From Janthinobacterium sp. B9-8 (lineage in GTDB: Bacteria; Pseudomonadota; Gammaproteobacteria; Burkholderiales; Chitinibacteraceae), in the NCBI RefSeq assembly GCF_000969645.2, contig NZ_CP014222.1:1399813-1431812 (forward strand): a stretch of DNA of 32,000 bases. The letters are read 5' to 3'. A program made the position numbers and the translations under genes. Positions 1 to 32,000 of this stretch are shown piece after piece. The notes under the pieces were generated by a model. That model made no database searches. It was given only the letters and a program-made list of their open reading frames with translations, and was not told the origin of the DNA. How positions within the stretch are numbered: the first letter of the stretch is position 1; every line of letters begins with the position of its first letter.

Positions 1-1107
1 GATGAGCGTGATCTGGTGCTAGTGGGGTATATCGCGTTTCTGGATCCGCCCAAAGAAAGCACAGCGCCTGCGCTTAAAGCACTCAAGGCCAATGGCATTA
101 CTGTAAAAGTACTTACGGGCGACAATGATTTGGTTACACTAAAAGTCTGCAAAGAAGTTGGCTTGCAGGTGGGTAGTGTATTGCTTGGGCCACAAATTGA
201 AGCGATGAGCGACCAGCTACTCGCTGCAAAAGCCGAAACAACCACGGTGTTTGCCAAGCTCACGCCGCTACATAAAGAGCGCATTGTGCGTTTGCTTCGT
301 GGCAACGGCCATGTGGTCGGCTTTATGGGCGACGGGATTAATGATGCACCGGCATTGCGTGCGGCAGATATTGGTATTTCAGTTGATTCGGCAGTAGATA
401 TTGCTAAAGAAGCGGCCGATATTATTCTGCTGGAAAAAAGCTTAATGGTATTGGAAGAAGGCGTAATTGAAGGCCGTAAAACCTTTGCCAATATGCTGAA
501 ATATATCAAGATGACGGCTAGCTCTAATTTTGGCAATGTATTTTCGGTATTGATTGCCTCGGCATTTATTCCATTTCTGCCAATGCTGCCCCTGCATTTA
601 TTGATTCAAAACTTGCTTTACGATATCTCTCAAACCACCATTCCTTTTGATAATGTGGATAAAGAATCGCTGAGCAAGCCACAAAAATGGAATCCTGATG
701 AATTAGGTCGCTTTATGATTTTCTTTGGCCCGATTAGCTCGATCTTTGATATCACTACTTTTGCCGTAATGTGGTATGTTTTCAAGGCCAATACCGAATC
801 GGCACAGTCTTTGTTTCAATCCGGCTGGTTTATTGAAGGCTTATTGTCACAAACACTGGTGGTGCATTTATTGCGTACGCGTAAATTGCCCTTTATTCAA
901 AGCCGTGCAGCATGGCCTTTATTGGCCATGACAGCACTCATTATCAGCATCGGCATCTTTTTGCCAATGGGGCCATGGGCGCATTACTTTAAGTTGCAGG
1001 TATTGCCTCTGACATACTTCCCTTGGTTAATGGGGATTTTGCTGTGCTATATCACGCTCACGCAAATCATGAAGGGTATTTACGCAAGGCGTTATGGCTG
1101 GCAGTAA
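1..1107 (+). CDS. mgtA: Mg2+-importing P-type ATPase, C-terminal part (5' end lies outside the window)
   Basis: Frame 1 is open from base 1 (DERDLVLVGYIAFLDPPKE...). The M at position 16 in the track is a GTG artefact. P-type hinge motif MGDGINDAPALRAADIGISV plus C-terminal TM helices. Followed by mgtC. Confidence 0.9.
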   Translation, partial: DERDLVLVGYIAFLDPPKESTAPALKALKANGITVKVLTGDNDLVTLKVCKEVGLQVGSVLLGPQIEAMSDQLLAAKAETTTVFAKLTPLHKERIVRLLRGNGHVVGFMGDGINDAPALRAADIGISVDSAVDIAKEAADIILLEKSLMVLEEGVIEGRKTFANMLKYIKMTASSNFGNVFSVLIASAFIPFLPMLPLHLLIQNLLYDISQTTIPFDNVDKESLSKPQKWNPDELGRFMIFFGPISSIFDITTFAVMWYVFKANTESAQSLFQSGWFIEGLLSQTLVVHLLRTRKLPFIQSRAAWPLLAMTALIISIGIFLPMGPWAHYFKLQVLPLTYFPWLMGILLCYITLTQIMKGIYARRYGWQ

Positions 1108-1171
1108 TTTTTAAATTAAATAAGGGCAAGAAAATGCCTGCCCTTATTAATCCACCTTAAAGGAGGCACGC

Positions 1172-1888
1172 ATGCACTTTTCGCAAGGATTTGATCTTAA
1201 TCTATTATTTAATTCCTTTATCAATCTGAGTACGGCTTTTATTCTTGGCTCAATTATTGGCTACGAGCGGCAATACCGGCAGCGCACGGCAGGTTTGCGT
1301 ACCAATACCCTAGTTTCACTGGCGGCGGCTGTGTTTGTGGGGCTTGCTTATCGCTTGAACGGCCCGGGTAGCGCGGCACATGTCGCGGCCTATGTGGTTT
1401 CTGGTGTCGGCTTTTTAGGTGCAGGCACCATTATGAAAGAAGGCCTGAATGTGCGTGGCCTTAACACGGCAGCCACCCTTTGGGGCTCTGCGGCGGTGGG
1501 GGCCTGCGCAGGAGCGGGCATGATTGTGGATGCGCTGATGGCGGCGGTGTTTGTATTGGCGGCTAATACTTTATTGCGCCCGGTGGTCAACGCGATTAAT
1601 CGCACGCCGATTAATGATCAAACAGGTGAAGTGAGTTATCAGATTTGTATGATTGTGGATGGCGGCAGGCAAAAGCATGCTTTAAGTGCTTTGGAATCTT
1701 TATTGGAGCAAGCCCAATATCCCTTGGGTGATTTGGACGTAGAGCCTTTTGGTGATGAGGATGTGGAAATCACGGCGACCCTGCTGTCTACTTCGGTGGA
1801 CTCAGGCAAGCTTGATGCCTTGATCGCTCAAATGACGAAGCGCCCTTATGTAAAACAAGTTTTCTGGAATCTATCAGCGGCAGAATAA
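1172..1888 (+). CDS. mgtC: MgtC/SapB family membrane protein with a C-terminal soluble domain
   Basis: ATG preceded by AAGGAGG. The hydrophobic N-terminal half (GYERQYRQRTAGLRTNTLV..) is typical of the MgtC family. Sits directly downstream of mgtA. Confidence 0.85.
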   Translation: MHFSQGFDLNLLFNSFINLSTAFILGSIIGYERQYRQRTAGLRTNTLVSLAAAVFVGLAYRLNGPGSAAHVAAYVVSGVGFLGAGTIMKEGLNVRGLNTAATLWGSAAVGACAGAGMIVDALMAAVFVLAANTLLRPVVNAINRTPINDQTGEVSYQICMIVDGGRQKHALSALESLLEQAQYPLGDLDVEPFGDEDVEITATLLSTSVDSGKLDALIAQMTKRPYVKQVFWNLSAAE

Positions 1889-1902
1889 GCAAACCCGCAG
1901 GC

Positions 1903-1937
1903 AAAAACAAACCCCATGCTCGATGGGGTTTGTTTTT
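1903..1937. terminator. Bidirectional rho-independent terminator between convergent mgtC and adhE
   Basis: AAAAACAAACCCCAT-gctcg-ATGGGGTTTGTTTTT: a perfect 15-bp stem flanked by A and T runs. Confidence 0.75.
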
Positions 1938-1946
1938 ATCAGAAGC

Positions 1947-4577
1947 TTATTTTGCTTCGATGACTTCTTCACGCAAATGGCTTTCTACATAGTTGCGGCC
2001 GTAGTAGCTATCTAGCAAGAGTTGTCTTAATTCTGAAATCAATGGGTAGCGCGGATTGGCACCAGTACATTGATCGTCAAACGCTTCTTCAGCCAGTTGG
2101 TCTACTTTAGAGAGGAACAGCGCTTCAGGCACGCCTGCTTCTTTGATCGAGGCAGGGATTTGAATCGTTGTTTTCAGCTCTTCAATCCAAGCAATCAAGT
2201 TCACCACTTTTTGCTCATCGTTCTTGCCGCCAAGGCCCAAATGCTCGGCAATATCAGCATAACGGCAACGCGCTTGCGGTCTATCGTATTGGCTAAATGC
2301 AGTTTGCTTGGTCGGGATATCTGCCGAATTAAAACGAATCACGTTAGAAATTAGCAAGGCGTTCGCAAGACCGTGCGCAAGGTGGAATTCAGCGCCCAGC
2401 TTGTGCGCCATGGAGTGACAAACCCCCAAGAATGCATTGGCAAATGCAATACCGGCGATGGTTGATGCGTTGTGCACCAATTCACGCGCTTTAGGATCTT
2501 TCGCGCCATTAAGGAAGGACGAAGGCAAGTTTTCTTTAAGCAATTTCAGTGCTTGCAAAGCTTGCGGGTCAGAATATTCATTCGCCAGTACCGATACATA
2601 CGCTTCTAAAGCGTGCGTTACCGCATCAATCCCACCGAATGCAGTCAGGCTTTTTGGCATATTCATCACTAAATCGGCATCAATAATCGCCATATTCGGT
2701 GTGAGTTCATAGTCGGCAATCGGGTATTTCATGCCGGTTTTTTCATCGGTCACTACCGCAAATGGGGTAACTTCCGAGCCTGTGCCAGATGTGGTTGGAA
2801 TCGCAACTAATTCAGCTTTAATCCCCATCTTAGGGAACTTGTAAATACGCTTAGTGATATCCATAAAGCGCAGTGCAAGGTCTTCAAAGTGGACTTCTGG
2901 ATGTTCGTACATTACCCACATAATCTTAGCGGCATCCATTGGCGAACCACCACCCAGCGCAACAATCACGTCAGGTTTGAACAGATTTAAGGAATGCACG
3001 CCTTTACGAACTACTTCTAGCGTTGGATCGGCTTCAACTTCGTGGAACACTTCGACTTCCATACCCATTTGTTTCAGCACTTTGATGGTTTCATCGCAGT
3101 AGCCATTGGCAAATAGATAAGGGCCAGTCACGATGGTTGCGCGTTTCTTGTTAGCAAGGTCAGCCAAGGCAAATGGTAAGCAACCACGACGGAAATAGAT
3201 GTTCTTAGGAAGTTTATGCCACAACATGTTTTCAGCCCGTTTAGCAACCGTTTTAGTGTTGATCAGGTGTTTTGGACCCACGTTTTCAGAGATTGAATTA
3301 CCGCCCCATGAACCACAACCCAGCGTTAAGGACGGAGCCAATTTAAAGTTGTAAAGGTCGCCAATCCCGCCTTGTGAAGCAGGGGAGTTGATCAAGATGC
3401 GCGCGGTTTTCATCTTGTCGCCAAAGTAGGCGATTTTTTCGTGTTGCTGATCCTGGTCGATATATAGCGCAGAGGTGTGGCCAATCCCGCCGAGAGCAAC
3501 CAAGGCTTCAGCCTTAGTTACAGCGTCGTAAAAGTCTTTAGCGCGATACATGGCCAATGTTGGCGATAGTTTTTCGTGAGCAAAAGCTTCTTCTTCACCA
3601 GTAGATGACACTTCAGCGATCAGAATCTTTGTGTAACTAGGCACTTTAATGCCAGCCATATCAGCGATCTTCACCGCAGCTTGGCCAACAACGCCCGCAT
3701 TTAAGTTGCCGTCAATCAAGATCACCTTACGTACGGCTTCGGTTTCTTTCTTGCTTAAGATATGGGCGCCGCTTTGAGCAAAACGGGCTTTCATAGATTC
3801 ATAGATGCTGTCAACTACGATGACGGACTGCTCTGAAGCGCAAACTACACCGTTATCAAATGTTTTTGACATCAAAATAGAGGCAACAGCGCGTTTAACA
3901 TCAGCAGTTTCATCGACTACAACTGGCGTATTACCTGCGCCCACACCAATTGCAGGCTTGCCTGAAGAGTAGGCGGCACGAACCATGCCAGGGCCACCAG
4001 TGGCCAAAATCAAATTAATGTCTTTGTGTTTCATGAGCTGATTAGAAAGCTCAACGGTTGGCTGATCAATCCAGCCAATAATATCGCGCGGCGCACCAGC
4101 GGCAACGGCGGCATCCAATACGATACGGGCGGCTTCACAGGTGGAGTTCTTAGCACGTGGATGTGGGCTAAAAACAATACCATTACGTGTTTTAAGTGCA
4201 ATCAGCGCTTTAAAAATCGCTGTGGAAGTAGGGTTGGTCGTTGGCACAATCCCGCAGATAATTCCGATTGGCTCAGCAATGGTGATAATGCCGTAGGCGT
4301 CATCTTGCGTCAAAATGCCGCAGGTTTTTTCATCTTTGTACGCGTTATAAATATATTCAGAAGCAAAGTGATTTTTGATCACTTTATCTTCAAGCACGCC
4401 CATGCCTGTTTCAGCAACAGCCAACTTAGCCAGCGGCAAACGTGCATCAGCCGCAGCCAGCGCCGCAGCGCGGAAAATCTTGTCTACTTGTTCTTGTGTA
4501 TAAGTTGCAAAAAGTAGCTGTGCTTTTTTAACCCGCGCCATCAGCGCATCGAGTTCTTGAATGTTAGAAACAGTCAT
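1947..4577 (-). CDS. adhE: Bifunctional acetaldehyde-CoA / alcohol dehydrogenase
   Basis: About 876-aa product with an N-terminal aldehyde dehydrogenase half and a C-terminal iron-type ADH half (GGGSPMDAAK). Start placed at internal ATG 4577 (MTVSNIQELDALM), which has a GGAG 8 nt upstream. The track ORF extends 14 codons further. Confidence 0.93.
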   Translation of the reverse strand: MTVSNIQELDALMARVKKAQLLFATYTQEQVDKIFRAAALAAADARLPLAKLAVAETGMGVLEDKVIKNHFASEYIYNAYKDEKTCGILTQDDAYGIITIAEPIGIICGIVPTTNPTSTAIFKALIALKTRNGIVFSPHPRAKNSTCEAARIVLDAAVAAGAPRDIIGWIDQPTVELSNQLMKHKDINLILATGGPGMVRAAYSSGKPAIGVGAGNTPVVVDETADVKRAVASILMSKTFDNGVVCASEQSVIVVDSIYESMKARFAQSGAHILSKKETEAVRKVILIDGNLNAGVVGQAAVKIADMAGIKVPSYTKILIAEVSSTGEEEAFAHEKLSPTLAMYRAKDFYDAVTKAEALVALGGIGHTSALYIDQDQQHEKIAYFGDKMKTARILINSPASQGGIGDLYNFKLAPSLTLGCGSWGGNSISENVGPKHLINTKTVAKRAENMLWHKLPKNIYFRRGCLPFALADLANKKRATIVTGPYLFANGYCDETIKVLKQMGMEVEVFHEVEADPTLEVVRKGVHSLNLFKPDVIVALGGGSPMDAAKIMWVMYEHPEVHFEDLALRFMDITKRIYKFPKMGIKAELVAIPTTSGTGSEVTPFAVVTDEKTGMKYPIADYELTPNMAIIDADLVMNMPKSLTAFGGIDAVTHALEAYVSVLANEYSDPQALQALKLLKENLPSSFLNGAKDPKARELVHNASTIAGIAFANAFLGVCHSMAHKLGAEFHLAHGLANALLISNVIRFNSADIPTKQTAFSQYDRPQARCRYADIAEHLGLGGKNDEQKVVNLIAWIEELKTTIQIPASIKEAGVPEALFLSKVDQLAEEAFDDQCTGANPRYPLISELRQLLLDSYYGRNYVESHLREEVIEAK

Positions 4578-4704
4578 TTTTAATCTCCAGAGAAACTTTA
4601 TAAACGGCTTTGAAATCACAACTTAAATAAGACTCGTAAGCCTTGTTACTGATTCACGCTGCAAAGCGAATACCCACAGAATATACCCAGCAGCCCAAGG
4701 ACCC

Positions 4705-4718
4705 TTGATTAATATCAA
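4705..4718. promoter_or_regulatory. Perfect FNR/ANR-type box TTGAT-TAAT-ATCAA upstream of adhE
   Basis: Exact match to the TTGAT-N4-ATCAA consensus, about 134 bp upstream of the adhE ATG. adhE is classically induced under anaerobiosis. Confidence 0.5.
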
Positions 4719-4741
4719 ATTGCGTTTGATTGACTCATATT

Positions 4742-4769
4742 ACTTCGCATAATGTATATTATGTCAAGT
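4742..4769 (+). other. dif-like XerC/XerD recombination site A (host XerC arm; probably the active dif / attL)
   Basis: ACTTCGCATAA-TGTATA-TTATGTCAAGT versus E. coli dif GGTGCGCATAA-TGTATA-TTATGTTAAAT. XerC arm 8/11, central region 6/6, XerD arm 9/11. Confidence 0.8.
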
Positions 4770-4885
4770 TGATGCTTACTATTTCCCCGATCTCCCCATC
4801 TCTAAAATCCCCGTAAAATCAAGCTTTTTTCGTAATAAAACTACGTACTCGTAACGGTTTGTAAATTCTAAAAATAGTTGATTTT

Positions 4886-5392
4886 ATGCTCAAAAAACGT
4901 CTGCAAAAAGATACAAACTTCAAACTTCATATTGAACAAGCACGCATCAAAAGCCGCGCCTTGCAGCTTTCCTTCTCTCCGCCCACCGTCACAGACGCTG
5001 ATCTTGTCTATTATTCTACCTTCATAATGGGCTTTGAGTGCTTCAATCAGACAGACCGCGCCAGCCGCTTCCTACAAGCCAGATACTACCGTAACGAGCT
5101 AAATCAATACGTCGCTAAGGGCCAATGGCCCAAACCAAGACAGCGCCTTGATTTGCTGCCTTGGTTTGCTTTGGCCTTCCCAGATTTTCCTTTGCCGGTC
5201 TCTGTGCCTAAAATCAGAGTGCCCCAGCTGCTCGCACTAGACACCAGTTATGAAGAGCGCGTTTTATTCGCTAATTCGCTGGAACTCATCCGCAAAACCC
5301 TTAGAAAAGCCGAACTCAAACGCCTACGCCTGCTGAAAAAGAAAAAAGCGGCCAAAGCCGCTTCAAATCCTGATCCAGAGCCAGACGCCTAA
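4886..5392 (+). CDS. Hypothetical protein with a Lys-rich C-terminus; att-proximal gene of element 1
   Basis: 168-aa ORF with an ATG start, 117 bp after site A. No motif recognised. Converges with and overlaps the 5389-5577 gene by 4 nt. Confidence 0.5.
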   Translation: MLKKRLQKDTNFKLHIEQARIKSRALQLSFSPPTVTDADLVYYSTFIMGFECFNQTDRASRFLQARYYRNELNQYVAKGQWPKPRQRLDLLPWFALAFPDFPLPVSVPKIRVPQLLALDTSYEERVLFANSLELIRKTLRKAELKRLRLLKKKKAAKAASNPDPEPDA

Positions 5393-5577
5393 AGATTCCA
5401 CGTAGGCGGCCCGTTCGTTTCCTTAATCCAACCCGTTCGACCTGGAGGCGCATTTTGCGCCGTTTTTGGTGCCAGATTTGGCCCCTTCATCCCCTTGACC
5501 TTTTCATAAATCATCATCGCCGCTACGCCCGCAATGGCCGCAAGTACTACGCCCTTGACGTCGTTCTTGCTCATCAT
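5389..5577 (-). CDS. Small single-TM membrane protein (last gene of a lysis-like cluster)
   Basis: ATGATG start overlaps the upstream stop (ATGA coupling). TM segment VVLAAIAGVAAMMIY. Confidence 0.45.
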   Translation of the reverse strand: MMSKNDVKGVVLAAIAGVAAMMIYEKVKGMKGPNLAPKTAQNAPPGRTGWIKETNGPPTWNL

Positions 5578-5792
5578 TGCGCGGCTGCTTTTCGTTCAGG
5601 AAGAAAGACGCCCAGCAAAGCGGCCACCACAGGCCCAGCGACCCCCACAGATGACATTAAGGCTGGATCAACATGCGCCAGCGCACCCAAAGCGGCCACG
5701 CCTGCCCATGTTGACGGCTCCTTCAGTCTTTCAAATAGATATTTAAGCTTTTTCAATGTATTCCCCTTTTTTGTGACTTTAGAAAATGTCAT
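5574..5792 (-). CDS. Small holin-like membrane protein
   Basis: Internal ATG at 5792 overlaps the stop of the upstream gene. MTFSKVTKKGN..LKEPSTWAGVAALGALA followed by a second hydrophobic segment. The EPSTW(A/R)G motif is recalled from small phage membrane proteins. Confidence 0.5.
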   Translation of the reverse strand: MTFSKVTKKGNTLKKLKYLFERLKEPSTWAGVAALGALAHVDPALMSSVGVAGPVVAALLGVFLPERKAAAQ

Positions 5793-6192
5793 ACCAATGT
5801 TTAATGGGCGCTTTGCCCTTGTTTTGCCGGTAATCCTTAACCGCATTACCCGCCGCGTAGGCCTTGCCAGCAGCCCACAACCCCACAACCGGCATACCGT
5901 CCAAATCTTGAATCAAGTCATAAGGCATGTAGGACATGCAGAGCTTTTCCTCCTCTGCGCCCACCGGAATCACGCCGGTTAATGCCTTTACATTCATCAA
6001 AAATTGCACTTTGTAGCTGTCGATAATTTCTTTTTTCTTTGCCGTATCGAGCTGCTTAATCTTCTCGGGCAGCTTCGCCACTACATCAACCGCCCCGCCC
6101 ACCGCGTCACTAATCTTGCGGCCTGCTAAATAAAGCAACAACGCCGCGCCGCCAGCTATCCAGAGCATTTGCTTATCCGTTAATATCGCCAT
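5779..6192 (-). CDS. N-terminally membrane-anchored hypothetical protein
   Basis: ATG with AAGGG 6 nt upstream. TM segment MLWIAGGAALLLYLAG. Coupled to the downstream small genes. Confidence 0.55.
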   Translation of the reverse strand: MAILTDKQMLWIAGGAALLLYLAGRKISDAVGGAVDVVAKLPEKIKQLDTAKKKEIIDSYKVQFLMNVKALTGVIPVGAEEEKLCMSYMPYDLIQDLDGMPVVGLWAAGKAYAAGNAVKDYRQNKGKAPIKHWYDIF

Positions 6193-6225
6193 GTATGCCC
6201 TTAACCCGCCTTTTTAGGTGCTGTA

Positions 6226-6555
6226 ATGAAAATTATCTTATTTTTGTCCCTAGTCACTTTTAATGCATTGGCTTTTTCATCCTCTTTTGAGTCCTACGGA
6301 GCAAGAGAGGATTACGGCCCTGATGTTGCCGAGTGCCGTAAAATCAGCTTTACAATTGATCGCGATGAATGCCTGTTCAAAATCATCAATGAAAAACAAA
6401 AAAACCAGCCCATCACAAAAAGTAAAGCCGACTTCTCTTACTGCCAAAAGCTGGGCATGTCCTATCAAAAAAGAGAAAAAATCGTGTCTAGCTCAAGCAT
6501 CGGCACGGGCATTGCCTTGTGCATACTTGATAAAACGGGCACTAGTCGAGACTAA
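6226..6555 (+). CDS. Secreted small Cys-containing protein (moron-like, opposite strand, AT-rich)
   Basis: AGGTG 6 nt before the ATG. Clear signal peptide MKIILFLSLVTFNALAFSSS. Fills a 349-bp gap that has no credible minus-strand ORF. Confidence 0.55.
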   Translation: MKIILFLSLVTFNALAFSSSFESYGAREDYGPDVAECRKISFTIDRDECLFKIINEKQKNQPITKSKADFSYCQKLGMSYQKREKIVSSSSIGTGIALCILDKTGTSRD

Positions 6556-7186
6556 TATCAGCCATTACCTCAAGGGCATAAACTCTTTGTTCTTTTTGTG
6601 GCATTTTTTCCGGCACAAAACGGCCGCCATTTGCGGCCAAATGCTTATTAAGCGTCCCCGGCCCACAATTGTATGCAGCCACGGCCTTCGTCCAATCCCC
6701 ATATTTTCTATACAGATAGGCCAGATATACGGCTGCAGCGTCCCCCGCCTGTTTCCAATTGTATGGATCAACCTTTGTGCCTAATTGCCGAGATAATTCA
6801 ACTACGGTAATCGGGTTGATTTGGAACATGCCAGCGGCCTTGCTGCCGGTGTTGTATGCAGTTTCTTTGAATCGGCTCTCTTGGTACGCAATTCGAGAAA
6901 GTAAGTAATTCGGCAAGCCCCTGTTTCTTCCGATTTGCTCTAACTCCGTCACGTATTGATTACCGCGTCCTGAAGTAACTGATTTTTTAAAGTCCGAATT
7001 AATCAAATCAAATGCATCCTCTAAATATTCACCAGCATCACTGAGGCTGGCTTTCATAAACCCAAAAACATCCGGCAAGAAAAAGCCGCCCTCTTTCTGC
7101 GTCTCCCCTGCCTTCTGCGCTTTAGCCATCAACAGCCACAAGCCGCCCAGCCCAAGCGCGATGACTACAATGGCTTTTTTATTCAT
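6542..7186 (-). CDS. Membrane-anchored lytic transglycosylase (SLT domain)
   Basis: QESRFKETAYNTGSKAAGMFQINP and AYNCGPG motifs. N-terminal TM segment. Start at internal ATG 7186, which overlaps the upstream stop (ATGA). Confidence 0.8.
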   Translation of the reverse strand: MNKKAIVVIALGLGGLWLLMAKAQKAGETQKEGGFFLPDVFGFMKASLSDAGEYLEDAFDLINSDFKKSVTSGRGNQYVTELEQIGRNRGLPNYLLSRIAYQESRFKETAYNTGSKAAGMFQINPITVVELSRQLGTKVDPYNWKQAGDAAAVYLAYLYRKYGDWTKAVAAYNCGPGTLNKHLAANGGRFVPEKMPQKEQRVYALEVMADISLD

Positions 7187-7395
7187 TCGGGCACTACCCG
7201 CAATTCCCACGCCGAGCCAGTCCAGCAAGGCCACTTATCGCCTATCGGGGCTTGTGGTTCTATAAATGTGGCGTTAGCCGGTAGCAGATAAACCCCGTCT
7301 TCAAGGGGGGATCGCTGTGCTAAGGTTGCGCCCAAATGTTCGCCCGTCAGTGGGTCGAATGAGTGTGCGGCTTTAAAGGCGGTCTGCTTTGCCAT
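7183..7395 (-). CDS. Small protein resembling the N-terminal part of tail-fibre assembly chaperones
   Basis: The pattern LLPANATFIEPQAPIGDKWPCWTGSAWEL resembles Tfa/gpG-type proteins (P.naT..PP....g.W.f.g..W). Lies directly after the collar-domain gene. Confidence 0.4.
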   Translation of the reverse strand: MAKQTAFKAAHSFDPLTGEHLGATLAQRSPLEDGVYLLPANATFIEPQAPIGDKWPCWTGSAWELRVVPE

Positions 7396-7411
7396 TGGTT
7401 TTTCTCGCTTT

Positions 7412-7939
7412 TTAGTAATAGATGCAGGGCAGTAAGGCGACGTTGCGGGGGCGAGTTTCTGTGCCGCCGACTATTCCCATCGAAGCCGACGAGTTAGAGG
7501 GGGACGTTGCAACATCACGACCCAATGGGAACTGCAACGTTCCCGCTGCGCCCTGTGCTGCGACCATATTTCCTGAAACTTGATTTCCATCAGTAAGCAC
7601 AATTGGGTGCTTGTGAGATTGAATATCACCACCCTGCCCAGACCCCACTACCCGACCGGAATCAATGCCGCGCCCCTGATCGGCAAAACGCGGGAATTCA
7701 CCGCGTAAATCGGGTAGTGCAAACGTGGTGTTGCCATCGCCTGCGCCGTACAAAATACCGATTGCCGCAAAAAGATTTGCGTAGGCTGTGCGGCTGATTA
7801 ACGCGCCATTGCAAAGCAAAGCGCCTGCCGGTGGAGTTGCACCGGCATGTGTAAAGACTTCTCCCGCCATTTTTCGCCGTCCGTATGTATTGACCACGCC
7901 CACAGTCGATTTGTAGATACGACGTGTCAGGCGGCCCAT
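7412..7939 (-). CDS. Phage tail-collar domain protein (candidate receptor-binding spike tip)
   Basis: PPAGALLCNGALISRTAYANLFAAIGILYGAGDGNTTFALPDLRGEFPR matches the Collar-domain signature. The ATG overlaps the upstream stop as TAATG. An alternative start is M24 at 7870. Confidence 0.75.
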   Translation of the reverse strand: MGRLTRRIYKSTVGVVNTYGRRKMAGEVFTHAGATPPAGALLCNGALISRTAYANLFAAIGILYGAGDGNTTFALPDLRGEFPRFADQGRGIDSGRVVGSGQGGDIQSHKHPIVLTDGNQVSGNMVAAQGAAGTLQFPLGRDVATSPSNSSASMGIVGGTETRPRNVALLPCIYY

Positions 7940-8511
7940 TAGTAGAGAATTTCCTGAATTTTTAGCGGGGCATTTGCTGCGTCAGCAATGGCAACCCATG
8001 CCGCGCCCGCCGCTGTTTCTTCCACCCATAATTCACCCGGAGCCAATTTAATGGCGGCGTCTGTCAGGCTTAGGCCTGCGCCACCGATCCAGATGTTTGC
8101 CGTGCTGGCATTAAATAAGCGAAGCGAAGCGCGATTGATGTTCTGGCCAATCACGACGCTTTCAGCCACGCCCACCAGCAACATGGGTTTATTGAGCACA
8201 GATAGCGCGGGTGTCAGTCGGGAATCGACTTTCCCAGAGATACGGTCGTAACCGCCGCTGGAGTCGTTAGACATGGCGATTTCAACGCGACCCGCCGCAT
8301 CGGTAATGATGTCAACGCGGTCGAATTGCTCATCATCGACTTTTAGCCAATAGCCGCCGAGCACGTCTTTTGCTTCACTGACTGCGCGGTTTTGCCGGAA
8401 AAATTGAATCGTTACCGGCCCGCCGCTGGTATCCAGCAGGCGAAAGTAGCGGCCTAAATAATTGATATTCCAAGTGCCAGCCGCTTGAAATACTTGTGAC
8501 ATTGTTTGCAT
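7939..8511 (-). CDS. Putative vertex/spike base protein (P1-like position)
   Basis: 190-aa beta-rich protein between the membrane-protein block and the collar gene. The assignment rests on position only. Confidence 0.4.
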   Translation of the reverse strand: MQTMSQVFQAAGTWNINYLGRYFRLLDTSGGPVTIQFFRQNRAVSEAKDVLGGYWLKVDDEQFDRVDIITDAAGRVEIAMSNDSSGGYDRISGKVDSRLTPALSVLNKPMLLVGVAESVVIGQNINRASLRLFNASTANIWIGGAGLSLTDAAIKLAPGELWVEETAAGAAWVAIADAANAPLKIQEILY

Positions 8512-8513
8512 GA

Positions 8514-9104
8514 TTAGCCCTTTTTAAATGCCATTAATGCAAATACGCCGATTACGGCAATAGCAATCGGTTTCATATCGCCAAGCGATTTACCGTCTTG
8601 TGCATCTTTGGCATTTTTCCAAGCATCAGATACTTGGCTTCCTGCTTTGGCCGCGATTTCAGCCACCGAATTGCTTGTATATTTCGCCAATTCTTGCGCG
8701 TTTTTTACCAAGTCATCGGTGATATGCTGATTTTTACCGATTGCCTCAAATGCGCTATTGGTAATGCGCACACCGTAATCTAATGAATCACGGTTAATTT
8801 CAGCAGATTTAACGGCCAATATATTTAAGCCATTTGCACCGGCATTAATACTGTCTTTCGCAACACTTAACGCGCCGGATATAGCGCCTAAATCCGTCGA
8901 AGTAACATGATTCGTTGTATTGTTGGTAGATCGGTTGCTGGTATCTACGCTGGTATTTTGTGTGAAGCTGGACGTACTTCTATTGGATAAATCTAAATTA
9001 GTCGTGCTGTGATTTGAATAATCAAGCTGCTTTTGATCCCACGTTTGGTTATACGTATTTGTTGTATTTTTGACTTCATTATTTGTATCGCTATTGCCGC
9101 CCAT
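8514..9104 (-). CDS. Asn/Ser/Thr-rich C-tail-anchored membrane protein
   Basis: Low-complexity N-terminus with a repeated SNRST motif. C-terminal TM segment PIAIAVIGVFALMAF. TAATG coupling with the upstream gene. Confidence 0.6.
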   Translation of the reverse strand: MGGNSDTNNEVKNTTNTYNQTWDQKQLDYSNHSTTNLDLSNRSTSSFTQNTSVDTSNRSTNNTTNHVTSTDLGAISGALSVAKDSINAGANGLNILAVKSAEINRDSLDYGVRITNSAFEAIGKNQHITDDLVKNAQELAKYTSNSVAEIAAKAGSQVSDAWKNAKDAQDGKSLGDMKPIAIAVIGVFALMAFKKG

Positions 9105-9487
9105 TACTTTTCCTTTCTCAAAACGATTTCAGCATCGACAAAGCCCATGCCGCGCCAAATTCTGGCTAATGCCGGATTAGTCACATGAGTGCGGATTGAA
9201 TCAAACGGCTCGCATAAAACAATTAATTCCCGCATAGCTTCGCGCAATTCGGCAAGGGTTAGCTTGCCACCGCATGCAACAATTACGGCTTCTTCTAACC
9301 CGTCGTCGAATTTTTCAACGCGCAATAAAACACACCCCGCAATTTCCCCATTTTCGCGGGCATACTCAAACAGCACCGCGTTGCCGGATTCAACCGCATT
9401 GCAATAGCTGTTTGAGTTTCCACGCGCACTACGCTGGAGCTGGCATAAATGCCAATTGTTTGGCTGTTTTACACGTCGTAATTTCAT
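9104..9487 (-). CDS. Soluble hypothetical protein
   Basis: 127-aa ORF with ATGA coupling on the upstream side and TAATG coupling on the downstream side. No secure motif. Confidence 0.5.
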   Translation of the reverse strand: MKLRRVKQPNNWHLCQLQRSARGNSNSYCNAVESGNAVLFEYARENGEIAGCVLLRVEKFDDGLEEAVIVACGGKLTLAELREAMRELIVLCEPFDSIRTHVTNPALARIWRGMGFVDAEIVLRKEK

Positions 9488-9786
9488 TTCTTTTTTAGTT
9501 TCTTAAGCAGCAGCACTAAAAGCAATAATCCACCGGCCAAAAGCAAATATTGCTGGGTGTTCCCCGCTGGCCCACTATTTACGCCCTGACTCATACTTGG
9601 CACCGAGTCTTGACTGGATCGTTGTGACTGATCTTTTTTAAGTGATGTGTATTGCGTACCTCCGCCCAAATTAACAATAAAATCCCCTGTTGCCAGACTG
9701 TTGTTGCCGCCGTAGCGGTAACTTTGATCTGCCATTGAGGAAAGCGCCGACTGGCGCATACTGTTGATGGATAAGGGCGCGCCCAT
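9484..9786 (-). CDS. C-tail-anchored membrane protein
   Basis: C-terminal LLLAGGLLLLVLLLKKLKKK. TAATG coupling to the upstream gene. Confidence 0.55.
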   Translation of the reverse strand: MGAPLSINSMRQSALSSMADQSYRYGGNNSLATGDFIVNLGGGTQYTSLKKDQSQRSSQDSVPSMSQGVNSGPAGNTQQYLLLAGGLLLLVLLLKKLKKK

Positions 9787-10052
9787 TACTTCACCAGCAG
9801 AAAGACAATCACCACACCGACCGCCGCCATCATCAGCAGCCCCGTGTTACCACTTACCGCTGGTAACAAGGTTTGCTGATTTGTGGGTTGACCTGGCACA
9901 TATGGTTGTCCCGTTCCCGGATCAACCATATAGGGCCGATTTGCTGTGCCGAACTCGCGCCCGATATAGCCTTTAGCCGCACTACCGACAATATCCTGAA
10001 TAAAGCCCGTCCAATCACTGCCCGCACCAGCGGGCACTTCTGAATCTGACAT
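9786..10052 (-). CDS. C-tail-anchored membrane protein
   Basis: C-terminal GLLMMAAVGVVIVFLLVK. AAGGCGG RBS. Directly downstream of the capsid candidate. Confidence 0.55.
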   Translation of the reverse strand: MSDSEVPAGAGSDWTGFIQDIVGSAAKGYIGREFGTANRPYMVDPGTGQPYVPGQPTNQQTLLPAVSGNTGLLMMAAVGVVIVFLLVK

Positions 10053-10063
10053 ATTGCGCCGCC

Positions 10064-10858
10064 TTATAGGTTGCCGAGCAGGTCGATATACTCAACATAA
10101 ACGGTAATGGTTTCCGGCCCGCTAAACGTCGGGTTTACTTCAAACGACACGCAATCCGAAGTGCTCAGCATATCGGTTTGATTGTTGTCCACGATTGGAT
10201 CGAAAATATAATAGCCAGCTTGCGGCGTCTTTTTATTTTCCTTTTGCCAAAATTCGTTTACTTCTTTGACCGATTCATGAATAACCGTGCCATTTTTTTT
10301 GATTTCAAGACCGTTTGCGGTATTGGATTTAATATAAATCCGCTTGATGATCGAACCGCCTTGATTTCCGTATGGCAAAGCAAGCGGCCATTTGCCCGCA
10401 GCCGCAATATTGAAATTGTATTTCAACATTTTATTGCAGACGGTTAATTGGCGCGGGCCACTGATAATTGACCAGCAAGTCAATTGTGGAGCAACGGCTG
10501 TTCCCGCAATATCCACTTCCACAACGGCCTGAGATACGCCATTTACCGTACCAAGCGCACCAATAGATTGGCCTACCTGATCGCGCGCAAATAGTTCTGT
10601 GAAATCAATTGTAATGAATTTTGAATCTGTCGCTAAACCGGAATAGGCATTGATTGATTCAAGATCAGCCGCATTGCATTGGTGAATGACCTTGCCATTT
10701 ACACGCATACGAATATCCGTGATATGGGTTTTATTAAACGTTGTGCCGCCCATTTGCAGCATTAAGCGTTCATACGTCATGCCATTAGGCAAAGTCAGTG
10801 TTGCCGTGCTACCGGCAATCACATTAAAAAATGGTAATTCTTTTCGCTGCATTGTCAT
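10064..10858 (-). CDS. Candidate double-jelly-roll major capsid protein (PM2 P2-like)
   Basis: 264 aa (PM2 P2 is about 269 aa). Beta-rich, and sits between the ATPase and the membrane-protein block. N-terminal pattern L.LPNGMTYE..L...G.T......I..IR..VNGK and C-terminal VYVEYI match my recollection of P2. Not verifiable here. Confidence 0.6.
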   Translation of the reverse strand: MTMQRKELPFFNVIAGSTATLTLPNGMTYERLMLQMGGTTFNKTHITDIRMRVNGKVIHQCNAADLESINAYSGLATDSKFITIDFTELFARDQVGQSIGALGTVNGVSQAVVEVDIAGTAVAPQLTCWSIISGPRQLTVCNKMLKYNFNIAAAGKWPLALPYGNQGGSIIKRIYIKSNTANGLEIKKNGTVIHESVKEVNEFWQKENKKTPQAGYYIFDPIVDNNQTDMLSTSDCVSFEVNPTFSGPETITVYVEYIDLLGNL

Positions 10859-10884
10859 TATGCAAAGCCCTTTTTGTGTTTGGG

Positions 10885-10980
10885 TTATTTGCCGATTACA
10901 GCGTCTTTTAACGCGCCAACGCGATACACCACGGCCATTACACCGATGACCAGCAAAACGCTTTTAACTGTTGAATTCAT
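10885..10980 (-). CDS. 31-aa single-TM protein (below the track threshold)
   Basis: MNSTVKSVLLVIGVMAVVYRVGALKDAVIGK, with AAGGGG 8 nt upstream of the ATG. Lies 26 nt upstream of the capsid gene. Confidence 0.4.
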   Translation of the reverse strand: MNSTVKSVLLVIGVMAVVYRVGALKDAVIGK

Positions 10981-11084
10981 TTTTATCAGCCCCTTGGGGT
11001 TAATTGATTAAAGAGACTTAATAATCTGATATTTTTTTAGAAAAGAAAATAGACGGACTTTTACCCTTTAAGGCGTCCTATATG

Positions 11085-11105
11085 CATCAAATACCCATCA
11101 AATAC
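11085..11105. repeat. Tandem 11-bp-period direct repeat CATCAAATAC-C-CATCAAATAC
   Basis: Two exact 10-mers one helical turn apart, in an AT-rich non-coding gap. Flanked by two copies of AAATAGACG (11048 and 11123). Confidence 0.6.
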
Positions 11106-11131
11106 GCCCCCTATTTATTTTTAAATAGACG

Positions 11132-11160
11132 AAAAAAACGCCACATTTGTGGCGTTTTTT
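11132..11160 (-). terminator. Rho-independent terminator after the ATPase gene, inside the leftward gene chain
   Basis: AAAAAAA-CGCCAC-attt-GTGGCG-TTTTTT. On the minus strand the stem is followed by seven U. Confidence 0.7.
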
Positions 11161-11215
11161 GCACGGTCAGATGTTATTTAATGGGTAAAACTCCCGCGCC
11201 CCATTGCATCAGTGA

Positions 11216-11947
11216 TTAGCGAAAGGCGAGCTTGCCGCGTGTTATTTCGCGTAAGCGGGTGTTTTTTTCGATAAAGTGAAAGTCAGGCATATCCAGAATT
11301 TCTTGCGCTGGAACACCTAAAATGCCGGCCATCTTTTTGGCGTGGATCGGCTCATTTAACCGGCCGCACCGAATCAGCGTGGCGTTACCGAAAAACTTTT
11401 TATCAATATCGGCGGGCGTCTGGCTCAGGCCATAAATGGTTAAGCCTTGGGTGCGGCCTTGGGTGGTGCATTTTTTCCAACCGGCGACGGCAAAGGTCGG
11501 GCTTGTGACTTCGGCCAGTTCTTCCGCAACCAGCGTGAGCCGCCCGAGGTGGAACGCGGCCATGCAGAATAAGTCGAAAAGCTTCGCCATTTGCTTGCTG
11601 TTGCCATAAGGAACCAACGCCAATCTAAAAGATTCATTAGCTCGCGCCAACTTAACCATTTCTTCCAGCGAGTGCACGGCCTTGGCGTGCCCTTCTTCTG
11701 CAAATTCCCCTTTCGTATCCCACACCAATACGCGTGTGGGTTTGTGCTCGCGTAGCTGTTCCATGACATAGCTGGTTTTCCCTGAGCCGGACGCCCCTAA
11801 GACGGCCTGAATGTTGGCCTCATTCATGCGCCCAATGGTGGGCATGTTTGATGCCTGTTTGACGGGTGTTTTACGCGCTGGCTTGTTCATTCGCCGCCGC
11901 TGCTTTTTCTGCTGCTTCTTTGGCCGCTTTAGCCACGGCGCGGTCAT
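11216..11947 (-). CDS. FtsK/HerA-superfamily genome-packaging ATPase (PM2 P9 / PRD1 P9 type)
   Basis: Walker A GASGSGKTS, VLVWDTKGE, Walker B LTLVAEELAE. The true start is probably internal (ATG at 11890 or 11845), because the maximal ORF overlaps the upstream gene by 77 nt. Confidence 0.7.
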   Translation of the reverse strand: MTAPWLKRPKKQQKKQRRRMNKPARKTPVKQASNMPTIGRMNEANIQAVLGASGSGKTSYVMEQLREHKPTRVLVWDTKGEFAEEGHAKAVHSLEEMVKLARANESFRLALVPYGNSKQMAKLFDLFCMAAFHLGRLTLVAEELAEVTSPTFAVAGWKKCTTQGRTQGLTIYGLSQTPADIDKKFFGNATLIRCGRLNEPIHAKKMAGILGVPAQEILDMPDFHFIEKNTRLREITRGKLAFR

Positions 11948-12335
11948 GCTTTACGCCCTTAATGGTTTCTTGTGCAATGGGGTACACCACGACCGCAAAA
12001 CCGATTTCTGCAGCCCATTTGTCCAAAATGCCGCCGCTGGTAATGTTGTACTTAGCCAAAAGCGGGCCAGCGGCTACCGCGATACGCTCAATTCGGTCAT
12101 CGGTATAGATTGAATTAAGGCTTGGATAGAAACCGCCCAAGGCTTCACGCGCTACGTTTAAAAGTAATTTCGCCTCGTTTGCGTAGGTGTCATCCAGATG
12201 CACAACATCAGGCACACCACCAGCCCCCGACATTCCGCCGATTTCAGAATCTAGCGCACCGGCCTGTTGCTCAATATGGGCCAGCGCGTCATAGCCGCCG
12301 CTATATGCCGTTTCAATAGTTTGTTGTTCTGACAT
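11871..12335 (-). CDS. Hypothetical protein
   Basis: 154-aa ORF with AGGA 7 nt upstream. Ala/Lys-rich C-terminus. No motif recognised. Confidence 0.55.
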   Translation of the reverse strand: MSEQQTIETAYSGGYDALAHIEQQAGALDSEIGGMSGAGGVPDVVHLDDTYANEAKLLLNVAREALGGFYPSLNSIYTDDRIERIAVAAGPLLAKYNITSGGILDKWAAEIGFAVVVYPIAQETIKGVKHDRAVAKAAKEAAEKAAAANEQASA

Positions 12336-12343
12336 GGGTTTTC

Positions 12344-12607
12344 CTAATTAAAGAGTGAAAAAGCGGATTTTTTTTCTTGTACCGGTGCAACAACCGGTGC
12401 CAGTGTTGGAGCTGGTGCGGAATCGCTTGAAACTGGCGTCATTTTGGCTCGTATATGACTGTCAGCAGTCTGTCCAAATGCTTGTAGCTTATTGTCGCAG
12501 TAGTTACATGTTGCGATAGCAAAGCCATTGGCCTGCTGTTTGACAGGAATCACCTCGCCGCAGCAGGTGCAAGCCATGCGGCCGATTTTTTGCATAGGTT
12601 TAGCCAT
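12344..12607 (-). CDS. Zn-ribbon protein (candidate P14-like late transcription activator)
   Basis: CTCC-x17-CNYC four-Cys ribbon. Start at ATG 12607 overlaps the upstream stop; the track start at 12634 is a TTG. Lies after Rep, as gene XIV does in PM2. Confidence 0.55.
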   Translation of the reverse strand: MAKPMQKIGRMACTCCGEVIPVKQQANGFAIATCNYCDNKLQAFGQTADSHIRAKMTPVSSDSAPAPTLAPVVAPVQEKKSAFSLFN

Positions 12608-12827
12608 GGGTGAGAATCCCCATACGGCGTTCAAGCACTTCGAGACGCTCTTTCATGGCAAGTATTTCTGCCCCTCTTAATTCGTCCCTTTCCAATAGCT
12701 CCAAAATTGCTTGGTTATGGATCAAAATTTGATTGTGAGTAGCTAATGCAAAATCAATTGCACAATCTTTTGCTGCCATCATTCCTGCAGATTTGAGTTT
12801 CTTAAGTGTTCTTGCTAATTCATCCAT
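12600..12827 (-). CDS. Small coiled-coil protein (P13-like position)
   Basis: 75 aa with heptad-like Leu/Ile spacing. The ATG overlaps the Rep stop by 8 nt. Confidence 0.5.
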   Translation of the reverse strand: MDELARTLKKLKSAGMMAAKDCAIDFALATHNQILIHNQAILELLERDELRGAEILAMKERLEVLERRMGILTHG

Positions 12828-14718
12828 GATTCAATCTCCGGTTAATTTCGAAACGATTTTTTTCCTTTAGCAGCCCGTTTTTAATGCCGGGCTTGCCGCT
12901 TTTGTCGCGGTTTTTCGCGTCTTGGGACTCTGACCACTTGGGGCCGTGTTCCCATTGATGGGGTTTTATCTGCTGAAGCTCTTTTTTGAATAAAAAGGCC
13001 TGCTGTTTCATCCAGCTTTCAATCGCTTGTACCTGGCATTTGGTAATTTCACGAACAGGCTCGTTTTCTAATTTAGGTATAGTTATTGCCACGGGTCCAA
13101 GGCTGCGCGCTCCGCTTGCCAAACCAAGGGCAAAATCAGAAGCCAAAGCTTCACGCTTTGCGCCCCAATTTACAGACCATGAATCGCGCACCTGCTTAAA
13201 TTCTCCGGTTGCCGGATCTACTACTTCTTTGACTTCTCGCGTCAAAACCTGCGCACCAGTGCGAGTATTTTTAAGACCGATCAAGTCCTTGACCTCTTCA
13301 CCGTAGCAATTGGCGCGCACCAGATTGACCGGCTCTAACTTGTCTTGGCGCACCGCACGGATAAACGCGGCATAGTCACCAACATCCGCAGCTAGAAAGG
13401 CCGCTTGATTGACTTTGCCGACGGCGATCAATTGCGCCGCCTCTTCACGTATGCCGGTTAATTTTGCGAACACATCAGCGCGGCCCGCTTTTCTTGCATC
13501 ACATGCAGCCAGCGCCAAGGGGGCGGCATGGCCCGCAAGAATGGCCCGCGCTGGCCCGTCAGTGTCAGCGTGGTCGATCAGCGCTTCTACGGCCTTCTTT
13601 TGGCGATGAAACCGGCGCAATTCACGGTATTGGCCGATCTTCTCAGCGCCGAACAGTTGAAACTGACGAATACCCCACATTGACGCCCAAACTACGGCCC
13701 TAACCGCGCCCTCTTCTGCGCCGGTTTGGGCTTCCCAATCGCCGCCCTCTATGGCTGCGCCGTCTGATTTTTTACCATCAATATTTTTTGAGATATAAGC
13801 CGCTGCATAGGCCACCGCATCGCCGCGCTTTGGGTCGATTGGCTTGATATCTACACGGCGTTTTTTTGCGCCCTCTTCGTTCCGATCTTCGCGCATGGCT
13901 TCACGCCGAATAATGGCAAGCGTCTTTTTTACGTGCTCAGGCGCTATGAAAATAATCATGTGCCAGTGCGGCGTCCCGTCGTGGTGTGGCTCTGTTGCAC
14001 GAAACCCGAATAAGGCCGGTAAGTATTTTTTGCTTAAGTAATTGCGCATCTTCTGGAAAATGCCGCCTAGGTATTGCGCGGTTTCCTTGGGGCTAGCCCC
14101 GTTCCATTTGTCGTTCTCAACAGCAAAGCCACGGCTAACTGTCATGCGGTGGTATTTGCTGGGCGCGGTAATCGCAATGGCAAAGCCAAGCATGTTTTGC
14201 TCAGCGGCCACCGCCTGAACTCCCTTTACTCGCGTAAAGAATTCACCGCGTTTAATGGTGGGATTGGATACGCTGGATGCGATCACCTGCGCTAAGTCGA
14301 TTTCTTGCCCGCCACCGCTGCTAATGGTTGCGGCTTCAATGGCTTTTTGTGCGCGTTTACGGCGGCGCATCATGCGGCGTAGGCTTAATTCTGAGATATA
14401 AGGCGATATGCGAAGGCCGACGTTACCGGCCCGCAGCATTTCAAGCTCGCAATGGCGAATGCTCATTACCTGAAGCTGCCGACGCCACCACTTAGCCACC
14501 GGCAAGCGGCTTACCAGCTTAGCGGCTTCTTCTTTATCTTCAATATCAAAGCCCGCAAGGATGGCCGCTTCATTTAGCGCCACCTCTGGCCCCTGATTCT
14601 GTATTAGTCGGGCAAAGTCCTTTGCCAGTGTTTCGGCCTTGTGCGCAATCTCGTCATCTGAGTGCGGCAAGGCGGCGGCAAAGTGAGCACGAATTACAGA
14701 AAGGGGGAAGTCAGTCAT
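12820..14718 (-). CDS. Rolling-circle replication initiator, phage P2 gpA / PM2 P12 family
   Basis: 632 aa. HUH-type motif EPHHDGTPHWHMIIF and the tyrosine motif AVAYAAAYISKNIDG, both characteristic of gpA-family endonucleases. Confidence 0.85.
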   Translation of the reverse strand: MTDFPLSVIRAHFAAALPHSDDEIAHKAETLAKDFARLIQNQGPEVALNEAAILAGFDIEDKEEAAKLVSRLPVAKWWRRQLQVMSIRHCELEMLRAGNVGLRISPYISELSLRRMMRRRKRAQKAIEAATISSGGGQEIDLAQVIASSVSNPTIKRGEFFTRVKGVQAVAAEQNMLGFAIAITAPSKYHRMTVSRGFAVENDKWNGASPKETAQYLGGIFQKMRNYLSKKYLPALFGFRATEPHHDGTPHWHMIIFIAPEHVKKTLAIIRREAMREDRNEEGAKKRRVDIKPIDPKRGDAVAYAAAYISKNIDGKKSDGAAIEGGDWEAQTGAEEGAVRAVVWASMWGIRQFQLFGAEKIGQYRELRRFHRQKKAVEALIDHADTDGPARAILAGHAAPLALAACDARKAGRADVFAKLTGIREEAAQLIAVGKVNQAAFLAADVGDYAAFIRAVRQDKLEPVNLVRANCYGEEVKDLIGLKNTRTGAQVLTREVKEVVDPATGEFKQVRDSWSVNWGAKREALASDFALGLASGARSLGPVAITIPKLENEPVREITKCQVQAIESWMKQQAFLFKKELQQIKPHQWEHGPKWSESQDAKNRDKSGKPGIKNGLLKEKNRFEINRRLNHG

Positions 14719-15095
14719 GCGGCGCGGGACTTCACAAAACCAGCGGCGCGGGCGTGCCAGCTTTTCGCGTAAGCGTCTTCTAGGTTCTTAATCATCATGC
14801 CCATTTCCATGCGCATACGATCAAAGCCTGCAAAATCTACTGATAAGTGCTGACTGCCTGCGAATTCCTGACGTGCAATAATCGCCTTGTCTAGCCTTTC
14901 TAGATCTTCTTTAATCCGTAGAAGCGCATGCTCTTGTGAATCGCTTAACGCATCAACAGCAGAAAGCCCCGGCTTTTGCGCTGGTTTGAATGGTTTTTGT
15001 GTTTTCTTGATTGGGGTTTGTGTCGGGAAATGTGCGACCTTTGACAGCAATTCTGCCCTTGCAACTTGCCCTTCTGGAATATCGCGCAAATCCAT
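14715..15095 (-). CDS. Hypothetical early protein (first gene of the leftward operon)
   Basis: 126-aa ORF whose stop overlaps the Rep ATG (ATGA). GAGG 9 nt upstream. Confidence 0.55.
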   Translation of the reverse strand: MDLRDIPEGQVARAELLSKVAHFPTQTPIKKTQKPFKPAQKPGLSAVDALSDSQEHALLRIKEDLERLDKAIIARQEFAGSQHLSVDFAGFDRMRMEMGMMIKNLEDAYAKSWHARAAGFVKSRAA

Positions 15096-15162
15096 CTAAA
15101 TAAGCCTCGCCTGATGGTTACAATTAGTTGTCATATCATCAGTGAGTAGTCGGAACGCTTTC

Positions 15163-15202
15163 GCTATGCTTGCTATGTTTGATGCGTCACTTACGCGTCA
15201 CT
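15163..15202. promoter_or_regulatory. Short direct repeats in the divergent control region of element 1 (candidate operators)
   Basis: GCTATG twice (15163 and 15172) and GCGTCACT twice (15184 and 15195, period 11). They lie between the leftward operon and the repressor-like gene. Confidence 0.3.
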
Positions 15203-15312
15203 GATGCCCCTATATTAGCCAGCCTATGCCCGATGTGAAGACATCGCCCGTATGTTGGAAAAATCATTTTTTTATGCCAAAACTACAGAACATCCATCTT
15301 GGAAGCCCCGAA

Positions 15313-15648
15313 ATGATAGATACCGCATTCTTACTTTCAGCAATAAAATCAAAGCATTGCGCCCCATCCGACTATCGCGTTGCAAAGATGCTCGATCTAA
15401 GCACGACTACAGTTTCCGGATACCGCTGTAAAGGCGAAACGCCCAGCGATATCACGCTATCAAAAATATCTGAGCTGCTTAAAGTGCCCCCGCACATTCT
15501 TTACGCTGCAATTCAGCACGAACGAGCGCGCGACCCATCGGCAAAGCGAGTGTGGGCAGAAACTTACCGGCTAATTGGTGGGGATGAGCTAGAAAAAAGA
15601 CTTACAAAAGAATGCTTTAGCGAAGAGATAGAAAAAGCAGGGGCGTAA
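15313..15648 (+). CDS. HTH repressor-like protein of element 1
   Basis: The maximal ORF starts at 15226. ATG 15313 (MIDTAFLL) aligns co-linearly with the element-2 repressor at roughly 25 percent identity by eye (VAKMLDLSTTTVSGYRCKGETP versus LSKHLGGSRGLVTQWRTEGKVP; HERARDPSAKRVWAE versus QREKSTERKAFWEN). Confidence 0.5.
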   Translation: MIDTAFLLSAIKSKHCAPSDYRVAKMLDLSTTTVSGYRCKGETPSDITLSKISELLKVPPHILYAAIQHERARDPSAKRVWAETYRLIGGDELEKRLTKECFSEEIEKAGA

Positions 15649-15707
15649 AAAAAGCCTACTCCTCTTAGTCTTGAGGGGTAAGCTTTCATGGGGTGTTTCA
15701 ATTATTC

Positions 15708-15735
15708 CGTAAGCATATTGTATATTATGTCAAGT
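15708..15735 (+). other. dif-like site B (junction between the two elements)
   Basis: CGTAAGCATAT-TGTATA-TTATGTCAAGT. The central region plus XerD arm plus one more base is identical to site A over 18 bp. XerC arm matches the host arm at 6/11. Confidence 0.75.
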
Positions 15736-15789
15736 TACCTTAAGTTTACGCGCCGCAGAAAACGACCAACACGTAACATCCAGCAAACC

Positions 15790-15822
15790 AAAAACGCCAG
15801 CTTCCGAAACTGGCGTTTTTTT
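15790..15822 (+). terminator. Rho-independent terminator just inside element 2
   Basis: AACGCCAG-cttccgaaa-CTGGCGTT followed by TTTTT. In the circular phage form it would lie directly downstream of the repressor gene across attP. Confidence 0.7.
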
Positions 15823-15835
15823 ATGTGATTTCGAT

Positions 15836-16285
15836 ATGCGAATGTATCCCCGCGCCGGCTTTTACCCCAAACCGGCCACAGAAGCGCTTTTAAGCGCCCT
15901 CCTTGCACTTCCTGCCTCCGACATGTGCGACGCGCTCGGAATATCGCTAGAAACACACCTAGGCTATTTAACCGGCCAAATCCCCACACCTAAAATCGTT
16001 TTTCTGTTCGCTCAAGTCATCGCCGGTCAAGAGCTGGGCAAAGGCTGGGGTAAATTCTCAGGAATGCGTATCGAAGGCGACTGGCTCGTATTACCCGGAT
16101 ACGACAAAAAGGAAGGGATTCGGTACGAAGAACTTAAAAACCTCTGGCACACACGTCAAACCCTCGCACTAGCAAGCGGCTACACCCGAACCATTGAAAA
16201 ACTCATGCTTGAGCGTGACTTCTACAAGCGCCAATGCCGCAAAGAAGCCCGCTTCGGCATGATGCTTAACCAGATCATTCCTTAA
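15836..16285 (+). CDS. HTH plus DUF3653-like protein (candidate XafT-like Xer activation factor)
   Basis: N-terminal HTH-like SDMCDALGISLETHLGYLTGQIP. C-terminal GWGKFSGMRIEGDWLVLPGYDKKEGIRYEELKNLW resembles DUF3653 as I recall it. Starts 100 bp after site B. No obvious RBS. Confidence 0.5.
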   Translation: MRMYPRAGFYPKPATEALLSALLALPASDMCDALGISLETHLGYLTGQIPTPKIVFLFAQVIAGQELGKGWGKFSGMRIEGDWLVLPGYDKKEGIRYEELKNLWHTRQTLALASGYTRTIEKLMLERDFYKRQCRKEARFGMMLNQIIP

Positions 16286-16478
16286 CAGCGCCCTGCTGCT
16301 TGCTTCAGGCGCTAAAGGCGGGTTCTCGTGGGGTAATTCGTTGCTTCTTATTTCGAGCAGCTTAATAGCCTCAGGCGGGGCCGCCTTCAGCACGACGCAT
16401 TGCACGCCGTGGCGACAGTTTTACAGCTAGATTTGATGTGGCGTTAATCCTTAATTCGTGACAGTCACGACAAGACCA

Positions 16479-16919
16479 CTAAGAACCGATGCAATCGATT
16501 TTTTGCATTTTCTTTACAACCCAATTGTATTCATCCTGCAAGCTTTGGGTGGATCTGTGCCGCTGTTGGGACAAGATGCCGCGCTTTCGTAAAATTAACT
16601 GCGGGCATTCGTCAACATCCCATTGGTGAGATGAAACCACAGTGGATCGGGCTGCTTCTGCACTGCGCCGTTCTTGCTGGTTACGTTCAAGTTCGCGCTC
16701 AATGGCCTCTCGTGCCCTTGCCTCTTTAACGTAGCCAGACAAATCCGCACTACCAATGAGTGCATCTTTGTCGGTTATTTTCTTGGCCGTTTTTAAACCT
16801 GAATCCTCGCAAGGCATGTTTTGGTAGGTGTATTTTGGCCGTTTGCCGTCAAAACACTTAAACATTTCCGCTGAAGAATATGTGGAAGCAAAAGCAAACA
16901 TCATGAGCAGGTATTTCAT
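16479..16919 (-). CDS. Secreted DUF4124-like protein
   Basis: Signal peptide MKYLLMMFAFASTYSSA, then MFKCFDGKRPKYTYQNMPC (the DUF4124 signature Y.C.D..G...Y...PC) and a charged coiled segment. The ATG overlaps the antitoxin stop (ATGA). Confidence 0.7.
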   Translation of the reverse strand: MKYLLMMFAFASTYSSAEMFKCFDGKRPKYTYQNMPCEDSGLKTAKKITDKDALIGSADLSGYVKEARAREAIERELERNQQERRSAEAARSTVVSSHQWDVDECPQLILRKRGILSQQRHRSTQSLQDEYNWVVKKMQKIDCIGS

Positions 16920-17206
16920 TGATGCAAGGACTCAAGCGCCAAGCTTGGCGACTTCGAAACAATTTGCAGCAATGCTGCTGCTGGGCCGGTCGGGTTACGC
17001 CGGTGCTGTTCCCAATTTTGAAGCGTCTTTACGCTTACACGCATCAGCCCCGCAAACTCGCCCTGAGACAATCCTGTCTGTGCTCTGATCGCTCGCACAT
17101 CGGGCGGCAAAACCTCAAAACGACGTGCTGTTTGGTTCTCCCCGGATGCAATGCTTTTTGCTTCTTTAAGACTCTGCACCAAGTCCTCGAAAAGTGACGG
17201 TTCCAT
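16916..17206 (-). CDS. XRE-type HTH antitoxin (HigA/NadS-like, COG2944 type)
   Basis: GLSQGEFAGLMRVSVKTLQNWEQHRRNPTGPAAALLQIV is the hallmark of this antitoxin family. Lies 1 nt downstream of the toxin stop. Confidence 0.8.
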   Translation of the reverse strand: MEPSLFEDLVQSLKEAKSIASGENQTARRFEVLPPDVRAIRAQTGLSQGEFAGLMRVSVKTLQNWEQHRRNPTGPAAALLQIVSKSPSLALESLHQ

Positions 17207-17207
17207 G

Positions 17208-17519
17208 TTAAAGCTCCTTTACTAAATCGTGCAAAATCGCGGTCTCAGCGTCAGTTAGCGTGTCTTTTTTAGACTTGGGGTAAATGAGTAACATGTAAAT
17301 CTGATGGTCCTCCCTAACCCAGTAATAAATCGCCCTGACTCCACCACTTTTACCGCGGCCTGTGACGGCATAACGGATTTTACGAATACCTCCCCCGCCC
17401 TTAATAACATCGCCACGCGCGGGGTTTTCTACCAATTCATTTTGTAAGCCTCTGTATTCATCGTCTGTTAAAAGTGCTTTCAGCAAGCGGGTAAATGTTG
17501 GGGTTTCGATAAATTCCAT
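17208..17519 (-). CDS. RelE/ParE-superfamily toxin (HigB-like, PF06296-type)
   Basis: MEFIETPTFTR...GGGGIRKIRYAVTGRGKSGGVRAIYYW...IYMLLIYPKSKKDTL. Start at internal ATG 17519. The toxin-first gene order is typical of HigBA. Confidence 0.8.
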   Translation of the reverse strand: MEFIETPTFTRLLKALLTDDEYRGLQNELVENPARGDVIKGGGGIRKIRYAVTGRGKSGGVRAIYYWVREDHQIYMLLIYPKSKKDTLTDAETAILHDLVKEL

Positions 17520-17528
17520 GAGTAAAAT

Positions 17529-17545
17529 ACTATACGCCATTGGCG
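17529..17545 (-). promoter_or_regulatory. Candidate TA promoter -10 (TATAGT) with adjacent 11-bp palindrome CGCCAATGGCG
   Basis: On the minus strand, CGCCAATGGCG-TATAGT lies 9 nt before the toxin ATG. This suggests a near-leaderless transcript and an autoregulatory operator. Confidence 0.35.
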
Positions 17546-17584
17546 GACAAAACAAGGGGAAAATGTAGGGGTTTAGCGCGATAG

Positions 17585-17713
17585 TCAGGCTTGCTTACTG
17601 TGGGGCCAGCGATCTGAGTTCCAAAAATCAATAAAGTGCTTTTGCCTATCTGGCGGACTAGTGCAAGCCGAAAGCAATAAGGCCAGAAATATAAAATAAG
17701 CTTTAAATTTCAT
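17585..17713 (-). CDS. 42-aa lipoprotein candidate overlapping the zot stop
   Basis: Internal ATG 17713 gives MKFKAYFIFLALLLSAC|TSPP, with lipobox LLSAC. It overlaps the Zot stop by 11 nt. The 76-aa track ORF is probably too long. Confidence 0.4.
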   Translation of the reverse strand: MKFKAYFIFLALLLSACTSPPDRQKHFIDFWNSDRWPHSKQA

Positions 17714-18686
17714 TGTTTGTATTCCGGCCACTTTCACCCCCCTGATTGCCACTTGGCAAGTAAGAAAGAAAAACGCCATTCTTAACAATGCTCTCGCACA
17801 TACTTTGCGGGACATCTAAAGGCGTCGCCTGATTCGTGTAGCACTTACACCCCTTTGACGCGGTTTGCATACACACTTGAGGCGCAGGAACAGAAACAGG
17901 CTCAGTTAATTTATCGTAAACCGGTGCGGTATACGCCAGAGTGGGAATTCGCGGCTTTTGTTGTTCAATCCATTGCTCGCGCGTTAATTCGCCCTTAGAG
18001 CCCCCTGTAAAGCTTGACGTATTTAACGAAAAATGCGACGCCGGTGAAGACGCCGAAATATTAGGATCTGCTTTACTCTTTCCGACAATCATATTGTATG
18101 AATAATAAAAGCAGGAAATAACAAGAGCCAATAAAACAGGAATTAATAAAATCTTAGCGGGAATATTCCTTTTAACGGTATGTAATTCCGCACTTTTATA
18201 ATAATCGTAAACCTCTTTCGGATAAGACCAAACGTGTTTAATAGAATCTTTGCGCGATTTATCGCAATTCTCACGAACGCCCTGAAACTCATGAATAGTC
18301 GCTCTTTTAAGACCACATGGGCGCATAACATGGAAATGCTTACCAACCAAACGCCTGACGTTGCCATCGACCAACATCGGATGCTGAGTAATTAAAAAAA
18401 TATCATGCCCCTTGTGTCGATGGGTTTCCAGCTCGGAAACATGCTTAGGGACTGCTGAACCACTCGAACGAGTTCTAAACACGCGCTGACACTCATCAAT
18501 CACAATGATCGCGCCTTTAGGGCACTCCGGCCACTTCTCGGGCTCGATTTCAACCCACGGTAATTTTAAATCGTTGATGCCCGAATAAAAAACCTCTCGA
18601 TTGTCTTTTTCAGACAGTAATTTCACATCTTGCAAAGTACGCAAGGTTTTACCGGCACCTGGCATGCCTGTAATGAGCGTAATCAT
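17703..18686 (-). CDS. Zot-like assembly ATPase (inovirus pI)
   Basis: MITLITGMPGAGKT Walker A, IVIDECQ Walker B, central TM segment. ATGA coupling with the pVI-like gene. Confidence 0.85.
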   Translation of the reverse strand: MITLITGMPGAGKTLRTLQDVKLLSEKDNREVFYSGINDLKLPWVEIEPEKWPECPKGAIIVIDECQRVFRTRSSGSAVPKHVSELETHRHKGHDIFLITQHPMLVDGNVRRLVGKHFHVMRPCGLKRATIHEFQGVRENCDKSRKDSIKHVWSYPKEVYDYYKSAELHTVKRNIPAKILLIPVLLALVISCFYYSYNMIVGKSKADPNISASSPASHFSLNTSSFTGGSKGELTREQWIEQQKPRIPTLAYTAPVYDKLTEPVSVPAPQVCMQTASKGCKCYTNQATPLDVPQSMCESIVKNGVFLSYLPSGNQGGESGRNTNNEI

Positions 18687-18988
18687 TTAGTCACCCACTT
18701 CCTGAGAACGCCACCGGTCAAACCTTTAATCACCAAGTTAACAGTAATAGCGGAAAGCAAAATAGAAATACAAACATCAATTTTTAATAAACCCATGATT
18801 TGTAAAATCTGTACCGGCACATCTTTGATGTTCTGAATAATATCCAGTTTAATGTTTTCTAATAACTTATGAATGCCGCCATAAGAAACAACACCCACAC
18901 CAAAAGCAATTAAAGCCCGACCAAAAAATGACGCGGCCGCAGAAACCAAGCCCCCAATTAATGCAGCAATCCATGGTGCAGCAAACAT
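18683..18988 (-). CDS. pVI-like minor coat protein (DUF2523-like)
   Basis: 101 aa with three hydrophobic segments, between pIII-like and Zot. AGGGG RBS. Confidence 0.6.
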   Translation of the reverse strand: MFAAPWIAALIGGLVSAAASFFGRALIAFGVGVVSYGGIHKLLENIKLDIIQNIKDVPVQILQIMGLLKIDVCISILLSAITVNLVIKGLTGGVLRKWVTK

Positions 18989-18997
18989 AAAAAACCC

Positions 18998-20359
18998 CTA
19001 TGCTAATGACGAAGAAACAATTTTAACCGCGGCTAATAAAGTAAATGCGACTGCTATATTGCCCATCGCCTCTAAAAACTTATTTAACTTTGAAATCGGG
19101 ATTGGAACGGTTTGGCCCATTAAAACCACATTAAAATCAGACAACCCCCCTGAGCCTAAAAACCGAGTCTGTTTAATTGAGTCCTCTAAATCCATAGGGT
19201 TTTTAGAAAAACCAAGCTCAGCTCTTATCGAACTTGTACCCGAAGCATCCATGGCCGCAACACCGGACTTATAGAGAGCCGAGTCAAGCATTTCTTTACG
19301 GTCTTTTTCCTCTAAACACTTCTCATGCCATGCCAACCTTGCTATCTCGCACGTAGCAGGATCAGCATTCACGCATTTAAACGCTTCGCACGAAGCGGCT
19401 AAGCTCATAGGCCCACTGGCAGAGGCAGATGACGCAGAAGTACTGCTGGCGGGCAGACGTGTACCTGTACCGGTTCCTGTGCCGGTCCCTGAGGGGCCGG
19501 AAGGGTTTGGTTTTGGATCTTTGGGATCAGTTGGCTTATCGTCCGGCTTAGGGTCCCATTTATCGCAATTGCCAATGCAAGCATCTGGCGCAGGGAGATC
19601 ACCGGGTTTAATTGGCGGAGGTACACTAGTGCTTAAACAGCGTTTAACCTCACCTGTGCCGTCACCCCAAGAAATCGTTCCAAAAGACGTACCTTCAGGA
19701 CAATCTTGAGGGCCGTTCGGCTCCTTTGGCTTGGGCGCATCAGGCGGAAATGGTGATCCATTAGGCTTGGGTCCATTTTCTTTTACCGTACATTGTTCAC
19801 CTGTAAACTTCATCTGCATTCGCATAAATGCATTACCAGCTGTATCTCCAACAACATTACCACCAATTGAATTTTTAATAGGCGGGCCATTTGCTACAGT
19901 TTCACAACCATCAATACACGTAGGAAAACCAGATTTTGAAAATGAATTAAAAGAACCGGAATCAAACAAAACAGCCGCCCCTCCACCAGACGGCATTTTA
20001 ACGCCAGGGATAGGGATATTATATATGCCTGCACTTTGATTTTTTTTATCATCGCATAAAGAGGCTTTAATGCGAGTAAATCCGCGATTAATTCGAATAC
20101 CGGTTGTAGACGTTTTAGCCCATATAGAAACAACACATCCAGCACCAATTGGAATGCCGGGGCATGTATTGCTTGATACGTCATGACCAACGCTGTAACC
20201 AACCGAAGTAGCATAAGAAATAGTAAACCCTAAAGGATCACTAGTAGTTTTACCAGTCTCATTATCTATATACAAAACTGCAGAATTAGCTAATCCGCAG
20301 AGAAAATAAGCCACAATGCCAATAAACAAACGACTATATAAAGTAATCCTTCCATTCAT
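18998..20359 (-). CDS. pIII-like adsorption / minor coat protein
   Basis: N-terminal signal/TM segment, Cys-rich N-domains, Pro/Lys-rich and GTGTGTGTGT/Ser-rich linkers, and C-terminal membrane anchor IAVAFTLLAAVKIV. Position after the major coat gene. Confidence 0.65.
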   Translation of the reverse strand: MNGRITLYSRLFIGIVAYFLCGLANSAVLYIDNETGKTTSDPLGFTISYATSVGYSVGHDVSSNTCPGIPIGAGCVVSIWAKTSTTGIRINRGFTRIKASLCDDKKNQSAGIYNIPIPGVKMPSGGGAAVLFDSGSFNSFSKSGFPTCIDGCETVANGPPIKNSIGGNVVGDTAGNAFMRMQMKFTGEQCTVKENGPKPNGSPFPPDAPKPKEPNGPQDCPEGTSFGTISWGDGTGEVKRCLSTSVPPPIKPGDLPAPDACIGNCDKWDPKPDDKPTDPKDPKPNPSGPSGTGTGTGTGTRLPASSTSASSASASGPMSLAASCEAFKCVNADPATCEIARLAWHEKCLEEKDRKEMLDSALYKSGVAAMDASGTSSIRAELGFSKNPMDLEDSIKQTRFLGSGGLSDFNVVLMGQTVPIPISKLNKFLEAMGNIAVAFTLLAAVKIVSSSLA

Positions 20360-20434
20360 ATCAACCCCTAATCATTTCGTATGAGCGCCCGTGCGCCGCA
20401 AGCGTCGCCCAGTCGCTCATCCAAAATTTAGGCG

Positions 20435-20459
20435 AAAAAAGAGCGGCAAAAAGCCGCCC
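20435..20459 (-). terminator. Rho-independent terminator after the major coat gene
   Basis: On the minus strand, GGGCGGC-uuuuu-GCCGCUC followed by UUUUUU, 16 nt after the coat stop. Same arrangement as the Ff terminator after gene VIII. Confidence 0.6.
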
Positions 20460-20475
20460 ATTGCTACAGGAAAAA

Positions 20476-20685
20476 TTAAATAAGCGCGTTTTTTGCCCAC
20501 TTATACACTTTAATACCAACATAAATAGAAAGTGCAGCTGTACCAATCAGGGCGATTGCTTTCTGAGCCTCACCCATTTCAGCAAGAACAGCAGAAACAT
20601 CAACAGCTGCAAATGCAGGAGCAGCAATTAAAGTACCAGCAACAACTACAGCAACACGATAACCGCGCTTTAAAAATTTAGTCAT
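20476..20685 (-). CDS. Inovirus major coat protein (pVIII-like)
   Basis: Start at ATG 20685 with GGAG 6 nt upstream; the track ORF starts at 20697. Signal peptide MTKFLKRGYRVAVVVAGTLIAAPAFA|AV. The 47-aa mature protein has an acidic N-terminus, a hydrophobic core and a basic C-terminus. Confidence 0.75.
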   Translation of the reverse strand: MTKFLKRGYRVAVVVAGTLIAAPAFAAVDVSAVLAEMGEAQKAIALIGTAALSIYVGIKVYKWAKNALI

Positions 20686-20899
20686 TTGAATCTCCATCTT
20701 GGTTGATAGTCTTAATTAAGACACGAAAAAAATAGGCAGTTGCCCACAATAACGCAATGGCCGCTAAGACCGGCTTTGCATCCTCAATAGTCCAATCCAT
20801 TACTGAACCAGACGTAATAACATATTGGCAGTTAGTCGCCACATTTGAAGCGATTTGCAATAGGCCATCAGGGCGAATTGAAACGCATTGTTGAATCAT
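20678..20899 (-). CDS. Small membrane protein (pVII/pIX position)
   Basis: 73 aa with one TM segment (VLAAIALLWATAYFF). Its stop overlaps the coat ATG (ATGACTAA). Confidence 0.45.
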   Translation of the reverse strand: MIQQCVSIRPDGLLQIASNVATNCQYVITSGSVMDWTIEDAKPVLAAIALLWATAYFFRVLIKTINQDGDSND

Positions 20900-20903
20900 T
20901 TAA

Positions 20904-22109
20904 TTAGCCATTCACTAATTTAAGCGTTTGCACATCATTAGCCGCGTATTGCGTCATACGGGCTTGATGATCCCAATACCAGCTCGGAGCCTCTGCCATA
21001 GGCTGTATGTCGATGACTTTAATCACCGTCGTAAATTTCTGCGTATTTTCTAATGGCTCAGAAATATCAATACCATAGTCACGTAATACCTTTGCATATC
21101 TATAAAACGTTCTAGTCGTTAAATGAGAACGCACATCCTCGCCACGCAAGTAAGCCAATGCGGCCATCTTGGGGCCTGAACCAATGTCTAGCGTATCAAA
21201 ATCAATTCGGGTGATGTCTTCACGAACACGCCCCAAAATTGGGTTTACGTGCTCATCAAATAACGCATTTAATTTGGGCATGGTGATATCTCCAATAAAT
21301 CGAAGTGATGAATCGCGCAATAACAAACGCCCTGCTTCCAGCTCGAAACGAATTACACCGTTTTTCAAACAAAATTGGTAAACGGGATCGTTTAAAACCT
21401 CTTCACGGGTGCGTCCATGCGCCTTTGCGTGGTCCAACATTTCGTTGGCTTTGATATAGCATTTCAAATAAACGCGACCGCCCTTCTTACCCCAAGCAAT
21501 CGTTGATTCACCTGAACGGGAACGCTTTACGTGTGATTTTGATTGTGTGGCCAGCCAATCAATGGCGGCTTGTGCATTACCGGCCGAACCGGTGATGTAG
21601 TTTTTTGTTAAGTGCAGCATCGAAACCGTTGCGCCAGTCCACTCTTCCATTAAACCGTGCTTAAAATCGTACTCAGACGGGCGCATGTTTTCGTGATAGT
21701 CACCCGAATGGAACTTAGGCAGCCCGTATTCACTCAAAAATTCGTTAGCCTTGGCTAAGGTTTCGTCAAAGCTAAGGTTAAAAAGGTTGTCAGGGCGATC
21801 AAACCGGCCAACATTGCCAGAAAATTCGACGCGACTACCATCACAACGCAACATCAGACCGGATGAAAAAGAGCCTTCGTGGTGAACTCTCGAATGCGAA
21901 ACCCACTCTTCATCATCATCGATCTGCATTGTGTCCAGGTCGCGGCCATACTTCACGACAAAACCGGAATCAACATATGGCAGCGAAAGATCACTTTTAG
22001 GGGGTAAGTTCTCATTGCCAAGCAATACCGAAAACGGGCCAACAAATTCCACATTCTTGGAAAAATCAGACTGCGACAGTGTGATCCAATCTACAAAAAC
22101 ACCTGACAT
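20904..22109 (-). CDS. Filamentous-phage replication initiator (gpII / Phage_CRI family)
   Basis: 401 aa. FVDWITLSQ N-terminus, STIAWGKKGGRVYLKCYIK and GVIRFELEAG parallel M13 gpII segments (STVTWNE.., GLVRFEARIK). GAGGTG RBS. Confidence 0.8.
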   Translation of the reverse strand: MSGVFVDWITLSQSDFSKNVEFVGPFSVLLGNENLPPKSDLSLPYVDSGFVVKYGRDLDTMQIDDDEEWVSHSRVHHEGSFSSGLMLRCDGSRVEFSGNVGRFDRPDNLFNLSFDETLAKANEFLSEYGLPKFHSGDYHENMRPSEYDFKHGLMEEWTGATVSMLHLTKNYITGSAGNAQAAIDWLATQSKSHVKRSRSGESTIAWGKKGGRVYLKCYIKANEMLDHAKAHGRTREEVLNDPVYQFCLKNGVIRFELEAGRLLLRDSSLRFIGDITMPKLNALFDEHVNPILGRVREDITRIDFDTLDIGSGPKMAALAYLRGEDVRSHLTTRTFYRYAKVLRDYGIDISEPLENTQKFTTVIKVIDIQPMAEAPSWYWDHQARMTQYAANDVQTLKLVNG

Positions 22110-22146
22110 TTTCCCACCTCAAAAACAGCCTAAAAATTGCAATGCA

Positions 22147-22258
22147 GTCTCAAATTGAGACAAAAGACGGGGGGGTCTTACGCGGTTAAAACGAGCGGTC
22201 AAAATTGGGGTTTTGTGCCAACTTGGCACAAAAGACGGGTATTACTAGAGACCCGTCT
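22147..22258. other. Hairpin cluster in the inovirus intergenic region (candidate origin / packaging signal)
   Basis: Four hairpins: GTCTCA-aat-TGAGAC (22147-22161); AAGAC-GGGGGG-GTCTT (22164-22179); TTTTGTGCC-aactt-GGCACAAAA (22211-22233); AGACGGGT-10 nt-ACCCGTCT (22233-22258). A 12-bp direct repeat ACAAAAGACGGG occurs at 22160 and 22228. Confidence 0.45.
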
Positions 22259-22278
22259 CCAAAACCGAACCCCCAGAC

Positions 22279-22581
22279 CTACCCCGCCGAGGCGGTTTTT
22301 TGAGAAATTCCGACCACAACCGGAACCAAGCGACCGGCGAACTGAGTCATGTCCGTGACGAGCTCCAAAGTGGCCGGAAATTTGATACCTGCGAACTGGG
22401 CAACGCACTCGGCAGTCGCGCCGATTTGGACGATTTCAAAACCGTGACCAGTTTTCGAAAATGCATCGTTCGAAACGGTCTCAACCGGAACGAGCGTGTT
22501 GATGTTGCACATGTCGTAGGGCTTGCCCGTTTTCTTAGCGATGCCCTTCATACGTGAAATACCGGCGACGATTGCTTGCAT
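22279..22581 (-). CDS. gpV-like ssDNA-binding protein
   Basis: 100 aa. GISRMKGIAKKTGKPYDMCN resembles M13 gpV TRSGVSRQGKPYSLNE. C-terminal FAGRLVPV resembles M13 DRLRLVP. AGGA RBS. Confidence 0.5.
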   Translation of the reverse strand: MQAIVAGISRMKGIAKKTGKPYDMCNINTLVPVETVSNDAFSKTGHGFEIVQIGATAECVAQFAGIKFPATLELVTDMTQFAGRLVPVVVGISQKTASAG

Positions 22582-22673
22582 GGTTTATTTCCTGTTGGTT
22601 TTGGTCGAAAGTGGTAAAGATGAATTCGGGGTTTTGTGGAATACCCAGTAAAATGGAATTCAGCTAATCGTTT

Positions 22674-22730
22674 GTTCTCAGCTGAGAACAGACAGAACGA
22701 ATTGTTGTTCTCAGCGAAGAACATTGTCAA
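22674..22730. promoter_or_regulatory. Two palindromic operators plus the leftward phage promoter
   Basis: O1 is GTTCTCAGCTGAGAAC (22674-22689, perfect 16-bp palindrome). O2 is GTTCTCAGCGAAGAAC (22707-22722). A perfect TTGACA on the minus strand at 22725-22730 has AACAAT 18 nt downstream, so O2 sits in the spacer. Confidence 0.5.
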
Positions 22731-22738
22731 CAGGAAAA

Positions 22739-23128
22739 ATGATGAAGCTTGTAATCGACTACGCGGATGACGCGAAAGAAAAGCTAGGAATGACGACAGA
22801 TTCAGACCTAAGCAAACACCTAGGCGGCAGTCGTGGCTTGGTTACACAGTGGAGAACAGAGGGGAAAGTGCCGGACGACTACTACTGCATTCGCATTGGA
22901 CAAATACTTGGAATTGATCCGCTAATTGTGATCAGCGCCGCAAACTTTCAGCGCGAAAAATCGACTGAGCGAAAGGCGTTTTGGGAAAATTTCAATTCGG
23001 GCCGTACTGGAAAAATACTAGGAACGGCCCTGATAGCGGGGATGTTAGCGACGCCCTCCCCTGAAGGGGTGAAGGCTGAAACGAGTTTGTCTTACTCGGG
23101 ACTGACTACAATAGTGTATATTATGTAA
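22739..23128 (+). CDS. HTH repressor-like protein of element 2, with a C-terminal hydrophobic segment
   Basis: Divergent from the structural operon. HTH SDLSKHLGGSRGLVTQWRTEG. AGGA before ATGATG at 22739/22742; the track start at 22724 is a TTG. The last 8 codons and the stop lie inside dif-like site C. Confidence 0.6.
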   Translation: MMKLVIDYADDAKEKLGMTTDSDLSKHLGGSRGLVTQWRTEGKVPDDYYCIRIGQILGIDPLIVISAANFQREKSTERKAFWENFNSGRTGKILGTALIAGMLATPSPEGVKAETSLSYSGLTTIVYIM

Positions 23129-23131
23129 AGC
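23104..23131 (+). other. dif-like site C (element-derived XerC arm plus host XerD arm; attR)
   Basis: GACTACAATAG-TGTATA-TTATGTAAAGC. Central region 6/6, XerD arm 8/11 to E. coli dif, and a degenerate XerC arm (4/11 to the host arm of site A). Confidence 0.7.
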
Positions 23132-23215
23132 TAATACTTAAAAACGCATGAACCTTACAAGTGCTTTTTGCTTTGCATTACATGGTTTAGGGCAAGAAGA
23201 CTCAAGGTTTTGAAC

Positions 23216-23261
23216 AAAAAAACGCCTGAATTGACGTGTTTCTTTAGTCAATTCAGGCGTT
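23216..23261 (-). terminator. Rho-independent terminator of the ABC-F gene
   Basis: 15-bp perfect stem AACGCCTGAATTGAC / GTCAATTCAGGCGTT with an 11-nt loop. On the minus strand it is followed by seven U. Confidence 0.75.
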
Positions 23262-23278
23262 TAATTTTTTCTGTATTT

Positions 23279-25174
23279 TTAGCGTAAAGTTTCCAGCTCA
23301 TCAGAAATCTCTAGCCATAGTGCTTCGAGTGGATCTAATTTGCTTTTTAGCTCGGTTTCTTTTGCACGGGCTGTTTTTAATTCTGCAGCTCTGGCAGGTA
23401 AATACAAGCTTTCTTCGGCCAGTAAAGTCGCCACTTTTTGCATTTCCGCAGTAAAGCCTGCCATGTCTTTTTCGACTTTAGCGAGCTTCTTTTCTACCGG
23501 TTTACGCAGTACAGCATTACGTTGGCGTGCGTCGGCCTCTAGTTTTTTCTGTGCTTTGCGATCAACCGCGCTGCTTGAATTACGCAGGGCGCTGTTTTCT
23601 TCGCTACGCTTTTGCTGGCTGTATTTGGTGTATTCATCCAAATCACCATCAAATGGGCGAACTGTGCCGTCTTCGATCAGCCAGAAATCATCTACCGTGG
23701 CGCGCAGCAAGTGCCTATCGTGCGAGACCACAATAATGGCCCCTTCAAAATCTTGCAGCGCCATCGTCAGCGCTTGGCGCATTTCGATGTCTAAGTGATT
23801 GGTTGGCTCGTCCAGCAACAATAGGTTTGGCTTTTGCCAAATCAACAGTGCTAAGGCCAAGCGTGCTTTTTCGCCGCCGGAGAATGGCTCAATCTTGCTG
23901 GTGGCCATCGTGCCGTTAAAATCAAAGCCGCCCAAGAAGTTACGGTGCTCTTGCTCGCGCGTTTGCGGATCAATTTTTTGCATGTGCCAGAGAGGGGATT
24001 CATCTAGGCGCAAATGCTCGAGTTGATGCTGGGCAAAGTAACCAATCTTCAGGCCCTTGCCTTCTTCGCGCTCACCCAGTAACAGTGGGTTTTCGCCGGC
24101 CAAAGCCTTGATAAAGGTCGACTTACCTGCGCCATTCACACCGAGCAAACCAAGACGCGCTTCGTTTTCTAAGCTCAACGTCAGGTTCTTTAAGATGGGG
24201 CGATTAATGTCGTAACCGGCTTGACCGTTTTCCAGCTTAACCAAAGGATTAGGACTGTTGTCTGGCTCGCGGAAGCTAAAGGTAAATGGTGAATCAACGT
24301 GCGCTGCAGAAATGCGCTCCATTTTCTCCAGTGCTTTCACACGGCTTTGTGCCTGACGCGCCTTGCTTGCTTTGGCTTTAAAACGGGTAATAAATGATTC
24401 TAAGTGGTTAATGGTGCGCTGTTGTTTATCAAAAGCCAGTTGTTGCAGCGACAAGCGCTCGGCGCGCTGGTTTTCAAAGTCTTCATAAGTACCGGTGTAA
24501 AGCGTCAACGTGCCGCCTTCCACATGCAAGATTTGCTTGATGGTGTTGTCAAGGAAATCGCGATCGTGCGAAATCACCAGCAACATGCCTTGGTAAGTTT
24601 TGAGCCATTGCTCAAGCCAAACCACGGTTTCTAGATCCAAGTGATTGGTTGGCTCATCCAGCAACAGCAAATCTGAACGACACATCAAAGCCTGTGCCAA
24701 ATTCAGACGCATACGCCAGCCGCCAGAAAAACTGGAAACAGGGTGAGCAAGCTCTTCAGTAGAAAAGCCTAGGCCCGCTAGCAATTTAGACCCGCGTGAT
24801 GCTGCGGTGTAGCCATCAATTGCATCAAATTCGCCGAGCAGCTCACCGTGGCGAATGCCATCATCGTGAGAAACGTTTTCTAATTCGTGCTCCAGGCGGC
24901 GTAATTCGCGATCGCCGTCGAGCACATAATCGAGTGCCGAGCACTCTAGCGCAGGGGTTTCCTGCGCCACATGACTAATGGTAATGCGTGGCGGCATTTC
25001 AATATCGCCACCATCCGGGTGTAATTCGCCGCGCATCAGCGCAAAGAAGCTGGATTTACCTGCGCCATTGGCCCCTACTACGCCGGTTTTGCTGCCGGGT
25101 TGCAGGGTAAGGTCCGCAGAATTAAGCAGCACCTTGGTGCCGCGTCTTAGTGTGAGGGATTTAAGTCGTATCAT
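23279..25174 (-). CDS. yheS: ABC-F family ATPase (YheS-like)
   Basis: 631 aa with two ABC cassettes (GANGAGKSS, GVNGAGKST; LSGGWRMRLNLAQAL, FSGGEKARLALALL) and a charged coiled C-terminal tail. Co-linear with E. coli YheS as I recall it. Confidence 0.85.
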   Translation of the reverse strand: MIRLKSLTLRRGTKVLLNSADLTLQPGSKTGVVGANGAGKSSFFALMRGELHPDGGDIEMPPRITISHVAQETPALECSALDYVLDGDRELRRLEHELENVSHDDGIRHGELLGEFDAIDGYTAASRGSKLLAGLGFSTEELAHPVSSFSGGWRMRLNLAQALMCRSDLLLLDEPTNHLDLETVVWLEQWLKTYQGMLLVISHDRDFLDNTIKQILHVEGGTLTLYTGTYEDFENQRAERLSLQQLAFDKQQRTINHLESFITRFKAKASKARQAQSRVKALEKMERISAAHVDSPFTFSFREPDNSPNPLVKLENGQAGYDINRPILKNLTLSLENEARLGLLGVNGAGKSTFIKALAGENPLLLGEREEGKGLKIGYFAQHQLEHLRLDESPLWHMQKIDPQTREQEHRNFLGGFDFNGTMATSKIEPFSGGEKARLALALLIWQKPNLLLLDEPTNHLDIEMRQALTMALQDFEGAIIVVSHDRHLLRATVDDFWLIEDGTVRPFDGDLDEYTKYSQQKRSEENSALRNSSSAVDRKAQKKLEADARQRNAVLRKPVEKKLAKVEKDMAGFTAEMQKVATLLAEESLYLPARAAELKTARAKETELKSKLDPLEALWLEISDELETLR

Positions 25175-25231
25175 GGGGCAGGATTCTAACAGACTGACTC
25201 AGTTTCTTCTGCTGAGTTTGCTAGGTACAAG

Positions 25232-25270
25232 CCCCCTATTCACCCACAAAGGTAGATAGGGGGATTTTTT
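25232..25270. terminator. Hairpin CCCCCTAT-16 nt-ATAGGGGG followed by a T-run
   Basis: The stem is visible. The T-run is on the + strand, while the upstream gene (chorismate mutase) is on the minus strand, so function is uncertain. Confidence 0.3.
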
Positions 25271-25292
25271 ACGCGCTTAATCAGGAGAGGGG

Positions 25293-25856
25293 TCAAGGGC
25301 ATTGCAATGTACGGACGGCTATCTTCCTGACTTCTGCATTGAATTGAGCAAGGGGCGACACCTCAGTTTGCAATAGGCGCTGCATATAGGGCTGGCACCT
25401 ATCGGCTTCGACTTGCTTGATGGCGGTTAGTAATTGCGGGCTTAATGCATCTAAAACCGGCCGCACATCCCTGGCAAGATCTGGTGCAGGTGAGAATGGC
25501 GCTTGATTTTGCTGCTGCCATTCTTGATGAAGCTGCTGCTGTATAAGCTTGCCCGCATCAAATTGAGCTTGAAAAAAATCGGCGGCAAAACGCGGGTTAA
25601 GCCCAATCGCAAGGGCCTGTTTTTGCACTTCTTCTAATATGAATTGCTCACGTACCGGATCATTAATAGCGCCGCCAGAATTCCATTTGCTGCGGGCCAC
25701 CAAGGGCGCAACCTCTAGGCGCTGCGCGATTAAGCGGAATAAATGGTGTACTTGCTGCTCTTTTGCCTGCGTTGCTACTGCCGGAGAATGCGTGCAGGCC
25801 ACTACGAGGGTGCTTGCCCATAGGCAGATGAATAATTTTATAAGCGTCTGGCGCAT
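25293..25856 (-). CDS. Periplasmic (AroQ gamma-type) chorismate mutase, probably a lipoprotein
   Basis: LIAQRLEVAPLVARSKWNSGGAINDPVREQFILEEV is typical of secreted chorismate mutases. Signal peptide with lipobox LVVAC. Confidence 0.75.
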   Translation of the reverse strand: MRQTLIKLFICLWASTLVVACTHSPAVATQAKEQQVHHLFRLIAQRLEVAPLVARSKWNSGGAINDPVREQFILEEVQKQALAIGLNPRFAADFFQAQFDAGKLIQQQLHQEWQQQNQAPFSPAPDLARDVRPVLDALSPQLLTAIKQVEADRCQPYMQRLLQTEVSPLAQFNAEVRKIAVRTLQCP

Positions 25857-25932
25857 AAGCCTTCCTAGTCTGATCAGGGGAGCCCGCTGGATTGCCCATT
25901 TTGCAATGCAGCGGGCGGTGATGTAAGTCGGC

Positions 25933-26397
25933 TTATTGGCCTGTTACACCGATATAAATATGCACTTCATTAGGCCCGATATACGATTCAAAATCAGTTT
26001 GGTAGCTGCGTTTGATTTGTGGGTTTTGCTCAAAATAAGCCCATACATTACCCCATGCCTGAATCACCGCAGCTGGCATCGCACCACGCGCTTCAAACAC
26101 TAGGTAATCCCCTGCTTGAATATTGATCGTGCTGAAATCTGTGCTACTTTCACTAACTGACACACCAGCGGTTAGATCATAAAGGCCATTTGCATCACTC
26201 TCATAGCCAGCATAGACACCATAAACAGGCGAATTGGCCAGCCGATTAGGGATTTTATCAATCAAACCTTCAGTAAAAAACTGCCCCCACACTCGGGCGA
26301 TTCTGGCTGTTGTCGGGTTGAATTCATCGCTATTTTTTGTTCTGACTGCAAGGCCAGCTACCGTAAAAGCACTGACTAGCTCGTGTTTAGGATTCAT
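25933..26397 (-). CDS. GyrI-like small-molecule-binding domain protein
   Basis: 154 aa. FTVAGLAVRT...VYGVY...AGDYLVFEARG...W..F pattern of GyrI-like/effector-binding domains. Confidence 0.7.
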   Translation of the reverse strand: MNPKHELVSAFTVAGLAVRTKNSDEFNPTTARIARVWGQFFTEGLIDKIPNRLANSPVYGVYAGYESDANGLYDLTAGVSVSESSTDFSTINIQAGDYLVFEARGAMPAAVIQAWGNVWAYFEQNPQIKRSYQTDFESYIGPNEVHIYIGVTGQ

Positions 26398-26414
26398 TTT
26401 TTTCTTTATGTGAG

Positions 26415-26891
26415 TTAAAAGGAAAATACAGCCTGATTTGCTGCCCTGCTTCCATTATTAACAGGGGGTATTTCGCTATCGATGCCTATTGCCTCGGTGA
26501 TGATTTGCCTATCATGCTCGCTGATGGCAAATAAGCCAAAACGAAATGGCGCGCCCCAGTTGCGTATGCCTTTGGAAAAATCCAATTGCTCCAATAAAGG
26601 CTGAATCAGCGCTTGCTGGGAAGGCCACCAATCTACATTTTTACGGTAAGGAATAAAGCCGCCACCCATATCAAAAGGGTAAGGCTCCCCTGCCCTTACT
26701 ACTCCGATGGCGGTAAATGCTTGTAGCTTATCTTTACCCCCCATCACGGTTGTGGGCGAGTAATACACCACCACATCCCCGCCCTGAATTCGTTTGAGTG
26801 GCCCGGCTTTGCCATGACAAACCTGCATAAAGCCACCTGCTTGCCCTCGCGCCACGTGCTCGGCACAGACTACAGCGATCCAACTTTTCAT
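26415..26891 (-). CDS. EVE (PUA-like) domain protein
   Basis: Start at ATG 26891 with GAGG 6 nt upstream. [46 protein letters not shown] matches proteins I recall annotated as EVE domain-containing. Confidence 0.65.
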
Positions 26892-26931
26892 ACTTACCTC
26901 GCTACCGGGCATCAAGTTCCACTGGAATTGT

Positions 26932-27303
26932 CTATTCGGCGTTTAGTGCATACACCCGCAAGCGGTGTTGGTCAGGATCGAGCGCCACAAAGGTATAGCC
27001 AAAATCCATCTCGGTGAGTTCTTGCTCAATAGAGACCCCCAATAAGCGCCAGCTAGCATATAGCGTTTGCACAGCGGTATGATCGGCTACGGTAAGCGCT
27101 AATTCCCCTCCTCCCCCTGTTGCTGCGGCACGGGGCTCAACCGTGTGTTTGGACCAAAAACCCAGCTTCAAGCCAGATTCAAGCTTAAATAATGCAAAAG
27201 TAGCAGACAGCTCCACAGGTGGGTGGCCGATTAGCTTTTCATAAAAGGCGGCGCTTGCTGCGGGGCGATCAACGTAAAGCAGGATCAGATTGGGATCAAA
27301 CAT
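26932..27303 (-). CDS. VOC/glyoxalase-bleomycin resistance family protein
   Basis: 123 aa. [20 protein letters not shown]...[18 protein letters not shown] is a typical VOC fold pattern. AAGGAGAG RBS. Confidence 0.75.
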
Positions 27304-27413
27304 GATGGCTCTCCTTGAGTTTTTTCTATGACTTGAGATCCAGTATCTTGCTCTATGCGAGTGTCAGTTTCTGTCAGCAGTCAATCTACGCGGGGCCGGC
27401 TTTAAATCGCACC

Positions 27414-28109
27414 CTAGCGGCTTCGGGCAGGAATTCCCTCGGCTTCGCGCCATGCTTTGAGCAAAGCCTGGCGTCGTTTTGGGTAGCGCACATCAATACA
27501 AGCCACCGATTGAATTCTATCCACCCGAAAGTGGCGAAACGCCTGCCGTGATTCGCACCATGCCACGACCACGCGTATCTGATCAAAAAAAGCCAGCGCG
27601 CAAGGCCAGATTACACGGCTGGATGCTTGCTCTCTGGCATCCAGATAGCGTAAATCCAGCTTTATTTCCTGGCGAATGGCGGCTCTGATCAAGCGCAGTG
27701 TTTCATCTGCAACACTAGGATGTGGGCTTGGCCCGATCAGTAATGCGGCGCTATCGAGCTCTAAACGCAGCTCTGCGGGCAAAACGGCGGCGATTTTACT
27801 CAGGGCATGATTCGCCGCAGCGCCTAAGCTAGAGTCGGCACGATCAGCCACCCACTTGGCACCTAGTGCAAGCGCTTCGATTTCTTCAACCGTAAACATC
27901 AGGGGCGGCAGTGTAAAACCCGGCCTTAAGACAAAGCCTAGCCCCGCTTCCCCTTCGATTTGCGCCCCCTGCGCTTGTAAGCTGGCAATATCCCGATACA
28001 GGGTGCGCAGGCTAACACCCAGCTCAGAGGCCAGTACGGCACCGCTTACTGGGTAGTGATAAAGCCGTAATTTTTGTATCAGATCTAATAAGCGTTCGGC
28101 TCTGGACAC
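27414..28109 (-). CDS. YafY-family transcriptional regulator (HTH plus WYL domain)
   Basis: GTG start. SRAERLLDLIQKLR...SGAVLASELGVSLRTLYRDIASLQAQGAQIEGEAGLGF N-terminus, and a C-terminal WYL-type domain (LDLRYLDAREQASSRVIWP). Confidence 0.85.
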   Translation of the reverse strand: MSRAERLLDLIQKLRLYHYPVSGAVLASELGVSLRTLYRDIASLQAQGAQIEGEAGLGFVLRPGFTLPPLMFTVEEIEALALGAKWVADRADSSLGAAANHALSKIAAVLPAELRLELDSAALLIGPSPHPSVADETLRLIRAAIRQEIKLDLRYLDAREQASSRVIWPCALAFFDQIRVVVAWCESRQAFRHFRVDRIQSVACIDVRYPKRRQALLKAWREAEGIPARSR

Positions 28110-28675
28110 GTTTGAAACCTTTCTGGTATGTCAGTGACTAAATAAAAGTCCAGCCATGAAGCTTACAATAAAATAGATGCTGCCCTGCTCTTTTTGTAGT
28201 AAACAGCGCCGATTGCCTGCTCTTATCTCGCCATCTGTGCATCAAAGTAGCGATATAATTTTTTTGGCCTATTCTTGATTGGATTTAAGCACAAGGATAA
28301 GAGTAGTTTAAAACAATCGTTTATTTCTTAGAAATAAAAACGGTCATCAAGCCGCTATAGCATGGTTATTTGTAAGGCGCATTTTTGCTAGACAAAAAGC
28401 CAAGTAATAGGTGATTTTACTTATGAAACATGACTTGCTTTATATTTAATCCATCAAATACAAAATGCGTGGGCAGATTAACTATTCTGGAAGTTTACAA
28501 TTTACCCTGTTGTTAAAAATAACATGTAGTCAGGCTTATTCATTAACAACAACAACTTGGCTGCAATATTCTTACTCTTCCAATCTTGCTATTAGTGAAA
28601 ATCATGATGTGCCAAAGCTGGCAATGCCTGAAAGGTGGGTATAGAGTCAGGGCACACTGAACCGGAGCTTCTGTT

Positions 28676-31600
28676 ATGACCGTTTTGTCCACACTCAAAG
28701 CACTAGGTGAACTTGCTGCGGCGAGTGACCAGCCGATCACCCAAGATTTTCTCTCTGCTTACTTCGCCCACATCTCCGAAGACGATTTAATAGAAAAAAC
28801 ACCGGAAGATTGGTTTGGCGCGGTGCTTGCGCATTGGCGTATGGCACGCACTCGCGTGGCGAACACGCGCAAAATACGCATTTATAATCCAAGCGTGCCT
28901 GATCACGGCTGGCAGAGCAGCCATACCGTGATTGAAATCGTCCAGTCAGATCGCCCCTTCCTAGTTGACACCATCGGCATGTCTGTTGCGCGATTAGGTT
29001 ATGGCGTTCATCAGGTTGTTCACCCTGTATTGCAAGTTGCCCGTCAAGAAAATGGCGACTGGCAAGGTATGGATGAGCAAAGCCCTGCCGAATCTTGGAT
29101 GCATATTGAAATTGATCGCATCACAGCGAGCGACGCACTGGCTCAACTCGAAAATGATCTGAACAACGCCCTTGATATGCTGGATGCTTGCGTCACCGAC
29201 TGGCCTGCTATGGCAGATCGCGTCACGGCTGCACTTGAAGGCCTGCGCCATCGTCCGCCTCCGCTTGATATTGTTTTAGTCCGTGAAACCAGCGCATTTT
29301 TAGAATGGATGTTGGCTGGCCACTTTATTTTCCTGGGCGTGCGTGATTACCGCTTTGCAGAAGATGGCAACTTACATTTTGTGGGTGGCTCTGGTCACGG
29401 CTTACTACGCGATTCTGGCGATTCTGGCCTGTCACACACTTGGGCCGCCTTACCGCTTGATTTAAGAGAGCGTGCTTATTCTGCCGATCCATTGATTTTG
29501 ATGACCAAGGCCGATACCCGTTCTTTAATTCACCGGCCTGCCTACCTCGATATGGTCAGCCTGCGTGAAGTGGATGCTAGCGGCAAAGTAATTGGTGAAT
29601 TACGCATTCTTGGTCTTTACACTGCCAGCGCTTACACTACACCCCCACGCAATATTCCATTACTGCGCAAAAAAATTAATGCAGTCTTGCTCGCCAGCGA
29701 CGCCGATGTAGGTGGCTACCGTGGCAAGGCCATGCTGAATGTAATCGACACTTATCCGCGCGATGAGCTACTAGAAATCGGCATCGATGATTTAGCCCGT
29801 ATCGCCCAGGGCGTGGTCAGCCTGCACGAGCGTAGCCGCGTGCGCACTTTCTTCCGCGAAGATCTCTATCGCCGTTATGTATCCGTGATGCTGTTTGTGC
29901 CTCGTGATAACTACACCACCGAAGTGCGCGTTAAAGTCGAAAAAATCCTGATGGAGCGCTTGGGTGGCTACGAGGCTGAATTCAATGTCTTGCTGGCAGA
30001 TAGCCCGCTGGCTCGCATTCACTTCCTGATTCACCTGCCGGTTGGCGAGCGTCTGGTTTACAACGTTAAAGAAATTGAAGACGAAATCGCCCGCGCCGCA
30101 CAGCGCTGGCAAGATGATTTACGTAATCAGCTGACCCATGTACGCGGCGAAGAAGTGGGGGCTGCGCTGTATCAGCGCTATCAACGTGCTTTCTCCCCCG
30201 CTTACTGCGCAGATTTCACTGGACGCGTGGCGGTTTACGATATCGAAGCACTGGAAGCCAGCTTAAAGAATGACAAGATTGCCATTACCCTTTCACCGGG
30301 CAGTGTGGTTGATCCAACCCTGTGGCGCTTGAAGCTTTACCGTGGCAAGCCCATTGAATTGTCTGATTGCCTGCCTCTTTTAGAAAACCTTGGCGTGCGC
30401 GTGCTGGACGAGCGCCCCTACGCGCTGACTTTCGATCAAACCGAACATGCTTGGATTATTGATATTGGCCTGCGCTTACCTGTAGGCACTTCGCTAGAAA
30501 ACAGCATCGATCGCGAACGTCTGATTGCCGCGTTTACCGCCATTTTTGAAGGCGCATGCGAAAATGATAGCTTTAACCGTTTGATCTTAGGTGCGGGCTT
30601 GGCTTGGCGTGAAGTGCTGATTCTGCGTGCTTACTCTTGCTATATGCGTCAGGTAAACCTCAAGTACGGCGTGGAAATTATCGCCGATTGCTTGCTGCGC
30701 CACGGCAAACTCAGCGGCCAGCTTGCGGCGCTGTTTGTGATGTCGCACGACCCGGTTACCAATTCACCGGGTGTAGCAGAAATCCTGGCAGAAGAAATTC
30801 GTCAAGCTTGCGCTAATCAATCCAGCGTAGACGACGAAAAAATCCTCTCCAGCCTGCTGGCCGCGATTCTGGCCACCGTGCGCACCAACTTCTTCCAGCT
30901 TGATAGCGATGGCAAGATCAAATCGTATATGTCGTTCAAGGTAGAGTCAGCGCGCATTCCAAATATGCCGCAGCCAGTGCCGCTGTTTGAAATCTTTGTC
31001 TACTCACCAGAAATGGAAGGCGTACATTTGCGCGGCGGTAAGGTTGCTCGTGGAGGTTTGCGCTGGTCTGATCGCCGTGAAGATTTCCGCACCGAAGTGT
31101 TGGGTCTTGTAAAAGCACAGATGGTGAAGAACACCGTGATTGTGCCGGTTGGCTCTAAAGGTGGCTTTGTAGTGAAAAACCCACCAAGCGATCGTGAAAC
31201 GCTAATAGCGCGCGGCATTGAATGCTATAAAAACTTTATTCGTGGTCTGCTTGATCTGACCGACAATCTGGTGGCAGGCCAAGTGGTTCACCCATCGCAA
31301 GTACGCCGTCTAGACGAAGATGATCCTTATCTGGTGGTGGCAGCGGATAAAGGCACGGCTACTTTCTCTGATATCGCCAACGGTATTTCGCGCGATTATG
31401 GCTTCTGGTTGGACGATGCCTTTGCTTCAGGCGGTTCGGTAGGTTACGACCACAAGAAGATGGGCATTACCGCCAAGGGCGCATGGGTTTCGGTAGAGCG
31501 TCAGTTCCGCGAGCTGGGCATTAACACCCGTACCGATGAATTTACCGTCATCGGCGTGGGCGACATGTCTGGGGATGTGTTTGGTAATGGCTTGCTACGC

Positions 31601-32000
31601 AGCGAGCACACCAAACTCTTGGGCGCGTTTGATCACCGCCATATTTTCCTTGATCCAAACCCGGATCCTGCCGTGTCGTTTAAAGAGCGCGCGCGCTTAT
31701 TTGATCTGCCCCGCTCTTCATGGGCCGATTACAATGCCGAGCTAATTTCTGCAGGCGGCGGTGTCTGGCCACGCAATGCCAAGACCATTCCATTGTCTGC
31801 CGAAGTAAAAGCGATTCTTGATGTAGAAGCCGATGAGCTAGAGCCAAGCGAGCTGATCCGCGCCATGCTAAAAGCACCGGTTGATCTGTTCTACAACGGC
31901 GGGATTGGTACATACGGCAAGGCATCAACCCAAACACCAGCCGAAGCCAACGATCGTGGCACCGATGCCGTGCGTATCGACGGTAAGGAATTCCGCTGCA
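28676..32000 (+). CDS. gdhB: Large NAD-specific glutamate dehydrogenase, N-terminal ~1108 codons (3' end outside the window)
   Basis: ATG at 28676 with GGAG 8 nt upstream. Frame open to the window end, which is why it is absent from the ORF track. Hallmark RGGKVARGGLRWSDRREDFRTEVLGLVKAQMVKNTVIVPVGSKGGFVVK at about 31.03-31.18 kb. Confidence 0.9.
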   Translation, partial: MTVLSTLKALGELAAASDQPITQDFLSAYFAHISEDDLIEKTPEDWFGAVLAHWRMARTRVANTRKIRIYNPSVPDHGWQSSHTVIEIVQSDRPFLVDTIGMSVARLGYGVHQVVHPVLQVARQENGDWQGMDEQSPAESWMHIEIDRITASDALAQLENDLNNALDMLDACVTDWPAMADRVTAALEGLRHRPPPLDIVLVRETSAFLEWMLAGHFIFLGVRDYRFAEDGNLHFVGGSGHGLLRDSGDSGLSHTWAALPLDLRERAYSADPLILMTKADTRSLIHRPAYLDMVSLREVDASGKVIGELRILGLYTASAYTTPPRNIPLLRKKINAVLLASDADVGGYRGKAMLNVIDTYPRDELLEIGIDDLARIAQGVVSLHERSRVRTFFREDLYRRYVSVMLFVPRDNYTTEVRVKVEKILMERLGGYEAEFNVLLADSPLARIHFLIHLPVGERLVYNVKEIEDEIARAAQRWQDDLRNQLTHVRGEEVGAALYQRYQRAFSPAYCADFTGRVAVYDIEALEASLKNDKIAITLSPGSVVDPTLWRLKLYRGKPIELSDCLPLLENLGVRVLDERPYALTFDQTEHAWIIDIGLRLPVGTSLENSIDRERLIAAFTAIFEGACENDSFNRLILGAGLAWREVLILRAYSCYMRQVNLKYGVEIIADCLLRHGKLSGQLAALFVMSHDPVTNSPGVAEILAEEIRQACANQSSVDDEKILSSLLAAILATVRTNFFQLDSDGKIKSYMSFKVESARIPNMPQPVPLFEIFVYSPEMEGVHLRGGKVARGGLRWSDRREDFRTEVLGLVKAQMVKNTVIVPVGSKGGFVVKNPPSDRETLIARGIECYKNFIRGLLDLTDNLVAGQVVHPSQVRRLDEDDPYLVVAADKGTATFSDIANGISRDYGFWLDDAFASGGSVGYDHKKMGITAKGAWVSVERQFRELGINTRTDEFTVIGVGDMSGDVFGNGLLRSEHTKLLGAFDHRHIFLDPNPDPAVSFKERARLFDLPRSSWADYNAELISAGGGVWPRNAKTIPLSAEVKAILDVEADELEPSELIRAMLKAPVDLFYNGGIGTYGKASTQTPAEANDRGTDAVRIDGKEFRC

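Follow-up and report, generated by a model that had tools for sequence, protein, structure and literature searches.

In the chromosome of the strain deposited as Janthinobacterium sp. B9-8, which is in reality an Iodobacter (Betaproteobacteria; Neisseriales), the interval between adhE (1947-4619, minus strand) and an ABC-F/YheS-type gene (23279-25174, minus strand) most probably holds a tandem array of two IMEXs (integrative mobile elements exploiting Xer), a PM2-like double-jelly-roll (DJR) prophage and a CTX-like inovirus, at a dif (chromosome-dimer-resolution) site. On the basis of sequence comparisons, we put the probability of this reading at about 0.8. The window, i.e. the whole 32,000-nucleotide stretch that was analysed, has flanks 93-95% identical at the nucleotide level to I. 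arcticus, and the array contains three direct 28-bp dif-like sites, all on the plus strand, starting at 4742, 15708, and 23104. Their common core, TGTATATTATGT, is present in exactly three copies in the window against a chance expectation of 0.08, and three copies arose in 0 of 100 shuffles. The original prediction of three same-orientation sites sharing TGTATA was borne out, with 28-mers exactly as quoted and above chance, and its spacings of 10,966 bp (A to B) and 7,396 bp (B to C) were reproduced.

Site A (4742-4769, plus strand; ACTTCGCATAA-TGTATA-TTATGTCAAGT) matches the betaproteobacterial dif consensus at 27 of 28 positions, site B (15708-15735, plus strand; CGTAAGCATAT-TGTATA-TTATGTCAAGT) at 22, and site C (23104-23131, plus strand; GACTACAATAG-TGTATA-TTATGTAAAGC) at 20; nothing above background (<=18) emerged when the rest of the window was scanned with the same consensus. 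The dif regions of more than 120 other species carry the first 23 nt of site A unchanged, a stretch that spans the XerC arm and central region; published betaproteobacterial dif sites match this arm and central region as well. Sites B and C have strongly degenerated XerC arms, with 5 and 8 of 11 bases, respectively, differing from the A arm. Site A reads as the left junction, in which the adhE-side host XerC arm ACTTCGCATAA and TGTATA meet the XerD arm of element 1, site B as a hybrid of the element-1 XerC arm CGTAAGCATAT and the inovirus XerD arm, and site C as the right junction, where the inovirus XerC arm GACTACAATAG would be joined to TTATGTAAAGC, the host XerD arm belonging to the ABC-F-side site. 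Site C shares its XerD arm and flank with the empty site of L122-L124 (relatives are designated by L numbers) and the right junction of L121, and a CTTACAA motif (23154-23160, plus strand) lies at a fixed offset past the XerD arm, as it does in all ABC-F-side ('dif1-type') XerD flanks.

From these junctions the attP of element 1 is reconstructed as CGTAAGCATAT-TGTATA-TTATGTCAAGT and that of element 2 as GACTACAATAG-TGTATA-TTATGTCAAGT. In the mechanism proposed here, each attP would be double-stranded, with a degenerate XerC arm, a host-identical TGTATA, and a good XerD arm, and the host XerC and XerD would recombine it with a host dif-type site. The adhE-adjacent junction, site A, would be regenerated as a near-canonical dif and is the candidate for the active site, and the element-derived XerC arms would come to lie at B and C. 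If new arrivals use site A, the inovirus probably integrated before the DJR element; this predicted order fits Iodobacter sp. HSC-16F04, where a relative of the inovirus directly adjoins the adhE-side site.

Gene content of the two elements

Both intervals appear to be intact virus genomes, as originally proposed, with DJR capsid, Rep, and ATPase in one and Zot, coat, Rep, and an RstB-like protein in the other. PHROG and Pfam scans of the 39 ORFs of both elements detected no integrase or transposase, and no tRNA or Rfam match was found in the window, upholding the claim that the array lacks an integrase, a transposase, and a tRNA target. A search of IMG/VR for an excised circle or the predicted attP found none.

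Element 1 (4770-15707, minus strand), a PM2-like (Vinavirales) DJR prophage of 10.9 kb, encodes on the minus strand a DJR capsid protein (10064-10858; phrog_8536, 1e-27), labelled 'major capsid protein P2' by NCBI, that matches PDB 9t9v (1.9e-13) and PM2 P2 (2vvf, 8e-7). The same strand carries genes for a packaging ATPase (11216-11947; phrog_2666, 3e-29), a GPA-family rolling-circle replication initiator (12820-14718; phrog_91, 5e-116; PF05840, 3.3e-70), a lytic transglycosylase in a PM2 P7-like role (6542-7234; phrog_342/669, about 1e-17), and a collar-domain receptor-binding or spike protein (7412-7939; phrog_523, 5.7e-40); the L128 homologues of the last two contain an SLT domain and PF07484, respectively. 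On the plus strand, orf168 (4886-5392) is the terminal gene; in the circular form it comes first after attP, where the Vibrio dif-type DJR phages have P15/XafT. It has no family match, and its homologues number only 3 among 1.8 billion representatives; its counterpart in L128 is 78% identical. An HTH regulator (15226-15648, plus strand; phrog_4441/638, with a weak HTH_3 match) is the last gene before attP, which would be the P16-like position of a repressor. In L128 the same adhE junction is occupied by a relative of element 1, about 83% identical in nucleotides overall and 83-86% in aligned blocks. As the two have diverged as much as the host genes, element 1 may be a prophage of long standing that has been passed on vertically and is possibly inactive.

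Element 2 (15736-23103, minus strand), a CTX-like inovirus prophage of 7.4 kb without an integrase, is collinear with an inovirus of HSC-16F04 (76-86% nucleotide identity) except for a 1.1-kb insert. Its minus-strand genes code for a Zot/pI assembly ATPase (17703-18686; phrog_197, 1.6e-79), two minor coat proteins (18683-20359; phrog_1242, phrog_4352), one pVI-like (18683-18988) and one pIII-like (18998-20359), a major coat protein (coat B; 20476-20697; PF05356, 1e-12), an inovirus rolling-circle Rep of the G2P/CRI type (20904-22109; phrog_702, 3e-48; PF05144, PF05155), and an RstB-like ssDNA-binding protein (22279-22581; phrog_929, 1e-17), whose HSC-16F04 homologue contains PF07459. The accessory insert (16479-17555, minus strand), missing from the HSC-16F04 inovirus, carries genes for a secreted, Cys-rich protein (orf146, 16479-16919), an HTH antitoxin (16916-17206), and a RelE/HigB-type toxin (17208-17555), all on the minus strand. 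Homologues of orf146 lie between the dif-like site and the ABC-F gene in L122 and L125 and within the inovirus in L121. The terminal orf149 (15836-16285, plus strand), the first gene after attP (XafT position), is 90% identical to an HSC-16F04 protein and 30% identical to orf157 of L121 and L127, for which a DUF3653 match falls below threshold (E 0.023). At the other end, the repressor gene in the RstR position (22724-23128, plus strand; likely ATG at 22739) follows a divergent promoter region with two copies of the palindrome TGTTCTCAGCTGAGAACA (22673-22723), which are candidate operators. Its reading frame extends into site C, crossing the XerC arm and the central region, to a C-terminus of ...VYIM, the TAA stop being supplied by the host XerD arm.

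Relatives, paired inverted sites, and an inverted module

The same junctions in relatives hold other IMEXs or empty sites with site-precise boundaries, and for this reason the tandem-array reading is well supported. At site A, homology to L125, L126, and L127 stops at the final base or no more than 1 nt from it (4768-4769), and homology to L128 and L129 continues into those relatives' own IMEXs. L122-L124 show the empty site, and in L121 the same host arms enclose another inovirus, with homology to the window beginning inside site C. With the close relatives of each element in L128 and HSC-16F04, these are the site-precise boundaries that had been anticipated.

Twin inverted dif-like sites lie on a single contig in L125, L126, L127, L128, and HSC-16F04, and are present in every relative where both are visible, with their XerC arms toward an adhE-mgtC module of 4-13.5 kb; Iodobacter IMEXs stack on the outer, XerD side of either twin. 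What had been taken as the chromosomal dif is therefore one of a pair. In B9-8 the host module mgtA-mgtC-adhE (1-4741) is inverted with respect to the ABC-F side: by the strands of BLAST blocks it is flipped relative to L121, L122, L125, L126, and L131, a lower bound of at least five lineages, and the breakpoints coincide with the sites. The array is consequently bounded by an adhE-side XerC arm and an ABC-F-side XerD flank. The adhE|ABC-F adjacency of the window is thus a derived inversion, possibly made by XerCD, and immediately beyond the left edge of the window there is very probably a second dif-like site. None of the relatives examined showed the originally predicted empty site with adhE on one side and the ABC-F gene on the other; I. 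arcticus has an exact copy of the predicted 28-mer, but its XerD side is occupied by zur/cobW/thrS, not ABC-F. The more novel aspect of the locus is that both inverted twins may be active dif sites and that XerCD may have produced the inversion.

The inversion also offers another route to the array, in which a DJR element had integrated at the adhE-side site and, separately, an inovirus at the ABC-F-side site, and a single inversion between the far junction of the former and the near junction of the latter then fused the two IMEXs. The required precursor combines arrangements seen in L127 (a GPA-Rep element outside the adhE-side site) and L121 (an inovirus outside the ABC-F-side site), L128 has its element-1 relative at the adhE junction, and such an event would yield the three hybrid sites seen here. 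Against this, the element-2 relative of HSC-16F04 sits at the adhE-side site, indicating that neither virus type has a fixed 'home' site, and every scenario needs three events and yields identical junctions, so that the window cannot discriminate between them; we regard such a fusion as possible but doubtful. That the repeats instead arose by HUH Rep integration or short-homology recombination, their dif likeness being incidental, is highly improbable even though both elements encode HUH-type Reps. The central hexamer and XerD arm are shared by these two unrelated virus types and two further element types in relatives, all four lie exactly at host dif-type sites, the junction type stays constant though the Rep families vary (GPA, G2P, Rep_trans), and published precedent makes both virus groups Xer-dependent.

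It is also conceivable, though unlikely, that the sites are secondary ones bounding a chromosomal 'dif module' (adhE-mgtC), with the real dif elsewhere and the viruses targeting look-alikes. Two good inverted sites 4-13.5 kb apart fit poorly with one dimer-resolution site, and Acinetobacter has a main dif in addition to chromosomal dif-like sites that bound modules. Yet site A and the adhE-side site of I. arcticus are full canonical 28-mers, identical or nearly so to the dif of many species, and a true dif is the target of known IMEXs. KOPS-like GGGNAGGG motifs in the host flanks also converge on the pair (10 of 10 point toward it), a weak indication given the small counts and partly homologous DNA; GC skew within the window was no guide to the terminus. 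Finally, a good inverted twin within 8 kb was found at 0 of 120 dif loci of other species, suggesting that the pair is a lineage peculiarity at an apparent dif locus.

Relation to known Xer-dependent systems

CTXphi uses an ssDNA hairpin attP, VGJphi a dsDNA attP with XerC-side homology, and TLCphi a dsDNA attP with full central homology in which XerD is activated by XafT. No second inverted dif-like site was found in either Iodobacter element, which argues against an attP of the CTXphi hairpin type; unlike in VGJphi the central region is fully identical to that of the host, and degeneration affects the XerC arm and not the XerD arm, a mirror image of TLCphi. As in the classical V. cholerae IMEXs, the elements lack an integrase, insert at dif, and leave direct dif-like repeats, and element 2 shares the RstA/RstB/RstR-like core plus Zot.

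[quoted passage not shown] 2024, PMC11630473), as is the temperate PM2 relative NO16 of the proposed 'Asemoviridae', with a dif-like attP and proposed XerCD integration (PMC9966536); what is new here is the host class. Common to the Vibrio arrays and this one are an integrase-less inovirus beside a PM2-like DJR prophage at dif, dif-like attL/attR with one junction restoring the canonical motif, a repressor at one end and a small gene in regulator position at the other, and accessory (toxin-antitoxin) genes close to the borders. The Iodobacter array differs in its betaproteobacterial host, a capsid protein only 24-31% identical to the Vibrio DJR capsid proteins, repressors that are barely alike (21%), the lack of a detectable homologue of the P15/XafT-type factor expected from the Vibrio lysogeny module, an inovirus repressor ORF overlapping the attachment site, and the twin inverted-dif setting with its inversion. 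Element 1 resembles PM2 and NO16 in its size of about 10-11 kb, P2-type DJR capsid, GPA/P12-type rolling-circle Rep, packaging ATPase, transglycosylase, small membrane proteins, and dif-like attP, but its sequence is far removed: 50,697 phage records gave no nucleotide match to it. It also occurs in another host class and has many ORFs without a family.

The gonococcal genetic island, a 57-kb type IV secretion island at the Neisseria dif (cited in PMC2731167), belongs to the same bacterial order and, as far as that account extends, likewise consists of foreign DNA flanked by one good dif and one degenerate copy in direct orientation; here the inserts are viruses, and twin inverted sites are not described for the island in that source. 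The dif modules of Acinetobacter (PMC12907356, PMC5790767, PMC13141974) also hold genes between two inverted Xer sites, the XerC arms lying on the inside in the 'C module' type, and their rearrangement points are Xer sites. Those modules are mostly plasmid-borne, with varied central regions, and separate from the main dif, whereas the Iodobacter twins share one central region, have arms close to canonical, and lie on either side of housekeeping genes at the apparent terminus, each of the two also being used for prophage attachment.

Three direct dif-like sites and their occupancy among relatives

The original prediction of a tandem array of IMEXs (integrative mobile elements exploiting Xer) started from three dif-like 28-mers, all of which were recovered exactly on the + strand as sites A (4742-4769), B (15708-15735) and C (23104-23131); the spacings of 10,966 and 7,396 bp were likewise borne out. 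The 12-mer TGTATATTATGT occurs in three copies in 32 kb, with 0.08 expected, and 0 of 100 shuffles reached three. Scored over 28 positions against the betaproteobacterial dif consensus, sites A, B and C reach 27, 22 and 20, respectively, and the rest of the window stays at or below 18, which is background (shuffles yield 2-11 such matches). Site A, next to adhE, thus reads as a 28-bp XerC-arm/6-bp/XerD-arm site fitting the dif consensus of the lineage. At least 120 species-representative genomes contain its first 23 nt (ACTTCGCATAATGTATATTATGT), which makes the A-type arm a widespread dif; no Iodobacter locus was among the listed matches of the genome-collection scan with this arm. The same 23 nt agree with the published dif of Thiobacillus, Methylobacillus and Neisseria (PMC2731167). 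What did not survive is the designation of this locus as the chromosomal dif in the sense of a single site, as relatives carry a second, inverted site at a distance of 4-13.5 kb. The window's GC skew is governed by gene strand and prophages and is hence uninformative on the terminus. Of the GGGNAGGG motifs (KOPS-type) in host DNA next to the sites, counted in B9-8 and its relatives together, 10 of 10 are oriented to the sites; as a sign of a terminus this is weak, the count being small and the DNA partly homologous. Inside the prophages only two such motifs are found, at 7632 and 23054, both on the - strand and so oriented to site A, the permissive direction for FtsK travelling from the ABC-F side to that site.

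Comparison loci were obtained through close homologues of ABC-F, AdhE and orf149, the left-terminal ORF of the B-C element, together with one metagenome scan. Four proteins of the window match proteins of Janthinobacterium sp. B9-8 exactly. The flanking genes resemble those of Iodobacter: the ABC-F protein of the window is 95-99% identical to Iodobacter proteins and the window flanks (adhE, mgt and the ABC-F region) are 93-95% identical to I. arcticus at the nucleotide level. NCBI lists B9-8 under Oxalobacteraceae and Iodobacter under Neisseriales/Chitinibacteraceae, and by these identities the label Janthinobacterium is probably wrong.

Occupancy of the sites varies among these relatives. On the ABC-F side, three loci (L122-L124; one from Iodobacter sp. 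HSC-16F04, the others from two related assemblies) show one empty site, TATTCGTATAT-TGTATA-TTATGTAAAGC, whose XerD arm and next bases agree with site C. In L121, a different inovirus, of the Rep_trans type, lies between the host's ABC-F-side XerC arm and its XerD arm, and homology with the window starts within site C. L128 carries a ~83%-identical relative of the A-B element on the adhE-side arm with identical junction sequence, and L129, likewise from HSC-16F04, has a collinear relative of the B-C element directly on the adhE-side arm. Variation lacking site-precise boundaries had been named as an outcome that would speak against Xer-mediated integration; the opposite was seen, in that homology breaks inside sites A and C among relatives, and such site-precise variable occupancy is what IMEXs are expected to show. 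As in that class, A, B and C are direct, site A is a junction regenerating a canonical dif (27/28), and insertion is precise at a host attB, attB here being one of two inverted sites. The prediction is thereby supported in its core, a tandem array of IMEXs, whose integration and excision would depend on host XerC/XerD, at a site of dif type. In L127, a stretch of about 300 bp (460-787) beyond the far junction of an element with a GPA-type Rep resembles the left end of the window's B-C element (15716-15840) and part of its toxin gene (17338-17510), which suggests a decayed second IMEX and a former tandem array.

The DJR prophage and the inovirus

The element between sites A and B (element 1, 4770-15707) forms the 10,966-bp repeat unit and has its structural and replication genes on the - strand. 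Its 264-aa capsid protein, named 'major capsid protein P2' by NCBI, matches PDB 9t9v (1.9e-13) and PM2 P2 (2vvf, 8e-7) over nearly its full length as well as phrog_8536, with 24-31% identity to the capsid proteins of Vibrio DJR phages; this places the element with the PM2-like DJR viruses (Vinavirales / Corticoviridae-like, 'dif-type DJR'). Further genes encode a packaging ATPase (phrog_2666, 3e-29), a rolling-circle Rep of the GPA family (PF05840, 3e-70), a transglycosylase, a collar-domain spike and several small membrane-type ORFs; unit length, ATPase and Rep agree with the circular genome of ~10 kb of such viruses. An HTH gene (15226-15648) and orf168 (4886-5392) flank attP on the strand opposite to the structural genes, as in PM2. 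The lysogeny module of dif-type DJR viruses consists of a P16 repressor, attP and a P15/XafT-type regulator as terminal genes; orf168 has no detectable family and is essentially without relatives in the homologue search.

From 4770 to 9024, element 1 is 83-86% identical in nucleotides to L128 (177-4394), and the adjacent host genes adhE and mgtC show 87% and 76%. As this divergence is about that of host genes, the prophage may be old and vertically inherited and not recently acquired. The IMG/VR capsid search retrieved one degraded relative (L132, UViG 2861607078_000003, 3121-9180), whose capsid protein is truncated and 55% identical; this relative ends beside a near-canonical dif, AGTTCGTATAA-TGTATA-TTATGTTAAGT, with the XerC arm toward the element.

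The element between sites B and C (element 2, 15736-23103), also with structural and replication genes on the - strand, is an inovirus encoding a G2P-type Rep, an RstB-like protein, coat protein B, pIII- and pVI-like proteins and Zot. The combination of a Zot/pI ATPase, coat B, a G2P Rep and an RstB-like ssDNA-binding protein makes it a CTX-like member of the Inoviridae; the Rep has no relative in IMG/VR. The element also encodes a toxin-antitoxin pair of the RelE/HigB-HTH type and, as orf146, a secreted Cys-rich protein with signal peptide and conserved cysteines; together these make up a 1.1-kb block (16479-17555) that is missing from the otherwise collinear HSC-16F04 inovirus. Homologues of orf146 are found within the L121 inovirus and as lone genes between a dif-like site and ABC-F in L122 and L125, where they are probably IMEX remnants. 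A 39-nt direct repeat (22133-22171 and 22201-22239) lies between the Rep and rstB-like genes, and two copies of the palindrome TGTTCTCAGCTGAGAACA (22673-22690 and 22706-22723), in the divergent region between the rstB-like and repressor genes, are candidate operators.

The claim that both viruses lack an integrase, a transposase and a tRNA target holds: PHROG and Pfam scans of the 39 ORFs of the two elements found neither enzyme, and there is no tRNA in the window. A nucleotide search of both elements against 50,697 phage records gave no match. Each has two + strand terminal genes, an HTH regulator before its right-hand site and an unassigned ORF after its left-hand site, such that a circular form of either would read 'regulator - attP - small ORF'. 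The predicted junctions of the excised circles, CGTAAGCATAT-TGTATA-TTATGTCAAGT-TGATGC for element 1 and GACTACAATAG-TGTATA-TTATGTCAAGT-TACC for element 2, were not found in IMG/VR.

The attachment sites of both elements agree with the host's central region at 6/6 positions and have good XerD and degenerate XerC arms. A CTXphi-type attP is composed of two inverted dif-like sites ~90 nt apart that form a hairpin on ssDNA; since neither strand of either element holds a further dif-like site above background, and thus no second inverted one, this type was excluded. The degenerate XerC arm and identical central region also differ from VGJphi. The arm pattern of TLCphi is the mirror image of that seen here, and TLCphi-type integration involves an element-encoded DUF3653 Xer activation factor (XafT). 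For orf149, only 5 homologues were found, none annotated, and it has no family match of its own; a 30%-identical homologue (L121/L127) matches DUF3653 at E 0.023, below the cut-off, no more than a hint of a XafT. Homologues of orf168 and orf149 were too few for profile building, which leaves a XafT/P15 assignment tentative for both.

Arrays combining an inovirus with a DJR virus at dif are already known from Vibrio, to which the window contributes divergent members from a new host class. Ma & Zhang 2025 described dif-type DJR prophages and CTX-type inoviruses as IMEXs in 688 Vibrio genomes, with frequent tandem arrays, an inovirus + DJR example among them, and a common repressor-attP-regulator module (PMC12715192). 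Steensen et al. 2024 reported tailless prophages together with filamentous ones at a single integration site in at least 30 cases (PMC11630473), and XerCD integration was proposed for PM2-like vibriophages in the NO16 paper (PMC9966536). The B9-8 array supports widespread exploitation of Xer by DJR viruses and extends the Xer-mediated sharing of host dif by filamentous and PM2-like membrane viruses beyond Vibrio to a freshwater betaproteobacterium.

Twin inverted sites around the adhE-mgtC module

Wherever both sides of the locus are visible (L125, L126 from I. arcticus, L127, L128 and HSC-16F04), relatives carry two inverted dif-like sites. One adjoins the adhE promoter and has the XerC arm A[C/G]TTCGCATAA, TATTCGCATAA or TGTTCACATAA; the other, on the ABC-F side, has the XerC arm [T/C/A/G][A/G/T]TTCGTATAT. 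The XerC arms point inward around a module of 4.1-13.5 kb comprising adhE-mgtC and, optionally, mgtA, a phytase-like gene and genes of a two-component system (response regulator and sensor kinase). Among the dif loci of 120 other species (8 kb each), a second site was present in three and a good inverted twin in none. The nearest analogue is the dif-module system of Acinetobacter (PMC12907356, PMC5790767, PMC13141974). The loci of the relatives, with a module between inverted XerC/D sites, conform to that type, and the window shows one boundary, site A. No transfer of the module to another location was seen among the loci compared, only inversion in situ. No account of IMEXs using a pair of inverted dif sites on a chromosome came up in a limited literature search.

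In B9-8, mgtA-mgtC-adhE-site A (window 1-4769) are collinear with relatives and the ABC-F side is reversed, so that the module is inverted relative to at least five lineages (L121, L122/L129, L125, L126 and L131). Homology of the window to L125-L127 stops at, or at most 1 nt from, the last base of site A. Because of this inversion, the empty site predicted between adhE and the ABC-F gene was not found in the relatives examined; the predicted 28-mer is present exactly in I. arcticus, yet with zur/cobW/thrS on its XerD side. Recombination between inverted Xer sites would exchange the XerC arms along with the segment, and the composite expected from such an event corresponds to that observed, in which A has the XerC arm of the adhE side and C the XerD flank of the ABC-F side; the second product of the exchange would be expected a few kb left of the window.

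Iodobacter appears to maintain an inverted dif pair, with a site-bounded inversion in one lineage. Our fuller reading, to which we assign a tentative probability of roughly 0.4, is that the two near-canonical inverted dif sites, XerC arms facing a housekeeping module, are both attachment sites for several unrelated integrase-less viruses, that XerCD acting on the pair is able to invert the module or to fuse arrays, and that the flipped state has been fixed in B9-8. If so, the pair would form a natural 'double dif' terminus, with a XerD arm encountered first by either replichore. The twin sites and the site-bounded inversion could matter more than the array itself: were both sites active, they would be a natural system for studying FtsK/XerCD site choice, for tolerance of terminus inversions and for reshuffling of IMEX arrays.

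History of the array and sequences bordering the sites

Three histories of three events each lead to the present array, with identical junctions under all. The module may have inverted before two successive integrations; alternatively, two integrations at the adhE-side site may have been followed by an inversion involving the far junction, for which HSC-16F04 would represent an intermediate. Finally, separate integrations at each of the two sites could have been joined by a fusing inversion, with L127 together with L121 as the precursor state. An argument for such fusion from a 'home site' for each virus type was dropped, as HSC-16F04 has a relative of element 2 at the adhE-side site. The proposed order, in which the inovirus arrived first and the DJR virus followed at the regenerated site A, fits the inversion-first history, with two integrations followed by inversion and with the HSC-16F04 layout, but the junctions, being alike under all three histories, do not single it out.

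The boundaries of the elements display several further features. The IMEX repressor ORFs extend across the XerC arm and the central region, with ...YIM as their last residues, overlapping the site in the window (22724-23128, site C at 23104-23131), L121 (5744-6172), L127 (771-1169) and L129 (15873-16277). In the three ORFs translated, the stop codon TAA is supplied by the host XerD arm TTATGTAAAG; the element's own XerD arm, TTATGTCAAG, supplies no stop, and in the excised form of element 2 the repressor would gain 32 residues (frame of ORF 15688-15828). That the host XerD arm provides the repressor stop in three of the elements examined suggests that the form of the repressor is linked to the integration state in a simple physical way.

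About 22 nt past the XerD arm of site C, the motif CTTACAA (23154-23160) lies within A(A/C)CTTACAAG-N2-T-run. It is present in 9/9 ABC-F-side-type flanks, in host DNA and Rep_trans inovirus alike, at the same offset (the window, two sites in L121, and L122, L125, L126, L127, L128 and L131), whereas neither the adhE-side flanks nor sites A and B have it. The flanking sequence may belong to an extended site as an accessory sequence, and the occurrence of CTTACAAG at +22 nt, mimicked by one inovirus, hints at an accessory factor. On the XerC side there is an imperfect palindrome, ATTACA-N4-GTAAG-N5-6-CTTAC. At the right end of the window, the ORF-poor stretch 28661-32000 was considered as an rRNA or RNA operon; this was rejected, as no Rfam family matches anywhere in the window and the stretch holds one long ORF of at least 1113 codons, running off the window, whose homologue in relatives is the large NAD-glutamate dehydrogenase.

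Follow-up and report, generated by a model that had tools for sequence, protein, structure and literature searches.

A PM2-like prophage apparently integrated by Xer recombination at the dif site of an Iodobacter-like betaproteobacterium

Gene content of the element

The window considered here is a stretch of 32,000 nucleotides from a freshwater, Iodobacter-like betaproteobacterium which carries the NCBI name Janthinobacterium sp. B9-8. Within positions 4742-15735 lies a unit of 10,966 bp with two direct dif-like 28-mers at its ends, and the interval 4753-15718, read in the original prediction as a PM2-type virus genome, equals exactly one repeat unit. All 20 genes of the element are open and translationally coupled. 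The leftward genes listed in that prediction were all found on the minus strand where it had placed them, chained by overlaps of 1-8 nt (for example, at 14715/14718, 12820/12827, 9484/9487, 9104, 9786, and 7939). The gene order is fully collinear with the GenBank record of PM2, a Pseudoalteromonas phage (Corticoviridae, Vinavirales), and the size is, as had been noted, close to that of PM2 (10,966 versus 10,079 bp). Genes described below lie on the minus strand unless otherwise stated.

The leftward operon begins with orf126 (14715-15095), whose homologue in the related locus L002 is 68% identical. It is followed by the rolling-circle replication initiator (Rep, 12820-14718), which matches Pfam Phage_GPA (3.3e-70) and phrog_91 (5e-116) and shares 37.6% identity over 338 aa with PM2 P12 (E 7e-61), in keeping with the gpA/P12 family proposed for it. 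Next come a 75-aa coiled-coil protein (12600-12827) in the position of PM2 P13; a four-Cys zinc-ribbon protein (12344-12634) which is, by position only, the equivalent of P14; and orf154 (11871-12335) in the position of PM2 gp h. The zinc-ribbon protein, conserved in L001-L003, L009, L010, and L025, probably starts internally, at 12607; orf154 is conserved in nearly all related loci. The packaging ATPase of FtsK/HerA type (11216-11947; true start probably internal, at about 11890) matches phrog_2666 (3e-29), PM2 P9 (30% identity, E 2e-18), the ATPase of vibriophage NO16 (E 9e-34), and, weakly, HerA in PDB. A P9/A32-type enzyme had been expected at this place, and homology to P9 was found.

Divergent from the operon, on the plus strand, is an HTH regulator (15226-15648), the terminal gene next to the predicted attP and a candidate repressor, with matches to phrog_4441 (2.4e-15) and phrog_638 (1.4e-10) and a weak one to HTH_3. 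Its position is the same in almost every related locus. The intervening control region (15137-15206) contains a 9-nt inverted repeat (CATCAGTGA...TCACTGATG) and short tandem repeats, which are candidate operators.

The major capsid protein (MCP, 264 aa, 10064-10858) is a P2-type double jelly roll (DJR). It matches Pfam P2_N (2.4e-33) and P2_C (8.5e-45), and its profile finds in PDB 9t9v, "Double jelly roll capsid protein" (1.8e-25), and PM2 P2 (2vvf, 1.8e-12). The AF2 model (pLDDT 91.6) superposes on PM2 P2, its best Foldseek match (TM 0.90, rmsd 2.2 Å, E 1.5e-20), which is the fold anticipated for this candidate. A 31-aa membrane protein (10885-10980), conserved in L002, L005, and L008, occupies the position of PM2 gene VII. 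The original prediction had taken PM2 P7 for a transglycosylase; GenBank, however, lists the product of PM2 gene VII (P7) as a structural protein of 34 aa, and its counterpart here is the 31-aa ORF rather than the SLT enzyme. Two C-tail-anchored membrane proteins of 100 and 88 aa (9484-10052) hold the position of PM2 P3/P4/P8 and are placed relative to the capsid gene as in PM2.

Beyond these lie orf127 (9104-9487), a conserved protein with homologues in L003, L006, and L013 and no family match in Pfam and PHROG scans, and orf196 (8514-9104), an Asn/Ser/Thr-rich protein with a C-terminal transmembrane anchor and homologues in L001, L002, L003, L007, and L031. The vertex protein, or penton base (7939-8511), is conserved across the family; its profile, built from 13 homologues, matches PDB 9t9r/9t9v, "Penton base (GP14)", over nearly its full length (E 1.6e-4). 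The adjacent receptor-binding spike protein (7412-7939) carries a phage tail Collar domain (Pfam Collar 6.6e-22) and matches tail-fibre PHROGs (best 6e-40). The small orf70 (7183-7395) is linked to the spike gene, being found with a Collar-domain gene in L002, L014, L015, and L031. Capsid, ATPase, Rep, penton base, and PM2-collinear order together uphold the claim of a PM2-type virus genome.

The lytic transglycosylase (6542-7234; start probably internal, at 7186) consists of an N-terminal membrane anchor and an SLT domain (Pfam SLT 5.1e-21) and matches PHROG endolysin and virion-transglycosylase families. The small plus-strand orf109 (6226-6555), present in L031, is a candidate accessory (moron) gene in a stretch diverging from L002; its hydrophobic N-terminus resembles, by eye, a signal peptide, and family searches gave no match. 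Three membrane proteins follow: orf137 (5779-6192), a lysis or entry module protein with an N-terminal transmembrane segment and 74-90% identity in L002 and L031; a lysis-module candidate of about 72 aa (5574-5792), probably starting at an ATG inside ORF 5574-5888, with a similar 75-aa ORF in L003 and no match in family searches; and a 62-aa single-transmembrane protein (5389-5577), conserved in L002 and L031, which may be a holin-like lysis protein. At the XerD-arm end, the terminal gene orf168 (4886-5392, plus strand) is an ORFan conserved in L002, L031, and L003. It gave no Pfam or PHROG match, and only three homologues were found among 1.84 billion representatives. It occupies the slot where relatives carry an XafT-like (DUF3653-like) gene, and no relationship to that family was detected.

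The dif-like sites and the tandem array

A 19-mer search of the window returned three dif-like sites against none in 100 shuffles; therefore, the sites are not due to chance. Site A (attL, 4742-4769, plus strand), ACTTCGCATAA TGTATA TTATGTCAAGT, is a regenerated full dif-like site. Site B (15708-15735, plus strand), CGTAAGCATAT TGTATA TTATGTCAAGT, is attR of the present element and attL of the adjoining inovirus, and it has a degenerate XerC arm with 6/11 matches. Site C (23105-23132, plus strand), GACTACAATAG TGTATA TTATGTAAAGC, is the outer junction of the array; it had not been used in the original prediction of the prophage. To judge from the arm sequences, the XerC arm of site A comes from the host and its XerD arm from the phage, site C retains the original XerD arm of the host, and site B equals the predicted attP.

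In this regard, Iodobacter arcticus offers a precise unoccupied dif adjoining adhE, which consists of the XerC arm of site A and the XerD arm of site C and has a left flank identical to that of site A. The 28-mer of site A also flanks a prophage of Iodobacter sp. CM08; homology with that prophage stops exactly at site B, and homology with L002 ends at 15737. A related element adjoins adhE in Iodobacter sp. CM08, in Chitinilyticum aquatile, and in a metagenome contig.

Pfam and PHROG scans of both strands, covering the 20 listed genes including those of 31 to 75 aa and six frame-overlapping ORFs of at least 100 aa, revealed no recombinase domain in the element. The xerC and xerD genes lie outside the 32-kb window. 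The proposal of an integrase-less IMEX at dif accords with that scan, the empty dif of I. arcticus, the CM08 boundary, and the bracketed relatives described below; recombination probably depends on XerCD.

From left to right, the array consists of the dif, the DJR prophage, site B, the inovirus, and site C. The inovirus (15736-23104, minus strand), assigned by Pfam, PHROG, and hhalign, encodes on that strand a RelE/Xre pair (16916-17555), Zot (17703-18686), DUF2523 (18683-18988), a pIII-like protein (18998-20359), Rep (20904-22109), and RstB (22279-22581), and on the plus strand a 149-aa XafT-like protein (15836-16285) and an HTH regulator (22724-23128) which belongs to the same families as that of the DJR prophage. 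The DJR prophage is on the functional-dif side of the array and thus probably arrived after the inovirus.

Related loci and the nature of the element

Among 28 related betaproteobacterial loci, 19 are bracketed by dif-like sites in the same manner. Seventeen of these have two direct sites 10.05-12.5 kb apart with the central region and XerD arm in common, the junction on the repressor side being without a XerC arm; the other two have a mirror "left-armed" form. Ten different central hexamers track the host across the 17 right-armed loci, and this covariation of the central 6 bp with the host dif is as expected for Xer strand exchange. A relative also occurs free: a circular contig of 11,231 bp, whose ends overlap by 30 nt, has only one attP, located downstream of the HTH gene, and was found in five samples. 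The terminal genes of relatives belong to three or more unrelated families, and L033 carries a different Rep (Rep_1), and yet the same kind of site is used. A XafT-like terminal gene is present in relatives of the element in Sulfuricella, Nitrosovibrio, and Rhodocyclus.

The best explanation, to which we assign a probability of roughly 85%, is that 4753-15718 is an apparently intact temperate PM2-like virus of the Vinavirales, integrated in the chromosomal dif. The virion would be icosahedral and tailless, with an internal membrane, predicted from the small transmembrane proteins and homology, and would enclose a circular dsDNA genome of some 11 kb. The circular genome would carry a 17-bp "right-armed" attP just downstream of the HTH repressor gene, made of the central TGTATA and the XerD-binding arm TTATGTCAAGT, with a degenerate XerC arm in front. 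A filamentous phage would have used the same dif earlier. The sequence shows that a complete dif now adjoins adhE (site A) and that the junction next to the repressor gene (site B) is crippled; the latter should disfavour FtsK-driven excision and so stabilise lysogeny. By homology to PM2, the excised circle would replicate by rolling circle via the gpA/P12-type Rep and be packaged by the P9-type ATPase into a capsid made of P2-type trimers, its vertices formed by penton and spike; release of the particles would fall to the SLT transglycosylase and small membrane proteins.

Four other explanations were weighed. The most serious, though unlikely, is that the element is an IMEX unable to recombine alone, whose attP, without a XerC arm, would depend on a Xer activation factor provided in trans, namely the XafT-like protein of the inovirus (15836-16285). 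Help of such a kind has been proposed for the gonococcal island (Midonet et al.). That protein is homologous to terminal ORFs of DJR relatives (hhalign 97.5%, E 8.5e-12), and three of these ORFs weakly match DUF3653, the XafT domain (PMC6744903). No XafT/DUF3653 homologue was detected in the present element, several relatives and the neighbouring inovirus having one, and the prophage lies where a later arrival is expected. However, the DUF3653 matches do not reach the Pfam threshold, and the attPs on which XafT is known to activate XerD lack the XerD arm, a geometry opposite to the present one. In addition, near-identical CM08 elements bearing orf168 reside at dif with no inovirus between their sites and no third site (20.8-kb locus). 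Slightly less probable is a cryptic, immobilised prophage which looks complete and no longer excises or forms particles. The degenerate XerC arm of site B could block excision, as in the gonococcal island (PMC6744903). On the other hand, 20/20 genes are open and coupled, gene order and sequence are conserved in CM08 (all but two small genes kept in order, 27-95% amino-acid identity) and in the metagenome contig L031 (shared genes 55-90% identical), a free 11.2-kb circle is known for one relative, and relatives of the NO16 and Vibrio dif types can be induced (PMC9966536, PMC11630473).

Catalysis by the element itself, through the HUH Rep or orf168, with the dif-like flanks as mere target mimicry, is improbable. 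In its favour, HUH endonucleases are able to carry out site-specific integration elsewhere, and orf168, without known function, sits at the element end. Against it, the junctions have exactly the layout of a Xer site (arm, central region, arm), the central 6 bp follow the host dif through ten hexamers, and relatives with other terminal genes or with Rep_1 use the same kind of site. A decayed tailed-phage remnant deserves almost no credence. The Collar domain and tail-fibre PHROG matches of 7412-7939 would suit it, but receptor-binding domains are commonly swapped between phage groups, the element has no HK97-fold capsid, portal, terminase, or tail genes, and the whole unit is collinear with PM2; the capsid fold (TM 0.90 to PM2 P2) refutes it.

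Comparison with known systems

The temperate PM2-like virus proposed here shares with PM2 the sequence of divergent regulators, Rep P12, P13, zinc protein P14, gp h, ATPase P9, tiny transmembrane protein, MCP P2, small membrane proteins, vertex/spike, and end genes. A right-armed dif-like 17-mer also occurs in PM2, close to the regulator genes (computed here; also in PMC9966536), although PM2 is known only as a lytic phage, its host being a marine gammaproteobacterium. The MCP is only about 20% identical to P2, and pairwise tblastn finds nothing, so that the link comes from profiles and structure only. The spike consists here of a Collar-domain protein and a separate penton, whereas PM2 has P1, and lysis would proceed via an SLT enzyme, of which the PM2 record annotates none.

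The original prediction implied that a DJR IMEX would be new; dif-type cases had already been published for Vibrio (2023-2025) and Rhodobacter (2023). Use of dif/XerCD was proposed in 2023 for the tailless DJR vibriophage NO16 (Kalatzis et al., PMC9966536) and for the Rhodobacter phage Jorvik (PMC10589892), and Vibrio DJR phages now count formally as IMEXs, also where they form tandem arrays with inoviruses (Ma & Zhang 2025, PMC12715192). The Vibrio NO16 ("Asemoviridae") type resembles the present element as integrase-less, tailless DJR prophages at dif, with a repressor gene at one terminus, a variable accessory region between the terminal gene and the lysis genes, and frequent tandem arrays with inoviruses carrying a related repressor. 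The attP of Vibrio dif-type phages is full-length, left-armed, or right-armed (17 bp). The host here is instead a betaproteobacterium, and the unrelated ORFan orf168 replaces the Vibrio P15/XafT-like terminal gene. The MCP is 26-30% identical to those of Vibrio phages and the ATPase 35% to that of NO16; therefore, the element belongs to a clade apart from these and adds a member, probably a new betaproteobacterial clade, to the dif-type DJR viruses. Jorvik, compared by description, is likewise a temperate membrane-containing member of the Vinavirales without integrase and with dif-like attP/attB (PMC10589892), but its host is an alphaproteobacterium and it integrates in the RuBisCO cbbII operon, not demonstrably the terminus dif.

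Filamentous IMEXs of the CTXphi / VGJphi type also exploit XerCD at dif, and the neighbouring inovirus, with its Zot, RstA-like, and RstB-like proteins, is of such a type. The genomes of these phages are ssDNA, and extrusion takes place without lysis; the attP of CTXphi is a folded ssDNA hairpin, and VGJphi-type sites are two-armed with partial central homology. TLCphi and the XafT-dependent IMEXs (PMC6744903) have, as here, a one-armed attP with a fully homologous central region, and after integration a functional dif remains available to the next element, so that arrays build up. The missing arm is the XerD arm in TLCphi, which encodes XafT (HTH and DUF3653), and the XerC arm in the present element, in which no DUF3653 protein was found; TLCphi accompanies a filamentous phage as its satellite, whereas the present element is a capsid-encoding dsDNA virus.

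Gene content and capsid fold of the prophage

The stretch between positions 4753 and 15718 of the window (element 1) is a single unit of 10,966 bp, a length in keeping with the circular dsDNA genome of about 10 kb of PM2-like viruses. The genes listed in the original prediction all lie on the minus strand and are chained by overlaps of 1-8 nt. The 632-aa protein (12820-14718) is indeed a gpA-family rolling-circle initiator (Rep; Pfam Phage_GPA, 3.3e-70), and the SLT domain predicted for the 230-aa protein is present (Pfam), while the 175-aa protein carries a tail Collar domain (Pfam). The claim of a P9-type ATPase is also borne out, since the 243-aa product (11216-11947) matches phrog_2666 (3e-29), PM2 P9 (30% identity, E 2e-18 in tblastn) and the NO16 ATPase (E 9e-34). 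The ATPase gene lies directly upstream of the major capsid protein (MCP) gene, a position that it also occupies in PM2, and small transmembrane or tail-anchored ORFs surround the MCP gene, again as in PM2.

The 264-aa capsid candidate (10064-10858), for which a double jelly-roll (DJR) fold had been anticipated, matches the two Pfam families derived from the capsid protein of PM2 (P2_N, 2.4e-33; P2_C, 8.5e-45). A profile of 13 homologues retrieves from the PDB 9t9v, "Double jelly roll capsid protein" (1.8e-25), and PM2 P2 (2vvf, 1.8e-12). The AlphaFold (AF2) model, made from 29 homologues, has a pLDDT of 91.6, and its best structural match in the PDB by Foldseek is PM2 P2 (2vvf; TM 0.90, rmsd 2.2 A, E 1.5e-20), followed by the capsid proteins of STIV, PBCV-1 and PRD1. 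The anticipated fold is thus obtained. The 264-aa product is 100% identical to a protein annotated by NCBI as "major capsid protein P2". The alternative that the region is a decayed remnant of a tailed phage is ruled out by the gene content together with the capsid fold. Megablast of the whole of element 1 against 50,697 phage records gave no match, so that it has no close sequenced phage among them.

The conserved 190-aa protein encoded downstream of the membrane proteins (orf190, 7939-8511) is the predicted penton base. This assignment is made solely from the profile of its family against the PDB, which matches "Penton base (GP14)" of 9t9r/9t9v over nearly the full length (E 1.6e-4). A single-sequence AF2 model of orf190 reached a pLDDT of 37, and the alignment with PM2 P1 (hhalign, 13.8%) was not significant. 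The single-sequence PDB matches were armadillo designs, and an armadillo-like identity was rejected as spurious.

Within the lysis region, a 109-aa ORF (orf109, 6226-6555, plus strand) lies on the opposite strand and has a hydrophobic N-terminus which by eye resembles a signal peptide. Here G+C drops locally to 0.455-0.475 and the sequence diverges from the prophage of Iodobacter sp. CM08, while the ORF is kept in a metagenome relative (L031). By analogy with the variable regions of Vibrio DJR prophages, it is a candidate accessory gene for a moron or exclusion function.

Attachment sites and the array at dif

Element 1 is inserted at the chromosomal dif and is bracketed by two direct dif-like sites, A (4742-4769, ACTTCGCATAA TGTATA TTATGTCAAGT) and B (15708-15735, CGTAAGCATAT TGTATA TTATGTCAAGT); a third, C, lies farther right (23105-23132, GACTACAATAG TGTATA TTATGTAAAGC). 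A 19-mer common to the sites occurs three times in the window and never in shuffled sequences. A good XerC arm is present in site A alone, which resembles the dif of Neisseria, AGTTCGCATAATGTATATTATGTTAAAT. In site A the XerC arm and central region are those of the host, and the XerD arm differs from the host arm at 2 of 11 positions. In site B, the attP, the XerD arm is good and the XerC arm degenerate.

[quoted passage not shown] Its genes include Zot, DUF2523, a pIII-like protein, a G2P/RstA-type Rep and RstB (Pfam). A XafT-like 149-aa gene (15836-16285) and a RelE/Xre toxin-antitoxin pair (16916-17555) are also present, and the terminal HTH regulator of the inovirus (22724-23128) overlaps site C. 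With a filamentous phage filling the interval from B to C, the window holds a two-member array.

The AdhE flanking element 1 is 99% identical to that of Iodobacter arcticus, and for this reason the host is considered an Iodobacter-like freshwater betaproteobacterium. The DNA homology with the CM08 prophage stops at position 15737, two bases past the end of site B, and synteny with CM08 is absent on the right flank; the empty site was therefore taken from I. arcticus. In the latter, the region upstream of adhE is identical at every base as far as a single site, ACTTCGCATAA TGTATA TTATGTAAAGC, and holds no prophage. This empty site consists of the XerC arm of site A and the XerD arm of site C, the composition that would be expected if two circles had recombined successively with dif inside the central region. 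Because the newer element would adjoin the intact XerC arm, the PM2-like element appears to be the later arrival and the inovirus the earlier one.

No integrase, transposase or serine recombinase was found by Pfam and PHROGs in the 20 listed genes, those of 31-75 aa included, or in six frame-overlapping ORFs of at least 100 aa. Element 1 is accordingly predicted to be devoid of a recombinase of its own, with a small gap formed by the other frame-overlapping ORFs below 100 aa and by orf168, a 168-aa ORFan (4886-5392). No tRNA gene occurs in the window as an alternative integration target, and the GC-skew profile of the window is dominated by prophage genes. We infer that integration depends on host XerC/XerD, from the anatomy of the sites and the co-variation of their central region with host dif in 19 loci. 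The arrangement described in the original prediction is confirmed, and its interpretation as an IMEX is supported.

In related Iodobacter genomes (L029, 18361(+); L030, 15522(+); L031, 9263(+)), a second, inverted dif-like site, [TA][AGT]TTCGTATAT TGTATA TTATGT[AC]AAG[TC], is situated 5-8.5 kb away, across adhE. In L030 it is occupied by an inovirus related to element 2. An ABC-F gene lies to the right of site C in the window and, in I. arcticus, beyond the second, inverted site, from which it seems that the adhE segment was inverted between the two dif-like sites in one lineage.

One-armed attP sites and terminal genes across related loci

A scan of one genome per species with the 13-sequence MCP alignment (that of 29 sequences being too divergent) yielded 28 loci with related MCPs, nearly all in Betaproteobacteria. 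The hosts include Iodobacter, Chitinilyticum, Noviherbaspirillum, Sulfuricella, Burkholderia, Paraburkholderia, Cupriavidus, Nitrosovibrio and Rhodocyclus. The loci have in common a syntenic module of HTH regulator, Rep, Zn protein, orf154, ATPase, MCP and penton, around which 17 of them carry two direct dif-like sites 10.05-12.5 kb apart. Within a locus, the central hexamer and XerD arm match between both sites (hexamers identical in 15/17), while among hosts the hexamer varies over ten types, including TGTATA, TTCGCA, TGTTTC, ATCACC, TTTATC, TGAGTA, TTTGTA and TTGGTA. By our estimate, chance would produce a pair of 17-mers within 20 kb about 0.01 times per locus, and the dif-like bracketing is therefore a property of the family. 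The central region follows the host dif across the related loci, and this co-variation is a requirement of Xer strand exchange.

In none of the 17 loci is a XerC arm recognisable at the site beside the HTH gene. In two further loci, of Herbaspirillum frisingense and a Noviherbaspirillum MAG (L024, 4360/15437; L008, 4906/15288), the mirror, left-armed form is present, in which the XerC arm and central region are kept and the XerD arm is lost. The missing attP arm is on the XerC side in some relatives and on the XerD side in others. As judged from these sites, a single virus family would use both one-armed attP geometries, with the crippled junction always beside the HTH gene.

Free circular forms of the family exist, as indicated by an 11,231-bp contig (L032) seen in five samples, which closes to a circle through a 30-nt terminal overlap and has a single attP immediately downstream of the HTH gene. 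Two loci have no dif-like brackets (L014, 4855/15234; L027, 3792/15993) and show direct repeats of another kind, one of 15 bp (TTCTGAAAACAGTAA) and one that is longer and GC-rich; they are probably integrase-type relatives within the same capsid lineage. A Logan contig of 11,221 bp (L033) encodes a related MCP, a Rep_1-family initiator in place of the gpA Rep, which indicates exchange of replication modules within the clade, and a PhdYeFM/ParE toxin-antitoxin pair between ATPase and MCP; a full dif, ATTGCGCATAA TGTATA TTATGTTAAAT, stands at its end. In L030, a MAG with 99% identical AdhE, dif-like sites at this same adhE dif enclose a different 9-kb element (768-9836). Its products include a repressor of the same family as that of element 1 (phrog_4441, 1.7e-23), a gpA-family Rep, a lysozyme and a 511-aa protein resembling tail fibres; no capsid protein or ATPase was recognisable, and its ORFs of 245, 188 and 313 aa have no PHROG match. 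This element could be an IMEX virus whose capsid is of a type not recognised here, or else a satellite.

In element 1, 60 bp separate the HTH regulator (HTH140, 15226-15648) from site B. Like the terminal regulator of the inovirus (HTH134, 22724-23128), HTH140 matches phrog_4441 and phrog_638, and the two regulators are weakly similar to each other. HTH140 is also weakly similar to the DNA-binding protein of NO16, which likewise precedes the dif-like site of that phage; the site that we located there matches weakly, its XerD arm containing 2 mismatches. Between orf126 and the HTH gene, the divergent intergenic region (15137-15206) contains a perfect 9-nt inverted repeat (CATCAGTGA / TCACTGATG, 52 nt apart) and two short tandem repeats (GCGTCACT x2 and GCTATG x2), which are candidate operators.

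The terminal gene of the related loci is either XafT-like or unrelated to it. The terminal ORFs of DJR relatives in Sulfuricella, Nitrosovibrio and Rhodocyclus, among others, are homologues of the inovirus 149-aa protein (hhalign 97.5%, E 8.5e-12). The link of this protein to DUF3653, which is the domain carried by XafT, a Xer activation factor (PMC6744903), comes from sub-threshold matches of three of these related ORFs. The homologues of the 149-aa protein have no precomputed Pfam domain, and the protein itself has no relative in the PDB. In element 1 the slot of this gene is filled by orf168. This ORFan has no Pfam or PHROG match and only 3 homologues among 1.84 billion representatives (full HMMER search), and it is unrelated to both the 149-aa protein and the XafT-like family. 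It is conceivable, though we hold it to be rather unlikely, that the betaproteobacterial clade uses an uncharacterised Xer pathway with a dsDNA attP made of central region and XerD arm only, promoted in the Iodobacter subgroup by orf168, which would then be a new factor for Xer activation or XerC positioning and unrelated to DUF3653.

Relation to known dif-integrated viruses

The original prediction had implied that an integrase-less DJR virus living as an IMEX would be new; this does not hold, since every conceptual element has already been published. PM2-like prophages, betaproteobacterial ones included, were reported by Krupovic and Bamford 2007 (PMC1950889), where XerCD is mentioned solely with CTXphi as an example. 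Dif-like sites were found in the inducible tailless vibriophage NO16, for which XerCD integration was proposed (Kalatzis et al. 2023, PMC9966536), as it was for an alphaproteobacterial phage of the Vinavirales in the Jorvik paper of 2023 (PMC10589892). Tailless prophages at Vibrio dif sites were described by Steensen et al. 2024 (PMC11630473), and Ma and Zhang 2025 (PMC12715192) defined the "dif-type DJR phages" as IMEXs. No paper on the betaproteobacterial clade or on the B9-8 prophage was found in the literature searched, which is absence of evidence only. Element 1 probably adds a new betaproteobacterial clade to the dif-type DJR phages, and the proposed hijack of the XerCD machinery for chromosome-dimer resolution by tailless, membrane-containing dsDNA viruses, a lifestyle recognised only recently, would thereby be extended from Gamma- and Alphaproteobacteria to Betaproteobacteria. 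The related loci are a natural series usable for dissecting the recombination of one-armed attPs, and this series and the unexplained terminal ORFan orf168 are where the residual interest lies. Moreover, small prophages are stacked in the dif regions of betaproteobacteria from freshwater and soil, where automated callers tend to merge or miss them.

The gene order of PM2 is divergent regulators, d, e, XII (Rep), XIII, XIV, h, IX (ATPase), VII (34 aa), II (MCP), small membrane proteins, j, I (spike), V, VI, k and l, and element 1 is collinear with it gene for gene up to the membrane proteins after the MCP. The Rep is 37.6% identical to PM2 P12 over 338 aa (E 7e-61), whereas the MCP finds no match in PM2 by pairwise tblastn at E<0.01 and has a structure-based identity of 20% to P2. 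With an MCP too diverged from PM2 for pairwise detection and at best 26-30% identical to that of any sequenced phage, element 1 belongs to the order Vinavirales, outside Corticoviridae sensu stricto. The NO16-type phages, similarly distant from PM2, were proposed as a separate family (PMC9966536). PM2 itself (747-774, minus strand) has a right-armed dif-like site with a perfect XerD arm, CGTGCTTACGA TTTATA TTATGTTAAAT, among its leftward regulator genes, in the same relative position as the attP of element 1; this site was already remarked on by Kalatzis et al. 2023 (PMC9966536).

The dif-type DJR phages have full, left-armed or right-armed attPs, a repressor/XafT module common to inoviruses, and frequent inovirus-DJR tandem arrays (PMC12715192). 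Element 1 likewise has a candidate terminal repressor, putatively P16/RstR-like, beside a dif-like attP, and it is of a kind common to the co-resident inovirus. The IMEXs of the TLCphi type encode a DUF3653 XafT, whereas no DUF3653 match occurs in the ORFs of element 1 that were scanned. Their attP is devoid of the XerD arm, as in the relatives of Herbaspirillum frisingense and Noviherbaspirillum, whereas that of element 1 keeps the XerD arm and has a degenerate XerC arm.
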